Positions 1-64,000 of a stretch of DNA of 64,000 nt are shown one piece after another; positions within the stretch are counted from its first letter, which is position 1; each line of letters starts with the position of its first letter. A program made the translations under genes and the position numbers. The notes beneath the pieces were generated by a model. That model was given only the letters and a program-made list of their open reading frames with translations, did no database searches and was not told the DNA's origin. The stretch comes from a virus: the IMG/VR virus record IMGVR_UViG_3300008108_000036. One strand, written 5' to 3'.

Positions 1-141
1 GACTTGCTAGAGGAAAGCTCAATTGAGGAGCGGGCAGCTATTAAGGATCTTCCTTATGTGTGCAAAGACATTCTGGCTCACTACGAGTACTTTAGGATGC
101 ATGAGACGCACGAATACTTTAATAAGAATATTGAATGATAC

Positions 142-381
142 ATGAGCCTTTATATTGATGAAGAACTGAGTCTACAGGAGCGATATGATAAGCTTAACAA
201 GGACCACCAGAGAGTCCTGGCTGAGTACTATAGGGACTCTGTAGACTTCCACAAGCAGATCATACAGCTCAAAGATGAGCTAGCAGAAGCAAAGCTAGCA
301 CTACAAAACCAATCCTTAAAGGAGAGAAAGCAATCTTCTCTATTGACCTGTCCAACGATTGGTCTTAATATTATCTCATGA
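142..381 (+). CDS. hypothetical coiled-coil protein, paralog of 954..1235
   Basis: MSLYIDEELSLQERY..AEYYRDSVD nearly identical to the N-terminal half of 954..1235. Confidence 0.75.
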   Translation: MSLYIDEELSLQERYDKLNKDHQRVLAEYYRDSVDFHKQIIQLKDELAEAKLALQNQSLKERKQSSLLTCPTIGLNIIS

Positions 382-947
382 TTAAAACAACAAAACAAAA
401 AAGAGCAGCTAAAGGCAAAGGGTTCAAAATTAAAGCAATGCCTTTAAATGAAGAACAGATTACATTGTTTGTTAGTCATTACAAACAATTTAAAACTTTT
501 CCTGGATCAAAGATTCCTTGTACTATTACTGGAAAGCTAACTACTTGTGTGGGGCCTTGGATGCAGAAAAAGATTAAGGAGTTTGGCTCAGTAGAATCCT
601 TGTTGCGCAACTATAAGTGCAGGGGAGCTATTAAAGATCAAAGAATTAAATCTTTGCCTCAGAAGGTTAAACCAATTCGTAAAACAAAAGAGGTTGTTGA
701 AAAAGAGCATGGTAGATACAACATTCCTTCAATGGATAGTTTTGTGAAGCCTACACCATACGATCCAGCAAAAGAATCTGAGTCAAACTGTCTCCGACCT
801 GATATTTTTCTTTCGAATGATAGACATTGTGATGGGTGTCATCACTTTAAGATCTGTAAAAACAGACTCAAAAATCTTCCAAAGCATGTCTCATTTGATG
901 GAAATAACTTTGTATACGAAAGCGGCTACAAGACAAAGAAGCGATAA
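378..947 (+). CDS. hypothetical basic protein with Cys/His clusters
   Basis: 189 aa ORF, ATGA overlap with the upstream gene; C-terminal C..HCDGC....C possible Zn site. Confidence 0.7.
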   Translation: MIKTTKQKRAAKGKGFKIKAMPLNEEQITLFVSHYKQFKTFPGSKIPCTITGKLTTCVGPWMQKKIKEFGSVESLLRNYKCRGAIKDQRIKSLPQKVKPIRKTKEVVEKEHGRYNIPSMDSFVKPTPYDPAKESESNCLRPDIFLSNDRHCDGCHHFKICKNRLKNLPKHVSFDGNNFVYESGYKTKKR

Positions 948-953
948 TGTTTT

Positions 954-1235
954 ATGAGTATCTATATTGACGAAGAGGAGAGTTTGCAAGAGCAATACAA
1001 CAAACTCCTGCTGGACTACGAACGGATGGCTGCAGAGTACTATAAAGACTCAGTAGATTACAACGAGAGAATTGTGCAACTAAAAGACGAGATTGAGGGG
1101 TATAAATCCGCTCTAGCAGTCTTGTCTTTATATGTCAGCGCTGGGATTGGAGATGACACACTGACTCCTAAGCAGTATGTTGATAGAATTAAAGATGGGA
1201 TAAATCATTTAGTAATTCCTATTGAAGGAGCTTAG
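954..1235 (+). CDS. hypothetical coiled-coil protein, paralog of 142..381
   Basis: shared MS(L/I)YIDEE.SLQE.Y motif. Confidence 0.75.
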   Translation: MSIYIDEEESLQEQYNKLLLDYERMAAEYYKDSVDYNERIVQLKDEIEGYKSALAVLSLYVSAGIGDDTLTPKQYVDRIKDGINHLVIPIEGA

Positions 1236-1312
1236 TACAGCATTTACATACTCTTCATGATGTCAATGTTACGAGCGACACGAGAAGGCAAAGCAATTAG
1301 ATAAGTAAACTT

Positions 1313-1672
1313 ATGAAATCTAAAGATCAACGACTATTGGAAGAAGCTTATGTTAAAATCAGTCTAGTTAAAGAAGAGACGGTTGATGATTTTAACTCAC
1401 GTATGATACAAAAAGAACTCGAACATCAACAAGATGATGTTGTTGATAAAGATGAAGTCGAAAGTGCTGAGGTTGATAAAGATGAGGAAGCATTTAAAGA
1501 TTCTTCTCATTCAGGTATTGATGAAGAAACAACTCAAATGTACTACAGTGCTTTAAAGAAGTTCGAGAACAATGAGATCACTTCTCAGCAATGGTATGAC
1601 ATATGTGCCAAGTTGCTTGGAGATCTTATGGAAAAGAACAAGGATGTCTTCATTCGTTTAAAGGACAGATAA
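1313..1672 (+). CDS. N-tagged acidic protein (MKSKDQRLLEEAY)
   Basis: N-tag; ATAAGTA at 1301-1307, 5 nt before ATG; no C-tag. Confidence 0.85.
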   Translation: MKSKDQRLLEEAYVKISLVKEETVDDFNSRMIQKELEHQQDDVVDKDEVESAEVDKDEEAFKDSSHSGIDEETTQMYYSALKKFENNEITSQQWYDICAKLLGDLMEKNKDVFIRLKDR

Positions 1673-1680
1673 AGAACCAT

Positions 1681-2322
1681 ATGAAGTCTAAAGATACGCA
1701 ATTACTAGAAGAAGCGTATGAAAAAACCATACTGTTAGAAACAGAGAAATGGGTTCGAGATTATCTCGAACAAGGAAGCAAAGGAGATTTAGATTTACAA
1801 AAATCTTATATTACCGAACTTCCAGAGAATCTTGTTGTTAACGGATCGTTAGATTTAAATTGTTGTAGCAAATTAAAAGCTCTTCCGAAAGGTTTAGTTG
1901 TTAAACATGATTTAGATCTATATGGTTGCGGCTTTATTGAAGAATTTCCTGCAGATGCAAAAGTTGGTGGAACAATAGATTTGAGAGGAACACGAATAAA
2001 AGTATTGCCTTCAAATCTTAATGTAGGAGGAAGTCTATACATTTCAAGATACACAAGACTTTCAGAGAACACCACCATTGCTCTTACACTTCACGTAGAC
2101 ACACCCTTTCTTAAAAAAGCTGAACCTCTTCCAAAAGGATTAAAGGTTCATGATTTATATTCTCCTCAGCTTGAATTAGAAGAGCTTCCAGATGACATAG
2201 AAGTAATAGATAGAGTAATGTCTCAAAAATTTTCAGAAGAAGAAGCAAAGAAATATATAGCTAGGAGAAACAAGGTAAGTAAAATAGAGAATAACCTACC
2301 GGAGATAAAAGGTTTGTTTTAA
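1681..2322 (+). CDS. N+C-tagged LRR-like repeat protein, paralog of 32517..33068
   Basis: true start likely ATG 1681 (MKSKDTQLLEEAY), not 1603; repeats LPxxLxVxGxLDL; ends NNLPEIKGLF*. Confidence 0.85.
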   Translation: MKSKDTQLLEEAYEKTILLETEKWVRDYLEQGSKGDLDLQKSYITELPENLVVNGSLDLNCCSKLKALPKGLVVKHDLDLYGCGFIEEFPADAKVGGTIDLRGTRIKVLPSNLNVGGSLYISRYTRLSENTTIALTLHVDTPFLKKAEPLPKGLKVHDLYSPQLELEELPDDIEVIDRVMSQKFSEEEAKKYIARRNKVSKIENNLPEIKGLF

Positions 2323-2823
2323 ATGAAAAACAAAGACCAACAACTTCTCGAAGAGGCATACGAACAAGTTCAAAAGCCTTCCCATGCAGAACGAAAAAAG
2401 ATGGTTAAGGATTTTTATAATCAGATTGAGCCTATTGCTAACTATCATTTTAGTTTCATTAAACCTCTTTCACCGGGAACAGAGATATGTTGGTTAAAGC
2501 CAATAGAAGAAGTGGGTGTTTGGACAATAAGCTCGAATGGAAAATGGATTAACTCTCGGACGTTTGAAAATTTACAAGCGTTTGAAAACCAAAACGGAAA
2601 ACTTGAAGAGGAATGGCGAAATATATTGTTTGTAAAGGGAGAATCGTTAGTGAATTGCTATAAGGATGGAAAAAACTATTCTGCACATTTAGGATATGAG
2701 GTAAATCCTACAAAAGAGTTTTATAAAGCATTACACAAGCCTATTGTATTTGATCACTATTATATAAAAGATAAATTTGAAAGAATAAAGAAAAAGCTTC
2801 CAGAGTTGGAAGGAGTATTTTAA
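2323..2823 (+). CDS. N+C-tagged protein, C-half related to 33072..33485
   Basis: MKNKDQQLLEEAY ... KKLPELEGVF*; abuts the previous stop (TAAATG). Confidence 0.85.
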   Translation: MKNKDQQLLEEAYEQVQKPSHAERKKMVKDFYNQIEPIANYHFSFIKPLSPGTEICWLKPIEEVGVWTISSNGKWINSRTFENLQAFENQNGKLEEEWRNILFVKGESLVNCYKDGKNYSAHLGYEVNPTKEFYKALHKPIVFDHYYIKDKFERIKKKLPELEGVF

Positions 2824-2958
2824 GTTAGCTGTGTGCATGCCTATAATCTAGGTTAAAGCCTTAGCTCTGCTGCAGCCATTCGGAATACTTTCATGTTATT
2901 AACTATATCCGCCAGTATAATAGTTGATTTCTACAGCAACTTGAAGTAGAGTCGACAA

Positions 2959-3348
2959 ATGAAAATAACAGAACGATTTGAAGAATGGTTTTATGACCAC
3001 CCTGGTATAACTATCCTTGGAATCCTAACAATAACACCTGCCGCTATAATCGGATCTATGTTCTTGCTTTGGTATAGTCTTGGGGTAAGAGGATTTGGAC
3101 CAGAATATGTTAATACAGTAACGGTGCAAAGGCTATATGTCGATGGAGGAAGCTCCTCTCATTATATTGTAGGTACTGATAAGGGTGTATATGAGATCGA
3201 TAATATTCTCTTTCCCATACAACTCTTTAATTGTGATGAGTTGTACAGTAAACTAGAAGTGGGCAAGATATATAAAGTTAAAGTTAAAGGCAATAAGGTT
3301 ACAAATTGGTTTATACAGCAATATCCTTATATTATTGAAATCGAATAG
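2959..3348 (+). CDS. membrane-anchored hypothetical protein
   Basis: hydrophobic N-terminal segment; sigma70-like TTGATT-17-TAGAGT 6 nt upstream. Confidence 0.7.
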   Translation: MKITERFEEWFYDHPGITILGILTITPAAIIGSMFLLWYSLGVRGFGPEYVNTVTVQRLYVDGGSSSHYIVGTDKGVYEIDNILFPIQLFNCDELYSKLEVGKIYKVKVKGNKVTNWFIQQYPYIIEIE

Positions 3349-3380
3349 CTAACAATAAAATATTTTATATTAAAAAGTTT

Positions 3381-3587
3381 ATGAAAACACACTTTGATGA
3401 ACAAGTAGATAAAATCAGACAAATGCTTTTTGAAAAGATTAAAGACATGAAAGAGAATCCAAATCTTTTTGATGAAAACAAAAATGATTATGTTGAGATT
3501 TTACATGATCAAATGAATAAGATGGAATTTGCTAGAGAGGTTCACAATCATTATATTGTTACAGGAGAAGTAAAAATACCAAAATAG
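3381..3587 (+). CDS. hypothetical protein
   Basis: ORF in co-directional run. Confidence 0.6.
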   Translation: MKTHFDEQVDKIRQMLFEKIKDMKENPNLFDENKNDYVEILHDQMNKMEFAREVHNHYIVTGEVKIPK

Positions 3588-3592
3588 TTTTT

Positions 3593-3859
3593 ATGAAACA
3601 ATCACACACGGAATATAAATATGCAATATATCATAAGCCTACCCAAAAATGGGTACAATTTGGAAATGATCATTCAGAACTAACAGCAACTATTATAGAA
3701 CTAGTTGATTTTAAAGATTGTTTAATTGTTGGCAATAAAGATTATTTGGAAAGATTCTTGAAGAGAAGTGCTTTTAATAATACTCCAAATTACGGAAGAG
3801 ATAATTTTTTGGAATTCGACTTTATAAAAGTAAACACAACATATACAATAGAAGAATGA
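3593..3859 (+). CDS. hypothetical protein
   Basis: ORF in co-directional run. Confidence 0.6.
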   Translation: MKQSHTEYKYAIYHKPTQKWVQFGNDHSELTATIIELVDFKDCLIVGNKDYLERFLKRSAFNNTPNYGRDNFLEFDFIKVNTTYTIEE

Positions 3860-3901
3860 AAGAAAGTATTTTGTTAATAGAAAAAATTTTTATTTAAGTT
3901 T

Positions 3902-4573
3902 ATGATTTTGGCTTTATCTGACATTCATCTTGGTAGTCCAATTTGCCAAGCGGACTTGACATTGGAAATTCTAGAGAAAGAGAAATACGATAAACTAATC
4001 ATATGTGGGGATTTGCTGGATAGTTATCATATTCATAGATTATGTAAAAAACAGTGGAAGATACTTTCCACTCTGAGAAAAATTTCAAAACACAAGCAAT
4101 GTGTTTTTATTAAAGGAAACCACGACAAAGATTTAGAAATGATTTCTACATTGATGGGATTAGACTTCAAAGAAGAACATGAAGTTAAAATCAACGGTAA
4201 AAAAATTTTATTTGTTCATGGCGATAGATGGGATATTTTTATTGCAACGAAACCAGTCTTAACTGAACTAGCTAGTGCAGTATATTACGTTCTTCAAAAA
4301 ATTGATAAGAAACAAAAGTATACGAGAAAGTTAAAACAAAAAGTGAAAACTTGGCATGATGCTGCACATAATTTAACAATTAACGTTGCACAGCATTGCT
4401 ACAATGGTAAATACGATGCTGTTTGTTTTGGGCACACACATGTTCCAAAGCACGAACATATTGGCGGAATAGAATGCGTTAATTTAGGTTCTCAATGTGA
4501 TTTACCGATTACTTATGCTATTATAGACAACGAAGGAAAAATACAATTAAAATCGAAAGACAATAAAAAATGA
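3902..4573 (+). CDS. calcineurin-like metallophosphoesterase (LpxH/UDP-2,3-diacylglucosamine hydrolase-like)
   Basis: SDIHLG, GDLLD, GNHD, HGD, GHTH motifs. Confidence 0.85.
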   Translation: MILALSDIHLGSPICQADLTLEILEKEKYDKLIICGDLLDSYHIHRLCKKQWKILSTLRKISKHKQCVFIKGNHDKDLEMISTLMGLDFKEEHEVKINGKKILFVHGDRWDIFIATKPVLTELASAVYYVLQKIDKKQKYTRKLKQKVKTWHDAAHNLTINVAQHCYNGKYDAVCFGHTHVPKHEHIGGIECVNLGSQCDLPITYAIIDNEGKIQLKSKDNKK

Positions 4574-4905
4574 GTGAATATATTCCAGAAAAATGGGTAG
4601 TGATTAAGCTCGAAACAAAGAATATTCCTTTAACATATAAGGTATTTGCTAATTGGTATGGTGGTTATCTTAATGGAGATTCTTGGAAACTTAACAGTGG
4701 AATTAAAGCAGTATCAGAAAGTGACAAATACTATTTATTTGAAGGGTTTTCTGGTTCTATATATAAATGTTTTAAGAACAATTATGGAATGAATATGTAT
4801 GGAACAGGTGTAATACAAGATATTATTAAAAAAGCCGAAGAGTTTGATGGCAAAATAGAAATAATGCCAGAAGGTACAAATTGGCTTGAATTAAAGTATG
4901 AATGA
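4570..4905 (+). CDS. conserved myovirus-type hypothetical protein
   Basis: WVVIK..YKVFANWYGGYLNGDSWKLNSGI motif recalled from large phages. Confidence 0.7.
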   Translation: MSEYIPEKWVVIKLETKNIPLTYKVFANWYGGYLNGDSWKLNSGIKAVSESDKYYLFEGFSGSIYKCFKNNYGMNMYGTGVIQDIIKKAEEFDGKIEIMPEGTNWLELKYE

Positions 4906-4936
4906 ATAATAATGAACCGTTGTTTACAGAAAATTA

Positions 4937-4965
4937 TTGACGTGTCCAATAATAATTTTTAATAT
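4937..4965 (+). promoter_or_regulatory. sigma70-like (early) promoter
   Basis: TTGACG-17-TAATAT. Confidence 0.6.
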
Positions 4966-4974
4966 CAAAACAGT

Positions 4975-5289
4975 ATGACAAAAACAACATTCAAGGTAAA
5001 CGACACTAAAACTTCAGTAAACGGAGCATCACTAAAAGGGTGGGTGCTCACTACATATGATGGTCTTTGTGAAATACTCGGACCAGATAAAGGTGGTTCA
5101 GCTGACGGCAAGACAACAGCGGAATGGGTTTTAGAAGGTTCGGATGGAACGGTGGCTCTAATTTACGATTGGAAAACGTCTTCTACGCCGAAAGATTTTT
5201 ACGAATGGCATATAGGAGGTCACACTAGCAAAGCACTTGAGTTGGTAGGAGATATTTTAAAACTCGACACAAAAAAATTCCGAATTTAA
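4975..5289 (+). CDS. phage hypothetical protein
   Basis: DGKTTAEW..IYDWK..EWHIGG; TTGACG-17-TAATAT promoter upstream. Confidence 0.75.
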   Translation: MTKTTFKVNDTKTSVNGASLKGWVLTTYDGLCEILGPDKGGSADGKTTAEWVLEGSDGTVALIYDWKTSSTPKDFYEWHIGGHTSKALELVGDILKLDTKKFRI

Positions 5290-5327
5290 TTGGTTACAAC
5301 AAAATTACAACTTAACTCAAAAAAATA

Positions 5328-5606
5328 ATGAAACTGGTAATACCAACCATAAACCTCATCGAGAAGCATACAACTGCTTTGCAAACTGGTCTTCTCGAAG
5401 CACAAGATATCATTCATCAATTCTTGGAGACTCATATTCTTCCTTATATTAAAGCAGCAGGTTCGAACGTGTTAGCTAAACTGTTTCCGTTTGAGGATTT
5501 AAATGATCGACCATCTGTTTTTATTCAACAAACATGGATTGAAAAGGTTATGAATAAATCACAAGTTAAAGATTATCTTTGGCATCCAACAAAGGCCGAA
5601 CAATGA
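5328..5606 (+). CDS. hypothetical protein
   Basis: ORF in run. Confidence 0.55.
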   Translation: MKLVIPTINLIEKHTTALQTGLLEAQDIIHQFLETHILPYIKAAGSNVLAKLFPFEDLNDRPSVFIQQTWIEKVMNKSQVKDYLWHPTKAEQ

Positions 5607-5799
5607 TTATTATGGCATGCATTGTCACAATGTTTTGTGAAATAATTCAGCAAGCTCGTATCGACTTCGATAATTTTATTACTACTGTATATAAACATAA
5701 TAACCGCTCACAAGAGATTGTGCATAATAATCAACCTTTTGATTGGCAGTCGTGGAAAGAAGAAAATTAAATAACAAATAGTTTTAAATAAATAAAGGG

Positions 5800-6198
5800 A
5801 TGAAAAACTCCCTGTTATATAGTGGGCTACTAGCTGTAGTTATCATTAATTGGCTGTTCTTTACAGGATGTACTAGTATTCCTCCTTCCAACGTGCCAGA
5901 ATGGGTAGGAAAAATGAAAAACGCTTGCTTGCCAGAAGCAATTGTTATGACGGAGGGGTTAAAGAAGGCAGGCATTCAAGCGAAAGTTTTATCAATTCAT
6001 ACCAAAGAATGGGGACATGCTACTTGCGTGTATCTTTATCCTCCCGGTCAAAATAAACTTTGGGTTTGGGATAGTCACTGGCAATCAGTTCCTTTAAGAT
6101 GTTGGTGGAATGATCCATATTCTGTTGCTAAAGCATGGATGGCTTGGAGATATGATGAAACTTCTATAACTCATGCTTATTTTCACGAAGCTCCTTGA
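5800..6198 (+). CDS. putative lipoprotein with transglutaminase/papain-like Cys-His-Asp triad
   Basis: signal peptide with lipobox-like FFTGC; NACLPEA, GHA, WVWDS. Confidence 0.55.
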   Translation: MKNSLLYSGLLAVVIINWLFFTGCTSIPPSNVPEWVGKMKNACLPEAIVMTEGLKKAGIQAKVLSIHTKEWGHATCVYLYPPGQNKLWVWDSHWQSVPLRCWWNDPYSVAKAWMAWRYDETSITHAYFHEAP

Positions 6199-6371
6199 TC
6201 CACATTTTAACTGAAATATGAAACATAGAGTATACAGAGCAAAATTACATTTACTGTGTTTATTCAAAAATCCAAAATGTTGGAGATTTTATGTTAAAGG
6301 TATTTTTAGAGAATTTGGAATTTACTTAAATTTTCTTTAACATGTAAGCATAGTAATAAATGTTTGACGAA

Positions 6372-6899
6372 CTAACTAATTTTAGTAGGCACTTCAATGG
6401 TTCTGTTGTTAAAGTTTTTTTGTAAAAACGTTTGTAATTCTTGAGTTATATTCCAATCTGCTGGAATAGGAGCTTCTAACCCATGCTGTTTAATTAATTC
6501 TGTTAAATGTGTTAAAAATTTCTGTTCGACGGAACCATCAACAATAGCAGCAACTTGGTCGTCTACGTTTAACTTATCTACAACAGTACCTGTCTTTTTG
6601 GTATCAGGTCTTTCAAAAGCTGTCTTTAAAAAATCAAAAGCAGTTTTTGCATTAGAAGCTCCAGGAATTAACCCGAGAACTTGATCGACTGCAAAACTTA
6701 TTCCTTTATCTAAAAGCTTGCCTCCTTTATTTTTAATTTGTATTCCTTGAATTAGTTTAAGTAAATCTCCAAAAGTATTTATTTTTGGAGATTGTTGTAT
6801 GGATGTAGTAGGTAGAGGCTGATTATTAGTTGATTCCTTCGATTGTTGAGAAATTTGTTCGTATACTTCTTCCAGCAAAATCTGATCTTTGGATTTCAT
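6372..6899 (-). CDS. N-tagged protein (MKSKDQILLEEVY)
   Basis: N-tag; ATAAATA 5 nt upstream on the minus strand; divergent from 6957. Confidence 0.85.
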   Translation of the reverse strand: MKSKDQILLEEVYEQISQQSKESTNNQPLPTTSIQQSPKINTFGDLLKLIQGIQIKNKGGKLLDKGISFAVDQVLGLIPGASNAKTAFDFLKTAFERPDTKKTGTVVDKLNVDDQVAAIVDGSVEQKFLTHLTELIKQHGLEAPIPADWNITQELQTFLQKNFNNRTIEVPTKIS

Positions 6900-6956
6900 A
6901 GTGGTATTTATTAACTTTTAAACAATTTAAATATATAAATAGAATAAATAAGAACA
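6900..6956. promoter_or_regulatory. divergent T4-like late promoter motifs
   Basis: ATAAATA on both strands 5-6 nt before two N-tagged genes; TATAAATA 6934-6941. Confidence 0.55.
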
Positions 6957-7607
6957 ATGAAATCTAAGGATCAACAATTATTAGAAGAAGCTTACGAAAG
7001 TATTTTTAAACAAACTAATTTAATAACAGAAGCAACTATTGCGTGGGACACTATACCTGTAAACAAATTGCTTGAAACCACAACACCAGAAGTTTTAGAA
7101 GAACTCTTTTCAGGAATAAAATCCATGGCTCAATCTGCATGGAATGGAGTTAAAAATGTTGGACAAGCTGTGGCCAACAAAGCTACTCAAACCGCAGGAG
7201 GTATTAAGGCAGCTGCTCAGCAAGTAGGTCAAAACGTTAAAAATATTTATAATACCGGAGAGCAGGAAAGTGCAGCAAAGCAAAAAACCGAACGTGCTGC
7301 TGAACTTGTTTCGCAAATTCAAAATGTAGTATCTGAGCTTATTAAAGCAAATCCCGTTATTGGTAAAGAATTTGAAGGCAAAGATCCAATGTCATTTACT
7401 TTAGGACAAATTCATAGTGCCCTTCAACGTGGGTTAGAATCTAAACAAAGATCCCAAAGAGCTGCTTCTTCTAAAGCAACACAAGCAAAACAAACAGGAA
7501 TTTTCGGTGGAGTAAAACAAGCTTTTAATACAGGCTCTTCATCTCCATCATCACCAGCTCCAGAATCAGGATCGTCCGTTGCTTCTCCAGCTTTAGCTTC
7601 TGCTTAA
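6957..7607 (+). CDS. N-tagged Ala/Gln-rich helical protein
   Basis: MKSKDQQLLEEAY..LITE; TATAAATA 6934-6941 and ATAAATA 6944-6950 upstream. Confidence 0.85.
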   Translation: MKSKDQQLLEEAYESIFKQTNLITEATIAWDTIPVNKLLETTTPEVLEELFSGIKSMAQSAWNGVKNVGQAVANKATQTAGGIKAAAQQVGQNVKNIYNTGEQESAAKQKTERAAELVSQIQNVVSELIKANPVIGKEFEGKDPMSFTLGQIHSALQRGLESKQRSQRAASSKATQAKQTGIFGGVKQAFNTGSSSPSSPAPESGSSVASPALASA

Positions 7608-7641
7608 GAAATAATTTTCCATTATAGTACAGCAAAGTAGT

Positions 7642-7929
7642 CTAAAAAGTAAAAGGACAAGCATTCTCTCCTGTGATGGAGTAATCTGTGTTTTTATGCC
7701 AAAGTAAGACTTCACCAATAGTTGTCATAACTCTTTTTTCTACAATAATTTCTCCTCTATGTATTTTTAAATGGCAATTACTGCATATATTGGCTAAATT
7801 ATCGTGACTGTTTGGATTTTTAATAGTTCTGCCTCGAATATGGTGTTGAACTAAAAACGTTTGTTCTTTGCAGACTTCGCAAGAATAATTCCCAGTTGCA
7901 TTTAAACGTCGTCTGAGCTTTCTATTCAC
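7642..7929 (-). CDS. HNH endonuclease
   Basis: CEVC..HHI..N..N..CSNCH..IH. Confidence 0.8.
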   Translation of the reverse strand: MNRKLRRRLNATGNYSCEVCKEQTFLVQHHIRGRTIKNPNSHDNLANICSNCHLKIHRGEIIVEKRVMTTIGEVLLWHKNTDYSITGENACPFTF

Positions 7930-8400
7930 TTAATTATTTACAGTTATAAACAAATAAGTTAAAGTAAATTATCTAATAATTTGATTTATAAAAGATTGAA
8001 GGGAATATTTAAATTAATGAAGTATTATACTATAACTAAAACCGATCTTAAAAGGTTTTTTAATAGAGACGTAGAAGCTGATGTAGACTATCCTTCTCCT
8101 GCTGATGCTTTTATGCTTGATATGTTACAACAAATGTCTCCTATTCAAAGGGAACATTGGATTAAACAACAAGCAGCTCAATTTATAACAGAAACAGATC
8201 AAGCTAAACAAACGAAAGATTTTAACTAAATAATATTATGATTTATATCATTGTGATTCACGGAATAGCCACAGCAATTTGTTTTGGGCTAGCAATTTGG
8301 GGAATTATTTCCGATCATAAAGATAGTTATCGCTCACGAAAATAACAACTGTTGTCATTTAATTCTTGACGTGCTTCTAGAAAAATAAGACACTATTGAT

Positions 8401-8931
8401 ATGAATAAACCGTTAAAAACCATTTCAATGAATCGTAAAAAGTTAGCTTCGCCGTTTTTTTCAATAAGAAAAGAAAAGGTTAAATGGCCAACTATAAGGG
8501 GAGCCTACATGACTGACGAGAACGTGTTAAAACTAAAAGAATTCGTTACAAAAAAAGGCAGATCCATTATATTTTTGGACAGTATATATAATACCACATT
8601 AAATCGTTATAAAAATCTTCCATCCGAAGAAAGAGCTGTTTGTTGGGAATTTATGTGTAAAGAAAAAGGAATTAAAGGAGGAATTTTTATGCTTTGTTGG
8701 TTGGGAAACTTTCATAATGGCTGTATTTTTCATTGTTCTCCCCAATTTCCACAAATCCAATGCTGGTATGAACATATGGGATTTGAGAAAGCAAACGCGT
8801 TCTTTGAAAGACAATCTTTTAAAATTTACAAAGAAGTGGTATCAATTTTACACGAATATTCAGAAATTATAGATGAAGAAGTTAAATCATTTATTGAAAA
8901 TGGAAATTCTGTTTTATCGTTACACAAATAA
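8401..8931 (+). CDS. hypothetical protein
   Basis: 176 aa ORF; TTGACG-17-GACACT 6 nt before ATG. Confidence 0.65.
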   Translation: MNKPLKTISMNRKKLASPFFSIRKEKVKWPTIRGAYMTDENVLKLKEFVTKKGRSIIFLDSIYNTTLNRYKNLPSEERAVCWEFMCKEKGIKGGIFMLCWLGNFHNGCIFHCSPQFPQIQCWYEHMGFEKANAFFERQSFKIYKEVVSILHEYSEIIDEEVKSFIENGNSVLSLHK

Positions 8932-8985
8932 TATGACGTTTGCACAACCGTGATAGTATTATAAAAAAATATTAAATACCATATT

Positions 8986-9447
8986 ATGAAGTCCAAAGAT
9001 CAACAATTATTAGAAGAAGCGTATTATTCAATTTATCTTAAAGAAGGTATAACCGAAGATTGGTTTAAACAAGGTTCATTTAAAACCTACAAACAAGCTG
9101 CTCCAGAACCATTTGAGGTAGCTCAAGAAGATGGTACGTTACAAACTTTAGAAGGACCTCAACAATACAAAAAAGGGTTTTATATTATAACCGGACCTAA
9201 AGGAGAAAAGTATTCAATGCCTCCAGAAAAATTTCAAGAACTTAAAGATGATAATGGCGATGGAACAGCCACACCAAAAAAAATTGAGAAATTAGCTAAG
9301 CTAGCCGATTCATCCGGAACAGTTAAAACATCTTGGGGAGCAGAATTACAATATAAACCAGGAGAAGATTATATCGTTCGACATGGAGTAGGAGATTACG
9401 GAGTAGTTAAAAAAGATGTTTTTGATAAAACATATAAAGCACCATAA
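8986..9447 (+). CDS. N-tagged protein with PGDYG-like tandem domains
   Basis: MKSKDQQLLEEAY..YLKE; TLEG..G.YIITGPKGEKY and GDYGVVK.DVF.KTY. Confidence 0.8.
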   Translation: MKSKDQQLLEEAYYSIYLKEGITEDWFKQGSFKTYKQAAPEPFEVAQEDGTLQTLEGPQQYKKGFYIITGPKGEKYSMPPEKFQELKDDNGDGTATPKKIEKLAKLADSSGTVKTSWGAELQYKPGEDYIVRHGVGDYGVVKKDVFDKTYKAP

Positions 9448-9534
9448 CCAGTAAGAACTCAAGAAGGTTAATTTTCAAAAAAACATTTTTTTAGGAACGG
9501 CAAAACGGTCCTCAACCGTTATTAAGTATATATA

Positions 9535-9765
9535 GTGATGAAAAACAGCCCTTACGAAATCAATATTACGTTTAATAAAAAGCGATATACAGTCTCAATT
9601 ATTATGGATCGTACGATAAACGGTAAAGTTCAATGTGATTTTGAAATTTTAACTGACGAAAAAATGACTGGAAACGATTTCCAAAAGCTTAAAACTTATC
9701 TCGAAAAAGAAGGTTATGTTGATGCTGCTTTAGATCATTATGGATATCCAAATTCATCAATGTGA
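9535..9765 (+). CDS. hypothetical protein, related to 45165..45362
   Basis: DFQKLKTYLEKEGYVD vs DFHKVEKYLRDEGFFD. Confidence 0.65.
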   Translation: MMKNSPYEINITFNKKRYTVSIIMDRTINGKVQCDFEILTDEKMTGNDFQKLKTYLEKEGYVDAALDHYGYPNSSM

Positions 9766-9766
9766 T

Positions 9767-10060
9767 TTATTGTTGAGCTTTGATCCAGTCAAAACGAACA
9801 CAAAACCGATTGCATAAATCTGCTAGCTTTATGAAGTAGTCAATCTCCTCTGAAGTTTTGTCGTCAACTAAATCGCACCAACTAGTTCTTTTTTGAATGT
9901 GCGTTAAAGCTTTTTCTACAGAGTGATTTATATCTACTAAATCAGCAGCAGTAAGAACAAAGCCTTCTCCATATTGTGTTTCATATTCTTCTGGATATAG
10001 TGTGCGTAATTCAGCTTTTATACAAGATTGCACATAATTGTCATATTCTTTATCTGTCAT
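9767..10060 (-). CDS. hypothetical protein
   Basis: ORF with ATAAATA upstream. Confidence 0.6.
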   Translation of the reverse strand: MTDKEYDNYVQSCIKAELRTLYPEEYETQYGEGFVLTAADLVDINHSVEKALTHIQKRTSWCDLVDDKTSEEIDYFIKLADLCNRFCVRFDWIKAQQ

Positions 10061-10139
10061 TTTAATCGTTTATATTTATTTAAACTTATTTTTTAAAGAA
10101 TTTTTCTGTTAAATTAATTTATTATAAGTATTAATATAA

Positions 10140-10517
10140 ATGAAAACTTTTGATCAACTTCTTTTGGAACAAGCATATGAAACAGTAATTTTAAATGAAG
10201 ACCTGTCATCTAAATTGGATAAGCTACAATTAGCTTTAGATCTTGCAGGAATAGAACCGACGGTCGGAACAATTGCTGATGGAGCAAACACAATAATATC
10301 TTCTTTAAGAGCTGCTTCTGCATTAGCTTCAAAAAATAAAGACGAAGCAGCAGAACACGCAATTAATGCAGGCATTTCTATTATATCCATTATCCCTTTT
10401 GCTGATGTGGTGAAATTGCTAAAAGCTCGAAAGTTAAGGAAGCCTGCTCTTTATGCAGCAAAAGCAATAAAGCTTGCTGGTAAAACAGCCAAGGCTCAAA
10501 GAATGTCAAATTATTAA
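10140..10517 (+). CDS. N-tagged protein with pre-toxin (PT-TG)-like helical motif
   Basis: MKTFDQLLLEQAY..ILNE; LDLAGIEPTVGTIADGAN...AGISIISIIPFADVVK. Confidence 0.7.
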   Translation: MKTFDQLLLEQAYETVILNEDLSSKLDKLQLALDLAGIEPTVGTIADGANTIISSLRAASALASKNKDEAAEHAINAGISIISIIPFADVVKLLKARKLRKPALYAAKAIKLAGKTAKAQRMSNY

Positions 10518-10529
10518 ATAAATATGTAT

Positions 10530-10633
10530 AATCTCTCTTGCGAGGTGGCTCCCTTAATAGTCGCGGCTGACCTCGAGCATCTGATAGAGTCTAAACCATC
10601 TATACAGGGGCGAAACGCAAGAGAGATTTTTTA
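10530..10633 (+). ncRNA. candidate small structured RNA
   Basis: perfect 13-bp closing stem 10530-10542/10616-10628, GC-rich interior hairpins, ATAAATA at 10518-10524 just upstream, T-tract downstream. Confidence 0.5.
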
Positions 10634-10742
10634 TTGTTCGCGTGTTGAAAATTTATTAAATTAGCTAATTATAAGCATGTAGATGTAGCTTGTATTACTT
10701 TGGCAACCTAAAAGAGTTATTTCTTTGTTTTGTCAAAGCAAT

Positions 10743-13700
10743 ATGAAGGTAATTTCTAAAATTAACTTAACAATCACCTTTCTGATTGCTTTCTTTTTCT
10801 TTGCTTTTTTTGGTTATTCAGCCAATATGTATTGGACTGGAAATGCTGCTACTGCAAATGTAAACAATAATAGTAATTGGTCGCCGTATTATGGTAACGA
10901 CATAACAGCTGATATTTTTTACTCTGATGCTTCTATACAGTATGTAATGAATTTTAATGCAACAGCTAATTGGACATGGAATAGTATAACATTTAATTGC
11001 GACTCTAATTTTAGCATAAATTATAATGCTAACGTTGGAATTCTTGGTACCGCTGGAGGAGGCGTAATTGCTGCAGCACCAGGCTCTATTGTAAGAACTT
11101 ACTCTATTCTAGATGAATTTAGAGTAACTGCAAATCAAACTTGGGCAACTTCCAACCAATATTCTAAACTTGTTGTAACTCAAGCAAATGGCAATCTTGC
11201 ATTGGGGTCAAACGTGCTAACTTTAAATACTTTTAATAATACTAATTCCACCATTTTTATAGGTTCCGCCATTTCAGGTACTGGTTCAATTATTAAGACA
11301 GGAGGAGGAACAGCTACATTTAATGGTACAAATACGTATAACGGCACTACTACTATTAATGCTGGTACTCTTACTACAGGTGGAGCAAACAAACTTTCTG
11401 ATTCTTCTGACATTATTGTAAATTCTGGAGGCACTCTTACTCTTGGTGGAGCTGACACCGTTGGGATACTTTCAGGTTCTGGAGCAATCTCTATTGGCTC
11501 TAATACGATTACTGTTAGTTCTTCTAACAATGCTACGTTCTCAGGCAATATTACCGGAGCATCAGGAGGTTTTACTAAGTCTGGTACTGGTAATCAAACT
11601 CTTTCTGGCACTGGAAACTCTTGGAATGGAACAACAACGGTAAGCGGAGGAACTCTTCTTCTTTCTGGATCACTTACATCAAATGCTAGTGTCGCAGTGG
11701 GAAGTTCTTCTGGTGCTGTACTAACAATCACTGGCAACCTTAATCAAACAAAAACTGAAGGTGGTCCAAGAGCGTTTCAAATTGCTGCAAATACTGGTTG
11801 GAGCGGTACTGTAAATGTTGATGGAGGAGTTCTAAGAATCGGAACGGGAATGATGCTTGGAGACAACGGAGGCGGAAACGGAACGCTAAATATAACAAGT
11901 GGAACAGTAACAAATTCTGATTTTTGGTTTGCTGGTCCTAATAGCACTCTAACAGTCACAGGAGGAACTTATAATGGAACTGGAACCATTTTTATTGGTG
12001 GAGGAGGAGTTTCTGGATCAACATCAACAAGCAATCTAAACATAAGCGGCAATGGTTCTGTTGTTAGTACTAGAATAAGGTATGGAGACGGAGGAGCAAA
12101 TGCTACTACTATTGTTAACCTTGGAAATGGTTCTGCTGGAGGTTCTCTTTCTATAGCAGCAATGGATCACATTAACGGGTCGAACCACATAATAAACTTT
12201 AATGGAGGAACACTCGTTGCAAACGGGACATTCGGAATGCTTTCTCAAATAACAACTAATATTAAAACAGGAGGAGCAATATTTGATGTAAGCGGATCAA
12301 ATACACTTACTGTCAATAACAACTTATTAACAGATGGAACGGGAGGAGGGCTTACAAAAAACGGTTCGGGAACTCTTACTCTTTCTGGTAACAATACATT
12401 TACAGGAACAATTACTCTAAACAATGGAAGATTGAATATAAATTCTGCTACTGCTATTGGAAATGGAACACTTATTATTAACGGAGGTTCTTTGGATTCT
12501 TCTGGATCTAGCTCTGTGAATTTAACTACAAATAATGCTCAAAATTGGAACGCAGATTTTACTTTTGTGGGAACTAAAGATCTCAATATGGGTAGTGGAG
12601 TAGTTGCGATGAACGCAAATAGGACGGTAACCGTTAGTGGAGGAAATTTAACAATAGGAGGAGCAATTTCAGGAAGTGGATTTAATTTAACAAAAAACGG
12701 AACAGGGAGAATAATTTTAGAAGGAGCTAACTCTTATACTGGAATAACAACAATTAATTCGGGAGTTCTTCGTGTTTCAAACTCTTCAGGACTTGGTACT
12801 ACTACTGGAAATACGACAGTGATTAATGGTGCTGTGTTAGAGATTAGTGGAAACATTTCAATCGGAAATGAAGCCTTGGCTCTTTCTGGAACGGGAATTA
12901 GTTCCGGAGGAGCTCTCCGTAATGTTTCTGGCAATAATTCTTATGCAGGAGCAATAACGTTAGCAGCAACAACACGGATTAATTCTGATAGCGGAGACTT
13001 AATTTTAACTGGAGGAATTACAGGAAATCAAAGTATTGTATTTGGAGGAGCTGGTAATACAACTGTTTCTACAACTGCTATTACCAATGGTGTTGCAGGA
13101 CTAACAAAAGACGGAACAGGAACTTTGACAATTTCAAGTACTGGTAATACTTGGAACGGTCGTACAGAAATTCAAAACGGAGTTGTTAATTTAACTGGAA
13201 GTTTGACATTTAATGGCACGACGTTCCTAGCTGGACATTCATCGAGCAATTCCGTTTTAAACATCACAGGAACGTTAGCATTAACAAATACAGCTTCTAC
13301 AAACCGTCAATTTCAAATTGCACAAGGAGGCTCTCATGTTGGAGTAGTTAATGTTAGTGGATCTGGCAATTTAACTATTGCTAATGGATGGATGTTGGGA
13401 GAGAATGGTGGAGGAACCAGCACTTTAAATGTGTTGGGAGGTATTGTAAACAACGGAGGACAGACTTGGTTTTCGGGAGCCAACAGCACTCTTAATATTA
13501 GTGGAGGATTTTACAATTCGAGTGGAAAAGTTGTATATTTTGGTGGTGGGAGTGGAAATACTAACAGCACTATAACGGTAAGTGGTAGTGGTTATATGGA
13601 AGCTTCTACCATTCAATTTGGGGCGGGTGGTGCTGGAGCGATAACTACTATTAATCTTGGAAATGGATCAGTTGGAGGTAATCTTTCAGTAACGGGATTA

Positions 13701-15059
13701 GGGTATAGCAATGGTGCTCATACTATCAATTTCAATGGTGGCACATTAACTGCTAATAGTAATTTGTCTATGATAACTCAAGCAACAACCGTTGTAAAGT
13801 CTGGAGGAGCATTTATAAATGTTAACTCGGGATTTACGTTCACTATCAGCAACAATCTTACTACTGACGGTTCAGGTGGAGGTCTTACAAAAAACGGCAA
13901 CGGCACGTTAGTTATTTCTGGAGTTGGAAACAATTACACTGGAACTACTACAATCAATTCGGGTACACTAACCTTTGGTGCCAATCAAACTATCGGTTCT
14001 GTTGCTGGGATAGGAGGAACGTTAAACCTGTCTAGTTTTAATTTAGTATCAAACGCTTTGAGTAATACTACATTTTCTGGCAACATTATTGGTACAGGAT
14101 TTTTTACGAAAAATGGTAGCGGAACTCTTATTCTTTCTGGTAGCAACTCTTATTCTGGAGGAACGACAATCAAACAAGGAACCATTTCTATTGGACATGC
14201 AAACGGATTAGGAACTTCCGGTAATATTAGTTTTACAGGAGGAGCAATAAAATATGAAAATGGTATAGTTCAAGATTTTTCTTTAAGAATAAAAAACAGT
14301 TCTTCTGATGTTAATATAAACACTAATGGAGGCAATATAACATTTGCAAATAATTTAGACCAAACAAACAGTGGAGGATTAACAAAAAGCGGTAACGGCA
14401 CTTTAACTCTTTCTGGAAATAATTCTTACTCTGGAACAACAACAGTAAATGGCGGAACTCTTAAGGTTAATCATATTAAAGCTTTAGGAAATAGCACAAC
14501 CGTGAACGTTAATGGAGGAACTTTATTAGTTGGAATAGACGACTCAATTAATGGTGTGCAAATAACATTAAATGGAACAACCTCAGCATTTGCAACTTTG
14601 GCTTTTAATGGAAATTATAACGGAACAATTAATACATTAACTCTTCAAGCCGATTCCATACTTGATCTCGGAGCAGAGTCAGTAACAGCTATAATCAATT
14701 CTATTATTAATATAGATCAATATATTTTGAAAGTTTATAGTTGGACCGGTACAACTCTTTCAGAAGGAGGAAATGGAAATGATGTAGATCGTTTATTATT
14801 CGGTCGTTCATTAACTGCAGTAGAACTTAATAATCTCCGATTTTATGGAGACTCATTCGGAAACGATTTTCTCGGTTCTGGTTATGAGATTGGGTTTCAG
14901 AATGGTTTTGCTCACGTCATTCCTGTACCAGAACTAAAAACTTATGTTACGGGAATATTGCTTCTTGTTTTTGGAGCTGTTTGGTTGTTTCAAAAAAAAA
15001 GTTTTAAATTTTCTATCAGCCGAAACGTTTTTTTAAAACAAAAAAAAAAAAAATTATAG
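10743..15059 (+). CDS. autotransporter-associated beta-strand repeat protein with PEP-CTERM-like sorting signal (Verrucomicrobia type)
   Basis: signal peptide from ATG 10743; many LTKxGxGTLTLSGxNTYxGxTTxNxG repeats; ends VIPVPELKTY + TM helix + basic tail. Confidence 0.85.
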   Translation: MKVISKINLTITFLIAFFFFAFFGYSANMYWTGNAATANVNNNSNWSPYYGNDITADIFYSDASIQYVMNFNATANWTWNSITFNCDSNFSINYNANVGILGTAGGGVIAAAPGSIVRTYSILDEFRVTANQTWATSNQYSKLVVTQANGNLALGSNVLTLNTFNNTNSTIFIGSAISGTGSIIKTGGGTATFNGTNTYNGTTTINAGTLTTGGANKLSDSSDIIVNSGGTLTLGGADTVGILSGSGAISIGSNTITVSSSNNATFSGNITGASGGFTKSGTGNQTLSGTGNSWNGTTTVSGGTLLLSGSLTSNASVAVGSSSGAVLTITGNLNQTKTEGGPRAFQIAANTGWSGTVNVDGGVLRIGTGMMLGDNGGGNGTLNITSGTVTNSDFWFAGPNSTLTVTGGTYNGTGTIFIGGGGVSGSTSTSNLNISGNGSVVSTRIRYGDGGANATTIVNLGNGSAGGSLSIAAMDHINGSNHIINFNGGTLVANGTFGMLSQITTNIKTGGAIFDVSGSNTLTVNNNLLTDGTGGGLTKNGSGTLTLSGNNTFTGTITLNNGRLNINSATAIGNGTLIINGGSLDSSGSSSVNLTTNNAQNWNADFTFVGTKDLNMGSGVVAMNANRTVTVSGGNLTIGGAISGSGFNLTKNGTGRIILEGANSYTGITTINSGVLRVSNSSGLGTTTGNTTVINGAVLEISGNISIGNEALALSGTGISSGGALRNVSGNNSYAGAITLAATTRINSDSGDLILTGGITGNQSIVFGGAGNTTVSTTAITNGVAGLTKDGTGTLTISSTGNTWNGRTEIQNGVVNLTGSLTFNGTTFLAGHSSSNSVLNITGTLALTNTASTNRQFQIAQGGSHVGVVNVSGSGNLTIANGWMLGENGGGTSTLNVLGGIVNNGGQTWFSGANSTLNISGGFYNSSGKVVYFGGGSGNTNSTITVSGSGYMEASTIQFGAGGAGAITTINLGNGSVGGNLSVTGLGYSNGAHTINFNGGTLTANSNLSMITQATTVVKSGGAFINVNSGFTFTISNNLTTDGSGGGLTKNGNGTLVISGVGNNYTGTTTINSGTLTFGANQTIGSVAGIGGTLNLSSFNLVSNALSNTTFSGNIIGTGFFTKNGSGTLILSGSNSYSGGTTIKQGTISIGHANGLGTSGNISFTGGAIKYENGIVQDFSLRIKNSSSDVNINTNGGNITFANNLDQTNSGGLTKSGNGTLTLSGNNSYSGTTTVNGGTLKVNHIKALGNSTTVNVNGGTLLVGIDDSINGVQITLNGTTSAFATLAFNGNYNGTINTLTLQADSILDLGAESVTAIINSIINIDQYILKVYSWTGTTLSEGGNGNDVDRLLFGRSLTAVELNNLRFYGDSFGNDFLGSGYEIGFQNGFAHVIPVPELKTYVTGILLLVFGAVWLFQKKSFKFSISRNVFLKQKKKKL

Positions 15060-15104
15060 AAGAAGAATGATTGTTTACAGATAAAGTCAAATTCGTAAAT
15101 ATCT

Positions 15105-15170
15105 ATGAAGACTTTTGATAATATGACTGTTATATATGAAAGAAGAGAAATGCTGTTGTTTATTTTTTAA
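15105..15170 (+). pseudogene. decayed N-tag gene start (MKTFDNMTVIYE...)
   Basis: atgaagacttttgat resembles the start of 10140; GTAAATA upstream; stops after 21 codons. Confidence 0.35.
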
Positions 15171-15181
15171 AAAACACTAAA

Positions 15182-16666
15182 ATGCTACAGTCTATGCAAC
15201 CCTTTGAAAAACTTTTTAACGATACTTCTCTCGACATTCAACATGTAATAAATCAAAATATATCTGCGTTGCGAGCAAATAGCTCTCAATTAATTGCTTT
15301 AATTGACGAGCAACCCAAAGAAAATATAATAACGTTGCTCGTAATCGGTTGTATAGCAAAACAATTGAATAAACCAGAAGTAGTAGAGCTAGCTTTACAG
15401 AAATGCAAACATTTCAGCAATAATTATAAAGAAGACAATGTGAGAGTTACCCATGAAGAGTTAAATCTTTGGTTAACTCAAAAAGTTGAAGAACGGTCTA
15501 CAAAAGGTCAAAATCAAATTAAAGAAATTCAAATTCGACAGGCAACACTGCCGGTTCTTCAGCCAAAAGGAGACCAAAGTGATGTTGATGCCGTTGCGGA
15601 AGTTATTAAATCGGGTTGGTGGGGTAAAGGACCTAAAGTGGATCAATTAGAAAAAGAATTTGCACGATTAGTAGGAGCTAAATATGCTGTAGCCGTAACT
15701 AGTAATTCACATGGACAGGATTTAATAATGAAAGCATTAGGTATTAAAAATAGAGATGTTGTTAACCCAACAATATCGTTTATGGCTACAGCCATGATTC
15801 CCCTTTGGAATGATTGTACCACTAATGTTGTTGATGTCGATCCATATAGCATGAATATTGATCCCGCTGATGTCAGAAAACACTTAACCCCTAAATCTGA
15901 TGTACTAATAGCTGTAAACCATTCAGGGGTACCTGCTCCAATTGATGATATTAGAAAATTTTACGATGGATTTATCATTGAAGACTGTGCTCACAGCTGC
16001 TATACTCCAGGGGCTGGATTAAAGGGGGATGCTGCAGTTTGGTCGTTTCAAGCTGTAAAGACTATGCCAAGCGGCGATGGTGGAATGATAACCCTTAATG
16101 ACGAAAAATTATATAATAAGTTAAAAGAAATGACTTGGTTTGGAGTTTCATCTACATTTTCTAGAGTTAATAAAAACGATGGTGTGACTGGTAAACCAGG
16201 TTATACTTGGGATTATGAAGTAGATAAAGTAGGCTATAAATGTTATATGATTGATTTAACAGCTGCTTTATGTTTGTCGCAATTGAAAAAACTTCCAGCT
16301 ATGTTGGAATGGAGACGTCATATTCAAGCTCGTTATAATGCAGAACTATGTGAAGCTGTTACCAGACCACCTATTAGTAATACAGTTCAGCATTATTGCG
16401 CTAAGGTGCCATCCGAACAGAGATGCGACTTAATGGATTATTTGGCAGACAAGAAAATTCACACATCAGTTCATTATAAACCATTACATACATATGAAGT
16501 TATTCAAAAACACTTAACATATAAGGGTAGGTCTTATAATGTAGCTGATCAAGAATGGTTGAAATTATTATCCTTACCAGTTCACAACGCTATGAGCGAA
16601 GATGATATTGATTATGTTATTTTTTGGGTTAATAAATATTTTCAGGAAAAAAATACAAAATTATGA
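15182..16666 (+). CDS. DegT/DnrJ/EryC1/StrS PLP-dependent sugar aminotransferase with N-terminal extension
   Basis: IIEDCAHS, SFQAVKTMPSGDGGMI, LSLPVH. Confidence 0.9.
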   Translation: MLQSMQPFEKLFNDTSLDIQHVINQNISALRANSSQLIALIDEQPKENIITLLVIGCIAKQLNKPEVVELALQKCKHFSNNYKEDNVRVTHEELNLWLTQKVEERSTKGQNQIKEIQIRQATLPVLQPKGDQSDVDAVAEVIKSGWWGKGPKVDQLEKEFARLVGAKYAVAVTSNSHGQDLIMKALGIKNRDVVNPTISFMATAMIPLWNDCTTNVVDVDPYSMNIDPADVRKHLTPKSDVLIAVNHSGVPAPIDDIRKFYDGFIIEDCAHSCYTPGAGLKGDAAVWSFQAVKTMPSGDGGMITLNDEKLYNKLKEMTWFGVSSTFSRVNKNDGVTGKPGYTWDYEVDKVGYKCYMIDLTAALCLSQLKKLPAMLEWRRHIQARYNAELCEAVTRPPISNTVQHYCAKVPSEQRCDLMDYLADKKIHTSVHYKPLHTYEVIQKHLTYKGRSYNVADQEWLKLLSLPVHNAMSEDDIDYVIFWVNKYFQEKNTKL

Positions 16667-16904
16667 ACTGTGTTAATTTATTCGTTTTATTAATCTGCAA
16701 GTTTAAGACCTTATGCTGCTGGTTGTAGTCTAAGTTTACAATCAGTTAAGAAACCGCCTCCATTGTATGCTCACTACCAATTAACTCCTATTAATATACC
16801 AACAAGTAAGCTGAAAAATGCATATTTCGTGGCTTTAACTATTTTCTTTAAATTTGTTTAAACACAACAAAAAAGTAAATTTTAATTGTTAGTAAAAGCT
16901 CAAA

Positions 16905-17798
16905 TTACCAAATGTTATCTTGATTCATTCTATTATAAAACAATTCAGCATATAAGCTGCAATAAGCAGGAGCGAAATGGACCATGTCTCTAGCTCTCTC
17001 TATCTCCCAGCTTGTTAAATATTTATATTTATTATCGTTAAAAGTTCCAACAAAAGATTCAAAAGATAACGTACAAGCTTGATACATTTTTAAAAAGTTT
17101 GGATCCCAAGCTAATGTATAACATTTTATGTTATTTGCTTTACACACATTTTCTATAAACAATATATTTTTAATAAAATTATAATAGGAATTTGGCTCAT
17201 TAGCTAATCTATTATAAGCTTCCCAATCATCCTTATTGTGTTTGCAACCGTATTTAGCATATTCTTGCATTATGTTACTTCCAGAATTATCGATCATTTC
17301 ACGTCTAAATACATCAGGCAACAAGCAACATACAGCTAAAGGTTTATTGTTTAATAAGTAGTTATAGACAAGACGTGAAATCTTATCACTAGAAGCTCCG
17401 CTTATACCATAATTTTTTACTAATATTTTATTATCTGTTAGTTCTTTTAGTTTATAAGGCCAGGTATCTTCATATTTTAGTCCTACTCCAAATGTTTGAC
17501 TGCAACCAAAACAGGCTACTGTATTAGCAATTGAATTTGAGTTTAAGTCTTCTTCAGAATGACCTCTAAACATAGAATGATCAAAGCAATATGTTATAGA
17601 TGTAGCAGTATATCCAGGAGGGTTGTTTTTAATAAACGCTTCTTCACTATCTGTATATGCCCAATATACTGTATGTTTAAATCGATCGTGAAAATTAATT
17701 TTATTATTCCAATAATTTAAAGCTTCTTCATACTTGTTATCAGTATTAGCTAAAATCCAATCAGATGTTTTATCTAAAATTTTTTTAATAAAAGACAT
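16905..17798 (-). CDS. SGNH/GDSL-like hydrolase-fold protein
   Basis: FGCSQTFGVG, NYGISGAS, DMVH. Confidence 0.6.
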   Translation of the reverse strand: MSFIKKILDKTSDWILANTDNKYEEALNYWNNKINFHDRFKHTVYWAYTDSEEAFIKNNPPGYTATSITYCFDHSMFRGHSEEDLNSNSIANTVACFGCSQTFGVGLKYEDTWPYKLKELTDNKILVKNYGISGASSDKISRLVYNYLLNNKPLAVCCLLPDVFRREMIDNSGSNIMQEYAKYGCKHNKDDWEAYNRLANEPNSYYNFIKNILFIENVCKANNIKCYTLAWDPNFLKMYQACTLSFESFVGTFNDNKYKYLTSWEIERARDMVHFAPAYCSLYAELFYNRMNQDNIW

Positions 17799-17944
17799 AT
17801 GTTTTATTTAATAAATAAATTTATCATTTTTTTGTAATAATTTGCGTCTTATCCACATAATACATTTTTTCCAAAGCTTTTTCATATTTAATATTTATGT
17901 TTTTAACATTTTTTTTTTATTTTAATACCTTTATTGAAATGAAG

Positions 17945-18011
17945 AAATTAGATTTTTCTGAGAAATTTGTTCGTATACTTGTTTCAACAAAATTTGATCT
18001 TTAATTTTCTT
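17945..18011 (-). pseudogene. orphan N-tag remnant (KIKDQILLKQVYEQISQ), start codon lost
   Basis: DNA closely matches 6848-6899; AAG in place of ATG. Confidence 0.65.
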
Positions 18012-18098
18012 TTATATAATTACTACAATTAAAAAAAATAAATTATGTAGCTTTTAGATTGTTTAGCATATATAGTTGGTTTAACCGTAACATACAGT

Positions 18099-19190
18099 AT
18101 GAATAAAATACAATTATACAATCAGGTTTCAGTATTTAATGAAGAATCCCAAGAAACAATTGTTGCTGGTCAGTATTTTCCAGGTGTAACGAAAATTGTT
18201 GTAACTTCAGAATCTTGTAAAGAGTATAGAATTGTATTCTGCAGCTACAGAACTGATTTTTATATTATATTTAATAAAAAAATAAATTCACTTCAAAAAC
18301 TTACGTTTAGTTTTGAATTTGACTCAAAAGCTTATATTGAAGAATTTGTCAATGTGGCTCTTACATTTCCTTTTGATGAAATTGACCTTAATTTAAGCAG
18401 ACGTCACTCAGCAGTTATAAGCACTATATGTAAAGATTACTCGTTTCGATTAAAAGAATGGATAGAATATAATTTAAAGTTGGGATTTAGCGGCATTGTT
18501 GTTTTTGATAACGATTTTAATGAACAAAATCCGATTAACGAAAAACGAAAAATTAATAGAAAGTGGTTGCATCCTCCGTTAATACCAACTAAAGAAGTTT
18601 GCTTAGAATATAAGCATAAAGTTCATGTTATTAATTTTCCATATAAACCATTTAATGTACATGCAGATAACCCAAATTATTTTAACTCAGGCCATTGGAA
18701 TGTCATTCAAAGAATAACTTTATGCTTAGGAGTTATAGGTCTTAGAACAAAATGTAAACACATAGCTTTAATTGACCCAGATGAATTTTTATATATGCCT
18801 AAAAGCCCATTGCAGTCAATTGAAACTTTTCTTTCTGAGTTGAACTCTATTAGAATACAACACTGCTATATTACAAATCAAGGATATGAAGATTTTGTGA
18901 ATAATAACGCTTTAAAATTAGCAACATTTACCAATCCTTTAACTGAAAAAGATGACGTTACGAATCCAGACACCATTGAAGGATGTAAAGTAATTTTATC
19001 ATCAAACGTTATTGAGCCTGAAGAATTTATATTGACCCCTCATACTCACAAATCTTGTCATACACAAATAGCAAAAGTGTCCGACATAGTTTGCTACCAT
19101 TGTTGGTTGAATGGTAGAACGCAATACACACCGGATATGCGGAAATTTGACGGTTTAAATGACGTGCTTCGCTCAAAATCTATTAATTAA
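18099..19190 (+). CDS. glycosyltransferase (GT92/GT2-like)
   Basis: ICKD..RLKEWIEYN.KLGF..IVVFDND; IDPDEF. Confidence 0.7.
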   Translation: MNKIQLYNQVSVFNEESQETIVAGQYFPGVTKIVVTSESCKEYRIVFCSYRTDFYIIFNKKINSLQKLTFSFEFDSKAYIEEFVNVALTFPFDEIDLNLSRRHSAVISTICKDYSFRLKEWIEYNLKLGFSGIVVFDNDFNEQNPINEKRKINRKWLHPPLIPTKEVCLEYKHKVHVINFPYKPFNVHADNPNYFNSGHWNVIQRITLCLGVIGLRTKCKHIALIDPDEFLYMPKSPLQSIETFLSELNSIRIQHCYITNQGYEDFVNNNALKLATFTNPLTEKDDVTNPDTIEGCKVILSSNVIEPEEFILTPHTHKSCHTQIAKVSDIVCYHCWLNGRTQYTPDMRKFDGLNDVLRSKSIN

Positions 19191-19196
19191 ATTCAA

Positions 19197-19976
19197 ATGT
19201 CAAGTCGATCAAAATGTGTATGCGTCGTTTCCCATCACTTCCATATAGAATGGATAAAATTTTTAAACACGTTCAAAACTTACGACACTTATTTTGTAGT
19301 AGATGATAATAAACAACATTTTAATTATTTGCAAAAAAAATATCCTGCTGTAAAAATATTACAAATGGAATCTAGTAATTGCGAAATTAGCGGATTTAAA
19401 AATTTAATTGCTGATGTTTATCCGAAAAAGACTGTATCAGCTTGGGAAAAGGCTATTTATTATTTTTCTCAGATTAATAGAGAATACGAGTTTATATGGT
19501 TTTTTGAAGCTGATACATTTTTTTATAACGAACAGACATTAGAACAAATAGACGACAAACACCAAACTGAGGATTTACTTTCTCGTTATGTTTTTTGCAA
19601 TGAACATGGAACAACAGATCCAAAGGATTGGAGATGGTTTAATATACACAACGTGACTCCTATTAAGCTAGCACCACCTTGGTATGGAACTTTACCTGGA
19701 GCTCTCAGAATGTCGAGTCGTTTGTTGTGCCGCATAGCTGACTACGCTAAAGTATATGGTACTCTTTTTTATTTAGAAGCAGCATTTCCAACGATTTGTT
19801 TATCCAATAAACTAAGCCACCGAGCCATAGAAGAATGTTTTTATGTATGGTGGTTACCAACTAGAACAATAGAAAACCGACAAGTACTCATTAAAGAACA
19901 AGTAAATAAAACTGGGTTTTTTCATCCAATTAAATGCATTGAAGCACACGAAAGTTTGAGAAAAACCTTAATTTAG
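19197..19976 (+). CDS. putative glycosyltransferase-like protein
   Basis: AWEKAIYYF, FIWFFEAD, LFYLEA.FPT, FHPIK. Confidence 0.55.
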   Translation: MSSRSKCVCVVSHHFHIEWIKFLNTFKTYDTYFVVDDNKQHFNYLQKKYPAVKILQMESSNCEISGFKNLIADVYPKKTVSAWEKAIYYFSQINREYEFIWFFEADTFFYNEQTLEQIDDKHQTEDLLSRYVFCNEHGTTDPKDWRWFNIHNVTPIKLAPPWYGTLPGALRMSSRLLCRIADYAKVYGTLFYLEAAFPTICLSNKLSHRAIEECFYVWWLPTRTIENRQVLIKEQVNKTGFFHPIKCIEAHESLRKTLI

Positions 19977-20035
19977 ATACGGTATCACGTCGAATGTTTT
20001 AAAAAAATTCACAGTTAATTTCATAAATACCTGTT

Positions 20036-20722
20036 GTGAACTGCTTATATCTAATTCAAACGTCTGATGAATTACCTCATGCTCTCGCATGTTTAAAATC
20101 TAGGAATAAAATTATACTTTCTTGGAAAACCCAAACTGAGGACACCAACATATTTTTTCCTAATTCTACTTGGACTACAGGGAGAAATAAACTCAGAGAA
20201 TATGTGATTAATAATAATTTAACAGATTATGATTGGTATATATTTTTAGATTGGGATATTACTTTTACGAATTCTGAAATTACAGAATATAGTGCACGGC
20301 AAAACAACGGGTTCCGAGTTTATGAAAACACGTTAAACACAATCACGAATAATAAATTAGATTTTCAAATTTGCCTACCTTGGCTTGCAGATTATCATCC
20401 ACAAACTCCACCTAAAGATAAAAATGAAGAGTTAACAAGAATTGAGTTCTGGTTTGATGCTATCTTTAACGGTTTTTCTAATGAAATATTTTTCGGAGAT
20501 AAAATTTTTCCATATGATCCAACTTATGATTCAGATTCTTGGTGGACATCTCAATATATTTTACTGCTTTACTGTAAGTGGCAAAACATTAAAGTTGCTA
20601 GAATAAATAATTTAAAGATTAAAAATCCAGTACACTCAAATTATCCACGAAAATGGAATTTCGATGATGTTCGTACCGAAATACAAGAAAAGTTCGAAAA
20701 ACGTTTTTTCAAAATTAACTAA
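20036..20722 (+). CDS. putative glycosyltransferase-like protein
   Basis: STWTTGRN, YIFLDWD (DxD). Confidence 0.55.
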   Translation: MNCLYLIQTSDELPHALACLKSRNKIILSWKTQTEDTNIFFPNSTWTTGRNKLREYVINNNLTDYDWYIFLDWDITFTNSEITEYSARQNNGFRVYENTLNTITNNKLDFQICLPWLADYHPQTPPKDKNEELTRIEFWFDAIFNGFSNEIFFGDKIFPYDPTYDSDSWWTSQYILLLYCKWQNIKVARINNLKIKNPVHSNYPRKWNFDDVRTEIQEKFEKRFFKIN

Positions 20723-21156
20723 AATGCAACTGGCTTTAGTGATGTAGAGGAAACTGAGCCTTAAATCGGCTTTGTTGCGGATTTTGGTGCAAATACTTTA
20801 ATATCTCCGTTAATAGCCTACTGCTACGTTAGCATGCAAGAATACTGATAAGGCATCCAAAAACAAATCATTAACGGTTAAATTTTAGCTATATTATTAA
20901 TTCTCTTTTTAATATAGTAAAGTTACTTGAAGTCCGTAAATTGAGAGAGCCTTCTTTAGTTACGGTAAAGTTGATAAAACTTGCTGAAACTTGCTGAAAC
21001 TAGAAAAACAACATCAAATATTTTATTAAACTGATAAACAACATAATCTCTTTTTTGTTAGGTGGTTTACGTTAATAGTTGTAGCTAACCTCGATCATCT
21101 GATATTGTCTAACCTATTTACATCGAGTGAACATAAGAGAAATTTTTTCTACAACT

Positions 21157-21393
21157 TTAAACATGAACAATGGTTCCATTTTCTTCTGCTTTTTTTGCAA
21201 TAGCATCAATAAGAGGAGCGAAGTTGAATTCATTACTTTCCTGAAAATAAATTTTAAAACGACCGTATGGAGTTTTATATCTATCGGTTTCCTTTAAAGC
21301 TTTTATATAGCACTTCATTAATTTCTTATGGAGTCTCTTTTGACTTGAGTTTTTACTCCACGCTTTTATTCTTTTAAAGAAATGTTTAAACAT
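21157..21393 (-). CDS. hypothetical protein
   Basis: TTGACA upstream on the minus strand (~21421-21426). Confidence 0.55.
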   Translation of the reverse strand: MFKHFFKRIKAWSKNSSQKRLHKKLMKCYIKALKETDRYKTPYGRFKIYFQESNEFNFAPLIDAIAKKAEENGTIVHV

Positions 21394-21429
21394 ATAATCA
21401 ATTACTTTAAATATTTATAATGTCAACAA

Positions 21430-21978
21430 AATGAGCCTGGTTGAGGCTGCTTTGGCTGCCGGGTATTTGACCCGCTGGACGCCAGCTTCTCACTTAGCCC
21501 TGCCTAATCGGGACCAGTAAATTAAATCAGCCAGGGTACCCGGCATTATAAGAATCTCTAACGATCAACTTAGCACATATTCTATCAGCCGCTGACTGTA
21601 TGGAAGAAGGAAGTCAGATTCTTTGTAAGACGTTCTTAGCATTTTATGCTAACCCCGAAAGACTTTTCCCTTCACGCATTCGGCAACTCCGCAACTACCT
21701 TTTAGTAGTTTTCCATAAATGCTTAACCCTCTCATCGACAAATAAAACAGAGGCTTGGCTTTTCTCTGACGGACCATTTTCAGCCGTCCAAGCGTGTCGT
21801 CTCTACGTATGTAAAAGAGCAGAGGTCAATTGGTAATACAAGTCGCGCTTTGCAGTTCTGTGACTACAAAGGAGAGGGTCAAATTTGTTTGTCAAAGATC
21901 AAAATTTTGCAGGTTTAATCGGCCAAGATCTCTTAGCCCTGCCAGAGAAACCTGCAACTGGCGGCGTCTTTAAGACTA
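21430..21978 (-). ncRNA. candidate large (~550 nt) structured ncRNA
   Basis: GC-rich island; helices 21457-65/21537-45, 21726-33/21872-79, 21907-16/21948-57, end-to-end 21480-87/21956-63; G-U pairs favour the minus strand; ATAAATA at 21984-21990 (-). Confidence 0.6.
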
Positions 21979-22050
21979 AAATTTATTTATGTAAATTACA
22001 ATAAAAAAATTTAAAATCAACTAAAGTTCAATAATATGTTAAGTATTTAA

Positions 22051-22239
22051 ATGAAATCAAGAGAGAAACATTTAGAAAATATATTAAACGAATTATCTAA
22101 AAAATTTGAAGAAGTTTGTACTGAGCATTCTTTGTGCAAGCTGGAATTAAATTTATTAAAAAAAGAATGTGAGGACTTACATAACAGAATTATTGATTAT
22201 CAATTAAATTCAGGCACTGCTCTCAACAAAGTTAATTAA
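22051..22239 (+). CDS. small coiled-coil protein
   Basis: TTAAGTA 5 nt upstream; N-terminus weakly tag-like. Confidence 0.6.
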   Translation: MKSREKHLENILNELSKKFEEVCTEHSLCKLELNLLKKECEDLHNRIIDYQLNSGTALNKVN

Positions 22240-22248
22240 AATTTTTAT

Positions 22249-23028
22249 ATGAATGATTTTTCTGACTATATACCTCCAAAACCAAAAGGTCCGTTTCAAT
22301 TAAATGATTTCGCTGTTGTAAAAAATTTTATTCCTAAAGGAGTACAAACGAAAAGTAGTGCTGCACATATAGGAAAAATGGGAACTGTAATTGGATATAA
22401 AAACGTTCCAGGATCTTATTCAAAGTATCTATTGCAGTTCGAAAATGGAGAAAAAAATGCTTATATGCCGAGCTTTTTAAAGGGGCCGTTTGCGAGTAAG
22501 GAAACGGCGCAAAAATATGTAGATGATCCAAATAAATTAATAGAACCTAAAGACATTAGAACAGCAGCTGTTGTATTTGACGACTGGGAAACAAATCAAA
22601 AATTAGAACTAAAACTTAAGAATATACTAACTGATGAATTTTTCTTTAATTGGTTTGATGAACCTTTAATAGCGAAAAGTTCATTCCCAAATGTGATAGC
22701 CTTCAAGCTTGCTGAGTTGCCTGGTTACCCTTATATTAATTTAAAAAGAAGACATTCAGAAAACACAAGACGATTGAAGGGAAATGATAGCAGCTCGAGA
22801 CATGCTACTGGATACGTACTCGACATGCCTTCATTTCATGCATTGAAAAGTGAGAGCTTAGATGGCGCTTGCATTGTTTCTGCTCCTTTGGGGGAACTAG
22901 ATGGTTCAACTCATTGGCGTCATTTTTTTGATGAAGAATATTTAAATGCTTACAAAAAATTTTTTAGTAGAATTCTAAAAGTAAAAGAGCTCGAACAAAA
23001 ACTTCCGGAATTGCAAGGATTATTTTAA
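22249..23028 (+). CDS. C-tagged protein with KOW/SH3-like N-domain shared with 49969..51465
   Basis: G.VIGY..YLLQFENG..LKGPF..KE.A.KY; ends QKLPELQGLF*. Confidence 0.8.
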   Translation: MNDFSDYIPPKPKGPFQLNDFAVVKNFIPKGVQTKSSAAHIGKMGTVIGYKNVPGSYSKYLLQFENGEKNAYMPSFLKGPFASKETAQKYVDDPNKLIEPKDIRTAAVVFDDWETNQKLELKLKNILTDEFFFNWFDEPLIAKSSFPNVIAFKLAELPGYPYINLKRRHSENTRRLKGNDSSSRHATGYVLDMPSFHALKSESLDGACIVSAPLGELDGSTHWRHFFDEEYLNAYKKFFSRILKVKELEQKLPELQGLF

Positions 23029-23032
23029 TATT

Positions 23033-23386
23033 ATGGAAACATATAATTTACAACTTAGCTGTCCTTCAATACTTTCCGCTCCTCAATTAGCTCAAATTTG
23101 GCTAAAAAATATTTTTAATTCTGGATTAAATCAAGCTTTGTTAAAACGCTATGGTTTGCAGCATAAAATAACCAACGACGACGAAAATGGTCCGGTGTTG
23201 GTTGTTTATAATATAAACGAGCAAGATTTTGATAAAATATCAAATTCGTTGTTGTTTAATATTTCGAAGCAAATATCTCCTTCCCAAATTCAACAATATA
23301 TTTCTGCAGAAGATATACAAATTGAAAAAAAGCGTAATTTTGATGAATTAATAAAGAAATTACCAGAATTGAAAGGGATATTTTAA
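23033..23386 (+). CDS. C-tagged hypothetical protein
   Basis: ends KKLPELKGIF*. Confidence 0.8.
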   Translation: METYNLQLSCPSILSAPQLAQIWLKNIFNSGLNQALLKRYGLQHKITNDDENGPVLVVYNINEQDFDKISNSLLFNISKQISPSQIQQYISAEDIQIEKKRNFDELIKKLPELKGIF

Positions 23387-23484
23387 ATACTATCAACAAC
23401 TTCAAAAGCGTCAGAATAATTCTTGTAAAACCATTCTCCTAATACTCCAGCTTGACAGTTTCCGTAAAACAAGATTTTTCTCAT
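23383..23484 (-). pseudogene. truncated WcbI-like gene N-terminus
   Basis: MRKILFYGNCQAGVLGEWFYKNYSDAFEVVDSI*; DNA duplicated at ~28755-28797. Confidence 0.6.
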
Positions 23485-23549
23485 TAATTTTAATTAAGTA
23501 ATATAATGGTTCGGTTATTCTATTTAAATACAAACGTTTTTAAATTTAA

Positions 23550-24250
23550 ATGAAAAACGCTATCCTTATTCATCTTCATCATCAAGATATTTATGGCCTG
23601 AGTTTTGGTCATATTTAAAAAACATTAAAAACGAAAATACAGATATTTACGCTACTGTTCACACAATAGGCACAGAATGGTATGATGATATCAAAACTAA
23701 CTCTACAGAAGTTTTTCTGATAGAAAATAAAGGAATGGATTTTGGTGGGTTTTTATATGCTTATAACAAAATAAAACATATAGATTATAAATCGATAATA
23801 AAATTGCATAGCAAAAAACGACACGCGTATTTTTCACTTTCGCCAGATGAATGGAGAAAAAAATTATATAACTGTTTGATTTTTTCAAAACGTGCATTTG
23901 AAAACGTGACGTCTATGTTTAAATCGAATAATAGATTGTATATGTATGGTTCCAAACGATGTTATAGAAATGAACCATATAATCACCTATGGGTGAAACA
24001 AAATACTCCAGCGATCGATGCTGTAAATGGCATATTGAATTTAAATACTTTGTCGGAATATAAATTCATAGCAGGAAGTATGTTTGCCGTTTCAAAAACC
24101 TATTTAGAATTATTATTTAACAATAAAGAAATGGATATATATAACATATTGCAGCCATATGCCCCCAATAATGGATCTGTAGCTCATGGTTTAGAAAGAT
24201 TGATCGGTGCTAACGTAGATGCTTTTGGAGGAATTATAGAATTAATATGA
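23550..24250 (+). pseudogene. RgpF (rhamnan synthesis F)-like gene with early +2 frameshift; paralog of 26616..27311
   Basis: MKNAILIHLHHQD then gat[at]ttatggcct shift; DFGGF, IKLHSKK, FIAGSMF, AHGLERL. Confidence 0.7.
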
Positions 24251-24912
24251 AAACATTGGATCAAATAGCAATTGAGACAAAAACAGACAAAAGCTCGCAT
24301 GAACACAACTATTGTGTTAAATATGAAAAGTATTTGCCTTTCAAAAGAGATCGAGAAATAAAAATATTAGAAATCGGAGTGTTTAATGGCTCTTCAATAA
24401 ATATGTGGAGGGAATATTACTGCAATTCTTATGTTGTGGGAATAGACATTGATTCTTCCTGTACAAAATACGAAAAAATTGAAAATAATTTGTTTGTGGA
24501 AATAGGTTCACAAATTGATAGTATATTCTTAAGCAAAGTAATAGAAAAGCACGGTCCGTTTGATTTAATCATTGATGATGGTTCTCACATGCAGAGTCAT
24601 ATGATTTTTTCTTTTGAAAAATTATTTCCAGCACTTAAAAATTCAGGGGTATATATTGTTGAGGATACAAGCTGTTCTTACTGGAATGAACATGGAGGCG
24701 GACTAAATAGATCAAATTCTTCTGTAGAATATTTCAAATCCCTTGTAGATCATGTTAATTTTTTTGGTCAGAAATTAAAAGGCGATAACTGGAATTGGAG
24801 AAGAGAAGATTATCACATTGAACGACTAAAAACATATAACCCACACCAATGCAGAATAGATATAGAGTCTATTAATTTTTTAAATAGTACTATTTTAATT
24901 ACAAAAAGATGA
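24247..24912 (+). CDS. class I SAM-dependent (sugar O-) methyltransferase
   Basis: TDK..H.Y, ILEIGV..G.S, DLIIDDGSH, GVYIVED. Confidence 0.85.
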   Translation: MKTLDQIAIETKTDKSSHEHNYCVKYEKYLPFKRDREIKILEIGVFNGSSINMWREYYCNSYVVGIDIDSSCTKYEKIENNLFVEIGSQIDSIFLSKVIEKHGPFDLIIDDGSHMQSHMIFSFEKLFPALKNSGVYIVEDTSCSYWNEHGGGLNRSNSSVEYFKSLVDHVNFFGQKLKGDNWNWRREDYHIERLKTYNPHQCRIDIESINFLNSTILITKR

Positions 24913-25005
24913 AAAATTCTTCTCCATCTTCACTATCAAGATCTTTCTACCATCATTAAAATTAATGGAATCCCTTTGATTAGTTTTGTATAAATAAGTA
25001 TTATA

Positions 25006-25710
25006 ATGAAAGTTGCTACAATTGTTTTTACCTATGGGAAAGCAGAAGAAGTTGTAAAAAGACATCTACCTATTTGGAAGGCATACACAGATGAGCTTAT
25101 GATTGTGTCACCAACAAATGATCCGTGCATAGTCGAAAATATAGACTGTTTAACTCATTCTAAAAGCCAACAATTAGGGCAATTTTCTTTGAGCAGACAA
25201 CTGTTTGGGCTGATTGCAGCTTTGGGTTATAACGCAAATCAATATGTTTTTTTAGAGTATGATGCAATAATGCTCAGAAGACCAGAGCCAAGGCCGATAA
25301 TACAAGGTAATCTTTTTAATCAAAACATTTTTGTTGAACGACAAGAAGAATGGATGAGACAAGGGCATTGTTTTCTTCATTTTCCTTGGATATTTCCAGC
25401 TGACAAATTAAAGTATTTTGTTGATAGAGTTGAGCTGGATCTAAACGATGGTGTTAGTCAAGATATATGGTTGATACAAAAAATTATGGATTTAAACATG
25501 GAAGTTCATAACTTGCTAGGATTGACTCCGACTTCTCCAAATGGAACGGGGGAGGGATTTTCTCAAAACAATATTGATACACCTCAACGAATAGAAAACG
25601 CAGTATATCATGTTAAAAGCGGAGCATACGCTTTACATGGAATAAAAACAAAAGAAGTATTAGAAAAAATATTAGAAGCAGCTAATCAAACTCATTTGTT
25701 ACAATCTTAA
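25006..25710 (+). CDS. putative glycosyltransferase-like protein, paralog of 25830..26552
   Basis: VFLEYDA; near-identical 3' DNA with paralog; TATAAATA upstream. Confidence 0.65.
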   Translation: MKVATIVFTYGKAEEVVKRHLPIWKAYTDELMIVSPTNDPCIVENIDCLTHSKSQQLGQFSLSRQLFGLIAALGYNANQYVFLEYDAIMLRRPEPRPIIQGNLFNQNIFVERQEEWMRQGHCFLHFPWIFPADKLKYFVDRVELDLNDGVSQDIWLIQKIMDLNMEVHNLLGLTPTSPNGTGEGFSQNNIDTPQRIENAVYHVKSGAYALHGIKTKEVLEKILEAANQTHLLQS

Positions 25711-25741
25711 CTTATTAAAGATGCTCTAAAATGATAGAAAA

Positions 25742-25774
25742 AACCTCCCGAAATTAGAAGGAATATTTGTATAA
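25742..25774 (+). pseudogene. orphan C-tag remnant (NLPKLEGIFV*)
   Basis: intergenic aacctcccgaaattagaaggaatatttgtataa. Confidence 0.6.
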
Positions 25775-25829
25775 ACAAATATAATTATTCTAAATAAATA
25801 TATTTCAATTTCATAAAAATAGTTTCGTC

Positions 25830-26552
25830 ATGTATAATGTAACAACAACAGTATTTGCTCACGGAGACGCAATTGAAACAATTAATAGGCACTTGCCTAT
25901 TTGGAAGGCTTATACAGATAACCTTTTAATTGTTTCTCCTAAAGATAATCCTTGTATACTAAATGAAATTGATTGTCTTTCTATTGAAAAAAAACAACAC
26001 AATGGCCCTCACACTTTATCTAGACATTTGTTTGCCATGAAAGCTGCTCTCGGTTATAATTCAGATGTTTATGTGTTTTTGGAGTATGATGCGATAATGC
26101 TTAGAAGACCAGAGCTAAGGCCGATAACACAAGGCAATCTTTTTCACGAGCGATTTTTTAACAGGAGAGACGAAAAATCAATCAAACAAGGGCATTGTTA
26201 TCTTCATTTTCCATGGATATTTCCAGCTGACAAATTAAAGCAGTTTGTGAAATATGTTGATTTATCTGTAGAAAATGATACACAAGATCGCATACGTTAC
26301 ATGCATGATGTATGGATAACACAAAAACTCATGAAATTAAACATGGAAGTTCATAACTTGTTAGGATTGACTCTTAATGCACCAAATGGAACGGGAGAGG
26401 GATTTTCTCGAAACTCTTTTGACACACCAGAATTAGTATCAGATGCAATATGTGCTGTTAAAAATGGAGCATATGCTTTACATGGAATAAAAACAAAAGA
26501 AGTATTAGAAAAAATATTAGAAGCTGCTGGACAACAACATTTTTTACAATGA
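25830..26552 (+). CDS. putative glycosyltransferase-like protein, paralog of 25006..25710
   Basis: shared RHLPIWKAYTD, LHFPWIFPADKL, GAYALHGIKTKEVLEKIL. Confidence 0.65.
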   Translation: MYNVTTTVFAHGDAIETINRHLPIWKAYTDNLLIVSPKDNPCILNEIDCLSIEKKQHNGPHTLSRHLFAMKAALGYNSDVYVFLEYDAIMLRRPELRPITQGNLFHERFFNRRDEKSIKQGHCYLHFPWIFPADKLKQFVKYVDLSVENDTQDRIRYMHDVWITQKLMKLNMEVHNLLGLTLNAPNGTGEGFSRNSFDTPELVSDAICAVKNGAYALHGIKTKEVLEKILEAAGQQHFLQ

Positions 26553-26615
26553 TTTTTGAGTACCCATCAACACCAATATGTGAAGATTTGTTTATAAGAA
26601 ACTTGAAAGATAAAA

Positions 26616-27311
26616 ATGAAAAATGTGATTCTTCTTCATCTCCATTATCAAGATCTATGGCCTGAGTTTTGGTCACATTTAAAAAATATTAAAGACGAGA
26701 ACCTAGATATTATTGCGACTGTCAATACTACTGAAACAGAGTTTTATAAAAACATTAAAGATAATGTAGATGAAGTTTTTTTAATAGAAAATAAAGGGGT
26801 AGATTTTGGTGGATTTATATACGCTTACAAGAAAATTAAAAGTAATTCTTACAAAACCGTAATTAAACTTCACGGTAAAAAAAGAAATAGTTATACCGGT
26901 TTGTGTGCAGAGGAGTGGAGAAAAACTTTATATAATCCTTTAATTCAAAAAGATTGTTATTATAATATGTTAAATTGTTTCGAAAAAGATGAAAAGATAT
27001 TTATGTATGGTTCAAAACGCTGCTTTAGAGAAGAATTAAAATCTCACCCTAATATTGTTGATAACACATCAGCTTTTATAAAAATAAACGACATTTTGGA
27101 TTTATCTGAATTTGAAAAATATGATTTTATAGCTGGTTCTATTTTTGCTGTGTCTAAAAATTATTTAAATGCGTTTTTTCAAAACAAAGAAATAGAAATT
27201 TACGAAATTATGGAAACACAGTTTCCAAACAACGGAACAATTGCTCATGGACTAGAAAGATTAATTGGATCTAATGTATCAGCTTTTGGAGGAAAAATAG
27301 AATTATTATGA
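26616..27311 (+). CDS. RgpF (rhamnan synthesis protein F)-like protein
   Basis: HLHYQDLWPEF, ENKGVDFGGF, KLHGKK, FIAGSIF, AHGLERL. Confidence 0.75.
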   Translation: MKNVILLHLHYQDLWPEFWSHLKNIKDENLDIIATVNTTETEFYKNIKDNVDEVFLIENKGVDFGGFIYAYKKIKSNSYKTVIKLHGKKRNSYTGLCAEEWRKTLYNPLIQKDCYYNMLNCFEKDEKIFMYGSKRCFREELKSHPNIVDNTSAFIKINDILDLSEFEKYDFIAGSIFAVSKNYLNAFFQNKEIEIYEIMETQFPNNGTIAHGLERLIGSNVSAFGGKIELL

Positions 27312-27937
27312 ATCTTTTAGAGCAAGTTACTTTAGTATTAGCTGATTCAGTTCAACCAGAGCTTGCTTTAAGAACAATCGAATACAATTCAAAGTTATTA
27401 AATTTTGGAAAGGTCAAGTTATTAACCAATAAAGATTTAAAAAGTAAGAATATTGAAATTATAACTAATACTGAAATTAATGATCGAGGGGAATATAGTT
27501 GTTTTATTTTAACTAAGCTACACGAGCACATTGATACGTCTCACTGTCTTATAATTCAAACTGATGGATTTATTATTAATCCTGATTTATGGAATTTTGA
27601 TTGGTTGGAATTTGATTATATAGGAGCACCATGGTACGGTGGTCTTGTTGGAAATGGAGGATTTAGCTTAAGAAGTAAGCGAATTTTAAAAATTTGCAGC
27701 ATCTTGTGTTCAGATAAAGGAAATTTATGTAATACTCATGAAGACAATGTAATATGTCGAGCTTTTAGAAAAGAATTAGAAGAAAATTATTGTATAAAAT
27801 TTGCACCGTTTGACATTGCCTCAAAATTTTCACAAGAATATTCCCTTGACAAAACAGAAACAGAATATAAAACTTTTGGTTTTCATGGAAAATTTGAGAA
27901 ATTTAAAAAATACATTAAACGAATTGAAGACAATTAA
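27308..27937 (+). CDS. DUF5672-like putative glycosyltransferase
   Basis: LIIQTDG, FDYIGAPW, VGNGGFSLRSK, ED, A.KFS.E, FGFHG. Confidence 0.8.
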   Translation: MNLLEQVTLVLADSVQPELALRTIEYNSKLLNFGKVKLLTNKDLKSKNIEIITNTEINDRGEYSCFILTKLHEHIDTSHCLIIQTDGFIINPDLWNFDWLEFDYIGAPWYGGLVGNGGFSLRSKRILKICSILCSDKGNLCNTHEDNVICRAFRKELEENYCIKFAPFDIASKFSQEYSLDKTETEYKTFGFHGKFEKFKKYIKRIEDN

Positions 27938-27938
27938 A

Positions 27939-27968
27939 AAATTACCAGAGCTTAAAAGGATATTCTAA
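27939..27968 (+). pseudogene. orphan C-tag remnant (KLPELKRIF*) just past the DUF5672 stop, out of frame
   Basis: aaattaccagagcttaaaaggatattctaa. Confidence 0.65.
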
Positions 27969-28009
27969 CACACGAAAATATTTCTAAATTTAATAGTAAA
28001 ATAATAAAA

Positions 28010-28835
28010 TTATTTATAGTATTCCTCAAAAGGATACAACAATATGGATTTATCTATTTCTCGTATGTTGTTTATTTGAGTCGGTATAACTATATTCGGA
28101 AAAATATTTTTACAAAAAGATATATTTGTTATATTGTAAATAACGTCTTTTGAAGGATATTCAATGGGTTTTAGTTTGTCTTGGTCTAGCTGTTCGTTAA
28201 TTAATTTAAAAAGTTTTGTTATAAGTTCTGACCAATATAATCCAATCGGATGTACCAAACAACAAATGCTTGCTCCAATGTTGTTCTATAAAGTCATTCA
28301 TTTCTAACACATTCTCATATCTTATTGAATTTTTTTCATGTCTAGACCGATTTCCGTCAAATGTTATTTTAAGTTGCTCAAAAAAAATTTCATGGAATTT
28401 GTTGTCATTGTTATTCAATAAATAGTTAATCATGACATTTTCTTGTTGAGAAATATTTTTATAAACGTACCGTAAAAAAGGAACAAAACTTCTGTGGCAT
28501 ATTGGATATGCGAAAAAACGCATATTGGGAATGCATATTTTTATTTGATCCTTAGCAATTTCCGAATACAGATATTCCATTTTAAGCTCATCGATTGTGG
28601 AATGTTCAATGTGCGTAAAAACGAGAATATCTGATTGTTTTATTTTTTCATGAATGCAGCGATAGTATTCGTGTTGATTCTTATTGTTTTCTGGTGAAAA
28701 TACAGCAAAGTTTTTTGTTGTTCCGCCAAATCCTTCCAATCCGCAGTCTCTGCAATCAACAACTTCAAAAGCGTCAGAATAATTATTGTGAAACCATATT
28801 AGACAAAAGTTTGTTTGTACACACAAAACATTCAT
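28010..28835 (-). pseudogene. frameshifted WcbI-like polysaccharide biosynthesis gene
   Basis: two overlapping ORFs join as ..KHLLFG/VHPIGLYWSEL; the GNCQ N-terminus survives only in the 23383-23484 copy. Confidence 0.55.
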
Positions 28836-28951
28836 TTTCTTCTAAAATTTTTTTAAGCATATCTTCATTAAGCGTAGTTGATATGAATAATTACTTAGGT
28901 GAACACAAAAAACCTATTATCTAGTCGTAAAAATCAAGAATGAATTAATTT

Positions 28952-29542
28952 GTGATGAATAACGATCAAAAATTATTAGAACTTCTTTACGAAAGCATTA
29001 CGGAAAATGCTGACTGTTTGCTTGATGAAGAACAGCTAATTGTTAATCAACTGTCTGAACGCATTGTAAAAGGTCTATATAAAACACTTGCTCCTCCAAA
29101 TCAATTTTATGGTTCTGAGTTTCTAGGAGTATTGTTTAACGCTAAATTAAATAAACTTTTTCTCAGCAAAATATTTTCACATACATCAGAACGACAACTC
29201 GAATCGATTTTTTATGTGTTTAATGAAATAATCCTTCATATATTATACAAATATCTCATACGAATAATCGGCATTGAAACTCCAAAAAGTGTTCGTTTTC
29301 AATCTTTAGAAGATTGGACGAATAGCGTAATTAGAGAAACAACAATTCCTTTTGATGATAAACAACAAGTACTACAAATGGTTAAAAAAACAATTAAAGA
29401 TGCCATTTTATATTTATATAAGGCAGGAGACCCAATACAAAAAAACAATAAAGGACATCCTGAATGGTATGAGTGGAGAAAAGAGAAATTAAAGTTCCAA
29501 GACATTCACAAAAAGTTACCAGAGCTTAAAGGAATATTTTAA
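28952..29542 (+). CDS. N+C-tagged protein (array 1/12), paralog of 33529
   Basis: MNNDQKLLELLYE ... WYEWRKEK..KKLPELKGIF*. Confidence 0.85.
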   Translation: MMNNDQKLLELLYESITENADCLLDEEQLIVNQLSERIVKGLYKTLAPPNQFYGSEFLGVLFNAKLNKLFLSKIFSHTSERQLESIFYVFNEIILHILYKYLIRIIGIETPKSVRFQSLEDWTNSVIRETTIPFDDKQQVLQMVKKTIKDAILYLYKAGDPIQKNNKGHPEWYEWRKEKLKFQDIHKKLPELKGIF

Positions 29543-29544
29543 AA

Positions 29545-30156
29545 ATGAAAGATAAAGATCATAAAAAGCTAGAGTTAATATACGAATCACTTAATGAGCC
29601 TTTTTATTTTATTAAAGAAGAAGAAATTTTCGTAAAAGAATGCGCTAAATATCTTGCTAAAAAAATTATTGAAACCGTAAAAACAAGACCAAAAGCCGTA
29701 CAAAAATATTTAGGATTTTCAATGTATGATATATTTTGGATATATGTACAAACATTTCATCATATTATTCCAGACGAAGTAATGGATAAAATAAATTTAA
29801 AACCACCTATAGCATATTGGTTCGATAATCTATATGAAGGATTTGTTATAAGGCCGTTAGCTCGAAGTATAACTGTAGACAAATTAAATGGCTTATGTCT
29901 TGTTATAAAAGATCCTTTTAATATAAAAAAACCTGAGGTTGTTCCAATAAAAGACGACAAAATACTTGCTAGTAAACTAGAAGACGCATTGAAGTATCGC
30001 ATTAAATTTGCATTTACAGACAATGAAACGATTAAAGACTTGAAGAGAGAAAGAGCTAACGGTAATTGGTGTGGAGAAGGATTTGCTTGGAGAGTGGAAC
30101 AAGCTAAATTTGGAAAGTTAATAGACAAGCTTCCGGAAATAGAAGGAGTATTTTAA
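29545..30156 (+). CDS. N+C-tagged protein (2/12), paralog of 31899
   Basis: MKDKDHKKLELIYE ... DKLPEIEGVF*. Confidence 0.85.
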   Translation: MKDKDHKKLELIYESLNEPFYFIKEEEIFVKECAKYLAKKIIETVKTRPKAVQKYLGFSMYDIFWIYVQTFHHIIPDEVMDKINLKPPIAYWFDNLYEGFVIRPLARSITVDKLNGLCLVIKDPFNIKKPEVVPIKDDKILASKLEDALKYRIKFAFTDNETIKDLKRERANGNWCGEGFAWRVEQAKFGKLIDKLPEIEGVF

Positions 30157-30684
30157 ATGAATAGAGACCAAAAACTTTTAGAGAATCTATATCAGAGTAT
30201 TGCTGAAAACGAAGAATTACCGTATACTTCAAAATTAACTAAAAAAGAAGCAGACTATATAAACATAGTAACGGATATATCTCTACAAAGACTTTTAGAA
30301 TCTCCTAGGAAGTATATTAGTTTTGCAGAATTAGATAAGTGCTTTAGCACAATATTTTCTAATTTAAATTACGAACAAAGCAATGCTGTGTTTAATTTTT
30401 TTAAGCATATTTTATCTAAAGTTTTAACTGCTAAAAACAGTTCATTGTATGCATATATGCATCACTGGAGGGAAATTCCTAAAACTGAAGAGGAACAACA
30501 GACAGTCAAACTCAAATTAATAGAGGAAATAACAACATTGCTTTGTCAAGAATTTGAGAAGTTTGAAAAATATGGTGTTCCCTCATATTTTTCTTATCAT
30601 CAACTACTTCAAATATATGTGGATAATAGAAAGATACAAAATCTCGAAACCAAACTTCCAGAATTAAAAGGATTATTTCAATGA
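30157..30684 (+). CDS. N+C-tagged protein (3/12)
   Basis: MNRDQKLLENLYQ ... TKLPELKGLFQ*. Confidence 0.85.
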   Translation: MNRDQKLLENLYQSIAENEELPYTSKLTKKEADYINIVTDISLQRLLESPRKYISFAELDKCFSTIFSNLNYEQSNAVFNFFKHILSKVLTAKNSSLYAYMHHWREIPKTEEEQQTVKLKLIEEITTLLCQEFEKFEKYGVPSYFSYHQLLQIYVDNRKIQNLETKLPELKGLFQ

Positions 30685-31301
30685 GCTCGGATCAAAAAAG
30701 TTTACAATATCTTTATGAGCAAATTACAGAAGGAGAGACTCGCATTCTGAAATTAGAAGTAGAGTATGCAAAAATAATTGCTAGTCATGCAATTAACGAT
30801 CTTACTGAGTCAGTGAAAAGACGAATTGAGAACAAAGGCAAGATTCGAGGAGAAAGAATAACTAATTTCATAGGACCAAAGGTGGAATATACAAAGCATC
30901 TTTTTAACAATGAGCCTGCTCTAATAAGTGTAGTATACGATTCTTTAGTCCGCTTAGATGTTTTTTCGACATTGGTTTATTTTGAAGCTCGAAGAGCTTA
31001 TAATCTAGAAGCTAAAGATTTAAAAGTAATTATTATACATCCGACAATGATAGTTCAATATAGCGGCGAGGCAAATAAGGATTCCACACCGTTTTTAGAC
31101 AAACAAACTTTAGAAGAAAAGCTTCAAAAAACCATAGAAGAAACATTTGTAGTTCGTTATAACGAATGTATCAAACCTACTGCTCATCCTACATCGAGGT
31201 TTATACCTCCAAGCAGAAAACCCTGGGCTGAGTGGAGAAAAGAAAAGCTTAAGTATGAAAAGCTTACAACAAAATTGCCAGAACTAGAAGGAGTCTTTTA
31301 A
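30681..31301 (+). CDS. N+C-tagged protein (4/12)
   Basis: MSSDQKSLQYLYE ... WAEWRKEK..TKLPELEGVF*. Confidence 0.85.
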   Translation: MSSDQKSLQYLYEQITEGETRILKLEVEYAKIIASHAINDLTESVKRRIENKGKIRGERITNFIGPKVEYTKHLFNNEPALISVVYDSLVRLDVFSTLVYFEARRAYNLEAKDLKVIIIHPTMIVQYSGEANKDSTPFLDKQTLEEKLQKTIEETFVVRYNECIKPTAHPTSRFIPPSRKPWAEWRKEKLKYEKLTTKLPELEGVF

Positions 31302-31898
31302 ATGAAACGCGGAGATCAAAAGCCATTAAAGGAATGTCGTCAACCACTTGATGAAAGCACTAAAGAGCCTTTGTATTTTGGCCCGAAACAAAAAAAACAA
31401 ACATGGATGAGTTGGCTAAATGATTTACCACATAAAATACATGAAGACGGTTCAGTTAGTGTAGATGGTGATGTTATTTTTCATAGCAATTTTGGTGAGG
31501 TCAAAATGGATAGAGTACCCTTCAATTTCAGAGAAGTAACTGGACAATATAGTTGTTCAGGATTAGAGCTTACTTCTCTGGAAGGGTCTCCACGTATTGT
31601 TACAGGAACATTCGATTGTACGGAAAATAATCTTACTTCTCTAAAAGGAGCACCAGAAATAGCAAAAGGAAACTTTCGTTGTCGTGCAAATCGGCTTACA
31701 TCTCTTGTTGGAGCTCCAAGAGAAGTTGGAAAAGGGTTTTATTGTCACCATAACGAAAAAATAACTTCTTTAGAAGGAGCACCAGAGGTGGTTAAAGAAA
31801 CGTTTACATCCGATCAATTTGAAGACGAAGATTATAGAGATTATATAAAATTTCATAAACTAAGGGATAAACTTCCAGAGTTAGAAGGAATATTTTAA
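31302..31898 (+). CDS. C-tagged (degenerate N-tag) LRR-like repeat protein (5/12)
   Basis: repeats N.LTSL.G.P..V.G.F.C; ends DKLPELEGIF*. Confidence 0.85.
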   Translation: MKRGDQKPLKECRQPLDESTKEPLYFGPKQKKQTWMSWLNDLPHKIHEDGSVSVDGDVIFHSNFGEVKMDRVPFNFREVTGQYSCSGLELTSLEGSPRIVTGTFDCTENNLTSLKGAPEIAKGNFRCRANRLTSLVGAPREVGKGFYCHHNEKITSLEGAPEVVKETFTSDQFEDEDYRDYIKFHKLRDKLPELEGIF

Positions 31899-32516
31899 AT
31901 GAGAGATAATGATCAAAGAAAGTTAGAATTAATATATGAATCTCTTAACGATAGTTTTCTTATTAAAGAAGAAAAAATATTAGTCAAAGAGTATTCTAAG
32001 TATCTTGCTATAAATGTTGTAAATGAAGCAGCAAGATTTCAAGAAAAAATAGACGAAAATCCTCAACAATATTTTCCTTGTACTATGTATAATTTTTTCT
32101 GGTTATATTTAAAGGAAATTCCTGAAACCATTTTATCAAAACTGAATTTACATTCTGATACTTTAAAATGGGTTGCGGAGCTTTATGAAATTTATGTAAT
32201 TAAAGACATGACGCACGAAAGTGCTGAAGCAACTATTATAAATGAAGCTGTATGTTTAATTATTAAATCTCCATTTAATCGAAAAAAGCAAACGATTATT
32301 TCTCTAAAAGACGACGTCGAAGTTATTGCTGGTAAATTAGAAGACTGTTTTGCACAATTTATTCAATTTGTATTTACTGATAAACGTATAATTCAAAAAC
32401 TAGAAAAAGAAGAATCACTTAATACTTGGGTAGGGAGAGGTTTTGCTTGGAGAAAAGAACGAGTAAAGTATGATAAGATGAGTAAAAAACTTCCTGAATT
32501 AGAAGAAATATTTTAG
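31899..32516 (+). CDS. N+C-tagged protein (6/12), paralog of 29545
   Basis: MRDNDQRKLELIYE ... GFAWR..KKLPELEEIF*. Confidence 0.85.
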   Translation: MRDNDQRKLELIYESLNDSFLIKEEKILVKEYSKYLAINVVNEAARFQEKIDENPQQYFPCTMYNFFWLYLKEIPETILSKLNLHSDTLKWVAELYEIYVIKDMTHESAEATIINEAVCLIIKSPFNRKKQTIISLKDDVEVIAGKLEDCFAQFIQFVFTDKRIIQKLEKEESLNTWVGRGFAWRKERVKYDKMSKKLPELEEIF

Positions 32517-33068
32517 ATGAAAACAAGAGATCAAAAGCTTTTAGAAGAAGCTTACCTTAAAGTCAAACGAAGAAAGTCTCCAGAGAGTATATATGATTAT
32601 AATGTTGTAGTTGATTATATCGAAAATGGATGCAAAGGAGATTTAATAATAAACGGAAGTTATCTTACAAAACTCCCAGAAGAACTTCATTCCGTAGAAG
32701 GAGATTTTCACATGATGAGTTCAAGCATTAAATATCTTCCTAAAAATTTGAAATACGTTGGAGGAGCTCTTTTTCTCATGGAAAGTCCTATACAATTTCT
32801 TCCTGATGATCTTACTGTTGGAAAAGATCTTAGCTTGTTTAAATGTGAAAAAATTAAAATCCTTCCTAAAAACCTAAAAGTAGGAAAAGATTTGATATTG
32901 CAAGACAGTTCAATTACTTCTCTAAATCAATTTTCTCCAGGAATTGAAGTTGAAGGCGACGTTTACTCTTATGATTTTACTTCAGAAGAAGCAAAAGCCC
33001 ACATAAAAGAATTGAATAAAATAAGTAAAATGGAACAACATTTACCGGAATTAAAGGGAATATTTTAA
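32517..33068 (+). CDS. N+C-tagged LRR-like protein (7/12), paralog of 1681
   Basis: MKTRDQKLLEEAY; LP.NL.VG.DL.L repeats; QHLPELKGIF*. Confidence 0.85.
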   Translation: MKTRDQKLLEEAYLKVKRRKSPESIYDYNVVVDYIENGCKGDLIINGSYLTKLPEELHSVEGDFHMMSSSIKYLPKNLKYVGGALFLMESPIQFLPDDLTVGKDLSLFKCEKIKILPKNLKVGKDLILQDSSITSLNQFSPGIEVEGDVYSYDFTSEEAKAHIKELNKISKMEQHLPELKGIF

Positions 33069-33071
33069 ATA

Positions 33072-33485
33072 ATGAAAAAATACAACTCGGTCAAAAATCA
33101 CTTCTTATCGATTGAACCAGTTGCTGCACATGTAAAAATATGCAATAAAATCTTTCCCATTAAAGTTTGGCAGCTTTTTGATCACGATGTTGCTGCTTTT
33201 GCAAAAGTTGAGGAATTCAAATCTTTAGAAGAATTTGAATCAAAAATGGGTTCCGTCAAAAACTGGCAACCTGTAGTATTAATAACAAAACTTCAATTAG
33301 ACAAGTTTTATAAGGATAGTTCAACTTACTCAACAGATCAACATCATTTCTATATTGTTGAGCCGACTTCCGAATTTAAGAGTCTTGATGACACAAAAAA
33401 GCCTGAGGTGTATAATGATTATTTAATTCAAGATGAATATGCAGCATTAAAAGATAAATTACCTGAACTAAAAGGTATATTTTAA
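33072..33485 (+). CDS. C-tag-only protein (8/12), related to 2323
   Basis: VEPTSEF..KPEVY.DY.I.D..DKLPELKGIF*. Confidence 0.8.
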   Translation: MKKYNSVKNHFLSIEPVAAHVKICNKIFPIKVWQLFDHDVAAFAKVEEFKSLEEFESKMGSVKNWQPVVLITKLQLDKFYKDSSTYSTDQHHFYIVEPTSEFKSLDDTKKPEVYNDYLIQDEYAALKDKLPELKGIF

Positions 33486-33528
33486 GAAACTGATCGCTCT
33501 TTGCTATAACTTTCTAATAAATACAAAA

Positions 33529-34128
33529 GTGAGAAACAAAGATTGTAAAACGTTAGAATTATTGTACGAGGATATTACAAATCAGTATGTTTTATTGGAT
33601 GAGGAAAAGCAATTTATTGAGCAATTAGCTACCAATATTACAAGCAACATATATAAAAACATATCTCCTCATACTCGTTTTTACGGAACAGAGCGTCTCG
33701 ATAATATAGTCCATTCGAAATTTACAAATGATATAAATTTTGGTTCAGCATTCACTAATATAACTCAAGAACAAAGACGCGCAATTGCTTTTGTGTTTGA
33801 ACAATCAATTTTAATTGTGTTATACTGCTATTTGGTTGCAATAGAAGGGCGAGATCGACCGGAAAGTGTTTGCTTTAAAACAGTTGATCAATGGATGGAC
33901 AGAGTTCATGATAAAGAAATAAAAGTACCTTACGAAAATAAAAAAGAAGTATTTGAAATGATGAAAAAAACTATTATAAACTTGTTGTTTTTTGTCTATA
34001 ATAGTTACGCCGATCCAAACGGAATGTATCATAACGAAACGGTAAGGATATGGTATGAATGGAGAAAAGAAAAAATTAGATACAAAAAACTTGTAAATAA
34101 GTTACCCGAATTAGAAGGTGTATTTTAA
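33529..34128 (+). CDS. N+C-tagged protein (9/12), paralog of 28952
   Basis: MRNKDCKTLELLYE ... NKLPELEGVF*; ATAAATA 33516-33522. Confidence 0.85.
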   Translation: MRNKDCKTLELLYEDITNQYVLLDEEKQFIEQLATNITSNIYKNISPHTRFYGTERLDNIVHSKFTNDINFGSAFTNITQEQRRAIAFVFEQSILIVLYCYLVAIEGRDRPESVCFKTVDQWMDRVHDKEIKVPYENKKEVFEMMKKTIINLLFFVYNSYADPNGMYHNETVRIWYEWRKEKIRYKKLVNKLPELEGVF

Positions 34129-34191
34129 GCTATGCGAACGTCTTCGAGCAATTAGAGTATTTATAAAAAGTAATAATTACTATTGTATAAC

Positions 34192-34812
34192 ATGATCAAA
34201 TTATATATAAACGATCAAAAAACGTTAGAACTTCTTTATGAGCAGGTTTCTAATAATTTGATAAATGTCTTGCTTCCTGAAGAAGAGAGATTTGTTAATC
34301 TTGTTGCGGAGAAATATACTAAAGAAGTCTTTATTGCAGTAAAACGAATGGAAATTACAACGTCTGGATTTTTTTTAGATCAAATTTTTTTTACTAATCC
34401 TATAAAATATGATTTAGACGTGTTAAAAGTCGAGGACATCAAATTAAAAGAGGATGTTCGTGAAACAATCGACGATTTAATTTTAAAGCAAATAAACTCA
34501 AAGCTAATTTATTTGCACAAAACAAAACGAGGGCCGTTTATAGTTTTTAAAGACATTGAAATCTTGAGTGATTTGCACACTAAAGAAAATTCAAGCTTTT
34601 TAATAATCAAAGAAAACGAACAACTAATAACAACCTATGTTGAGCGGTTATTGAGACAGCTTATAATATATTTTTATAATATTTTAATAACATCTAGCAA
34701 GTCGGTACCACATTCTCTCGAAAATTTAAATTGGGTTAAGTGGCGGACAAAAAAGCTTAAACTTAAAAACCTCAGACAAAAACTTCCGGAATTAGAAGGA
34801 GTGTTTTCGTGA
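34192..34812 (+). CDS. N+C-tagged protein (10/12)
   Basis: ..INDQKTLELLYE ... QKLPELEGVFS*; start uncertain. Confidence 0.8.
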   Translation: MIKLYINDQKTLELLYEQVSNNLINVLLPEEERFVNLVAEKYTKEVFIAVKRMEITTSGFFLDQIFFTNPIKYDLDVLKVEDIKLKEDVRETIDDLILKQINSKLIYLHKTKRGPFIVFKDIEILSDLHTKENSSFLIIKENEQLITTYVERLLRQLIIYFYNILITSSKSVPHSLENLNWVKWRTKKLKLKNLRQKLPELEGVFS

Positions 34813-35159
34813 AAGATCAAATATTAATTGCAGAAGTCTATTATCATGTTTTAGAAGAAAGAGCTAAAAAAACGTATAATGAATTATTAGCTCTTTTTAA
34901 AGAGCTTACCAATAACGAAAATCCTCAACCAGGAGACGAATATATATATGAATATAATAATTCGATTTATAAAATTGTTAAAACAAAAGACGGATTTCAA
35001 TGGGGAAATTGGTGGCAAGGTCAACTATGGGGTAGGTTTATAACTCAGCACTCTACGAGTGACGTAAGGGATAATGAAAAGCTGATAGAGTTTCTTAAAG
35101 CAACAAAAGTCAGGGAATTGGAAAAAAAGCTTCCTGAAATTGAAGGATTTTTTAGATGA
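34809..35159 (+). CDS. N+C-tagged protein (11/12)
   Basis: MKDQILIAEVY ... KKLPEIEGFFR*. Confidence 0.8.
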   Translation: MKDQILIAEVYYHVLEERAKKTYNELLALFKELTNNENPQPGDEYIYEYNNSIYKIVKTKDGFQWGNWWQGQLWGRFITQHSTSDVRDNEKLIEFLKATKVRELEKKLPEIEGFFR

Positions 35160-35737
35160 AAACTAATGATCAAAAAAGCTTAGAACGACTTTACGAGCAA
35201 GTTACTAATAATGATTTTATGCTACTTAAAGAGGAAGACGTGTTGTTTGATGCAATAAGTTCTTTAATCACTAAAGAAGTTCAAAAAGTATTGAGAACCG
35301 TTGGAGATCTTAACGGTTATAGTCATTCCAGCTTGGGACAAATAGTACACAGTTTAAGTAATACTATTAATGCTAAAGACTTTGTCTGTAAGTATTTTCC
35401 TTCAGAAATTAAAGAACAAGCTGCTTTCGTTTATTTTGCGGGTATAATTTATTATATTGTAAGAAATAAAGTATTTCTTAAAAGATATTACGAACCGGAA
35501 GACATGTTGTGCTTCGAATTTGAAACTTCTGGTAGAGTCACAAATGTCAAGAGAAGAGTCGACGTTAAAGACAAAGAAAAGTTTAAACAATCTCTTAAGG
35601 AATGGTTTGTCAATCAATTAGAATTTATGTATGCGAGTTTTGCTCATGAATATCCAGAATGGGATAAATGGAGAGAAAATGAATTAAAATACGAGAAACT
35701 AAAGCAGAAGCATTCAGAACTAAAAGGAATTTTTTAA
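35156..35737 (+). CDS. N+C-tagged protein (12/12)
   Basis: MKTNDQKSLERLYE ... WDKWRE..QKHSELKGIF*. Confidence 0.85.
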   Translation: MKTNDQKSLERLYEQVTNNDFMLLKEEDVLFDAISSLITKEVQKVLRTVGDLNGYSHSSLGQIVHSLSNTINAKDFVCKYFPSEIKEQAAFVYFAGIIYYIVRNKVFLKRYYEPEDMLCFEFETSGRVTNVKRRVDVKDKEKFKQSLKEWFVNQLEFMYASFAHEYPEWDKWRENELKYEKLKQKHSELKGIF

Positions 35738-35769
35738 ACAAAAAAAAAAATGTACTGCTAATAAATTTT

Positions 35770-36087
35770 TTACAATCTCCAAATAGTAGTCGATACACTG
35801 TCTCCACATTGTTCGCAAACATAATCATCATGCTCCCAATCATCAGGTTGAAAAAGATGAACTACATTTTCAAACAAAATAGTTTGCTCATTAAGACCGT
35901 CTTTTATCTTTTCAAACAAATAAGTTAATACCTCGTTACGCTCGTCGTCATTAAATTCCGAAAGAGACTTCCCGTTTATAGTAAAGTCAAACGCAGTGCA
36001 TCCTGTAATTTCTTTAATTTCGTATTTAGTTTTCATTGTTTTCTGTACTGTTTGACGGTTTCCCAAAGAGATTCTATGGTATGGCAT
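35770..36087 (-). CDS. hypothetical protein with C-terminal CxxC (true start probably ~36036)
   Basis: MKTKYEIKEITGCTAF..CEQCGD. Confidence 0.6.
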   Translation of the reverse strand: MPYHRISLGNRQTVQKTMKTKYEIKEITGCTAFDFTINGKSLSEFNDDERNEVLTYLFEKIKDGLNEQTILFENVVHLFQPDDWEHDDYVCEQCGDSVSTTIWRL

Positions 36088-36377
36088 ATTTCATTACCAT
36101 CTGCATCTTGAGCGGGAAGTATTTTTCCATTAAATCCTTCTCTTTCATATAAAAACCAACTAATCCAGTCACATCCTTCTTCTTCAAAAATGCTTTTTAA
36201 TAAAATAGTAACAACATTATGATAATCTTCATCATAGTTCATTAAATCAAGTCCAATTAAATAAGCAGAATGTGACCGTTCGCTGACTTTTTTTAATCTT
36301 TCGATTACTTCTTTAAATTGTTTGAAATCCATAAAAACGCTATGTCCAAAAATAATCTCTTCTTTTAATAAGTTCAT
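36033..36377 (-). CDS. phage hypothetical protein
   Basis: DWISWFLYE..EI.HTIESLW motif. Confidence 0.65.
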   Translation of the reverse strand: MNLLKEEIIFGHSVFMDFKQFKEVIERLKKVSERSHSAYLIGLDLMNYDEDYHNVVTILLKSIFEEEGCDWISWFLYEREGFNGKILPAQDADGNEICHTIESLWETVKQYRKQ

Positions 36378-36954
36378 TTAAAGTTTCTGTGTCTTTATCA
36401 TTTATTAATTTTTCAATTCTATTAACTTCAGCATATTTGACTTCATAAGGAATTCCATCATCAACCATAGTGAACATTCTTCTACCTTGCTCATCAGTAG
36501 TAGGAGTAAACATTTCTTCGAGAGATCTTGATGGTGGATATGCTTTATTCATATCGTTTTCAAGAGAAGGTCTTTCTTTTGTTATATAATTGTAGGCCTT
36601 TTCTAACCATTCTGCAAATTCTTTATGTTGTTCAGTTGCATTCCAATCAACAATATCAGCTTTATATTCTTCTTCATAAAAAGCTTTAATAAACTCAAAA
36701 TTTACTTCAATTATCAAATGGGAAATATCAGACCACTGTTTAGGAATAGCTTTTCTAATTCTTTGATTACAGGGTTTAAAGAGAGGTTTAATTTTATCAT
36801 AATAAATTAGAGACCATCTATATGGAAGCAAATCCCATATATCCCAAACATCAAACTTCTTTAAAAAAAAATTTCTAACAGACCAAAAAAATCCTTTATT
36901 TTCTTTTGGTGTTATTAGGCAATGATTTCGAGAAAAAAACTTATCTTGTGTCAT
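36340..36954 (-). CDS. phage hypothetical protein
   Basis: 204 aa ORF ending R.YFWT. Confidence 0.7.
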   Translation of the reverse strand: MTQDKFFSRNHCLITPKENKGFFWSVRNFFLKKFDVWDIWDLLPYRWSLIYYDKIKPLFKPCNQRIRKAIPKQWSDISHLIIEVNFEFIKAFYEEEYKADIVDWNATEQHKEFAEWLEKAYNYITKERPSLENDMNKAYPPSRSLEEMFTPTTDEQGRRMFTMVDDGIPYEVKYAEVNRIEKLINDKDTETLNELIKRRDYFWT

Positions 36955-37088
36955 ATTATTTTAAAGCTTCCTAAGCTTAAACTATTTTGCTAAAAAATCA
37001 ACAACAACGAATTATTTCCACTGTTTATGCGTATTTTACACATGCTAATCTTAAAATTTTCCTGTTAATTTCATAAGTAAATATTGTT

Positions 37089-38045
37089 ATGAAAAGTAAT
37101 GTCCCCAGTAAAGCGGCTAAAAAAGTATTGTTGATTGGAAGTAACGGCTATATTGGAAGTTTTTTGCTGTCGTATTTGTCGGACAAATTTGATGTCAGTG
37201 GCATTGATTTGGGGTGGTTTAACTCTTTAACGACTAAAGAACAGCAGCTAGATTATAACACATTAAGTGAACAATTCATTCAAAGTTTTGATTCTATAAT
37301 TCTACTTGCTGGCCATTCAAGCGTAAAAATGTGTGAGAGAGACATGACAAGCTCGTTTAATAATAACATAAAAAACTTTCAAAATCTTCTCAACAAGATG
37401 AATTGCAGGCAAAAACTTATATATGCTAGTAGTTCAAGTGTGTATGGAATGGTTGGGACCTCGAGGGTATCTGAAGATTATTCTAGCTTTATTCCTCATA
37501 ATAATTACGATGTAACAAAGCATATTATAGACAGTTTAGCACAAAGATCTGAAATAGAATATTATGGTCTTCGTTTTGGAACAGTTAATGGATATTCTCC
37601 TAATACTCGAAGTGACGTAATGATAAATTCTATGGTTTATAGTGCTATGACAAACAATGAAATCAAATTATATATAAAAGATGTGATGAGGCCAATTTTA
37701 GGCTTAAATGATTTAAGTCGAGCAGTAGATGTTATTTTAGACAATTCAACAAACTTAAAAGGATTATACAATTTAGCTTCTTTTTCAAATACCGCAGAAA
37801 ACATTGCAAAAGAAGTTAGTCGAATTACGAAAGTTCCGATTACTCATTATACAAGCGATCCTAACAACATAAAAAACGCTAAATTAGAAACAAAATGTTA
37901 TAATTTCGATATTGATTGCACTAAGTTTAAAAATACGTTCAATTTCGCTTTTTATGATACGTTAGAAAGCTTAACCGAAAACTTAATACTTCGTTTTTCA
38001 AAAATAAATTTTAGTGATAGGAGTAGTAATAAAAAATATGAATAA
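37089..38045 (+). CDS. NAD-dependent nucleotide-sugar epimerase/dehydratase
   Basis: GSNGYIG, YASSSSVYG, YDVTK (YxxxK), LRFGTV.G. Confidence 0.9.
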   Translation: MKSNVPSKAAKKVLLIGSNGYIGSFLLSYLSDKFDVSGIDLGWFNSLTTKEQQLDYNTLSEQFIQSFDSIILLAGHSSVKMCERDMTSSFNNNIKNFQNLLNKMNCRQKLIYASSSSVYGMVGTSRVSEDYSSFIPHNNYDVTKHIIDSLAQRSEIEYYGLRFGTVNGYSPNTRSDVMINSMVYSAMTNNEIKLYIKDVMRPILGLNDLSRAVDVILDNSTNLKGLYNLASFSNTAENIAKEVSRITKVPITHYTSDPNNIKNAKLETKCYNFDIDCTKFKNTFNFAFYDTLESLTENLILRFSKINFSDRSSNKKYE

Positions 38046-39249
38046 CTTTAAGCTAATAACTAAATGTAGGTGTTGTGAAAACGATGTAGAGGAAATTTTA
38101 GATTTAACTGATCAACCATTAGCTAATTCCTATCATCCACTGCATGAAAAATTACATAAATTTCCTTTAAAATTAAATTTATGTAAATCATGTTTCCACA
38201 CACAATTAAGCGTAGTGGTTGATCCTAATGAAATGTTTAAGCACTATTTGTATGTCAGCGGAACGACACAAACTTTAAAAGAATACTTTGATTTTTTTGC
38301 TAAGTTTACAATCCATAGATTTAAAACTTTCTTCAACGTAAATGCGAAAACCGTGCTAGACATAGCATGTAATGATGGGACTCAATTACATTTTTATAAA
38401 AATAAAGGATTAGAAACTTTTGGAATTGATCCTGCTGAAAATCTGCATAATATAAGCAGTAAAGAACATAACGTTGTTTGCGATTATTTTCCTTCTAATA
38501 AACTAGACAGAAAATATAACATTATAATTGCACAAAACGTTTTTGCTCATACGCATACTATTTTCGAATTTTTAACGAAATGCTCTGAACTCATTGAAAA
38601 AAACGGATTAATTTACATCCAAACTTCTCAAGCAAATATGATAAAAAACAACGAGTTTGATACAATATATCACGAGCACTTGTCGTTTTTTAACTCTCTT
38701 TCAATGAAAACTATTGTAGAACGTTGCGGTCTCAAACTCAATAACGTTTTTAAATTTGACATACATGGAACGAGTTATGTATTTGAAATATCAAAACACA
38801 ATCTCAATTCGAATTTAGAATCTGTTCTTAAAGAAGAAGCTGAAAACGGTTTATATAATATAAAAACATATAGAGCATTTACTGAAAACGCGAAATCAAT
38901 AGCTGTAGAATTTAAAAAAACAATTGAGGAGCATAAAAATAACGGGTACGACGTTATTGGTTATGGAGCAGCAGCAAAAGGCATGACGTTCCTCAACTTT
39001 GCCCAAACTTATCTATATTATATTATAGATGATAATAAGTTAAAGCACGACCTATACTCTCCAGGAAGTGATACTATTATTAAAGGAATAGAAACTTTAG
39101 CTGCTAAAAACAAAGAACACAAAAAAATTCTTTTCGTTCCTCTAGCTTGGAATTTTTATACCGAAATTCGTGAAAGAATTAAAAAAGTTAGAAACAACGA
39201 AAACGATTTATTTTTAAAATATTTTCCAAAAGTGGAAGTATTAAAATAA
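38038..39249 (+). CDS. NDP-sugar C-methyltransferase (Zn-binding, SAM-dependent)
   Basis: CRCC..LDL.DQPLAN, C.SC.H.QL, DIACNDG, IYHEHLSFF, GYGAAAKG; start ATG 38038. Confidence 0.9.
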   Translation: MNNFKLITKCRCCENDVEEILDLTDQPLANSYHPLHEKLHKFPLKLNLCKSCFHTQLSVVVDPNEMFKHYLYVSGTTQTLKEYFDFFAKFTIHRFKTFFNVNAKTVLDIACNDGTQLHFYKNKGLETFGIDPAENLHNISSKEHNVVCDYFPSNKLDRKYNIIIAQNVFAHTHTIFEFLTKCSELIEKNGLIYIQTSQANMIKNNEFDTIYHEHLSFFNSLSMKTIVERCGLKLNNVFKFDIHGTSYVFEISKHNLNSNLESVLKEEAENGLYNIKTYRAFTENAKSIAVEFKKTIEEHKNNGYDVIGYGAAAKGMTFLNFAQTYLYYIIDDNKLKHDLYSPGSDTIIKGIETLAAKNKEHKKILFVPLAWNFYTEIRERIKKVRNNENDLFLKYFPKVEVLK

Positions 39250-39261
39250 CTCAATAGTTAA

Positions 39262-40011
39262 ATGAAAACTATTCTTAGCCATTTTTATAACGAAGAATAT
39301 CTCCTACCATTTTGGTTAAATCATCATAAAAAATTTTTTGATCACGGCATAATGATAAACTATCAATCTACAGATAAATCTGTAGAAATAATAAAAACTA
39401 TTTGCCCAACGTGGGAAATTCATGATAGTAGAAATAATTGCTTTGATGCAATAAAAGTTGATCGAGAAATAATAGTATATGAGAGATCGATACAAGGTTG
39501 GAGAATTTGTTTAAATACTACAGAATTTTTAGTTGGAGACTATACAACACTCGACAATTTATTAGATATGCAACAACAGCTAATAGTACCTGTGTATACA
39601 ATGGTAGACAAAAAGGAATTAACGAACGAAGAAGTTGTAATTAATGATTTGATTAGAGAGAAAACTTTCGGCCTTCCTAATCCTGAAGATTGGGGCAGAT
39701 CACTTCACAATTTTGTTATAGGGGGATATTCGCCCGGAAGACACTGGCTCTGGGGTTTTGAAGGGTGTCGTCGGACTGACAATTTTGTAATATTAAGATA
39801 TACGTATTCTCCTTGGAATAAGAGTTTTATTTCTAGAAAATTACAAATTGGAAATAAAATACCTGAGTCTGATAAAAAAGCAAGATTTGGTGTTCAACAT
39901 TTTTATTCCGAAGAAAAACATGCTGAAATTTTAGCAAATTTTCAAAAACGTTGTGTGGACTTGTCGATATTACCTATTTTAAATAATAAACAAATACGAG
40001 ACTTTTTTTAA
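39262..40011 (+). CDS. GT2-like glycosyltransferase
   Basis: HFYNEEYLLPFWL.HH..FDHGI, STD.S, LNTTEF, GRH. Confidence 0.75.
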   Translation: MKTILSHFYNEEYLLPFWLNHHKKFFDHGIMINYQSTDKSVEIIKTICPTWEIHDSRNNCFDAIKVDREIIVYERSIQGWRICLNTTEFLVGDYTTLDNLLDMQQQLIVPVYTMVDKKELTNEEVVINDLIREKTFGLPNPEDWGRSLHNFVIGGYSPGRHWLWGFEGCRRTDNFVILRYTYSPWNKSFISRKLQIGNKIPESDKKARFGVQHFYSEEKHAEILANFQKRCVDLSILPILNNKQIRDFF

Positions 40012-40260
40012 TTACATATAAACAGAGAAAAAAAATATTAGGGATTCAATGGGTCGTATTTTTAGCGTTTTTAGTTAGAAATTGTTTTAAATCCCAAGAA
40101 TACACTCCGTGCTCGCCGTTTTCTAAGAGCGGACAAGTTTTTCCTCTCATAAAATTATCCCAAGCTTCTAATTTTTCGTATGGCAGCGATGACAATATGA
40201 CGCTTTCTTTTAAATACTGTTGGGTTTCCGTTAGTTTTAACAGAAAACGGTTCCATTCCG

Positions 40261-40575
40261 TCATCGAATCGTTGTTCTTGGCCATTTAGGATTAATCCAT
40301 TTATCAAAACGTTTAAATGTATTAGTTAGATGTTTCTCACAAGCTCCTTTAGCTGCTTGTTCCGTTTTATATGAAACTTTAGATATTTTAACGGGATCTG
40401 AATCGGTTTTTGTGAGATACATACTAGCTTCATATTTGCTTTTGTGTTCTGTTGAGTTTTCAGTATCGTAACATTCAACAATATACTCCCAATTGATGAT
40501 AGGTACTTTTGCTGAATACCAGCTTCCGGATTTATCATCCAACCATTTTTTTTTCCAAGTCAATTTTGTTTTCAT
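40261..40575 (-). CDS. hypothetical protein
   Basis: ORF in minus-strand run. Confidence 0.6.
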   Translation of the reverse strand: MKTKLTWKKKWLDDKSGSWYSAKVPIINWEYIVECYDTENSTEHKSKYEASMYLTKTDSDPVKISKVSYKTEQAAKGACEKHLTNTFKRFDKWINPKWPRTTIR

Positions 40576-41011
40576 TTATTAAGTTTAATAGATAGTTTAT
40601 ATGGGTTTGTAAGTTTGTCAAGTCTTCTTCTAAGATAGATGAGACGGTAGCGTGAAAGGTTGGTCCCGCATAGTTTCTTTTATTGTGCAGAATTGAATTG
40701 GGATAGTATCTAATTTCGAAAACAAAATATTCTTCAGCAACCGGAATTAAGGCTTCCAAGTGCATTCTTGTATGTTTTTTATTTTGACTTCTAAAACCAA
40801 ATTGCCACATCGTTAATGACTCTTCTCTGTCTGGCCTTTCTGAGGCTACAGACATATTATTCCACACGGAATTATAAACCCCATCAGAATACCAAAAAAA
40901 CTGGAGTTCTTCAAATCCATTCTGTGTTAAAACTTTTTTGAATGAATTTACTTTTTTAATTAGTTTTGTTAGTTCAGGACTCATTTTTAATATTAAACCA
41001 CGAGAGCTCAA
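40535..41011 (-). CDS. hypothetical protein
   Basis: ORF in minus-strand run; start probably 40984. Confidence 0.6.
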   Translation of the reverse strand: MSSRGLILKMSPELTKLIKKVNSFKKVLTQNGFEELQFFWYSDGVYNSVWNNMSVASERPDREESLTMWQFGFRSQNKKHTRMHLEALIPVAEEYFVFEIRYYPNSILHNKRNYAGPTFHATVSSILEEDLTNLQTHINYLLNLINENKIDLEKKMVG

Positions 41012-41210
41012 CTTCTTCGTTTGTTTCTTCTAAAATAACTCCAGTAGAAGAAGAAGCTACGTTTATTTCTTTTACAGTATACTCATTACCAGTAATAAGT
41101 TTTTCAGCATTTTTAATACGATTTATAAACCAATGGTGTTGGGATTTCGTAAAGATTATTTTATCTCCAACTTTGGTGTTTAAATATGTTGCGTAGGTTG
41201 TAGAAATCAT
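40974..41210 (-). CDS. small phage protein; 5' part duplicated at 42521-42680
   Basis: KVGDKIIF..L..G.EYTVK. Confidence 0.65.
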   Translation of the reverse strand: MISTTYATYLNTKVGDKIIFTKSQHHWFINRIKNAEKLITGNEYTVKEINVASSSTGVILEETNEEVELSWFNIKNES

Positions 41211-41592
41211 TTTGCTTTGATAATATTGAATGCTTTGTTAGGGTTTATGTTGTTAACTTTGACTAAGCAGCTCGTTTTTAATTTTAGTGTTTGCGTTTGG
41301 GGTGCCACAAAGTTTCTAAAATAATTTAATAAATATCGTTTGTTGGGATTATCATAAATCACTCCATTTTCAACATTATGGGAATAAGACCAATCATTGC
41401 ATTTCATATTAGTTCGGAAATAATACCTCTGCTATTTTTGTTCATAGCAAACTTATTAATTTTACGCAAACAATTTCCAAATATTCTCTTCCTGGAAGTT
41501 CCTCATGATTTGAAACCTAAATGTTTTAACACAGTTTCGCACATTTTATTTTATTAGAGCTGCTCATCTGACTTTGTTTATTTTCGTAAAAT

Positions 41593-42306
41593 TTATAGAA
41601 TTTTCCAATTATTTTTGTTATAACTAATTAAATGAAATCTAGGTTGTCCCTTGTTAACATAACTTATGTGATAATATAATTTGTTTGTTTCGAGATTTAA
41701 ATTATCAGCTAAGTGCTTGAAACTAGAGCATATGCAATGAATTTCAGCTGCATTTTCGATTACAGTACACCAATCAAATATAGTTTCTGTTTTATGTGGT
41801 TCTATAATAGGTAAAGATTTGGTTTCAATAAAATCCCGATTTATCTTATAACAACTTTCATGAAGAAAAATGTATTTATTTTTTTCTATATTTAGAGAAT
41901 TAAATAATTTATTTTCATTATCTAAATTTCTGTTAACATAAAAATTTTTCCATTTTGTTTCTATTGGTAAATTAAACTGAGAGTAAAATGCTTTATCAAA
42001 ATATTTATCTTTTTGATAAAACCTAAAATGCTCAAAACCTATTTTAATCACATCATCATAACATACATCTTTTAAAAAAGCGTTAACATCGTAATCATTT
42101 GTTATTTCTATTAGATCTACATTAGGTAGATCCTGATACATAAAACTTACAGAAGGTTTATTGTGGTTTTTACAAAAAATAAAATATGTATTATTATCTT
42201 TTATTAAGTTTCTAACTAGTCCATTGCATATAATATGATCACCGAGTCCTAAATGATGGTAAATGTATTTAATGTTTGTTGGAGATTTGACGAGGTTTAT
42301 ATCCAT
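41593..42306 (-). CDS. putative glycosyltransferase (GT-B/GT9-like)
   Basis: HHLGLGDHIICNGLV, IFDW..IENA.EIHCI.SSF; ATAAATA upstream. Confidence 0.65.
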   Translation of the reverse strand: MDINLVKSPTNIKYIYHHLGLGDHIICNGLVRNLIKDNNTYFIFCKNHNKPSVSFMYQDLPNVDLIEITNDYDVNAFLKDVCYDDVIKIGFEHFRFYQKDKYFDKAFYSQFNLPIETKWKNFYVNRNLDNENKLFNSLNIEKNKYIFLHESCYKINRDFIETKSLPIIEPHKTETIFDWCTVIENAAEIHCICSSFKHLADNLNLETNKLYYHISYVNKGQPRFHLISYNKNNWKIL

Positions 42307-42520
42307 TATCTTATTTATTTGTTTTTGGTCAGTTCAGCATGTCATTACGAATATCCAGTTTTAAACTATAGTTCTCGTTTTCTTACTAGAAAATTATGTG
42401 AAGCATTTAGTGGCCATATAAATGTGGTATCGATGGTACTAAAATAACTTCATTTGTATACAACATGTTTTACTTTTATTGCAGCTTTAACATAATCGTT
42501 TGTTATCATTCTCGCTTAAG

Positions 42521-42680
42521 AGAAGTTACGTTTATTTCTTTTACAGTATACTCATTACCAGTAATAAGTTTTCAGCATTTTTAATACAATTTATAAATCA
42601 ATGGTGTTGGGATTTCCTAAAGATTATTTTATCTCCAACTTTGGTGTTTAAGTATGTAGCATAAAATTACTAGAAAGCAT
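42521..42680 (-). pseudogene. degenerate copy of 41052-41210
   Basis: ~160 bp near-identical DNA with a 1-nt deletion. Confidence 0.8.
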
Positions 42681-42708
42681 TAAGAATAATAGTACCGTAT
42701 TTTATAGA

Positions 42709-43716
42709 TTAAACAACAGTTCTTTTGTAAAATTCAATAAAATGGCTTTTAATATAAATGGATTGTTTTAGCTGAATGAAATCATCAAAATTTTCGATGC
42801 TCTCTCTATAACTTTTTATAACTTTTCCTAATTGTTGTCCTTGAAGATTAGTCCATTCAGAAACCATTTTACCATTAAACTTTTCTTTTAAAAATTTTTT
42901 ATATGTGTGTTTAGCAATCAAAATTTCTGCTTCTTTGTTAATTTGCGTTTTAAAATGGTTGTCGATTTCTTCTATATACACGGTTTTATCTGCATTTCCG
43001 ACAAATTTATTTGGTTTATCTTCTATAAATTCTAACCAATTATGATAATCTTTTCGTAATCTATCTCTTTTTCTATTAATATGATTTAAATTTTCAAGAG
43101 CAAATATGTCTTTGTTGAAAAGAGTAGAAGATGTTGCCCATTCAAATATTTCTATTTGGGTATTAAAACATTCCGCAAAATTAATAAAAGAAGAATGAGG
43201 TTTAAGTTTTAATCCCATGAATTTCAACATTAATTCAAATGCTTGGTATGCAAATTTTCCAACTTGAATTTCTCCAAGTTGTTCAGAGTCAGATAATTTA
43301 ATCGGATACGTCAGTCCGTTTATACCCCACTTTAACCCTTTTTGTTTAATCATTCTTCCTAATATATTACCGAGAGGAGAAAAGCACGAAAACAGATAAT
43401 AGTTTGTAACCGATTCGATGTTCGGTAAAATGGCTAAATCTATTTGAACTTCTTTATAATCAAAGGAATGAACACATGAGTTTTTTGAGTAAAATTTTGA
43501 GTTAAAAAGCTGTTTGACGTTTAGATTAGCATCAACGTTTAAACCAACAAAATCTATATCTCCGTGATCTTGTTTATTCTTGTAATGAAGAATGTCTTCA
43601 AATACTGAAAAATAACTTGCGTACTTTTGTTTAATTTCTAAAACAAGACCTTCGTATTCGGCTTTGGAAACTCTTCTTGCAACGAACCCCAAATGCTTTA
43701 ATGCTGTCCCACCCAT
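42709..43716 (-). CDS. Pol-beta-superfamily nucleotidyltransferase-like phage protein
   Basis: MGG.ALK, KQDHGDIDF, VQIDL, LG.ILGR. Confidence 0.65.
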   Translation of the reverse strand: MGGTALKHLGFVARRVSKAEYEGLVLEIKQKYASYFSVFEDILHYKNKQDHGDIDFVGLNVDANLNVKQLFNSKFYSKNSCVHSFDYKEVQIDLAILPNIESVTNYYLFSCFSPLGNILGRMIKQKGLKWGINGLTYPIKLSDSEQLGEIQVGKFAYQAFELMLKFMGLKLKPHSSFINFAECFNTQIEIFEWATSSTLFNKDIFALENLNHINRKRDRLRKDYHNWLEFIEDKPNKFVGNADKTVYIEEIDNHFKTQINKEAEILIAKHTYKKFLKEKFNGKMVSEWTNLQGQQLGKVIKSYRESIENFDDFIQLKQSIYIKSHFIEFYKRTVV

Positions 43717-43728
43717 TATATAAACGTT

Positions 43729-44019
43729 TTAGCTTTTATTTAGTGATTGACGCGCTTCTGAATATTTTTTTATCATTTCTTCTATAGTTTTATCAGATTT
43801 TGGAGTATCAAGAAGCTTCCAAAAAGCATTATTAATAGTTTGTTGTTGTTTTTTATCGGATAGCTCCCCATTGCCAATTCTATGTGAATAAGACCAATTA
43901 TCAGCGTTTTGAACTAATTCTTTAATACCTTCATTGTTACAAGAAACAACAAACGAATTAATTTTATGTAGAAAATTCTCGTACATTGCTATTTTTTGTT
44001 TAAGAGTTGGTGTTTTCAT
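43729..44019 (-). CDS. phage hypothetical protein
   Basis: WSYSHRIGNGELS motif. Confidence 0.65.
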   Translation of the reverse strand: MKTPTLKQKIAMYENFLHKINSFVVSCNNEGIKELVQNADNWSYSHRIGNGELSDKKQQQTINNAFWKLLDTPKSDKTIEEMIKKYSEARQSLNKS

Positions 44020-44202
44020 TGCATTTTAAGTAAACTAGGAATGGATTCAATTTCTTTCAAAAGAACCTCTTCATCAATTGTACCTTTAAACATTCTAGAG
44101 TCAATATATAATTTTCCTTCAAATACGGTTTCGTTATTTTCTGTGTTGATTGTAATAAGTTTGAATACTTTTTGTGTATTCATATCTATCGTTCTTTTTA
44201 TT

Positions 44203-44526
44203 TCAGTCTTCATGTTGTTTTACAAGGGTTTCTCCACTTTCATCCCACATATAATCTTCGACCATATTACCAACAATCTCTAAAGAAGCAAGATCTAAAT
44301 TCATAAGAGGGTAATCATTGATATAGTATGCACAAGAATCTGCACTGTATACAACTTCTCCAATTTCTTCTCCGTTAAAAGCAAAAAATTTTACAACATC
44401 TCTTTCATAAATCTCTCGCAAATTCTTATCTAAGATGCCAATAAACTGATGATGGGTTTGTGGAAGATCTACTTCTTGAAAACTCTTTCCACTTCTGCTC
44501 CAAATTCTAAATTTATTTTTGTTCAT
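44203..44526 (-). CDS. YopX family protein
   Basis: KFRIW, QFIGILDKN.REIYE.DVV, EIVGN. Confidence 0.8.
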   Translation of the reverse strand: MNKNKFRIWSRSGKSFQEVDLPQTHHQFIGILDKNLREIYERDVVKFFAFNGEEIGEVVYSADSCAYYINDYPLMNLDLASLEIVGNMVEDYMWDESGETLVKQHED

Positions 44527-44700
44527 TTTAATTTTTATTAATAAACCAACGATACCCCCAAATAAAGAGCCAATAAACCGTTAATGCGGACATCCAATGA
44601 TTTTGAGTTACACTTGTAGCAATGTAACATAAAATCATTATAACAAAAGCAGAATCAGAACTTTTCATAATTTTGTTGTTTATTTTTAGACAGCATATTA

Positions 44701-45168
44701 TTAAAAATAACCAGTCTTAAACCATAGCTCTCGTCTTACCAAAGAACTCTCTGGAGCATTTGGCGGCCATATAAATGTAGCATCAATCATATTAAAATTA
44801 TTCGATTTGTCTACAATATATTCTACCTTTAGTGCTGCTTTACTGGAATCATTTGTTATCATACCGTTCTCGTTTAAAAAGAATGTTCTGTTTTGAGATA
44901 ATGTAAAGTTTCCAACGTATGGTATCGGTATAGGTTGATCTCTATACTCTCTTGGAAATGCGTCCCATATACCAAAAATAGTTTCACAAAAATTGTTTGC
45001 TATAGTTTCATTCTCCACTGAACGAACTGAATATAAAGCAATAGAAAGCAAACCAAAAATACTCACTATAACAGAAGCAAATATTCCTACTGCTACAATC
45101 ACTTCAATCAAAGAAAACGAATTCTTTTTCACAAAATCAAAGTTATACTCGCCCGTATAATAAGTCAA
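44701..45168 (-). CDS. type IV pilin-like protein (Verru_Chthon cassette protein B-like)
   Basis: KKNS|FSLIEVIVAVGIFA prepilin motif; FLNENG; WPPNAP near the C-terminus. Confidence 0.7.
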   Translation of the reverse strand: MTYYTGEYNFDFVKKNSFSLIEVIVAVGIFASVIVSIFGLLSIALYSVRSVENETIANNFCETIFGIWDAFPREYRDQPIPIPYVGNFTLSQNRTFFLNENGMITNDSSKAALKVEYIVDKSNNFNMIDATFIWPPNAPESSLVRRELWFKTGYF

Positions 45169-45362
45169 TCAAAAAACCCCTCGTCTCTCAGATATTTTTC
45201 AACTTTATGAAAATCTTTCTCCGTGAAATTTTTGTACTCACACTTTAGAGAGTTCATATAATCCATTGTTAAATTTAAATTTGCTGTATAATTTTTACCT
45301 GCATAGTCAAACACCACGGTTTTTCTTAAGCATCTATTTAGCGCTGCCTGAAGTTCGGTCAT
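45165..45362 (-). CDS. hypothetical protein, related to 9535..9765
   Basis: shared C-terminal motif. Confidence 0.6.
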   Translation of the reverse strand: MTELQAALNRCLRKTVVFDYAGKNYTANLNLTMDYMNSLKCEYKNFTEKDFHKVEKYLRDEGFFD

Positions 45363-46088
45363 TTAACTATTTTTTCCAACAAAATACCACGTTATCAAAT
45401 TTCTCCAAAGATCTTACGAGATATATAGAAATTAACTTTTCCCATATCAAAAACCTATTAGCAGCTCCACTTCCTAGCCTTGAAATATAAAAAGTCTTTG
45501 TTGGATAACGCTCTATAATTCTTGCAAGTTTAATAAGCTCCTCGAAAGGTTTTACATGCACTCTCGCTATTTGCCTTCTTCATGAAGTTGTCTCCGAAGA
45601 TAAAATATGCATCAGGATTTGCGTTCAAAAATTCAAAAGTAATTTTAATTTGTTTATATGTAGCCATTATTCAAAGGGATTTTCATAACCATTGTTATAA
45701 TCTTTCTCTGTTTCTTTTAACCATACACCAATTATATAAAGCACAAGAGCACTAGCTAAAAAAGCCACTCCGCCAATAATTCCAACAATAATCCAAAACA
45801 TAAATTTAATAATAGCCTCTAATTACACGAAGTCAATTCCAGTATACATCTAATCTGTACTTGTATTCTCGCTCATTGTCACTAACAATATTTAAATGCC
45901 ATATGGTACCTTCTTCATTCTCTTCTTTAGTTAAATACATATCATTAACTTGAGGTTGGTTTTGGGGTTTAGATACAACTTCTGGAGCTACAATGGGCCT
46001 ATGAATAAGCGGTGCTGGTTCTTTAACGATTGTTGGTGTATAAACTTTACTTGTATTGTTCATATTAAATGACGAAAGCGTTCATGTG

Positions 46089-46475
46089 TTAGTTACCATG
46101 ATTCCAACTTTTTAATAAGATTCTACCATAGCTTTCAATAGCTTTTTTTGTATAATCATCTAAGTTTTGTAGACATCCATCAGCTGATAATCCAGCTTCA
46201 TAAAAAGCATGCTCTTCCATTACTTCTAATGGTGTTTTTACTGGTTTGGTTTGGTCTTTCCACAAATTTTCTGAAAAAGCATACATTAACACATCAACAG
46301 CATCATTAATTCCTTTGATAGCATGTTGTGGATTATACGTCAACTCTTGATGGCTATATTCTGAACTCGTTGTCGTAGATGCAACAGAAGTTGAAGTTTC
46401 GGAGTCTTTTACTGTTATTTCAAAAAAATATTTTTTCATTTTATTCAATATACTATTCATTCTCTTTAATATCAA
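46089..46475 (-). CDS. hypothetical protein
   Basis: YEAGLSADGC..LD motif. Confidence 0.6.
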   Translation of the reverse strand: MILKRMNSILNKMKKYFFEITVKDSETSTSVASTTTSSEYSHQELTYNPQHAIKGINDAVDVLMYAFSENLWKDQTKPVKTPLEVMEEHAFYEAGLSADGCLQNLDDYTKKAIESYGRILLKSWNHGN

Positions 46476-46773
46476 CTCTGTCTTTTAACCAAGCTTTTAT
46501 AGCCCAGTGATAATGTGTATAGTTCGGATCCCCTTCATAATGAAAAAAAGCGTGCCCTATATCAAAAATTATATCAGATAAGATTTTATTTTTTATTCCT
46601 TTGATGTGTTTAATGTTAAAGCTATTTAAACCAACAGTTCCGTCCATTCCGAAGTCCCATGTAAAATACACCGTCTTTGTTTTTCTGTCAATATAATATA
46701 CGTCTATATAAATTGGCTCTTTACAAATAACTTCACTCAATTCTACAAATTGTTTAGGAAGATACAATCTCAT
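46453..46773 (-). CDS. hypothetical protein
   Basis: ORF in run. Confidence 0.55.
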   Translation of the reverse strand: MRLYLPKQFVELSEVICKEPIYIDVYYIDRKTKTVYFTWDFGMDGTVGLNSFNIKHIKGIKNKILSDIIFDIGHAFFHYEGDPNYTHYHWAIKAWLKDRVDIKENE

Positions 46774-46818
46774 ATTGCTTGTTCTTAATTAAATTCTGAT
46801 ACCATTTGGTTTAATAGT

Positions 46819-47199
46819 TTATTCAGTTTTTATATTTGTTAGCGTAGTTCCAATTACTTTTACTTTCCAATTAAAAATTTGTTTAGTGAGATCATGGAGC
46901 CACATATGTGAAAGTGTGTTGTCTTCTTCTACAGATTGAGCCAGTACTAAAAATGCTCCGTCATAAAAAGTTATAAACGCTGTATGTTTTTTGGACTCTT
47001 TGTTCGTTACAGGTCTTTCAAATTCTATTACATCATTTTCATAAATGTAATTGCCATAGCTGTCTTGAACACTCGTGTGTTGACAAGGAATTAAAAGAGG
47101 ATCTTCAAATAGTTCATCTACATATCCGTTATATTTGTATTGCTCTATAAATCCATTAGCAGCAGTACAAAAAAATTTAAAATGGTTTTTTTTATTCAT
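46819..47199 (-). CDS. YopX family protein
   Basis: QHT.VQD..G.YIYE.DVI, KVIG. Confidence 0.75.
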   Translation of the reverse strand: MNKKNHFKFFCTAANGFIEQYKYNGYVDELFEDPLLIPCQHTSVQDSYGNYIYENDVIEFERPVTNKESKKHTAFITFYDGAFLVLAQSVEEDNTLSHMWLHDLTKQIFNWKVKVIGTTLTNIKTE

Positions 47200-47464
47200 G
47201 ATCAGCCATAAAAATTCTCAAAAAGGAACTTCCCAAATCTAATCTATTAACGGCTTTTGGATTATCATATTCGAATATTTCGATTTTCTTTTCATCTGGA
47301 GTAGTATAATCATCTAAAAATAGTTTAGCATATTCATAAGTCTCAAAGGACATATCATAATGGACATTATGCCAACCAAAAATGCCTTTTTTTTGTGGAT
47401 AATATTTTTCACTTTTGAAAGTTTTGACCTTTTTAATTCTATATTTACCAGCTTTCGTCTTCAT
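47192..47464 (-). CDS. hypothetical protein
   Basis: KYRIKK..YYPQKK..FGW. Confidence 0.6.
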   Translation of the reverse strand: MKTKAGKYRIKKVKTFKSEKYYPQKKGIFGWHNVHYDMSFETYEYAKLFLDDYTTPDEKKIEIFEYDNPKAVNRLDLGSSFLRIFMADHE

Positions 47465-47735
47465 CTTTTAATGAATTTTTAAACTCTTTTTCTCGTTCGA
47501 TTGCTATTTGTAATTGGCGTTTAATTGTTTCAAGAGCCTCTTCATATGTAGAGCATTCTATTTCAATATCAGATAGAATATACCCATAGTGTTCTACTAT
47601 ATAAGTAGGTGCATATCCATATGACCATTTTGTATTAATATACCAATGGCAATCCTTGTCTTTATGATGGGAAGAGCCTAATAACTCGTACCATTCATTC
47701 GTTAATTCTGTAATCCGTTCGATTATTTCATTCAT
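47445..47735 (-). CDS. phage hypothetical protein
   Basis: HHKDKDCHWYI..WSYG; start re-assigned to ATG 47735. Confidence 0.65.
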   Translation of the reverse strand: MNEIIERITELTNEWYELLGSSHHKDKDCHWYINTKWSYGYAPTYIVEHYGYILSDIEIECSTYEEALETIKRQLQIAIEREKEFKNSLKDEDESW

Positions 47736-47754
47736 GATGAATAAATATTTATAT

Positions 47755-47907
47755 ATGAGCAAGCGTCTCTCTGTTTTTGAAAAAGACAAGCTCGAGTTAT
47801 GGATAGGGAGACATAACCGCAAACTTGAACTTCTACGAACTATAGTTAATGTGATTGCTTTGCTTTTAACTTTGTGCGTCTTTTTAAAAATGTTTAATTT
47901 TTTATAA
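47755..47907 (+). CDS. small membrane protein missed by the ORF track (50 aa)
   Basis: MSKRLSVFEKDKLELWIGRHNRKLELLRTIVNVIALLLTLCVFLKMFNFL*; ATAAATA upstream. Confidence 0.55.
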   Translation: MSKRLSVFEKDKLELWIGRHNRKLELLRTIVNVIALLLTLCVFLKMFNFL

Positions 47908-48081
47908 TTTTATTTAGACGTAGAATTTACTAACCCTTGAATCTGCTCGATGGATAAGTTAGGGTTACTTTCTTGAATATGGGTTGTGATTTGATGTTTA
48001 CGGATGTTATTACATGCCATTCTCCAACACAACATTAAAGCCCATATTATGATAATCGAGATTATTAAAATTAATATGTTT

Positions 48082-48390
48082 TTACGAGGTTGCATTTAAT
48101 AAAGAAATAATTTCGTTCGTTTCTCCAATTGCGTATTGATATTCATGTATTTTAATTCTTAATTCAGAAACATCTGCAATATATGGTTTAGAATGGTTGG
48201 TTAAAACCAGTCTTGCATTAACTTTAAAACGATCAGTTACTTCTTCTATTATATACCCATATCCATCAATTTCCCAGCCATGATGATACACTTTAAATTT
48301 TCGAATAATTTTACCAAATTTGTTTTGGATTTGTTGCTCAATGGATTCCATATAATTTAGCGTTGAAAGTAAAATACGTCCGTCATCCAA
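48082..48390 (-). CDS. hypothetical protein
   Basis: GWEIDGYG..LVLTNH. Confidence 0.6.
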   Translation of the reverse strand: MDDGRILLSTLNYMESIEQQIQNKFGKIIRKFKVYHHGWEIDGYGYIIEEVTDRFKVNARLVLTNHSKPYIADVSELRIKIHEYQYAIGETNEIISLLNATS

Positions 48391-48595
48391 TTGTTATAAG
48401 CCCACTTGTAAAAATAATCAAAATAATCCTCAAATAGTTTCGTATACTCTGTCAACTCTATATTGTGAGTTCTATCTCTATATTCTTTGCATATATTACG
48501 TATATGAAGATTATCAATTTCAGCTAAAGGAAGTGTCTCCAAAAAAAGTTTTTGAGATTCAGATACCACTAAATGCTTGTCTAGTTCTTTAAACG

Positions 48596-48943
48596 TCATT
48601 TTGATGGTTCATCACTAATGATTTCGTAAGAAATTTGTTCGCTTGGATCATAAAACTCGCCGCAGTAATTAATATCTAAATCGAAATCTTTGGTCTTAAA
48701 TTCGTCTAGTTTGATTTCATATTTGTCGATCATTTCATCATAAGTACGTTTAAAATCAGATAAATAATGCGAGAAATCATCTACGCGAGGATCGTCACAA
48801 TTGAAAATATAATCAAATAAATAATCTTGACCAATCTTGTTTAAGTTTAACTCATCAAGTAAACGGTTGAAATATAGGTCTTGAACTTTTTGTAGCTCGT
48901 TAATGAATGCTTTGACTTTGTGAATGGAATCTTCTGGATGCAT
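48596..48943 (-). CDS. hypothetical acidic protein
   Basis: ORF in run. Confidence 0.6.
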   Translation of the reverse strand: MHPEDSIHKVKAFINELQKVQDLYFNRLLDELNLNKIGQDYLFDYIFNCDDPRVDDFSHYLSDFKRTYDEMIDKYEIKLDEFKTKDFDLDINYCGEFYDPSEQISYEIISDEPSK

Positions 48944-48963
48944 AAAACTATTTTACCACATTT

Positions 48964-49962
48964 TTAGTTCTGCTCAACATTTAACTCTTTGTGCTTTAAA
49001 GGATGTTCTAATAAAACTCTAGATACATAATCCGTTATACTTGAGTTATTTAGTTGTGCGTTAGTTTTAACAAAACAAATGAGAATATTATATAAGATTT
49101 GATCCATTTGAGTTCTATTAGCAAAAACGGATTGAGTGTGTGTAGATAATTGTGAAAAAGTTATCTTTTCATAAGGAGTCGAATTAAATTTTAAATTTAT
49201 TTTTAGATAATCAGGAATTATGTTGATGCTTATTCCCAACGAAAACTGAAAAATACTTTCTAATAATAAATCAACTTCGGAAATATGATGCATAACAAAC
49301 GAATTTAAAATATTAATGGTTGAGATTAAATTAGTTAGTGTTAGTATTTGTGTGTTGCTTACATCAGAAAATTCTCTAATCAGCCAACTATCCTCCAATT
49401 GTTCCGAGCAAATATAATCTTCTAACTCAGACGCATTTACATGGTTATAGTGGATTTCATGTTTAGATGCATACGATTTTAGATAATAAAACATAGAGCA
49501 ACAGCGGTCAAACGGTTCTCTGAAAATTAAAAATTTCTTTATAATTTTGTTGCGAATAAAAGGTTTAAGAAAAAACTGATGTTGCCTAAGTCCTAATGGC
49601 TCAACTACTATCCCAAGTAACATTAAATCTAGCAAAAACTGATCATCGATATATTTGAATTCTATTTTATAATTTGTACCTCCTATGTGTTGTAAAATCT
49701 GCTTGTTCATTGTTTGCATACGGCATTTGATATCAAGAATAGCAATCCTAAGTACTGTATTCGAGTTGTGAAGGACGGTTAACATCACCATCGAATTTTC
49801 ATTAAACTCTCTAGTTTCGTTTACTACGATTGATCTCCAATATCCTAATAAAACGTAAAACCAACTTAAAACATAAGTCCCGGCATTTTTAGGAATATGA
49901 TAGAATATAGGTAAATTAGGTGTAGGAATTTGACAATTTATCATTGATGTCCAACTTAACAA
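48964..49962 (-). CDS. sulfotransferase-fold protein
   Basis: FYHIPKNAGT (5'-PSB-like) and FREPFDR..SMFYYL (3'-PB-like). Confidence 0.7.
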   Translation of the reverse strand: MLSWTSMINCQIPTPNLPIFYHIPKNAGTYVLSWFYVLLGYWRSIVVNETREFNENSMVMLTVLHNSNTVLRIAILDIKCRMQTMNKQILQHIGGTNYKIEFKYIDDQFLLDLMLLGIVVEPLGLRQHQFFLKPFIRNKIIKKFLIFREPFDRCCSMFYYLKSYASKHEIHYNHVNASELEDYICSEQLEDSWLIREFSDVSNTQILTLTNLISTINILNSFVMHHISEVDLLLESIFQFSLGISINIIPDYLKINLKFNSTPYEKITFSQLSTHTQSVFANRTQMDQILYNILICFVKTNAQLNNSSITDYVSRVLLEHPLKHKELNVEQN

Positions 49963-49968
49963 TTTAAG

Positions 49969-51465
49969 TTAAAAAATTCCATCAAGTTCTGGAAGTTTTT
50001 CTCTTAATCCTCTAAACTGAATTTCTTCATCAATTTGTTCTTGAGTATATCCTTCGATGGTATATTTTGATGCTTTAGGCAAACCAGACAACGACTTTGG
50101 TTTTTTATGAACGTACAATTGTCCTAATATTGTTGTATTGCTACATTCGAATGAATCTAATTCAAACTTAACAATGACTTTATTTAAATTATCAGGAAGC
50201 CCTTTTAACGTTTTAAGTGTTGCTCCACAACTTTCGTTAAGAAATAAAGTAATATTAGAAGGACACCCATCTAATGTCTCTAATCGCAATAACCTTGAGT
50301 TGTCGGTAAGCATACTGTTGTATGTGCCAATTTCTAGTTCTTTTAAGTCGTGAAAAGTCTCTAGTCCTTTTAGGCTTTTAATTAATGGAGCTTTATATAA
50401 TTCTATCCTATCGACTTTTGTATTATTATCTGTTGAAAGAGATACAAGTTGATCTCCTTGAATATGAATTTTAGGAACAGATAATGGACAATTATTTAAA
50501 TTTGTTGCAACAGCATCATTGAACGAAAACACATAAGATTTTAGATGATACTCTCTAATTAAACTTCTGTCTTCGGGTTTGATAAAATTTAAGCTGTCAA
50601 AATCAATTGAGTTAGTTAAAACTTTTCGCTCTCCATCGGTTTTTAATTCGCCGCATATTTCAAGTAAGTCTTTTGCTGTGAGTTTGTCTAACGACAAAAG
50701 TTTATTAAAATTTTCAAATTTAGGTTTTATATTTACTTTTTCTGATTCTTTTTGTATTTTAGCATATGAGGCTTGAGTTAATTTAAAAAGTTTATTTACA
50801 AGAGCTAATGGCTTCTGTTCGATATTTAAATCTTGTTTATTATTTAGAAAAAATTTTAAACTAGGAAAAATTATTTGATATGGTGAGTAATCTTTAGTTA
50901 GTAGTTTTTTTGTTAAAGGATCGTTGTAACGTATAATAGAAAATTGATTAAATCCTTGTTTTTTTAAATTTGTATTACAATGGCTTTCAAAGGATACTTC
51001 TGAGTCAGTTCTAACAGCTAGCACTGTTATGATTTGAGGTTTATATTCCGCTGTCTTAAAACTAATTGGAGTTTCTAGCCATTTGAAATTGAAAGGCTCT
51101 TTTGTATAAATATCTTTAAGCGTTTTTTCAAGTTTGGGAAGCGTTTTATATTCTGTTGAAAATGCGGTAGACTTAAGCCTTAAATCATCAATCGAATCTT
51201 CTATGTTAACGTTATTTCGATATTTTAATGCAATTTCTTTCGTTTTATATGGTCCTCTTAAATACTTCTTTTTTGTTACGAATAATGTACCGTTTTCAAA
51301 TTCAATTAAATAGTCTCCAGCTCCGTAATATTTAGATCTGTAGCCAACAACTTGACCCAATTGCCCTCCATAGCTTCCATATCCCTTTATAATCCAATCC
51401 CCAATAGCAAATTTCGAATTCTTTGGAATTGGTGACGCGTAAAAATTTTTATTTAAGACTCTCAC
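49969..51465 (-). CDS. C-tagged protein: KOW-like N-domain plus LRR-like C-domain
   Basis: N-domain shared with 22249; SLKGL repeats; ends EKLPELDGIF*. Confidence 0.8.
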   Translation of the reverse strand: MRVLNKNFYASPIPKNSKFAIGDWIIKGYGSYGGQLGQVVGYRSKYYGAGDYLIEFENGTLFVTKKKYLRGPYKTKEIALKYRNNVNIEDSIDDLRLKSTAFSTEYKTLPKLEKTLKDIYTKEPFNFKWLETPISFKTAEYKPQIITVLAVRTDSEVSFESHCNTNLKKQGFNQFSIIRYNDPLTKKLLTKDYSPYQIIFPSLKFFLNNKQDLNIEQKPLALVNKLFKLTQASYAKIQKESEKVNIKPKFENFNKLLSLDKLTAKDLLEICGELKTDGERKVLTNSIDFDSLNFIKPEDRSLIREYHLKSYVFSFNDAVATNLNNCPLSVPKIHIQGDQLVSLSTDNNTKVDRIELYKAPLIKSLKGLETFHDLKELEIGTYNSMLTDNSRLLRLETLDGCPSNITLFLNESCGATLKTLKGLPDNLNKVIVKFELDSFECSNTTILGQLYVHKKPKSLSGLPKASKYTIEGYTQEQIDEEIQFRGLREKLPELDGIF

Positions 51466-51524
51466 TGTTATATATATTTATTTATTATTTGACTTTTAGC
51501 TCTTCTAAACATTATTACTTAGTA

Positions 51525-51779
51525 ATGGAAGAAGAAACGGTATACACAGTAAAAGGAAGTTCTAGTGTAAATAAATTAGAAGTAACATTAGGGTCTTTTG
51601 AAAATCCAAACGATGCATATGATTTTATTAAATTATGTTTTAATGAGTCATTACATAATAAAGAATCATATTACAATTGGACCAAATATACTATAAATGA
51701 AGAGCGAAACGGGCAACATATAAAAGATATTACATATGATCCCGACTACGCAAGTAAAAAATTAATGTCATCTAACTAA
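51525..51779 (+). CDS. hypothetical protein
   Basis: start re-assigned to ATG 51525 after TTGACT at 51489. Confidence 0.55.
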   Translation: MEEETVYTVKGSSSVNKLEVTLGSFENPNDAYDFIKLCFNESLHNKESYYNWTKYTINEERNGQHIKDITYDPDYASKKLMSSN

Positions 51780-52016
51780 ATTAATTTTACTCTACTAGCA
51801 AATCATTTAATCTAAGAAGCGTATTATAGCAATGTTCTAATTTTGCTAAGGAAACCAAAGAATTACTTTCTCTAGGATATGTCTTTAAATCTTCTGAATG
51901 ACTTTTTACTAAATCCTTAAGCAAAGAAATTTGGTTTTCAGTATTTGTAATTAGTTCACGTATTTCCATAACCGAGATTGTATTAAAAAATTTACTATAC
52001 GAAAATTAATTTTTAA

Positions 52017-52304
52017 TTAAATTTGAATCGTGTTTTGTTTAGTTTCTGCAACTTCAGTCAATTTATTAAATGCATCGAATGATATTTTACTTGCTGAAAG
52101 GGCGGGATGTCCTTCGATTATGTTTGCTAAGGTTTGATTAAGGTCTTTTAGTTGATTCACATAAATTTCTCTAGAATCTTTTGTTGCATCGATGATTTCC
52201 GAAGCAGTACGATATTCCGACAATAAAATTTGAAGTATCGACTCCAAGTCGTTTATTTTACTTTTAATGCTTCCAACTAATTGATTAATGGTTTGAAAAC
52301 TCAT
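52017..52304 (-). CDS. hypothetical coiled-coil protein
   Basis: ORF with TATAAATA upstream. Confidence 0.55.
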   Translation of the reverse strand: MSFQTINQLVGSIKSKINDLESILQILLSEYRTASEIIDATKDSREIYVNQLKDLNQTLANIIEGHPALSASKISFDAFNKLTEVAETKQNTIQI

Positions 52305-52334
52305 TTTTAAAGTTTAGCATTATTTATAAAAAAC

Positions 52335-52730
52335 TCAACGTCTGTAATCAGCGGAATTAAAAAGCCCTTGAGCAATTTCATCTTCACGGTTTGTGTTTTT
52401 AGGTAAAATTGTTACAAACTCAACATTGTCTGCAGTGATATATCCAATTCTGCCGCTTTCTGTACTAACTTTAACCCAGGTTTTAGTTTTTTCGAGAACT
52501 TTTAAGTTTGTTCCATTTAGGATAGTAATAGGAGGAAATGCCCCTTCTGCATCAAACATCAATGCTCCAGAATTGTTTGTTCTCACTAAACAATATTCTA
52601 GTTGTTCGGGAGCTTTTTTAGAAAACTCTTCATAAAGTGTATACGTTTTTTCGTATAAAGCAATAGCTGTCGTAATTAAACAGGACACTACAATCAATAT
52701 TATACAAGCAACATTTAGCGTTCGCATCAT
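52335..52730 (-). CDS. membrane-anchored SH3b-like domain protein
   Basis: TM helix; L.VLEK..WVKV....GRIGYI. Confidence 0.65.
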   Translation of the reverse strand: MMRTLNVACIILIVVSCLITTAIALYEKTYTLYEEFSKKAPEQLEYCLVRTNNSGALMFDAEGAFPPITILNGTNLKVLEKTKTWVKVSTESGRIGYITADNVEFVTILPKNTNREDEIAQGLFNSADYRR

Positions 52731-52777
52731 TGTTTATTTATTTGTGATACAAACAAAATGCAAATCTTTTTAAATAG

Positions 52778-53260
52778 TCAAGAAGAGGTTAGCGTTGAGT
52801 CTTGTTCCTGCCAGTACTGCTCAGTTTGTTCATTACAAGCAGTAAAATGCAACTCTCTTGCTTTTTTTCTGCATAATGTTTTATACCACCCTCCGCGTTT
52901 ACAAGGAACTCCGTATTCTCCAGTTTCTTCGCATATGCTTGAGGAGGTTTCTTCGGCTTTATCAATGATGTCATGCAAGATTTCATCTTCGATATTTGTT
53001 GCTCCACTAGTACTTGCATAAAACCGTAACGTTCCAAACTTTTCTTTAATTTGATTTGCTGTTATTTGAACTTCCTTTCCGTCTTTAGAGCATAAATCAC
53101 AAAAATGTTGAAGTTTTTCCATACATTTATCTAAAAGATTAAACCAGCCATCGCCACATTCCATTCCCCAAGCCATACATGTTTTGCTCATATCCCCACG
53201 ATAATCTTTAAGAATTTTTGGATATTTGCTTACTAACTGTTGTTCGAGATCTCTATTCAT
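52778..53260 (-). CDS. conserved phage hypothetical protein
   Basis: ECGDGW, QIKEKFGTLRFY, CE.TG..G, GGW.KTLC. Confidence 0.75.
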   Translation of the reverse strand: MNRDLEQQLVSKYPKILKDYRGDMSKTCMAWGMECGDGWFNLLDKCMEKLQHFCDLCSKDGKEVQITANQIKEKFGTLRFYASTSGATNIEDEILHDIIDKAEETSSSICEETGEYGVPCKRGGWYKTLCRKKARELHFTACNEQTEQYWQEQDSTLTSS

Positions 53261-53424
53261 ATGCCATAAAATACGTTAATTTTGTCTGTTGTCAACGCTC
53301 GGAAATATGAGTAGAAAATAAATGTATTTCAAGCACTCTGTTCAGATCAATATTGTAGAGCAAAAACTTCAAAGCTAATAAATTGGCTAACCGCATAAAT
53401 TAAGCAAAGGTTGTATAATACTGA

Positions 53425-55422
53425 TTGAGTCTCACTTTTTATGCAGCTAAAATGGTAAGACTTAAAATAAACCCGCATAAAATCAGGAAAGTCATATTAA
53501 GTATGATTGTCATGAAACCTATAATGCCCAGTTTAACAACTAAACAACAGCAGCTAATCCATAATGATTACGGATTTAAGAATAGTATCTTAATTGTCAA
53601 TTTTAATTATGCCCAACACGTTATACATAAAGATTATTTAAAAGAACTATATAATTCTCATTTTAAAAAAATTATCTTTTATTCAGACGTTGGTAACGGA
53701 TTACAAGATGAAGAGGTAAATTATATTTACACTTGTCGTGGTCAACTCACTCAAGGAATATTTAAACATTTTTATCATAAATATTACAACGACGTAGACT
53801 CTTCAGACGGTATATTCTATACTATGGATGATAATATTTTAAACCTCAATACATTAAATTTGTATAGAAACGATAAAGTTATATGTTTTCTTTCATCGAA
53901 TCTTGGCGAGTTAATAGATCTTAATTCTCTAATCAATTCTTGTTGGTTTAAGGATACTGAATTTGGAGTTGAAGCAATATTGTCTCTTTTCCACAATCAA
54001 GAGTATATACAAAAATTTAAGTGGAAGGATGGAATCCATTCTCTTAGTGATTATTTTTTTATACCACGAAAACATTTTAATCAAGATTTTGTTGATGCAA
54101 TGGATATTTTTGCAAAAATGAAGGTTTTCCTCGAGATTGCAATTCCAACTATTATAAGTCATCTTATACCTAATAAAAATGATTATCAATTATTTGGACA
54201 TGCTACCTATCTGTGGAATAAGTTAAGGCAAAATTTAACAAATTTTTCTTATATAAAGAATTCTTTTAACCAAACCCACACATTTGCTTTACATCCTTTA
54301 AAATTTAATAGTGCTTCTACCGATTATCAACATGTACCAGAAACAAAACAATGGCTACGGGATATTTTTTGCAAAAAAAAATGTGTAGTTATAACAACAA
54401 TAAATTCACCAAGTGAGACAATATTAAAACATGTTTTAAATGAAGAGTATGACACCATTATTGTAGCAGATGAAAATACACCTTCAGGAGAATATCGAGA
54501 TTTAAACTGCATTTATTTAGACATTGATTCACAATATCGTTTATTTCCTGAATTGAGTAAGTTAATTCCGTTTAATCATTATTGCAGAAAAAATCTTGGT
54601 TATTTGTATGCCATTCAAAAAGGATACGAAGTTATATACGAAACCGATGACGACAATATTCCAAACAATGATTTCGATAAATGTTTAATAAATAAGAGCG
54701 AAAATGCATTGCTGGTTAAGCAAATAAACAGTCAGTGGATAAACATCTTCAATCTTTTTTTTGGAGATACTATAAACTTATGGTTGAAAGGACTGCCTTT
54801 ATCAGAGGCTCAACGACAAAATAATAGTATATGGCCTAGAGGTCTTCCACTTTCTCAAGCATATAAATCTACAGAGTTTGCTGTTGAATATACAAATACA
54901 CAACCTTCGATTATTAATGGTCTCATAGAGAACGAACCTGACGTAGACGCTATTTACAGATTAACTCATGCACATAAAAATATACATTGGAGTCATTGTC
55001 AAGATATAGTTGTAGATAATAAAAATATTTGTCCATTCAATACCCAAAATACATTTTGGATCGATAAAGATATATTTGCTTGTTTATTGATCCCTTCTTC
55101 GGTATCTTTTAGATATTGCGACATATTAAGAGGCGTAATAACAAATATAATATTAAAGAAACTAAATAAAAATTTAATGTTTGTTGCTCCTAATGTAGTT
55201 CAAAATAGAAACAACCACGATACATTTAAAGATTTAGAGAGTGAAATAGAAATGTACAAACACAATGAGTATATTGCTGATATAATCGAAGAAAATACTG
55301 AAGGATTAATTTCAACACGGGATTTACTTAAACAAATTTATAAAAACTTGCTAAATCAAAATATAATTAAACAACTAGACATTGATATTTTAAACATTTG
55401 GCTAGAATATTTTGTAAAATAA
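53425..55422 (+). CDS. STELLO/DUF288-like glycosyltransferase (true start likely ~53503-53524)
   Basis: VITTIN.P, RKNLGYLYAI..G...IYETDDDN, PRGLP, PDVDAIYRL, PFNTQNT, FRYCDILRG; FLEIAIPT in the N-half. Confidence 0.8.
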   Translation: MSLTFYAAKMVRLKINPHKIRKVILSMIVMKPIMPSLTTKQQQLIHNDYGFKNSILIVNFNYAQHVIHKDYLKELYNSHFKKIIFYSDVGNGLQDEEVNYIYTCRGQLTQGIFKHFYHKYYNDVDSSDGIFYTMDDNILNLNTLNLYRNDKVICFLSSNLGELIDLNSLINSCWFKDTEFGVEAILSLFHNQEYIQKFKWKDGIHSLSDYFFIPRKHFNQDFVDAMDIFAKMKVFLEIAIPTIISHLIPNKNDYQLFGHATYLWNKLRQNLTNFSYIKNSFNQTHTFALHPLKFNSASTDYQHVPETKQWLRDIFCKKKCVVITTINSPSETILKHVLNEEYDTIIVADENTPSGEYRDLNCIYLDIDSQYRLFPELSKLIPFNHYCRKNLGYLYAIQKGYEVIYETDDDNIPNNDFDKCLINKSENALLVKQINSQWINIFNLFFGDTINLWLKGLPLSEAQRQNNSIWPRGLPLSQAYKSTEFAVEYTNTQPSIINGLIENEPDVDAIYRLTHAHKNIHWSHCQDIVVDNKNICPFNTQNTFWIDKDIFACLLIPSSVSFRYCDILRGVITNIILKKLNKNLMFVAPNVVQNRNNHDTFKDLESEIEMYKHNEYIADIIEENTEGLISTRDLLKQIYKNLLNQNIIKQLDIDILNIWLEYFVK

Positions 55423-55449
55423 AACATTAATATTGTATGTCGTCGACGG

Positions 55450-55746
55450 TTAAAATCCATCTAAATTATTTGGATTGCTTTGCCAACAATTATTAGCAAA
55501 ATCCCAGTGTCGACTATCATAAATTTGTGCATAAAGTTCTACGCCAAGCAAACTAATTGCAAGTCTAATCCCCGCATGATCTTCTTTAAAACTAACCTTA
55601 AATTCTAAATTTAGTAAGTGATAAGAATCTCTGAGGCACTCAAATTCAAAGTATTTGTATTCAGTAAGTTTTTTATGAAATGAAAAAAAACCTTTAAAAT
55701 TGTTTTTTTTATAAAAAAAATTTTTAATTGAAAAATTAAGGTACAT
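55450..55746 (-). CDS. phage hypothetical protein
   Basis: DHAG..IYDSRHW motif. Confidence 0.65.
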   Translation of the reverse strand: MYLNFSIKNFFYKKNNFKGFFSFHKKLTEYKYFEFECLRDSYHLLNLEFKVSFKEDHAGIRLAISLLGVELYAQIYDSRHWDFANNCWQSNPNNLDGF

Positions 55747-56011
55747 AAATTACTAATCGAGAAGCGACGCTAAAAAATTTATCCTTTATGAATTCAGCAA
55801 ATTTACGCGTCTTCGTTTTAGGTTTTCTGGTAGCAAGATCATAAGTAACCGAAATAATTCTTTCGAAGTATTGTTGTTGTTTTTCTTTTGGCCAATGGTG
55901 TGCTACATTAACCGAATTCATGAGATCACCAACTATGTCTTTACAATCTTTTGTTAATGGTTTACAAACTCTCCATTCTCCATCAGTATAATAATCGTAA
56001 CGTTTTTTCAT
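55736..56011 (-). CDS. hypothetical protein
   Basis: ORF in run. Confidence 0.55.
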   Translation of the reverse strand: MKKRYDYYTDGEWRVCKPLTKDCKDIVGDLMNSVNVAHHWPKEKQQQYFERIISVTYDLATRKPKTKTRKFAEFIKDKFFSVASRLVIYVP

Positions 56012-56026
56012 ATTTTTAAAAATAAT

Positions 56027-56248
56027 TTATGATTTTCTGGGCAATAAAAGTGCTGGCTTTCCTTTTAATTTTAAGTAGTCTTCGTGATATTCTCCCTCCC
56101 AGGTTTTCTTTTTTGATTCGGAATTAGGAATAATAAGCACTTCTTTAATTTTATCTACTTCATCAAAACCGCATTCATACCCATCAACAACAACTATCAG
56201 CTCAGGATTTTTTTCACTCAGCAACTGCATTAAATCTTTGACTTTCAT
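56027..56248 (-). CDS. phage hypothetical protein
   Basis: MKVKDL..L...P...VVVDGYE.G. Confidence 0.65.
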   Translation of the reverse strand: MKVKDLMQLLSEKNPELIVVVDGYECGFDEVDKIKEVLIIPNSESKKKTWEGEYHEDYLKLKGKPALLLPRKS

Positions 56249-56249
56249 A

Positions 56250-57338
56250 CTAGTTGGTAAGCTGCTCTTTTATAAGTTTGATCCATTGCAGACTGGTTAG
56301 AGGCTTGTTGTCTAATAGAGTAAAAGCATAAGAAGAGTTTGAAGAAAAATTTCTTTTTATCATTTCAGCCTGCTCTTTTCTCGTTTTAACATTTCTAATA
56401 TCGTGTACTACGCTCATCACTTTGCTTATGTATTCTTTTGCTAAAATTCCAGCATCAACTATTTTATGTATTTGGTCAGTCAATTGAACAGCAATTTCAA
56501 AATCAAAGTTCGTTTTAATTTTTTCGAAAAATTCTTCAAAATCAGGCAATTCAGATTCAATATAATAATCAATTAAATTATCTTCAGAGTTTAATTGAGA
56601 TTTGACTCGATGGCAAAACAGATACCAATCAGATTTTAATTTTATTCTGTTTTGATTGTTATTATAACAAACAACTACCCCTTCTTGCCCCTTCCAATGC
56701 TTTATCGCATTTGCTAAATCTGCAATTGTTTTAAGCTCTTCGATTTGAAAGGTTTTTGGAGTTGGCATGCAGCCGATTTGTCTCCAAATATCCAATACAT
56801 TTTGTTGACAAACTATTTGCATACAACTTTTATTAATTGCTCCAAGAAAATAAAATTCAACCTCTTTTGGTCGTATTACAATGACGTTGTTTGGAGTTAC
56901 TATTTCAAACAACAAAGTTAAATGAGAATTGTTTTTTAAAAATTCTACAACTTTTGGGTATTTTGTACACAATAAAGTGAAGTCCTGTGAATTGTCTTGC
57001 TGGAGATAATTAAAACAGCCTCTCGTTCTCATAGAGAATTGACCATTTACGTGATCCACGATTAACAACGAACCGTCTAACTTTTCTTGTATTGACCAAT
57101 CTTTAAACTCTTCTGGATTAGGATACAATGAGGAAGCTTCGCCTAAATTAAAAAATTTTGGCCAACCGCAAGAAAGTACTTGTTGGGTTTCTCTACCAAC
57201 TATTAAAGAACGGTAAAATAAGTTATTCGAATTCCATTCAGCACTAATTTTGGGTGTAATTAAGTATGAATCTATACCGCAAAAAACTCCTTCGTTTATA
57301 TAAAACTGTTCGTTTTCGGTTGGCAACTTAACTTTCAT
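56250..57338 (-). CDS. T4 Rnl1-like RNA ligase
   Basis: KFFN, EKLDGSL (motif I), LFE, EGVVV, RIKLKS. Confidence 0.85.
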   Translation of the reverse strand: MKVKLPTENEQFYINEGVFCGIDSYLITPKISAEWNSNNLFYRSLIVGRETQQVLSCGWPKFFNLGEASSLYPNPEEFKDWSIQEKLDGSLLIVDHVNGQFSMRTRGCFNYLQQDNSQDFTLLCTKYPKVVEFLKNNSHLTLLFEIVTPNNVIVIRPKEVEFYFLGAINKSCMQIVCQQNVLDIWRQIGCMPTPKTFQIEELKTIADLANAIKHWKGQEGVVVCYNNNQNRIKLKSDWYLFCHRVKSQLNSEDNLIDYYIESELPDFEEFFEKIKTNFDFEIAVQLTDQIHKIVDAGILAKEYISKVMSVVHDIRNVKTRKEQAEMIKRNFSSNSSYAFTLLDNKPLTSLQWIKLIKEQLTN

Positions 57339-58096
57339 TGAAATAGAAGTTTAATAGGTTTAAACGGTTTTTCAATTATTACAAAAAAAGTTCCTGCCTC
57401 TTCCTCTATAGCATATTGAGAGCCTTGCGGAAGAGGAGTTCGTTTAAATCCTTTATCGATTACATTCCAAACTTCGCTATATTGTTTATTTTGGACTAAT
57501 TGTTTTATTTTTTGTTGATATCGTTGTGGTATTTTTACTTTTTTTATGGGTTTCCAGTATTTTTTTGTTTCTGGATCAATTACTTTCGCACTAGGAACGC
57601 CAGAAATATTAAGAACACCGTCACCATCCACACCCATATCTCTATAACCGTTGTTTCGCTCATAATGTAAATACTCTTGAAGTGCTTTTTTGATCTCCCA
57701 TGCAATCGTGCCACGTGTCATTTCTTTGCAACCGACTCCAAAGGAAGAATTAGCATGATCTAAATGAGGTCTTGCCTTTTTTTGCTTCCACTCTTCGCTT
57801 TCTTCTACAACGCTCCCATTCTCATCGTATACGTTGTTGTATTGATCATAAAAACCTCCGTGACCATCATACTCTCTTTTAAGATTTTTTGGAAACGCTG
57901 CATATCTTATAGTATTTTCGATGTGATTTCTCTCGTCATGGGTAAGCCATCTATCAGCATAAACTTCATCCATAGCAATTGAAACTTGACCGGATTGCAG
58001 CCGGGAATATGTTTCTAAAGCCGAAATAATTACAGGTAAATGTTCTGCATCAAACTCTACTTGAATTTTTTTAGAAACGGTCTTCGAAGTTTTCAT
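57335..58096 (-). CDS. hypothetical protein
   Basis: 253 aa ORF; ALETYSRLQSGQ. Confidence 0.65.
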   Translation of the reverse strand: MKTSKTVSKKIQVEFDAEHLPVIISALETYSRLQSGQVSIAMDEVYADRWLTHDERNHIENTIRYAAFPKNLKREYDGHGGFYDQYNNVYDENGSVVEESEEWKQKKARPHLDHANSSFGVGCKEMTRGTIAWEIKKALQEYLHYERNNGYRDMGVDGDGVLNISGVPSAKVIDPETKKYWKPIKKVKIPQRYQQKIKQLVQNKQYSEVWNVIDKGFKRTPLPQGSQYAIEEEAGTFFVIIEKPFKPIKLLFQ

Positions 58097-58099
58097 CTA

Positions 58100-58666
58100 T
58101 TATTCTTCCTTTTGTTGTCGATCAGGTATTATAAACAATTCTTCCGAATTAAGACAACGCATTTTCCAATTTGCTATGGGAGTCTTAATGTCTATATTTA
58201 AAATTTGTGATGCAAAACCTAAAATTCTTAAGTTAGGCCAAGCTACAGGTCTAACTTTTAAAATTTCTGTTAAGGCTTGTTCTGCAGTTCTGCCTGACAT
58301 TACTAGCGCAGTAATACCAATAGCTGTTGATCTTGAAATACCAGCAAAACAATTTACTCCTAAACAATGCGGCTTAAGATCTTGCGTATAAGGTTTAATA
58401 AATGTTATAATGTTTTGAATGTGCTGTATTTGAGGGGCTTCGCGTTTTAAATGTTCCCACTCTATTCCGTCATCATCAGACCAATCTGCAAAAAATTGAT
58501 GAAAAAACTTTACATTTTTTTCTTGAAAATTTTTTCTCATCCGATTTATTTGTTTTCTATCTTCTTCTCCAACAACCGATATCCAAACATCCCATTCGGT
58601 GTTGTTTTTATTATAGCTGTAACTTTCAGCATCAGCTAAATTTGTTATTTTTATTTTATTAATCAT
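58100..58666 (-). CDS. protein-tyrosine/dual-specificity phosphatase-like protein
   Basis: NCFAGISRSTA (CX5R), RP.AWPN; TTGACA-17-TATTGT upstream. Confidence 0.8.
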   Translation of the reverse strand: MINKIKITNLADAESYSYNKNNTEWDVWISVVGEEDRKQINRMRKNFQEKNVKFFHQFFADWSDDDGIEWEHLKREAPQIQHIQNIITFIKPYTQDLKPHCLGVNCFAGISRSTAIGITALVMSGRTAEQALTEILKVRPVAWPNLRILGFASQILNIDIKTPIANWKMRCLNSEELFIIPDRQQKEE

Positions 58667-58675
58667 CTACAAGCA

Positions 58676-58704
58676 ACAATAAACGCAAAAAATGGTTTTG
58701 TCAA
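58676..58704 (-). promoter_or_regulatory. sigma70-like (early) promoter
   Basis: TTGACA-17-TATTGT, 9 nt before ATG. Confidence 0.55.
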
Positions 58705-58708
58705 CAAC

Positions 58709-59365
58709 TTAAACCTTCCATGCATTGAGAGTATGCTTAAATGGGCTACCATTTATTTGCTGAACCAGTCTCAGCATGCTTTGAGCAATTTCTCTAATTT
58801 CTTTTTGAGCATGTTCGCTGTGTCGTAATTTAAGAAAATTTGCAAAACTTCTCATGTTAAACATAACATCAGATTGTATTTGCGAATTATAAGTTTTAAA
58901 AAACCTAGCAGATTCTTTGGCTCGTTTTCTCCCTACCAAGGGCTCTAAATCCTTTATGCATGCATGATAATATGTATTACCTAAATCTGTATATATTTCT
59001 AACAATCTTTTCCAAGTCATATTTGGATCTCCTCCTTTTAAAGATAAAACCCTTACTCCTTCCCAATCGTCAGGAAGATATGTTTTATCTTCTTTCAATT
59101 CTTTATATCTTGCTGACTCTGCATTGATGCTAGCTATTCTGTGTTTAAGTAAATGAATATGACTTGCAATATCACAATCTATTAAAAAGTGAACCGTAGC
59201 TTTTTCAAAGGGAGTTTCATGACCATTTTCCCAAAGAGTTCTAATCAAGTTTCCGACTCTGCCTTTTTTCTCTTCCGTTAATTCTCTTGATGTGGAAGTC
59301 CAAGCAGAGCATGCAATAATTTCGTCTGAGCCATAATGGCCAATTAATTCAACTCGATTTTCCAT
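58709..59365 (-). CDS. thyX: flavin-dependent thymidylate synthase
   Basis: GHETPFE, KHRIASINAESARY, N.RS..NFL.LR...HAQ.EIR. Confidence 0.9.
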   Translation of the reverse strand: MENRVELIGHYGSDEIIACSAWTSTSRELTEEKKGRVGNLIRTLWENGHETPFEKATVHFLIDCDIASHIHLLKHRIASINAESARYKELKEDKTYLPDDWEGVRVLSLKGGDPNMTWKRLLEIYTDLGNTYYHACIKDLEPLVGRKRAKESARFFKTYNSQIQSDVMFNMRSFANFLKLRHSEHAQKEIREIAQSMLRLVQQINGSPFKHTLNAWKV

Positions 59366-59629
59366 TTAAGAATTAAGAACTTTCCATCCCCATTTTAAAT
59401 TAAACCATTCATATTCTCTTTCAATCATGGTTTTGTTGAACTTTAAATCTTTTTTAGCTTCAGTAATAAACCATTTTTTAAAGTCTTCTGATTGAGCTTC
59501 AGTCCAGGTTTTTTGATTGTACCAATCTTCAGAGTTCCTAGTAAAATCTTCATTAAAACACTTAAACCCTACATATGTAAACATTTTATCTAAAGCCTTT
59601 TTGAGAAATTTATCAAATTTATTACTCAT
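59366..59629 (-). CDS. phage hypothetical protein
   Basis: WY...TWT..Q..DFK.W, WFNL.WGW. Confidence 0.65.
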   Translation of the reverse strand: MSNKFDKFLKKALDKMFTYVGFKCFNEDFTRNSEDWYNQKTWTEAQSEDFKKWFITEAKKDLKFNKTMIEREYEWFNLKWGWKVLNS

Positions 59630-59713
59630 TTCACGATATTCGTCGAAAACAGTTAAAAGTCAATAGAGTTAAAATATTTTATATTTTATGAATAATGATA
59701 AATACAAATAACT

Positions 59714-60763
59714 ATGAAAATCATCAGCCAAGTGCAATCCGATAAAGAATTTCAATATCCTTGTGAAGATATTTCAAAGTTTCCAATAAGTGATAAGCAT
59801 ATTAATATCATTAAAAATTTTTCAAAAGGACATAGTATCTCTCCTTCTCCTTTCATTATAAAAACTCAACAAAATATAAGTGTTCAAGGAATCTATGGAT
59901 TAGAAGTGACCTCTGGTAATTATTATTATTTTTTACAAAACAAAAACGAAAACATTTTAACCTTTTCAAAAGTTAAAATTTTAAATGTACCTTGGGGTGA
60001 AAACTATGGTCACTGTTTACATGACGTGATTCCTAAAATAATATATGAAGAAGCAAATACGGATTGTGATGTTGTGTACGTGTGTTCTAGTCCGGTTTTA
60101 AATTCGTTGGTATCATTATTTCAAATTAAATTCAGCAAAGTGGTACTATTGAACAATACAGAATTACAAATTTTTGCAAACGAAATAATTGTTGAAAATC
60201 ACGAGTCATTTCATTACAGAGACAAAAACAAAATTAAAATGCTGAAAGCGCAAATCGATAATGTTATTGAAAAACAATACAAAACCGTTATCTCAAACCG
60301 CTTAATATATTGTTCCAGAAACAGTAAAGATGTTACTCATGCCAGAAAAATGGAACCAGCTAATGAAGCTGAAATAATTTTATTGTTGAAGCAGTTTTGT
60401 GTTCAAAATAACTTAATTTTTACACTTTTTAACGGAGAAGAAAATGGAAAAACGATGAGTCACTTAAACCAACTAAAACTGTTTAGTGAGGCAACAGTGG
60501 TAATCGGACCTCATGGTAGTGCAATGGCTAATATTATATATTTAAATCCTAAAAACAATTGCAGTATATGTGAATTTACAAGTGGCACTGAAAATATAAT
60601 TTATGCAGGATCGTTTATAAAGCACTATAATATGCTATATGGACATTTGCCGAACGATTTGTTCAAATATTTTTTAATACCTTTTAATAAAGAATCAACT
60701 AATTCATGTACTTCAATTGAAATATGCAATTTACAGGAATTTTTAAAATGTCTTAGTATATAA
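59714..60763 (+). CDS. GT61 family glycosyltransferase
   Basis: NYGHCLHD, Q..LF..A.VVIGPHGSAMAN. Confidence 0.8.
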   Translation: MKIISQVQSDKEFQYPCEDISKFPISDKHINIIKNFSKGHSISPSPFIIKTQQNISVQGIYGLEVTSGNYYYFLQNKNENILTFSKVKILNVPWGENYGHCLHDVIPKIIYEEANTDCDVVYVCSSPVLNSLVSLFQIKFSKVVLLNNTELQIFANEIIVENHESFHYRDKNKIKMLKAQIDNVIEKQYKTVISNRLIYCSRNSKDVTHARKMEPANEAEIILLLKQFCVQNNLIFTLFNGEENGKTMSHLNQLKLFSEATVVIGPHGSAMANIIYLNPKNNCSICEFTSGTENIIYAGSFIKHYNMLYGHLPNDLFKYFLIPFNKESTNSCTSIEICNLQEFLKCLSI

Positions 60764-60769
60764 ATTAAT

Positions 60770-61462
60770 ATGCAACCGGAAATATATATATATATATATT
60801 GGCAAATTGCTGAAATTAACCATTGGAAAGATATTGTTTTAGAGCAAAAAGCTTTATTGGTAGAGACCGGGTTATTTGACTTAGCAAAAGAAATAAAAAT
60901 ATCATTTTTAGGTAAAGATAGAAAAAATATTAATTTTTTACTGGAAACTCATAAAAAATTCAATTTATATTTTTATAGCAACGACTTACTATTGTATGAG
61001 CGTCCTTCTTTTGTGCTAATGCAAAACGATGCTGCTGAAACTAATAAAGATTATAATATTTTTTATTTTCACGTAAAGGGAGTTTGTCATAAAGACAATA
61101 TTTTTGTTCAACAATGGAGACAAATGCTTCAAAAACATTTAATAACAAACTATAATGAGTGTATATCTCTTTTAAAAAGGTATGATGTGCTCGGATGTTA
61201 TCTACACGATGCAGGACCTGATAATAATTTTTATCCTAATGTTTTTCCTCCACACAAAAAACATTTTGCAGGAAATTTTTTTTGGACAAAAGCATCCCAT
61301 GTGAGAACATTGCCTAGTCTGAACATGTCTCATTTAAACCTTTCTGAAACTAATGTGCGGTTTTTATATGAAAGATGGATTCTGTATAACGACACAAATT
61401 TTTTCGAAGTATATAAGGATCCCAATGGACATCGCCATTTTTACCATCAAAGTCCATCATAA
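60770..61462 (+). CDS. putative glycosyltransferase-like protein
   Basis: YE, YFHVKG, WR.M, HFAGNFFW, E.WI. Confidence 0.6.
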   Translation: MQPEIYIYIYWQIAEINHWKDIVLEQKALLVETGLFDLAKEIKISFLGKDRKNINFLLETHKKFNLYFYSNDLLLYERPSFVLMQNDAAETNKDYNIFYFHVKGVCHKDNIFVQQWRQMLQKHLITNYNECISLLKRYDVLGCYLHDAGPDNNFYPNVFPPHKKHFAGNFFWTKASHVRTLPSLNMSHLNLSETNVRFLYERWILYNDTNFFEVYKDPNGHRHFYHQSPS

Positions 61463-61518
61463 AATACTGTTTAATAATTAACATCATATTCGTCGAAAAC
61501 ATTTAAAAGTCAATAATT

Positions 61519-62283
61519 TTATTTTGCGTTTTTTGTCGTTAAGATATTTTTAGCAATACGTTGTTTGAGAACTCCATTGCAAATCAAATTTAAGTTAGAA
61601 TTTGTTGTTTTTAAATTAATTACGCTATCATTTGATATATGATATAATTGATGATTTTGTTGTTCACCATTATAAAGATATACTTTACTTTCTTTTGGTA
61701 TGGTGACATTAAGAGGAGTTGCCAACCATCCGTTTTCATTAACAGAATTAAAAAAAGGCTGAATTTTATGAATCAACCACAAAAAATCTTGATCATGGAA
61801 CGTTTGTAAGTTATATTGTTGGTAATAATAAGTTAACGGTTCAGCAAATTCTTCAGAAAAATTAATAATTTGCTTTGTAAAATTTAAGTACTGCTCTGAA
61901 GTTCCTATCGCCAAGCAAGGACAATATCGATCTAAAAATGTTAATTTATTGGTAATTTGGTTTCTTGCATCATTTACTGAGAAGTTATAATTTATAACAT
62001 CATAGTCTGAAACTAAGAATGGCTCTTCCGTATTTAAACTAGCATATGCTAACCATCTCGAATAACAAGATTTACCATATTTTTTTAATGACTGCTTAGT
62101 AATTTTTATATACAACTGATCAATATTACTAAAAAAATTATTATAATATGAGCATTGAATTGCATGTTCTAAATTTAGAACTAACGTTGTAAAGCCTTGA
62201 TTTTCCCAGCTTGTTTTCCATATTTCTAAAAGTTGATCTTGTTGATCAAAACGTATGTCCTCATAATATGTACAAATACGCAT
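61519..62283 (-). CDS. putative glycosyltransferase, paralog 1 of 3
   Basis: W..SW...GF, RWLAY, SDYDVIN, DQDF. Confidence 0.7.
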   Translation of the reverse strand: MRICTYYEDIRFDQQDQLLEIWKTSWENQGFTTLVLNLEHAIQCSYYNNFFSNIDQLYIKITKQSLKKYGKSCYSRWLAYASLNTEEPFLVSDYDVINYNFSVNDARNQITNKLTFLDRYCPCLAIGTSEQYLNFTKQIINFSEEFAEPLTYYYQQYNLQTFHDQDFLWLIHKIQPFFNSVNENGWLATPLNVTIPKESKVYLYNGEQQNHQLYHISNDSVINLKTTNSNLNLICNGVLKQRIAKNILTTKNAK

Positions 62284-62285
62284 GT

Positions 62286-62987
62286 TTAGTTGGTTTTTTG
62301 CAAATAACGTTTAACAATTTCACATCTAACATGTCTGTTGTAGTTAATGTTTTGTTGCTGGCAATAAGAACGGCATGAAGCAGTAGAATAGTGAACTAGT
62401 TCTTTTTCCCAAAAAATGCCTTCTCCTGGAAATCCGAATCTCTTTGTCCTTTCCTCTGTCTTTTTAAACAAAATCGGGTTTAAAAAATGAGTAATTAATA
62501 AAAATTCCTGATCATGAAAATGAATAAATTGGTTCTGCTGAACTATCTTAATAACGTCTTTTAAGTTTTCTTCTGTAAAACTTAAAAGCGTTTGACACAT
62601 TTTTCCGAATTGAGATGAAGTACCGCTTGCGGCACAAGGACAGCACCCATTTAAAAAATGTAATTGATCATCTGGCTCGCTGATAGGAAAATGATGATTT
62701 ATAACATCATAATCACAAACGTAAAATTTTTCTTCAGGTTGAGTAGCATAAGCCAACCAACGCAACCAACAAGCTAAGCCGTAATCGCTGAGAGGTTTGC
62801 TCATTATTTGTATATGAAACTCTAAAAGTTTAGATTTAAACTCATTATACAATAAATGATTTTCAGCATCAACTTGAGATAGTACGATTGGTTGATATCC
62901 TTGATTACTCCAGCTTAGTTTCCATAAACTTAGTAATTCGTCTTGATGTTCAAATCCAATATTGTTAAAATATGTATACACTTTCAT
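62286..62987 (-). CDS. putative glycosyltransferase, paralog 2 of 3
   Basis: YGLACWLRWLAY, DYDVINH, DQEF. Confidence 0.7.
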   Translation of the reverse strand: MKVYTYFNNIGFEHQDELLSLWKLSWSNQGYQPIVLSQVDAENHLLYNEFKSKLLEFHIQIMSKPLSDYGLACWLRWLAYATQPEEKFYVCDYDVINHHFPISEPDDQLHFLNGCCPCAASGTSSQFGKMCQTLLSFTEENLKDVIKIVQQNQFIHFHDQEFLLITHFLNPILFKKTEERTKRFGFPGEGIFWEKELVHYSTASCRSYCQQQNINYNRHVRCEIVKRYLQKTN

Positions 62988-63688
62988 GAATTTTTCTTTA
63001 AGGATTCTTCGATTAAATTAACTCGAGCTTGTGGAGTAAATTTTTTCAAAAAACGTTGTAAATATAAATCACATAAAGCACTACCATAATGTACTAAAGG
63101 CTTTTTCCAAAATTCGTGCATGAGTGGAGTGCTTAAAAACGTTTCCCTATTTCTAGTCATTTTAATTAAGTTATGATCCAGCTCGTTAACAATTTGAAAA
63201 AATTCTTGATCATTAAACCAGTAAGTTTCTTGCATGTTCTTATAAATTTTTTTAAAAAAATCTTTATTATTATTTACTGTATGTATTAAGGTTTTGCACA
63301 ACCACTCAAAATCTTTTGGTCTACCACTAGCAATGCACGGGCAAGTGTGATCCAACATATATAACCCTACGAGCGGTTTTGTTGGATAAAAGTTATGATT
63401 TATAACGTCATAATCACTTACGTAAAATTCTTCATCGTTTTGTGTAGAATATGCTAGCCAGCGTAGCCAACAAGCTAATCCATATTCGGTTGGAGGTTTT
63501 CCACTTATTTCAATTGAAATTTTTCTAAGTTCATTTGAGTAGCTTGTGTAATATGGATGCTCAATACAATCTTTTCTCGACAAAACTATTGGAATAAATC
63601 CATTCTGTTGCCAACTTTGTTTCCATATTTTTAAAAGTCTGTTTGAATGTTCGAACCTAAGATCTTCATGATATGTGTAAATTTTCAT
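62984..63688 (-). CDS. putative glycosyltransferase, paralog 3 of 3
   Basis: YGLACWLRWLAY, SDYDVINH, DQEF. Confidence 0.7.
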   Translation of the reverse strand: MKIYTYHEDLRFEHSNRLLKIWKQSWQQNGFIPIVLSRKDCIEHPYYTSYSNELRKISIEISGKPPTEYGLACWLRWLAYSTQNDEEFYVSDYDVINHNFYPTKPLVGLYMLDHTCPCIASGRPKDFEWLCKTLIHTVNNNKDFFKKIYKNMQETYWFNDQEFFQIVNELDHNLIKMTRNRETFLSTPLMHEFWKKPLVHYGSALCDLYLQRFLKKFTPQARVNLIEESLKKNS

Positions 63689-63998
63689 TTTGTTTGTTGT
63701 CTATATTAAGAGTTCTCGAACAATACTTTTCATATAATTTTTGATCGTACATAGTTCTATTATAGAAAAACTCTTTAGCTTCTTCGTTTAAATCATTAAA
63801 AGTCGTTTTTGGCTTATTGGTGCTTTCATTTCTCGAAACTAATTGTCCGTTAAACTCATTTGGCAATTTGCTGTAATCTATTTCATAACATTCTTGTAAT
63901 ATTTTTGTTAATACTAAATTCGTTTTTTTTGTGCTATCTATAACAAAAAATGAATTTAAATATTGTGTCGTATTTTCATAATGTTGTTCAGTTATAAT
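63666..63998 (-). CDS. 3' part of a sulfotransferase-like gene, paralog of 48964; starts beyond the window
   Basis: frame open to the window edge; LNSF..TF..L....F.NRT..DQ.LY shared with 48964. Confidence 0.6.
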   Translation of the reverse strand: MITEQHYENTTQYLNSFFVIDSTKKTNLVLTKILQECYEIDYSKLPNEFNGQLVSRNESTNKPKTTFNDLNEEAKEFFYNRTMYDQKLYEKYCSRTLNIDNKQNENLHIS

Positions 63999-64000
63999 TT

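Follow-up and report, generated by a model that had tools for sequence, protein, structure and literature searches.

Bacteriophage T4 loads a handful of internal proteins into its head, of which IPI, at least, serves as a weapon against restriction. In herpesviruses the C-terminal tail of the scaffold binds the capsid protein as a docking element and is released by assemblin, and in encapsulins a short C-terminal cargo-loading peptide, carried by unrelated cargo proteins, is recognized on the inside of a shell with the HK97 fold. The T4 internal proteins are highly diverse, and their capsid targeting sequence (CTS) is the sole part conserved among them (PMC3012670). Residues 4 and 7 of the CTS are needed for targeting and residues 8 and 10 for processing (PMC9026906), and its removal from IPI, IPII, IPIII and Alt by the prohead protease gp21 is attributed in later articles to Mullaney and Black (1996, cited in PMC9026906 and PMC5694885; see also PMC3012670). 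The gp21 sites in Alt are ITE-6 and LTE-619, a site LIE-9 is predicted in gp21 itself, and C-terminal processing of this type has been described for Alt (at LTE-619) and for gp21 (PMC5694885, PMC9026906). The polyvalent proteins of phages and conjugative elements are long, multi-module polypeptides, predicted to be packaged in the head, co-delivered with the DNA and partly processed by proteases; they are defined by enzyme domains (MuF, metallopeptidase, ART, ParB and others) without a uniform junction motif (Iyer, Burroughs, Anand, de Souza and Aravind, 2017, PMC5512222).

Here we have analyzed a stretch of 64 kb (referred to as the window) of an uncultured freshwater T4-like myophage. Its six-frame translation gave 18 ORFs with a shared N-terminal peptide (N-tag, MKSKDQQLLEEAY) and 17 with a shared C-terminal one (C-tag), present separately or together (Table 1), exactly the counts and the combinatorial use reported in a first-pass annotation. 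The N-tag was found at the ORF start in every carrier and comes in two subtypes, DQQLLEEAY and DQK.LELLYE. The C-tag ended 0–1 residue ahead of the stop codon in every window carrier and was longer than previously annotated, i.e., a 16–17-residue module end K-Φ-x-x-L-x-x-K-LPEL-x-G-Φ-F (Φ, hydrophobic), with a conserved K at −16, [FYVIL] at −15 and [LIM] at −12 before K-LPEL-x-G-Φ-F. A loose N-tag pattern had 14 matches versus 0.54 in residue shuffles of all ORF segments, and the C-tag pattern 15 versus 0.005.

Table 1. Tagged genes of the window (positions in nucleotides; a slash separates alternative starts).
Position	Strand	Tags	Features
1313..1672	+	N	MKSKDQRLLEEAY; acidic protein, 119 aa
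1681..2322	+	N and C	LRR-like middle; paralog of 32517-33068
2323..2823	+	N and C	MKNKDQQLLEEAY ... KLPELEGVF; 166 aa
6372..6899	-	N	Late-promoter-like ATAAATA box immediately upstream
6957..7607	+	N	Upstream ATAAATA box; tail coiled, Ser/Ala-rich
8986..9447	+	N	PGDYG domain (PF14083, Pfam E 3.5e-8)
10140..10517	+	N	MKTFDQLLLEQAY; 125 aa
22249..23028	+	C	N-terminal domain common to 49969-51465 and to polyprotein modules of relatives
23033..23386	+	C	Homologous to internal modules of polyproteins P0013, P0019 and P0020
28952..35737	+	C (12/12), N (11/12)	Array of 12 abutting cistrons (next 12 lines)
28952/28955-29542	+	N and C	Same BLASTP group as 33529 and 35156; W.EWR
29545-30156	+	N and C	Same BLASTP group as 31899
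30157-30684	+	N and C	
30681-31301	+	N and C	
31302-31898	+	N and C	
31899-32516	+	N and C	Same BLASTP group as 29545
32517-33068	+	N and C	Paralog of 1681..2322
33072-33485	+	C	
33529-34128	+	N and C	Same BLASTP group as 28952 and 35156; W.EWR
34183/34192-34812	+	N and C	
34809-35159	+	N and C	
35156-35737	+	N and C	Same BLASTP group as 28952 and 33529; W.EWR
49969..51465	-	C	498 aa; N-terminal domain like 22249, followed by LRR-like repeats; upstream ATAAATA box

The array cistrons lie in different reading frames and are therefore separate genes and not a polyprotein made by read-through. The T4 late promoter is TATAAATA, and ATAAATA boxes are located 5–15 nt upstream of the tagged genes 6372-, 6957, 33529 and 49969-, which we count in support of their probable late expression.

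The third codon positions within the tags vary freely (Pro CCA/CCG/CCT/CCC, Leu CTT/CTA/TTA/TTG, Gly GGA/GGT/GGG), indicating that selection acts on the peptide and not on a DNA repeat, as had been proposed. The mean pairwise identity was 54% in the N-tag and 54% in the C-tag versus 23% in the middles, a figure that, judged without a control, we read as about the level of globally aligned unrelated sequences. Once the tags were trimmed, the 22 proteins fell by BLASTP into 17 unrelated groups with folds from all-helical to LRR-like and PGDYG, so that the diversity claimed for the middles holds. Among the fold labels given to them before, only PGDYG was confirmed (by Pfam); “KOW-like” and “PT-TG-like” have no Pfam support. 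Seven array genes carry a W.EWR motif ahead of the C-tag. No Pfam or PHROG match to MuF, MPTase peptidase, ART or DdrB-ParB-type domains was found in the tagged proteins of the window.

The first-pass annotation knew of no described family with this architecture, but the N-tag has a probable counterpart in the CTS and gp21 processing of the hypervariable T4 internal proteins (PMC3012670, PMC9026906). T4 IPII and IPIII begin with MKTYQEFIAE↓A (the arrow marks the known or candidate cut), T4 gp22 with MLKEQLIAEAQ and the window N-tag with MKSKDQQLLEE↓A. The alignment to the CTS retains M-K-[ST], Q, two hydrophobic residues and E↓A, and with ca. 11 residues and one gap it is too short for statistics. 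A hydrophobic-x-Glu sequence (LEE↓A, AYE↓ or LLYE↓S) lies inside the first 16 residues of nearly all N-tag carriers. Like the CTS, the N-tag is a short peptide at the start Met, common to otherwise unrelated proteins (18 ORFs) that are small and fast-evolving, with a hydrophobic-x-Glu site and a resemblance to the gp22 N-terminus. Unlike the CTS, it has two subtypes and has not kept the targeting residue Tyr4, and it is found on 18 carriers in 64 kb versus ca. 4 in T4. We consider that the N-tag resembles a known kind of signal. It is widespread across related uncultured phages, its DNA pattern matching 42 IMG/VR stretches.

Two of these stretches, G001 and G002, contain both gp21 and gp23. 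G001 is a complete relative in IMG/VR (217 kb, with direct terminal repeats) that has homologues of ca. 35 window ORFs, with up to 87% amino acid identity. Its gp21 matches Peptidase_S77 (E 3.7e-26), its gp23 was identified with E 1.7e-89, and between these two genes there is one coding for a gp22-like coiled-coil protein, seen in G001 only. The C-tag is absent from G001, and since this genome is complete the T4-type head machinery does not need the C-tag. T4-type head genes were not found in the 10 kb past the right end of the window, nor in the C-tag-bearing contig G003.

For the C-tag, a profile built on the C-terminal 40 aa matched, among others, proteins of 300–1215 aa with 2–9 internal copies, and in this first set of matches the residue after the tag was Glu in 75 cases versus a stop in 38. 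An exhaustive search of 1.84 billion representatives found the C-tag in only 70 clusters. There, 59 copies were terminal and 52 internal, and Glu came directly after 49 of the internal ones; about one in ten terminal copies had one or two extra residues after the F. The polyproteins, found in relatives only, are made of modules mostly of 108–215 aa (8–9 of them in P0012; P0013, P0015, P0020 and others are also multi-module) and have no Pfam domains on record. Some modules are homologous to window genes, those of P0032 to 30157-30684 (E 1e-23 and 8e-40) and others to 23033, 22249 and 30681, and the same modules appear in relatives in varying order, single or fused. The N-tag was never found on polyprotein modules. 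The portability and independence attributed to the two tags are borne out, the N-tag being found without the C-tag in 42 IMG/VR stretches and in G001, and the C-tag without the N-tag in other relatives, on single genes and polyproteins alike; in several C-tag-only proteins no N-terminal signal was recognizable.

In the AlphaFold2 model of P0015 (residues 1–360) there are two separately folded modules (mean pLDDT per 10-residue block up to 95). The pLDDT is 68–79 over the helical half of the C-tag and below 50 at the junction residues 207–215 (KGVFEQKTS), i.e., the joint is predicted to be a disordered linker. In sequence, an internal C-tag with its Glu gives Φ-F-E↓, the motif of the T4 prohead protease. 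The C-tag is not simply the second sorting signal first proposed; in the relatives it is a joint between polyprotein modules with a putative cut site of prohead-protease type, and it is the new part of the system, the N-tag not being new in kind. C-terminal sorting of the sortase (LPXTG) or PEP-CTERM type was discarded, since LPEL-x-G is followed only by Φ-F and then by a stop or Glu, with no membrane span or basic tail.

We think it reasonably probable that the tagged genes of the window code for capsid-internal, ejected cargo proteins that would be packaged, cleaved and delivered to the host. The N-tag would be this lineage's version of the T4 CTS, a short N-terminal propeptide that would bring the protein into the prohead by co-assembly with its gp22 scaffolding core and would then be cut off by a gp21-type protease after a hydrophobic-x-Glu site (the candidate cuts are LLYE↓S for genes of the array, and LEE↓A or AYE↓ for those standing alone). 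The C-tag would be a conserved module end, with its first half an amphipathic helix packed on its own module and its second half, LPEL-x-G-Φ-F, an exposed tail. In the polyproteins of relatives this tail plus Glu (G-I-F-E↓S) would form a prohead-protease site in a flexible linker, so that one gene could yield up to ca. 9 separate proteins, while in the window modules of this kind are encoded by separate cistrons that are coupled in translation and carry an N-tag of their own. The best reading is one cargo repertoire with two encodings, as CTS-tagged cistrons or as protease-cuttable polyproteins.

The window C-tags stop at F without a following Glu, so that the proposed cut site is absent there, and their conservation over 16–17 residues goes beyond what the known T4 gp21 sites, with their short hydrophobic-x-Glu motif, require. 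Since natural C-termini need no cut after F and yet keep the full tag by selection on the peptide, the C-tag probably has a further role, for example docking to the core or shell or serving as a protease exosite. More tentatively, it might be a second, independent capsid-loading label with its own prohead receptor (shell, core or protease exosite), in the manner of the herpesvirus scaffold tail or of encapsulin cargo peptides; loading would then take two keys, and modules could pass easily from single tagged genes to protease-cut polyproteins and back, so that dozens of proteins would be injected. Encapsulin cargo peptides illustrate a possible way in which the C-tag could work, a comparison of mechanism only, with no likeness in sequence. 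The C-tag resembles the C-terminal processing of T4 Alt and gp21 in being a C-terminal segment of a presumed head-internal protein that would be handled by a Glu-directed maturation protease, but it differs from these sites in lacking a cut-site Glu at its natural C-termini, and from them and the herpesvirus tail in that one 16–17-residue motif marks the ends of dozens of modules without mutual relationship and doubles as a joint within polyproteins. Nothing in T4 corresponds to the C-tag, and packaging, known in T4, is presumed for the window phage from sequence. Like polyvalent proteins (PMC5512222), the relatives have many unrelated modules per polypeptide, although in the window the modules are separate genes. 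Unlike them, the C-tag modules belong to no Pfam family, share one fixed joint motif and are also found as single tagged genes.

It seems unlikely that the C-tag docks instead to a hub outside the capsid (a phage or host protein, for instance RNA polymerase, a sliding clamp or a PDZ-like protein that reads a C-terminal Phe), with polyprotein processing only exposing it and the tagged proteins acting as intracellular effectors and not as virion cargo. Such a hub would suit a short, conserved, aromatic-ended tail on unrelated proteins (some without N-tag), which lies at their free C-terminus or close to it, has a predicted exposed and flexible structure and is conserved far above the needs of a minimal protease site. 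However, the C-tag is paired with a CTS-like N-tag in 11 array genes and two others, and Glu follows nearly all internal copies; to our knowledge, T4-like phages have no Glu-specific protease other than that of the T4-type head. The terminal copies that extend past F do not fit a strict reader of the free carboxylate, and no candidate hub gene was found. We give still less credit to the N-tag being a leader for a modifying enzyme (e.g., radical-SAM) or for another sorting route. The likeness to the CTS is short, and there is a radical-SAM-like gene (Pfam 25.7 bits, below cut-off) among the C-tag genes of the relative L073, but this gene adjoins C-tag and not N-tag genes, and no homologue of it turned up in the window, G001, G003 or the other loci examined, whereas the N-tag is found in genomes with the T4 head module and has the hydrophobic-x-Glu within the first 16 residues of its carriers.

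The chances are slim that the conserved ends act mainly as DNA, as junction homology for cassette shuffling with an embedded ribosome-binding site for the next cistron. In the array the codons for E-G-V or K-G do give GAAGGAG or AAAGGA 7–9 nt before the next start, an extra residue is present in three C-tags, precisely the ones whose stop codon overlaps the next start as ATGA or GTGA, and the differing order and fusion of modules in relatives indicate that shuffling at joints does happen. Nevertheless, synonymous positions within the tag vary freely, its silent sites being no more conserved than others. The C-tag is also kept just as well in genes without a following one (2323, 23033, 33529, 35156 and 49969-) and inside polyproteins, which have no use for a ribosome-binding site at their joints. 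Finally, a single paralog family with the two motifs as halves of one shared fold, to which W.EWR in seven array genes and the five array genes in BLASTP groups might point, is hardly credible and was rejected, being contradicted by the 17 unrelated groups with all-helical, LRR-like and PGDYG folds and by the independent distribution of the tags, each widely found without the other and the N-tag never on polyprotein modules.

If these proteins are indeed capsid cargo, viral-fraction proteomes should contain peptides that end in ...GIFE and others that start after ...LYE↓, and the natural tags and linkers could be used for packing foreign proteins in T4-type capsids. In such a modular grammar, an address at the N-terminus, a module end at the C-terminus and joints that the protease can cut would permit the exchange of unrelated modules between single genes and polyproteins. 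There would be a large and easily recognized pool of proteins of unknown fold that are candidates for injected effectors or for anti-defence. Abundant freshwater T4-like phages would load several times more internal proteins than T4. In the window phage, a very large protein cargo is probably packed into the capsid.

Six-frame translation of the window bears out the tag counts and the combinatorial use proposed in the first-pass annotation (Table). The N-terminal peptide (N-tag), MK(S/T/N)KDQxLLE(E/L)(A/L)Y or a diverged variant, begins 18 ORFs, and the C-terminal peptide (C-tag), KLPE(L/I)xG(I/V/L)F, closes 17, none or one residue ahead of the stop. Against 14 and 15 observed matches to the N-tag and C-tag patterns, respectively, shuffled-residue versions of those ORF segments gave 0.54 and 0.005. 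Third codon positions are free to vary in both tags, indicating that the peptide and not the DNA is conserved, and the 22 tagged proteins, once trimmed of their tags, fell into 17 unrelated groups by BLASTP. The earlier claims of selection on the peptide rather than on a DNA repeat, and of middles from unrelated classes, therefore stand. The C-tag motif was correct as annotated but too short, since its full consensus, K-[FYVIL]-x-x-[LIM]-x-x-K-L-P-E-[LI]-x-G-[IVL]-F, extends further toward the N-terminus. The N-tag has two subtypes, DQQLLEEAY in scattered genes and DQK.LELLYE in the array of 12 abutting cistrons. Adjacent genes of this array are in different frames, which rules out stop-codon read-through and makes the cistrons separate.

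The window has a G+C content of ca. 30% and codes for a T4-type RNA ligase 1, ThyX and many sugar-modifying enzymes. Among GenBank phages blastn found no match to 7.3 kb of it, and its close relatives all come from lake or other freshwater metagenomes. About 35 of its ORFs have homologues (amino-acid identity up to 87%) in G001, a 217-kb IMG/VR genome that is complete and has direct terminal repeats. In G001 the gene of a T4 gp21 prohead protease (Peptidase_S77, E 3.7e-26) is adjoined by a gp22-like coiled-coil scaffold gene and, likewise beside it, the gp23 major capsid gene (E 1.7e-89). From these head genes and the many homologues, the lineage of the window is judged to be that of a T4-type myophage, the window phage's own head genes not being among the genes seen. 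We did not find gp21 in the C-tag-bearing contig G003, nor gp23 in G003, G006, G008 or G009, and none of the 4313 matches to the major capsid protein could be traced to the contigs of 173 kb and 149 kb. The 10 kb past the right end of the window had no head genes and carried glycosyltransferases, a beta-helix protein and, in a single contig, a ClpB-like gene.

In the T4 record, the internal proteins IPII and IPIII start with MKTYQEFIAE|A, IPI with MKTFKEF...ITE|A and the gp22 scaffold with MLKEQLIAEAQ. Aligned with one gap, MKSKDQQLLEE|A of the window has M-K-[ST], a Gln, two hydrophobic residues and Glu-Ala in common with the T4 capsid targeting sequence (CTS). An Asp at the T4 cut site prevents processing and leaves targeting intact. 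The first ten residues of IPIII suffice for loading foreign proteins into the head, and in the CTS targeting depends on residues 4 and 7 while cleavage is directed by residues 8 and 10 (PMC9026906). T-even internal proteins are highly diverse, the CTS alone being conserved (PMC3012670), and gp21 sites, known or predicted, include ITE-6 and LTE-619 of Alt as well as LIE-9 of gp21 (PMC5694885, PMC9026906). The DNA pattern of the N-tag was found in 42 IMG/VR stretches, including G001 and a second relative, G002, both with gp21 and gp23. We conclude from these sequence comparisons that the N-tag probably belongs to the known T4 CTS kind, greatly expanded in the 64-kb window as compared with G001, which has only two carriers; in the literature the CTS/gp21 system covers this tag. 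An ATAAATA box just upstream of four tagged genes resembles the T4 late promoter, TATAAATA. Across the window this box has 46 matches versus 48 expected, overall no more than chance, and about 14 copies lie ca. 5–35 nt upstream of same-strand starts, placed as T4-type late promoters would be. A Lys-rich protein of G001, ca. 3.4 kb from gp23 of the gp21-gp22-gp23 module, has an N-terminus with three N-tag-like units, FKDTQTLSGLYEGI, SKDQLIEQA and SKDQDMLAEAYNVI, and TLSTIEEAF lies close to the start of the gp22-like scaffold of this genome. The N-tag may be a copy of a core-protein segment. One methyltransferase of the window starts with MKTLDQIAIE, which closely resembles the T4 CTS; this enzyme may likewise be packaged, or the likeness may be due to chance.

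A C-tag profile built on the last 40 residues and searched against longer proteins retrieved proteins of 300–1215 residues with 2–9 internal copies, in independent JGI, ENA, NCBI and Logan assemblies. Among 1.84 billion representatives, searched exhaustively with HMMER, only 70 C-tag clusters were found, indicating a rare and lineage-restricted system; these clusters hold 59 terminal and 52 internal copies. The next residue was Glu in 49 of the internal copies, and in the first hit set Glu followed the tag 75 times versus 38 stops, so that the sequence of the joint is ...K-L-P-E-L-x-G-I-F-E|S.... Its final hydrophobic-Phe-Glu agrees with the T4 protease motif, and its end also matches SIFES within T4 gp22 and LLYE|S of the array-type N-tag. 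The modules between joints are mostly of 108–215 residues, the size of the single genes of the window, and several are homologous to these outside the tag. Both modules of polyprotein P0032 match 30157-30684 (E 1e-23 and 8e-40), and others match 23033, the N-domain of 22249 and 30681. For residues 1–360 of polyprotein P0015 AlphaFold2 predicted two modules that fold independently; in this model the helical C-tag half packs on its own module (pLDDT 68–79), and residues 207–215 (KGVFEQKTS) are disordered. Foldseek gave no PDB match to the two-module polyprotein model at E <= 0.001, and its module B was ferredoxin-like only vaguely. Some polyproteins and proteins with only the C-tag have a possible second T4-like start, M-x-[ST]-[FY]-[NQ]..Y (MSTFNKEY, MLSFESTY, METYN and MKKYN are examples); it is not universal, and its recurrence in several sequences is suggestive.

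The N-tag is on none of the polyproteins, a locus of a relative (L073) has six consecutive single genes with the C-tag and without the N-tag, and profile searches gave no C-tag match in complete G001 or in G002, G004, G005, G008 and G009. This makes the tags genuinely independent of each other, as the first reading had it. A purely DNA-level feature, such as a ribosome-binding site in the E-G-V codons or homology for recombination, would explain some codon choices in the array, but it fails for tags that have no gene after them and within the polyproteins. A single paralog family of one fold, with the N- and C-motifs as its two halves, is contradicted by this independent distribution and by middles that are unrelated. 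Considered as a tag-modifying partner, a radical-SAM-like gene that L073 has amid its C-tag genes was rejected: its score falls short of the Pfam cut-off, and neither the window nor G001, G003 or any other locus examined has it. L073, which carries C-tag polyproteins, also has a ribosomal protein S21 homologue.

Islands of sugar-modifying genes alternate with the tag arrays, and near-identical contigs past the right end of the window add GT25, GT92, a sulfotransferase and a beta-helix protein. A large protein with PATR repeats, unusual for a phage, may be a fibre or adhesin.

Table. Positions of tagged genes and other features (window coordinates unless stated)
Feature	Position	Strand	Remarks
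N-tag only	1313, 6372 (-), 6957, 8986, 10140		six-frame translation
C-tag only	22249, 23033, 33072, 49969 (-)		six-frame translation
Both tags	1681, 2323 and 11 of the 12 array genes		six-frame translation
Array	28952-35737	+	
PGDYG domain	8986-9447		sole Pfam recognition among tagged proteins
Gene with both tags	33529-34128		AlphaFold2 mean pLDDT 66.6
ATAAATA near starts	e.g. 5800, 20036, 25006, 42306 (-), 52304 (-), 52730 (-), 59714		
Methyltransferase	24247-24912	+	Methyltransf_24
PATR-repeat protein	10725-15059	+	1444 aa; 8 passenger-associated transport repeats of autotransporters, Pfam E 3.8e-47
Sugar islands	15182-20722, 23735-27937, 37089-40011, 53425-55422, 59714-63688		DegT aminotransferase, NAD epimerase, C-methyltransferase, RgpF-like, GT2, GT61, STELLO-like, DUF5672
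Three tandem paralogs	61519-63688	-	233-254 aa; start MK[IV][YC]TY..D[IL][RG]F[EDH]; no Pfam family; one homologous region in G001, near 133 kb
Two small paralogs	142-381, 954-1235	+	MS[LI]YIDEE.SLQE.Y...; either side of gene 378-947; match one and the same G001 region
Lys-rich protein	L057 (locus of G001) 2111-2668 = G001 102111-102668	-	185 aa
Radical-SAM-like protein	L073 913-2313		466 aa; amid C-tag genes
S21 homologue	L073 6334-6525		

In the open-access literature on T4-like phages we found no uniform C-terminal module-end motif and no protease-punctuated cargo polyproteins described; what comes closest to the C-tag and the polyproteins is the C-terminal processing of Alt in T4 and the concept of packaged polyvalent proteins (PMC5512222). 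Selection at the peptide level maintains all 16–17 residues of the C-tag at natural C-termini, which need no cut after Phe; the known T4 gp21 sites are short, hydrophobic-x-Glu only. The tag's retention there and its length make a docking role plausible, the putative partner being the core, the shell, the protease or a hub outside the capsid, but the analysis turned up no such partner. The interpretation of the first-pass annotation, portable signals on cargo packaged in the virion and delivered to the host, is in part supported. We propose one pool of small modules encoded in two ways, in the window as individual cistrons coupled in translation, every one bearing its CTS-like N-tag, and in the relatives as polyproteins with a putative prohead-protease site at the joints. 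Judging from the sequences and models, the tagged modules of either form would likely be incorporated into the prohead core, then trimmed by a gp21-type protease and, last, ejected along with the DNA.

Follow-up and report, generated by a model that had tools for sequence, protein, structure and literature searches.

A modular N-terminal leader, a candidate capsid-targeting propeptide of the T4 kind, on hypervariable genes of an uncultured lake phage

Tagged genes and arrays in the window

The DNA analysed here (the window, 64,000 nucleotides) comes from an uncultured, T4-related phage from a lake. Seven ORFs within positions 1313–10517 have translations that start M-K-x-K-D-Q-x-L-L-E-E-A-Y, referred to below as the N-tag (Table 1). 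By Pfam and PHROG, the cargoes of the tagged ORFs are mutually unrelated; the ORF at 6957–7607 gave a weak tape-measure-like PHROG match (phrog_58, E 4.7e-6). A preliminary description of this DNA had noted that the tag contains L-L-E and that most copies have a second L/I-x-E shortly after. L-L-E is indeed found at residues 8–10 in all seven ORFs, and L-E-E at residues 9–11 in six. A second [ILV]-x-E lies inside residues 12–25 in six of the seven: VKE at 19–21 (ORF 1313), LLE at 18–20 (1681), VYE at 12–14 (6372–6899), ITE at 23–25 (6957), LKE at 18–20 together with ITE at 22–24 (8986), and LNE at 18–20 (10140). It is absent from those residues of ORF 2323. With L or I required at the first position, as the description had worded it, the count is four of seven.

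Eleven further ORFs form a second array, in which an N-terminal leader is combined with a C-terminal tag (C-tag). ORF 32517 opens with the canonical N-tag, and the ten others carry a diverged form, D-Q-K-x-L-E-x-x-Y-E-x-[IV]; Y-x-x-[ILV]-x-E is present in 6 of the 11 leaders. One ORF in the array (33072–33485) has the C-tag only, and among the window ORFs the two tags occur in free combination. Paralogy is clear for some members of the array, such as the group containing WYEWRKEKL. In other phages, C-tag modules are fused, KLPELxG[IV]FE running straight into the next module without an internal N-tag. Those polyproteins with a visible start open on different short leaders that end in [IV]-x-E: MSTFNKEYRSILE/G, MSKFNDAYTTVVE/G and MGLFEQTYTNFFKGYTSFVNE/S (here and below, a slash marks the bond after Glu), the first two being read from GTG starts assigned by eye.

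Table 1. Tagged ORFs, the second array and late-promoter-like boxes in the window
Feature	Position	Strand	Sequence	Remarks
N-tagged ORF, 119 aa	1313-1672	+	start MKSKDQRLLEEAY; leader MKSKDQRLLEEAYVKISLVKE	acidic; without C-tag
N-tagged ORF, 213 aa	1681-2322	+	start MKSKDTQLLEEAY; leader MKSKDTQLLEEAYEKTILLE	C-tag NLPEIKGLF at end
N-tagged ORF, 166 aa	2323-2823	+	start MKNKDQQLLEEAY	C-terminal KLPELEGVF
N-tagged ORF, 175 aa	6372-6899	-	start MKSKDQILLEEVY; leader MKSKDQILLEEVYEQI	
N-tagged ORF, 216 aa	6957-7607	+	start MKSKDQQLLEEAY	basic; Ala/Gln/Ser-rich
N-tagged ORF, 153 aa	8986-9447	+	start MKSKDQQLLEEAY	PGDYG cargo (PF14083, 34.1 bits)
N-tagged ORF, 125 aa	10140-10517	+	start MKTFDQLLLEQAY; leader MKTFDQLLLEQAYETVILNE	C-terminal half basic
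Array of eleven ORFs	28955..35737	+		N-leader and C-tag KLPELxG[IV]F; starts at 28955, 29545, 30157, 30681, 31302, 31899, 32517, 33529, ~34192, 34809, 35156
Late-promoter-like box	1300..1307	+	GATAAGTA	5 nt before ATG at 1313
Late-promoter-like box	6905..6912	-	AATAAATA	5 nt before ATG at 6899
Late-promoter-like box, first of two	6934-6941	+	TATAAATA	
Late-promoter-like box, second of two	6943-6950	+	AATAAATA	6 nt before ATG at 6957
Late-promoter-like box	8971..8978	+	ATTAAATA	7 nt before ATG at 8986
Late-promoter-like box	10123..10130	+	TATAAGTA	9 nt before ATG at 10140
Late-promoter-like box	33516..33523	+	AATAAATA	5 nt before GTG start at 33529

Promoter-like boxes

The motif [AT]TAA[AG]TA had been reported 5–9 nt upstream of the stand-alone tagged genes, and this holds for all five of them (5, 5, 6, 7 and 9 nt). 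Genes 1681 and 2323 have no box of their own; the former begins 8 nt after the previous stop, and the ATG of the latter directly follows one. The 64 kb contain 126 boxes on both strands, of which 28 lie within 60 nt upstream of ORFs, 15 of these at 5–9 nt. A box at 0–12 nt from the ATG is found for 17 of the 98 window ORFs, namely all five stand-alone tagged genes versus 12 of the 93 others (Fisher p = 9e-5). Among tagged genes in IMG/VR, 33 of 57 are preceded by a box, in 31 cases at 5–9 nt. Boxes that end this close to the ATG imply nearly leaderless mRNAs. It should also be noted that an RNA contig starts at 6957, which is not evidence of a transcript start.

The likeness to the T4 late promoter, an 8-bp TATAAATA box read by gp55 according to the available part of PMC2988020, is only partly upheld. 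The core TAA[AG]TA preceded by T or A is shared, and four relatives (G001, G005, G006 and G008) encode a homologue of T4 gp55. In G001, TAA[AG]TA boxes lie 5–20 nt upstream of the head and tail genes examined (gp22-like, a small core-like ORF, adaptor, portal, sheath stabiliser and baseplate wedge), and the capsid gene has a GTAAATA variant upstream. The spacing, on the other hand, is not the T4 arrangement: in the T4 record TATAAATA boxes sit 13–33 nt from start codons, with a Shine-Dalgarno sequence, whereas the present boxes lie right next to the start codon. These 8-mers also frequently begin with G, A or C. As moreover no TATAAATA occurs within 90 nt of T4 ipII or ipIII, the analogy with the T4 late promoter is an imperfect one.

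Conservation of the leader and exchange of its cargoes

A back-translated K-D-Q-x-L-L-E-E-A-Y pattern matched 55 IMG/VR stretches, and the start codon (55 ATG, 2 GTG) lies 2–3 codons ahead of the match in every distinct context (57 of 57). The same search across 185,579 prokaryote genomes returned five matches; four are internal, in a bacterial enzyme-like protein (KDQxFLEEAY), and the fifth is a genuine N-terminal tag and comes from a 7-kb MAG contig with a PGDYG cargo gene. Across 64 sequences coding for the tag, all six codons occur at Leu8 and likewise at Leu9, all four occur at Ala12, and Asp5 is encoded by GAT (36) or GAC (28). This synonymous variation indicates that the peptide itself is under selection.

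The codon data bear on the idea that the conserved 5' end acts as nucleic acid, either as a translation-start context on nearly leaderless late mRNAs or as a handle for cassette recombination, with the peptide incidental. A box 5–9 nt from the ATG leaves no space for a Shine-Dalgarno leader, and the tag-coding stretch is where contigs of public runs are joined (1726 to 6957 and 2364 to 9030) or come to a loose end (1680/1719 and 6957/6994). However, the amino acids stay invariant under free synonymous codon change, twelve untagged window genes share the box and its spacing, and the joints, low in depth, may have arisen as chimeras during assembly via a 38–44-nt repeat. We therefore consider action at the nucleic-acid level very improbable.

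In tagged relatives, conservation extends to about residues 18–20, and information content is at background beyond about residue 20. Residue 16 is I, V or L in 51 of 55 tagged proteins. An [ILV]-x-E ending at residues 17–22 occurs in 41 of the 55, compared to 27.2 ± 2.1 in column shuffles; none of 2000 shuffles reaches 41, with the 55 proteins not being phylogenetically independent. Outside that span, windows of the same size in these proteins contain the motif in 6.9% of cases. The motif is short, and part of the excess is explained by the composition of a helix that is first hydrophobic and then acidic. The conserved unit is thus longer than in the preliminary description, at about 18–20 residues, and it ends in motifs of the prohead-protease type, as proposed there. 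Near residue 18, conservation stops at the second [ILV]-x-E, and the length of the conserved unit suggests that a cut may lie there. E-A-Y, past the first site, is invariant, which would be odd if the leader were discarded after a cut at E10 or E11.

Invariance of E-A-Y is more readily accommodated if the leader acts as a docking helix and binds a partner other than the prohead core, for instance a chaperone of phage assembly, a host protein, or a site on the tail or baseplate; [ILV]-x-E would then be the mere look of an amphipathic acidic helix. The hydrophobic positions 8, 9, 12, 13 and 16 are spaced as one helix face, which L8, L9, A12, Y13 and I/V16 would line, and column shuffles alone yield the site in 27 of 55 proteins. 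The observed number of sites nevertheless exceeds that in every shuffle, and conservation ends right past the second site.

Leaders are also exchanged on a given cargo. Homologues of the PGDYG protein in other phages (L003–L008) start MNPEFFRKYADLITE/AEQ, MNPEFFRKYSDLVTE/AEQ or MNKMEDIRKFINLVE/SAG, and only from about residues 21–25 onwards are they homologous to the window protein. These leaders differ from the window tag, yet every one ends in [LIV]-x-E. That swapped leaders and polyprotein leaders share this ending, though otherwise different, argues against a docking helix.

Leader exchange also bears on common descent, in which the shared N-terminus would be the remnant first helix of one diverged paralogous family rather than a transferable signal. 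Tandem organisation (1313/1681/2323 and 28955–35737) and the clear paralogy of the WYEWRKEKL group are what such a family would predict. The cargoes, however, include unrelated folds (PGDYG in the window; DUF5661, a DUF2201_N metallopeptidase-like family and an ATPase in relatives), the PGDYG domain carries three different leaders, and N-tag and C-tag combine freely. We regard a remnant helix as very unlikely.

Tagged cargoes range from 64 to more than 600 residues and include folded domains; some are large, with about 400 aa, 595 aa (the ATPase, in G006) and more than 640 aa. These sizes bear on a parallel with RiPP precursors, of which a genome encodes many, each with a conserved leader ahead of a variable core. 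The tagged genes likewise have many copies, a conserved N-terminus and a variable remainder, and the leader could in principle be what a modifying enzyme recognises. Cargoes of this length behind a leader of only about 18 residues, and the lack of a modifying enzyme linked to tagged genes within the window, make this scarcely credible.

In the closest relative, G005, homologues were found for 32 of the 98 window ORFs. None of the seven tagged ORFs is among them (0/7), while eight untagged neighbours in the 1–10.5 kb region do have one. Judged by this comparison, the tagged cargo is accessory. Taken together, the sequence data support the N-tag as a strictly N-terminal, modular, peptide-level leader on hypervariable genes.

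Head genes of relatives and comparison with known systems

A gp21-type protease (Peptidase_S77) scored above cut-off in G001, G005, G006 and G008 (89–100 bits), all of them genomes of relatives, both complete genomes included. The fragments G002, G003, G004, G007 and G009 yielded no such match. Homologues of gp21 in the clade start MSNxY.LLVE[ES]P.YE. The capsid proteins of G001, G005 and G006 retain L-x-E (EKWCLNE/T, EKWCLRE/G and ERWCLEE/A). No cultured relative was found by tblastn against 50,697 phage records.

A docking helix would also fit the distance of most tagged genes from head genes: bar one 16-bit match, a capsid gene is unmatched in nine tag-bearing IMG/VR records that are 29–58% complete (G004, G007, G009 and G011–G016). 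Set against this are the gp21-type protease of the lineage and the C-L-x-E kept in its capsid protein. A docking helix is unlikely in our view, and it deserves more weight than the other alternatives considered above.

By analogy, and with moderate confidence, we favour as the best reading of the N-tag a T4-type capsid-targeting propeptide specific to this lineage, and from our analysis the tagged proteins are probably carried in the virus head. The leader, about 18–20 residues of the form M-K-x-K-D-Q-x-L-L-E-E-A-Y-x-x-[IV]-x-E, would dock the new protein onto the prohead scaffolding core. A gp21-type prohead protease would then cut after Glu and release the cargo inside the head, the candidate cuts being E10, E11 (E/A, as in T4 IPII and IPIII) and the second [ILV]-x-E. 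The cargo could leave the head together with the DNA. Putative gp55-type late promoters, very near the ATG, would drive the tagged genes. We only infer the timing of expression and any effector role of the tagged proteins; the preliminary description had raised anti-defence or host takeover as possible roles.

The inner-body and ejection proteins of the giant phages phiKZ, 201phi2-1 and SPN3US offer a parallel, with many head-internal proteins and with paralogue families. There, gp21-like proteases remove propeptides after Glu at a minimal motif, which is S/A-x-E, and one common leader peptide is not mentioned for these phages in the available part of PMC9026906. The present phages are T4-like, not phiKZ-like.

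For T4, what the preliminary description had stated (internal proteins whose capsid targeting sequence, or CTS, of about ten residues is removed by gp21) agrees with the T4 record and with the available text of PMC9026906, which gives the prohead protease rule as L/I-X-E and the CTS as 10 residues. The resemblance it drew between the two leaders is narrower. T4 IPII and IPIII start MKTYQEFIAE/A; M-K and [LI]-x-E at residues 8–10 are shared, followed by Ala (one residue later here), and the remaining sequence is unlike. The absence of sequence similarity would suit a docking helix. The same portion of PMC9026906 names Tyr4 and Phe7 as the CTS targeting residues, and counterparts of these are absent from the present leader, which has Lys and Gln/variable residues instead. 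At the level of organisation, both systems have a short N-terminal peptide on otherwise unrelated, poorly conserved small proteins (T4 IPI, IPII and IPIII), a gp21-type protease in the lineage, and scattered cargo genes that vary between relatives; T-even internal proteins are likewise described as poorly conserved in that text. The present leader differs in its length, about 18–20 residues compared to 10 in T4, in offering two or three candidate cut sites, and in marking at least 18 genes in 64 kb, compared to three or four. Many tagged proteins here also add a conserved C-terminal tag, and the box abuts the start codon. The large cargoes exceed the T4 internal proteins in size and are not large beside T4 Alt. 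Packaging and cleavage are T4 features, and the system described here is known from sequence alone.

Two other T4 proteins offer parallels. T4 gp21 starts MNEPQLLIE/T, and the tag core Q-L-L-[IE]-E looks similar over four or five residues; cleavage of the gp21 N-terminus is only proposed in the part of PMC9026906 available. T4 Alt starts MELITE and, by the same source, is processed at both ends. Both termini of one head protein can thus be propeptides, a parallel to the combination of N-tag and C-tag found here.

The shared N-terminal leader and its candidate cut sites

An N-tag shared by many ORFs had been noted in the preliminary description, and translation of the window ORFs confirms it: M-K-x-K-D-Q-x-L-L-E-E-A-Y opens seven ORFs between 1313 and 10517. 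ORF 32517 has the canonical start too, and a diverged leader, D-Q-K-x-L-E-x-x-Y-E-x-[IV], opens ten further ORFs of the tandem array 28955-35737. A C-terminal motif, K-L-P-E-L-x-G-[IV]-F (C-tag), occurs in seventeen window ORFs. The two tags mix freely, giving ORFs with the N-tag only, the C-tag only, or both.

Tagged ORFs and other features in the window and in IMG/VR relatives
Position	Feature	Details
142-381(+)	Small ORF, MSLYIDEELSLQERYDKLNKD...	Paralogue of 954-1235(+); the pair flanks ORF 378-947 and has one shared match site in G005
954-1235(+)	Small ORF, MSIYIDEEESLQEQYNKLLLD...	
1313	N-tagged ORF	Stand-alone
1681	N-tagged ORF	Closely trails a neighbour
2323	N-tagged ORF	Closely trails a neighbour
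6372-6899(-)	N-tagged ORF	Stand-alone
6957	N-tagged ORF	Stand-alone; 216 aa
8986-9447	N-tagged ORF	Stand-alone; PGDYG domain (PF14083, 34.1 bits)
10140	N-tagged ORF	Stand-alone
10743-15059(+)	1438-aa protein	Eight PATR autotransporter-type repeats (PF12951, 158.6 bits); N-terminal hydrophobic segment; C-terminal hydrophobic stretch, then basic tail
28955-35737(+)	Tandem array	Eleven ORFs with an N-terminal leader
44701-45168(-)	Small protein	Weak prepilin-type N-methylation motif (17.5 bits, below cut-off)
5800, 17798(-), 25006, 37089, 42306(-), 59714	Late-promoter-like box elsewhere	5-9 nt before start; no Shine-Dalgarno
1680-1726, 2323-2364, 6957-6994, 8986-9030	Tag-coding stretches	Public freshwater contigs break or join here
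L099:2111-2668(-), genome G005	185-aa Lys-rich protein	Few kb downstream of capsid gene; diverged tag start MVFKDTQTLSGLYEGITKKVE; two more tag-like segments inside, SKDQLIEQ... and SKDQDMLAEAYNVI (sole internal tag-like copy seen)
L114:3677-4540(+), genome G006	DUF2201_N metallopeptidase-like protein (47.7 bits)	Diverged tag-like leader MRFNRDQQKLMALYESV
L114:5837-7624(+), genome G006	595-aa ATPase (phrog_1297)	Diverged tag-like leader MNSRDDKNLKKIYASI

We used a position-blind degenerate DNA pattern encoding K-D-Q-x-L-L-E-E-A-Y against IMG/VR and against one genome from each of 185,579 prokaryote species. In IMG/VR, 55 stretches held 74 matches in 57 distinct contexts, and in all 57 the tag Lys lies two or three codons past the start codon (55 ATG, 2 GTG). 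The prokaryote set gave five matches. Four fall inside a conserved bacterial protein (KDQxFLEEAY), and the remaining one is a true N-terminal tag, found on a 7-kb contig that is binned as Melainabacteria, encodes the PGDYG cargo and is probably phage DNA. The 64 tag-coding sequences compared encode invariant amino acids with varying codons, both Leu using all six codons and the Ala all four. Because the codons vary, the amino acids are fixed and the start position is constant, the conserved entity is a peptide that is obligatorily N-terminal. A conserved 5' end could also reflect an RNA- or DNA-level element, which we consider less likely given this freedom of codon choice.

Other searches returned little. 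A 47-base exact-match search of the window against IMG/VR had no match, and tblastn against 50,697 cultured-phage records found none for the 216-aa tagged protein or for the PGDYG protein. The first 22 residues of the 216-aa protein, a query too short for power, also had no match in cultured phages at E ≤10. Its residues 1-40 found only themselves in a homologue search whose word index cannot follow a 13-residue tag. No related locus was found for array protein 33529-34128, and when the tagged proteins were searched against Pfam and PHROG, no family spanned the leader.

Leader length was estimated from 55 tagged IMG/VR proteins with a minimum length of 60 residues. In 51 of them I, V or L occupies position 16, and the information content has fallen to background at about residue 20. 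An [ILV]-x-E site ends at residues 17-22 in 41 of the 55, compared to 27.2 ± 2.1 in column shuffles that preserve the composition of each position (0 of 2000 shuffles reach 41). Of windows of equal size taken from other parts of these proteins, 6.9% have such a site. The excess over the shuffles argues that the site at the leader end is selected beyond helix-like composition, among proteins that are mutually related. A docking helix for another partner would fit that composition and is a less likely explanation of a leader ending in this way.

Within the window, the tag's LLE is followed by a second [ILV]-x-E within residues 12-25 in six of seven ORFs, or four of seven if only L or I is allowed, in agreement with the earlier statement that most copies have a second L/I-x-E. 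Exact Y-x-x-[ILV]-x-E is found in 6/11 array ORFs. L-L-E-E-A itself holds both L-L-E (residues 8-10) and L-E-E before Ala (residues 9-11), the latter giving a Glu-Ala bond as after the T4 capsid targeting sequence (CTS). Three candidate cut positions per leader are possible, judging by these motifs; we favour the last because conservation stops there.

Cargoes, exchanged leaders and C-terminal tails

The protein parts that follow the leader (cargoes) are mostly orphans in Pfam and PHROGs, with the PGDYG protein as the exception. Homologues of it at six further IMG/VR loci (L003-L008) align with it only from around residue 21 onwards. Their leaders are quite different (MNPEFFRKYADLITE followed by AEQ, MNPEFFRKYSDLVTE followed by AEQ, MNKMEDIRKFINLVE followed by SAG), and each ends in [LI]-x-E. 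Since the swapped leaders all end in this way, one cargo appears to carry different lineage-specific leaders of a single design. That the shared N-terminus is instead a remnant of a paralogue family is less likely beside a cargo whose leader changes. A RiPP-type leader was another of the less likely candidates, and we rejected it on the size of the cargoes and their folded domains.

The closest relative of the window is G005, a 217-kb IMG/VR genome with terminal repeats that is rated 100% complete and has homologues for 32 of the 98 window ORFs (33-88% identity). None of the seven tagged ORFs has a homologue there, compared to eight untagged neighbours that do; on sequence comparison, the tagged genes are the variable ones.

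The C-tag followed by Glu marks polyproteins in one IMG/VR record and several metagenome contigs. Their module joints read KLPELxG[IV]FE, an [IV]-x-E site, with no internal N-tag. The visible polyprotein starts are other short leaders ending in [IV]-x-E: MSTFNKEYRSILE and MSKFNDAYTTVVE, both followed by G and read from GTG starts assigned by eye, and MGLFEQTYTNFFKGYTSFVNE, followed by S. Many other matches to the C-tag-plus-Glu pattern were set aside as unrelated bacterial enzymes.

Elsewhere, N-tagged proteins have other C-terminal ends: the tail ...KITSDKVK.KKK is shared by at least seven loci (L035, L039, L044, L045, L051, L060, L077), and ...DKDFDIDL.DF recurs in genome fragment G004 (L048, L075). 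These differing tails suggest a C-terminal label that changes between lineages while the N-tag stays constant. We also considered whether the C-tags, being acidic and hydrophobic, mimic the sliding-clamp-binding tails described on gp55, gp33 and gp43 in part of one source (PMC2988020). This was unsupported; the gp55 homologues of relatives G001, G005, G006 and G008 end quite differently and are without a tail of this kind.

Public freshwater contigs join at tag-coding stretches at 1726>6957 (an RNA run) and 2364>9030 (a DNA run, depth 2.25), and loose contig ends flank 1680-1719 and 6957-6994 on both sides. These joints are either assembly chimeras formed through a 38-44-nt repeat or real cargo-swapping recombinants. 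Near-identical DNA to 1200-10600 occurs in freshwater and lake metagenome runs from at least nine studies (2017-2025), which indicates that the phage is widespread and persistent in lakes. Eight runs contain at least half of the sampled words; two may be the source sample. In one freshwater metatranscriptome (X20, 12% of words), RNA contigs span 1328-2123 and 6957-7577, and none falls in bins such as 2142-3397 and 7794-8735. Being contigs, these RNA data cannot rank expression or show transcription starts, and we gave no weight to uncovered parts or to runs with a small share. The RNA contig that starts exactly at 6957 was probably broken there, at the edge of the repeat formed by the tag-coding stretch.

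Head genes and late-promoter-like boxes

The window is AT-rich (~30% G+C), phage-like, and encodes ThyX, a T4-type RNA ligase domain, an HNH endonuclease, a calcineurin-like phosphoesterase and many sugar-transferase-like ORFs. PATR-repeat and prepilin-motif proteins are unusual in phages; our guess from their presence is a bacterial host, for example from the PVC group.

Peptidase_S77, the family of the T4 prohead protease gp21, scored above cut-off in relatives G001, G005, G006 and G008, including both complete genomes. It was not found on five other fragments, which says little for fragments. The T4 gp55 query found a homologue in the same four relatives (E 4e-12 to 6e-5). In G001, PHROGs give the gene order portal, head maturation protease, scaffold and major head protein. 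T4 gp23 and the relatives' capsid proteins share 27% identity over 491 columns, and the capsid proteins of G001, G005 and G006 retain C-L-x-E at about residue 60, ahead of a Gly/Ser-rich stretch. We take T4 gp23 to be cleaved after Glu65. The tag core resembles the capsid-protein N-terminus QQL[LV]EKW over four or five residues only, and the contigs with other leader types are without their capsid genes. With the G001 capsid protein as query and G001 as positive control, only G001 itself matched; no capsid gene was found on nine tag-bearing fragments (29-58% complete), apart from one 16-bit match in G016. The PF07068 (Gp23) profile matched nothing anywhere, including ten tag-bearing fragments, and is non-informative. 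The tag-bearing fragments are neutral on a T4-like head, neither for nor against it.

As had been described, in all five stand-alone tagged genes the box [AT]TAA[AG]TA ends 5-9 nt ahead of the ATG; the two that closely trail a neighbour do not have it. Box positions peak sharply over the 98 window ORFs: 15 of 28 upstream occurrences are at 5-9 nt, and 17 ORFs have the box within 12 nt of the start. Among tagged IMG/VR genes it is present at 33/57, in 31 of these at 5-9 nt. In G001 (L012), related TAA[AG]TA boxes lie 5-20 nt before gp22-like, small core-like, adaptor, portal, sheath-stabiliser and baseplate-wedge genes, which favours the proposed similarity to the T4 late promoter. The spacing does not: in T4, 13-33 nt that include a Shine-Dalgarno sequence separate the late box from the ATG, whereas the window box lies 5-9 nt away with none. 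The T4 promoter is described, in part of one source, as a TATA box of 8 bp that lies roughly one helical turn ahead of the start site (PMC2988020). As there is no room for a leader between box and ATG, late transcripts in this phage clade would be leaderless or nearly so.

Proposed capsid targeting and comparison with T4

We regard a T4-type capsid-targeting propeptide as the best explanation of the N-tag, and a reasonably probable one, on the basis of anatomy, comparative evidence and analogy. If the leader is a head-loading label, the injected proteins of a widespread uncultured lake phage can be read directly from sequence. The T4 proteins IPI (anti-restriction) and Alt (RNA-polymerase modification) belong to this class of head-injected proteins. 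Furthermore, the CTS principle would reach far beyond T-even phages, the label would follow the lineage, with cargo domains passing from one label to another, and a genome could carry a repertoire of at least a dozen genes. The leader of about 18 residues and its cognate protease would form a second, orthogonal system for loading foreign proteins into phage heads.

In a more elaborate reading, which we think unlikely, these phages would run a plug-in cargo system with two addresses, on a far larger scale than in T4. Here an 18-20-residue leader would have nested cut sites, and its Q-Q-L-L-E-E-A-Y core would mimic both the N-terminal helix of the phage's capsid-protein propeptide (…QQL[LV]EKW…) and the protease N-terminus (…LLVE[ES]P.YE), so that cargo would take the shell protein's scaffold sites. 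The C-terminal KLPELxGIF tail would turn into a protease joint ([IV]-F-E) on module fusion, late mRNAs would be leaderless, and the 38-44-nt tag-coding stretch would be a recombination handle that swaps cargo genes between genomes. One virion would then deliver at least a dozen different, rapidly exchanged proteins.

In the literature searched, the string LLEEAY did not occur, and work on CTS in T4-like or metagenomic contexts was limited to T4. In the T4 record, IPII and IPIII start MKTYQEFIAE followed by A, gp21 starts MNEPQLLIE followed by T, and Alt starts MELITE. The T4 background of the preliminary description (IPIII MKTYQEFIAE; gp21 cutting after the Glu of L/I-X-E) agrees with this record and with the available part of a review (PMC9026906). 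According to that part, the first ten residues of IPIII are enough for packaging, CTS residues 4 and 7 serve targeting and 8 and 10 processing, and Alt is processed at both ends. The review describes T4 internal proteins as poorly conserved among relatives, where CTS-like sequences are found on other proteins, and it only surmises that the CTS principle extends beyond T-even phages (PMC9026906). A second source, also in part, describes internal proteins as a diverse set conserved only in the CTS (PMC3012670).

The suggested resemblance of the tag to a T4-type CTS stands for design and not for sequence. Position, the M-K start, [LI]-x-E at residues 8-10 and the Glu-Ala bond are common to both, whereas Tyr4 and Phe7 of the T4 CTS have no counterpart at those positions; the window leader does have an invariant Tyr, placed three residues ahead of the second site's I/V. 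The concept of a capsid-targeting leader is already known.

What the first reader, a model, noticed from the sequence alone, without database searches (positions are those of the whole stretch)
22249..51465. C-terminal KLPELEGIF tag: a free-C-terminus docking motif of unknown partner
SEEN: always at the extreme C-terminus, with at most one extra residue, preceded by a Lys-rich amphipathic helix (e.g. WRKEKLKYEKL). It also occurs on proteins without the N-tag and on the opposite strand 14 kb from the array (49969). There is no TM segment. ESTABLISHED comparisons: T4 gp43/gp33/gp55 bind the gp45 clamp by a C-terminal (S/T)LDFL(F/L), and the bacterial beta-clamp motif is QL(S/D)LF. INFERENCE: a short linear motif recruiting many proteins to one hub (clamp, portal/ejection channel, shell protein, chaperone or protease).
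Basis: partly seen in the sequence, partly recalled or inferred. Interest (0 to 1): 0.75.

Follow-up and report, generated by a model that had tools for sequence, protein, structure and literature searches.

The report
End-tag of phage cargo protein modules
An uncultured T4-like water phage ends at least 17 otherwise unrelated small proteins with the same 16-residue tail (…K-L-P-E-L-x-G-I-F). In its relatives the same tail is the joint between modules of long polyproteins, always followed by a capsid-protease-type cut site, so it looks like a new "module end" address label for proteins carried in the phage head.

Summary
Seventeen intact ORFs in the window end in K-L-P-E-[LI]-x-G-[IVL]-F, followed by a stop or by one extra residue; 200 codon shuffles gave none. 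Two decayed "ghost" tags also exist. Synonymous codons vary freely, so selection acts on the peptide, not on DNA or a ribosome-binding site. The proteins carrying the tag fall into at least seven unrelated groups (LRR-like, SH3-like, ferredoxin-like, helical and others), and none matches Pfam.

The new result comes from relatives. Among 190 unique tag instances, 118 are C-terminal. The other 71 are internal joints in polyproteins of up to 1,224 aa, and 69 of those 71 are followed by Glu and then a small residue (…G-I-F-E|S). That fits the T4 gp21 prohead-protease motif (L/I)-x-E. Complete polyproteins start with T4 CTS-like leaders ending Φ-x-E.

My best reading is that the tag marks the end of each head-packaged cargo module, and that it is made C-terminal either by a stop codon or by cleavage. 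Its binding partner is unknown. The clamp idea is weakened, because the lineage's own DNA polymerase ends in a T4-type clamp peptide, not the tag.

The scan noted this tag before only on this same window, not on other DNA.

The parts
1603..2322 (+). LRR-like protein. The likely true start is Met27 at 1681, which gives the N-tag MKSKDTQLLEEAYE. C-tag NLPEIKGLF at 2293-2319.
2323..2823 (+). N-tag plus C-tag protein; KLPELEGVF at 2794-2820. No coupled downstream gene.
22249..23028 (+). C-tag-only protein with an SH3-like N-domain shared with 49969-51465. KLPELQGLF at 22999-23025.
23033..23386 (+). C-tag-only 117-aa protein; KLPELKGIF at 23357-23383. In orthologues the body is 35-82% identical, while the 16-aa tail matches at 14-15 of 16 positions.
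25742..25768 (+). Ghost tag NLPKLEGIF(V*) in an intergenic 14-codon frame downstream of gene 25006-25710.
27939..27965 (+). Ghost tag KLPELKRIF* (Gly changed to Arg), in a different frame from the DUF5672 gene 27308-27937 that it overlaps.
28952..35737 (+). Head-to-tail array of 12 tagged genes: 28952-29542, 29545-30156, 30157-30684, 30681-31301, 31302-31898, 31899-32516, 32517-33068, 33072-33485, 33529-34128, 34183-34812, 34809-35159 and 35156-35737. Each ends in the tag, and most begin with the DQK-type N-tag. Bodies are helical families A and B, LRR-like and others.
49969..51465 (-). 498-aa protein with an SH3-like N-domain, an LRR-like C-half and C-tag KLPELDGIF (49972-49998). Orthologues in relatives carry a CTS-like leader (MSLFKQLFKKTLITE, MTRFKQAFIDSLLTE).

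Best explanation
The tag is the C-terminal end-label of modular cargo proteins that this T4-like phage lineage loads into its prohead. Each module, roughly 110-210 aa and of varied fold, ends in K-[FY]-x-x-[LM]-x-x-K-L-P-E-L-x-G-I-F.

In this window the modules are separate genes, so a stop codon leaves the tag at the C-terminus. Most of these genes carry their own N-terminal leader. In relatives several modules are fused into one polyprotein with a single T4-CTS-like leader, and every joint reads ...G-I-F-E|S. That is a (L/I)-x-E site for a gp21-type prohead protease, so cleavage would free each module with the tag at its end plus one Glu. TAA and GAA differ by one base, so the fused and split forms can interconvert by a single mutation.

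The tag itself is an exposed linear peptide that most likely docks each module onto one common partner. There is one leader per chain but one tag per module, which suggests the tag acts per module and at or after processing. The partner could be the scaffold core, the inner shell, the protease, the exit channel or the tags of other modules.

Shown: the motif, its modularity, peptide-level selection, the joint rule and the leaders. Inferred: head packaging, cleavage by the prohead protease, and docking.
For: 1. Seventeen terminal copies against 0 in 200 shuffles.
2. Synonymous codons vary at every position, and GGA usage is the same at terminal and internal copies.
3. Bodies fall into at least seven unrelated groups. 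None of 65 database representatives has a Pfam domain.
4. An HMM search of 1.84 billion representatives gave 65 hits, including polyproteins with 3-8 tags. These were verified as uninterrupted ORFs in DNA: L007 1-1068, L021 8648-12322 and 12347-14059, L024 9446-12454.
5. Of 190 unique instances, 118 are terminal and 71 internal. Of the internal ones, 69 are followed by Glu; the next residue is S in 37, N in 9, K in 7 and A in 6. The T4 gp21 motif is L/I-X-E (PMC9026906).
6. Complete polyproteins start MSTFNKEYRSILE|G, MSLFNQIYEKFKISE|S or MTFNKHFQKSKVFLQE|S. These have an aromatic residue at position 4 and another at 7 or 8, then Φ-x-E. This matches the key positions of the T4 CTS: targeting at 4 and 7, processing at 8 and 10 (PMC9026906 section 2.6).
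7. AF2 gives confident cores with pLDDT dips at the tags.
8. Between orthologues the tails are conserved far better than the bodies, and ghost tags outside ORFs decay.
9. The stop codon is TAA in 58 of 63 cases and the joint Glu codon is GAA in 26 of 29.
10. Modules are inserted or deleted as cassettes bounded by tags.
11. There is precedent for C-terminal propeptides in head proteins: T4 Alt and gp21 and SPN3US gp245, whose C-terminal propeptide is proposed to target the protease into the prohead (PMC7411985).
Against: No virion or proteomic data exist. I could not read the prohead protease, scaffold, capsid or portal gene of this lineage: the window and the two related IMG/VR contigs lack them. 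Presence of a gp21 homologue therefore rests on other readers' 'T4-like' notes.

The tagged proteins have pI 5.5-9 and are not uniformly basic like the T4 internal proteins. Some tagged proteins have no recognisable leader. A 16-residue conserved motif is far more than gp21 needs for cutting, and its partner is unidentified. (L/I)-x-E is a short motif, so the fit could be coincidental, although the Glu at 69 of 71 joints is not.
Confidence: 0.45

Rival explanations
1. The tag acts after injection, or in the cytoplasm. It docks every module onto one hub in the infected cell, such as a host protease, chaperone, polymerase or membrane site, or a phage hub. This would make it a shared handle on a library of variable binders, comparable to F-box/PRANC tails on poxvirus ankyrin proteins.
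For: There is one tag per module, even where a single leader serves a whole polyprotein. Split genes nearly always add their own N-leader, which suggests the tag does not itself do the targeting. The bodies are binder-like folds such as LRR-like and SH3-like. Some tagged proteins have no leader.
Against: No partner has been identified. The motif has no match in the PDB or in any paper. A tolerated extra residue after Phe argues against a strict carboxylate-reading pocket.
Confidence: 0.2
2. The tag is only an extended cleavable linker or processing signal for a protease, either gp21-type or a dedicated one. In this reading it has no docking role, and the copies at the ends of split genes are retained for C-terminal trimming at L-P-E.
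For: Two (L/I)-x-E sites, L-P-E and I-F-E, lie within the joint. The Glu of L-P-E is invariant. The joints are flexible in the AF2 model.
Against: Terminal copies with nothing downstream to release are conserved as strictly as internal ones. gp21 needs only three residues, yet 16 are conserved here. Ghost copies decay quickly, so the terminal copies are under selection.
Confidence: 0.15
3. The tags bind each other, or bind the N-tags, and so bundle the modules into a multi-protein internal body. This would be a non-covalent equivalent of the polyprotein.
For: The tag has an amphipathic K/E-rich helix with a hydrophobic face at positions -14, -11, -7, -4, -1 and 0. A self-complementary motif would be kept nearly identical across all paralogues. 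Fused and split forms coexist.
Against: Internal polyprotein modules lack N-tags yet keep the C-tag. N-only and C-only proteins both exist.
Confidence: 0.1
4. The tag is a sliding-clamp (gp45) binding peptide.
For: It is a C-terminal hydrophobic and acidic peptide. Its L-x-x-L-x-x-I-F spacing resembles a PIP box and T4 gp33 ...TLDFLL.
Against: The DNA polymerase of a related tagged phage ends in ...TDLFELFGDN, a T4/RB69-type clamp peptide, not the tag. The carriers are ORFans in a hyperplastic accessory region, not replication or transcription proteins. The joint and cleavage rule and the CTS-like leaders point to the head.
Confidence: 0.04
5. The conservation is at the DNA level, reflecting an RBS, promoter or recombination site for the next gene, or is simply the shared end of one paralogous family.
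For: GAAGGAG inside the tag lies at Shine-Dalgarno distance from many downstream ATGs. The tags bound shuffled cassettes.
Against: Third codon positions vary freely. GGA usage is the same where no RBS is needed. Eighteen of 63 terminal tags have no start codon nearby. The bodies are unrelated.
Confidence: 0.03

Closest known systems
T4 internal proteins (IPI-III, Alt) with the N-terminal capsid targeting sequence, cut by prohead protease gp21 (PMC9026906, PMC3012670)
   Same: Hypervariable, mostly ORFan proteins in a T4-like phage share only short terminal peptides. The leaders have aromatic residues and end in (L/I)-x-E. Alt and gp21 also lose C-terminal propeptides.
   Different: Here a second, 16-residue C-terminal tag is present and is better conserved than the leader. 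Relatives fuse up to 8 modules into one polyprotein with tag-plus-Glu joints. T4 has no such tag: the C-termini of gp21, gp22, gp67, gp68 and Alt were checked and differ. The tagged proteins are not uniformly basic.
C-terminal propeptide of giant-phage prohead protease (SPN3US gp245), proposed to target it into the prohead (PMC7411985); also the C-terminal capsid-binding tails of HK97 protease and of herpesvirus and P22 scaffolds (from my own knowledge)
   Same: A C-terminal peptide acts as the address into the procapsid and is removed or exposed by the maturation protease.
   Different: Those tails belong to one protease or scaffold protein per virus. Here the same tail sits on at least 17 unrelated cargo proteins.
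Polyvalent proteins of phages and conjugative elements (Iyer et al. 2017, PMC5512222)
   Same: Large multi-module polypeptides are predicted to be packaged, injected with the DNA and released by proteolysis.
   Different: Polyvalent proteins combine known enzymatic domains and often carry their own peptidase. These polyproteins have no Pfam domain, no embedded peptidase and a uniform repeated joint.
Encapsulin cargo-loading peptides (from my own knowledge)
   Same: A short C-terminal peptide shared by diverse cargo binds the inside of an HK97-fold shell.
   Different: The sequences are unrelated, there is no encapsulin gene, and binding to the shell is not shown here.
Clamp-binding C-terminal peptides of T4 gp43, gp33 and gp55
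   Same: An extreme C-terminal acidic and hydrophobic peptide ending in an aromatic or aliphatic residue.
   Different: The lineage's polymerase keeps its own distinct clamp peptide. The carriers and their genomic context do not fit.

Membership tests
T4-type CTS-addressed head internal proteins | An N-terminal 10-19-aa leader with targeting aromatics at about positions 4 and 7, ending in (L/I)-x-E. | tested here: met
   All complete polyproteins and several single proteins start M-x-x-F-x-[KQ]-x-[YF]...Φ-x-E. The DQK-type N-tag of the window's genes ends in L-Y-E or L-L-E. Criteria are taken from PMC9026906.
T4-type CTS-addressed head internal proteins | Cleavage by a gp21-type prohead protease encoded by the same phage. 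| not testable with these tools
   No whole genome is held. The related contigs G001 and G002 lack PF03420, PF07068 and PF07230. Only the sequence fit of the sites is shown.
T4-type CTS-addressed head internal proteins | Presence in the virion and ejection with the DNA. | not testable with these tools
   This needs virion proteomics.
T4-type CTS-addressed head internal proteins | Diverse bodies that share only the addressing peptide and lie in a hyperplastic region. | tested here: met
   At least seven unrelated body groups. There is cassette gain and loss between relatives. No Pfam match.
Clamp (gp45)-binding C-terminal peptides | The same motif is carried by the phage's own DNA polymerase and late-transcription factors. 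| tested here: not met
   The DNA polymerase of relative G001 ends in ...TDLFELFGDN. gp33 and gp55 of the lineage were not available.
Clamp (gp45)-binding C-terminal peptides | Physical binding to the clamp. | not testable with these tools
Polyvalent proteins (Iyer 2017) | Several domains with disparate known biochemical activities in one polypeptide, often with an embedded peptidase. | tested here: not met
   The proteins are multi-module, but 0 of 65 have a relevant Pfam domain. The one confidently modelled module has a generic ferredoxin-like fold.
Translational-coupling or RBS element | Conservation at the nucleotide level that depends on a downstream start codon. | tested here: not met

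The most novel reading that the evidence does not exclude
The tail is a second, C-terminal addressing code of T4-like phages. In this reading it is a universal docking peptide that fixes each protease-released cargo module to one site in the head, either the inner shell (as in encapsulins) or the portal and exit channel. It would let these phages carry and inject a shuffled arsenal of dozens of effector modules, encoded either as gene arrays or as cleavable polyproteins.
Probability: 0.3. Interest if true: 0.85.

Novelty: new variant of a known kind. Interest (0 to 1): 0.68.

Why it matters
If the reading holds, a clade of freshwater T4-like phages packages a much larger and more modular protein cargo than T4 does. 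This window alone has 17 tagged genes, and single ORFs in relatives hold up to 8 modules. The cargo would use a two-part code: a leader per chain and an end-tag per module.

That would extend the CTS and gp21 paradigm. It would give a simple sequence rule for finding injected-protein candidates in metagenomes. It would offer a natural cleavable-linker and tag system for loading foreign proteins into phage heads. It would also provide a pool of ORFan modules (LRR-like, SH3-like, ferredoxin-like) to test as anti-defence effectors. The one-base TAA/GAA switch between the fused and split forms is a neat case of gene fission and fusion around a functional peptide.

Tried and rejected
- DNA and protein searches of cultured phage records found no relative of the array, of the 498-aa tagged protein or of a polyprotein.
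- Pfam and PHROGs gave nothing for any tagged protein.
- The tail profile has no match in the PDB, and no paper contains the motif.
- I looked for the hub in relatives. The IMG/VR contigs G001 (124 kb) and G002 (57 kb) contain no gp21, gp23, gp20 or gp45 family match, and metagenome records cannot be searched by handle. No candidate partner of this lineage could therefore be read.
- No whole genome is held for the window.
- The T4 gp23 propeptide contains L-P-E-I and K-I-F-E-N, and T4 gp21 contains IEGIF. However, a tag HMM does not pick out either one in the 58 kb of T4 that I scanned, so I treat these as coincidence.
- The C-termini of T4 Alt, gp21, gp22, gp67 and gp68 do not resemble the tag.
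- Broad DNA patterns in IMG/VR mostly gave chance hits in other frames. Only two IMG/VR contigs truly carry the system.
- Fold searches of the polyprotein model gave only generic ferredoxin-like matches at Z about 9, and nothing in BFVD.
- TATAAATA- and TAAATA-like motifs lie 4-10 nt upstream of many tagged-gene starts. I did not test their enrichment in this AT-rich DNA, so I do not use them as evidence.


Full report
**What is in the window.** The window is AT-rich (31% GC). It has no close relative among cultured phage records. It carries phage genes such as an RnlA-type RNA ligase beside many sugar-modification genes. Other readers of the same genome call it an uncultured freshwater T4-like phage. 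I confirmed this only in part: a related contig has a family-B DNA polymerase with a T4-type C-terminal peptide next to a UvsX-like gene.

**The observation.** A six-frame scan finds K-L-P-E-[LI]-x-G-[IVLF]-F at the extreme end of 17 intact ORFs. Twelve of them form a head-to-tail array at 28952-35737. Two lie at 22249-23386 and two at 1603-2823. One lies on the other strand at 49969-51465.
- Fourteen stop right after Phe, and three carry one extra residue.
- The pattern occurs 17 times, against 0 in 200 codon shuffles.
- Two further copies are ghosts: NLPKLEGIFV* in a 14-codon intergenic frame at 25742-25768, and KLPELKRIF* at 27939-27965 in a different frame from the DUF5672 gene it overlaps.
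- The tags use all four Pro codons, six Leu codons and both Lys and Glu codons, so selection is on the peptide.
- The conserved unit is 16 residues long: K-[FY]-x-x-[LM]-x-x-K-L-P-E-L-[EK]-G-I-F.

**The tag is modular.** With both ends trimmed, the 17 proteins fall into at least seven groups with no detectable similarity between groups. These include LRR-like solenoids, an SH3-like N-domain, two helical families and several singletons. None has a Pfam domain, and there is no TM segment. AF2 of the LRR-like protein 32517-33068 gives a confident solenoid core. Both the N-tag and the C-terminal tail are at low confidence, with a helix followed by an unstructured end. Between orthologues the bodies are 25-48% identical in most pairs, yet the last nine residues match at 6-8 positions.

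**The key new result.** A profile of the last 32 residues was searched against 1.84 billion protein representatives and gave only 65 hits, so this is a narrow lineage. Twelve or more of the hits are long proteins with 3-8 copies of the tag inside them. I verified these as uninterrupted ORFs in DNA from IMG/VR and JGI/ENA metagenomes. Examples are L021 8648-12322 (1,224 aa, 8 tags), L021 12347-14059, L024 9446-12454 and L007 1-1068.

Pooling everything gives 190 unique instances:
- 118 are terminal: 98 are followed by a stop and 20 carry one extra residue.
- 71 are internal. Of these, 69 are followed by Glu, and the next residue is Ser (37), Asn (9), Lys (7) or Ala (6).

So the tag is always followed either by the end of the protein or by ...G-I-F-E|S.

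T4 prohead protease gp21 cuts after Glu in the motif L/I-X-E (PMC9026906), and I-F-E fits it. Every complete polyprotein also begins with a leader such as MSTFNKEYRSILE|G or MSLFNQIYEKFKISE|S. These leaders have an aromatic residue at position 4 and another at 7 or 8, then Φ-x-E. In the T4 capsid targeting sequence MKTYQEFIAE, positions 4 and 7 are needed for targeting and positions 8 and 10 for processing (PMC9026906 section 2.6).

The single-module genes of the window instead carry the DQK-type N-tag, which also ends L-Y-E or L-L-E. The stop after the tag is TAA in 58 of 63 cases, and the joint Glu is GAA in 26 of 29. One base change therefore separates a fused form from a split one. Alignment of polyproteins shows whole modules gained and lost between tags. 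AF2 of the polyprotein P0007 gives a confident ferredoxin-like first module, with pLDDT falling to 35-42 exactly across the tag and joint. Its fold matches are generic.

**Interpretation.** The most economical reading is that these proteins are cargo of the prohead in the T4 sense. A leader brings each chain into the core, a gp21-type protease removes the leader and cuts the joints, and each released module ends in the tag.

There is one leader per chain but one tag per module. Split genes nearly always add their own leader. Together these argue that the tag does something different from the leader, and that it does so per module, at or after processing. I think the most likely role is docking onto a common partner. 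C-terminal addressing has precedents in head assembly: T4 Alt and gp21 lose C-terminal propeptides, and the C-terminal propeptide of the SPN3US protease is proposed to target it into the prohead (PMC7411985). The polyprotein form parallels the 'polyvalent proteins' predicted to be injected and proteolytically released (PMC5512222). Here, though, there are no known domains and no embedded peptidase.

**What remains inferred.** I could not read a prohead protease, scaffold, capsid, portal or clamp gene of this lineage. Packaging, cleavage and the partner are therefore all untested. The tagged proteins are not uniformly basic, and some lack any leader.

**Rival readings.**
- Docking on a hub inside the infected cell is the main rival. 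It fits the per-module logic and the binder-like folds.
- A pure cleavable-linker role does not explain the strict conservation of terminal copies that have nothing to release, nor the decay of the ghost copies.
- Tag-tag or tag-N-tag bundling is possible but was not tested.
- The clamp idea is weakened because the lineage's own polymerase ends ...TDLFELFGDN (compare T4 gp33 ...TLDFLL).
- DNA-level or RBS explanations are rejected as sole causes.
- Resemblances to the T4 gp23 propeptide and to a gp21 pentapeptide did not survive a profile test.

**Novelty.** No paper, PDB chain, Pfam or PHROG family contains the motif. Only two IMG/VR contigs and about 20 metagenome contigs carry it. It is best filed as a new variant of the T4 internal-protein and CTS system, with an added C-terminal module tag and cleavable cargo polyproteins.

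Noticed in passing
window 25742-25768 and 27939-27965: Two decayed 'ghost' tags lie outside intact tagged ORFs, next to glycosyltransferase-type genes (DUF5672, RgpF-like). They look like leftovers of tagged cassettes that were replaced, which suggests recombination at cassette boundaries.
   Followed up: partly
window 33516-33531, 51466-51490 (-), 6934-6956, 6900-6915 (-); also L021 12330-12346 and L020 1350-1365: A TATAAATA-, AATAAATA- or TAAATA-like (T4 late-promoter-like) motif sits only 4-10 nt upstream of the start codon of many tagged or leader-bearing genes. The start is often GTG, and there is no room for a Shine-Dalgarno sequence. These may be leaderless or very short-leader late transcripts. 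Enrichment was not tested.
   Followed up: partly
L033 1387-1806 (contig Ga0214921_10012180): A 139-aa LRR-like ORF with a perfect 16-aa tag lies in a low-GC patch (35%) of a 43-54% GC contig. The rest of the contig looks cellular: Ser/Thr kinase, PP2C, VWA, SAM-LRR-FGE-sulfatase and an OGG-like gene. This may be capture of a phage cargo module by a bacterium, perhaps inside a defence-type island.
   Followed up: partly
window 5800-6198: A 132-aa predicted lipoprotein (lipobox FFTGC) with conserved Cys and His residues is 70-78% identical in two relatives. In one relative it sits directly beside the tagged array. It has no Pfam match.
   Followed up: partly
window 8401-8931: A 176-aa Cys-rich protein of unknown family is about 80% identical in two relatives, far better conserved than its neighbours.
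   Followed up: no
window 17931-17999 (-): An N-tag-like start (KKIKDQILLKQVYEQISQ...) runs into a stop after 22 codons, just upstream of ORF 16905-17798 (-). It may be a frameshifted or decayed N-tagged gene.
   Followed up: no
window 10725-15059: A 1,444-aa protein with eight PATR (autotransporter passenger) repeats lies in a phage context. A 432-aa relative lies next to the array in L016. It may be a fibre or adhesin.
   Followed up: no
L021 15827-17179, L007 3105-4448, L019 11113-13149: Untagged 450-680-aa proteins next to the arrays also start with CTS-like leaders ending Φ-x-E|S: MKFSKSLNSLYHEVKKSIVNE|S and MRKFDDYVKQILFE|M. The leader code therefore extends beyond the tagged family.
   Followed up: no
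P0014 (844 aa): A two-module fusion in which the second module keeps its DQK-type N-tag ten residues after the ...GIFE|N joint. It looks like a recent fusion of two split genes.
   Followed up: no
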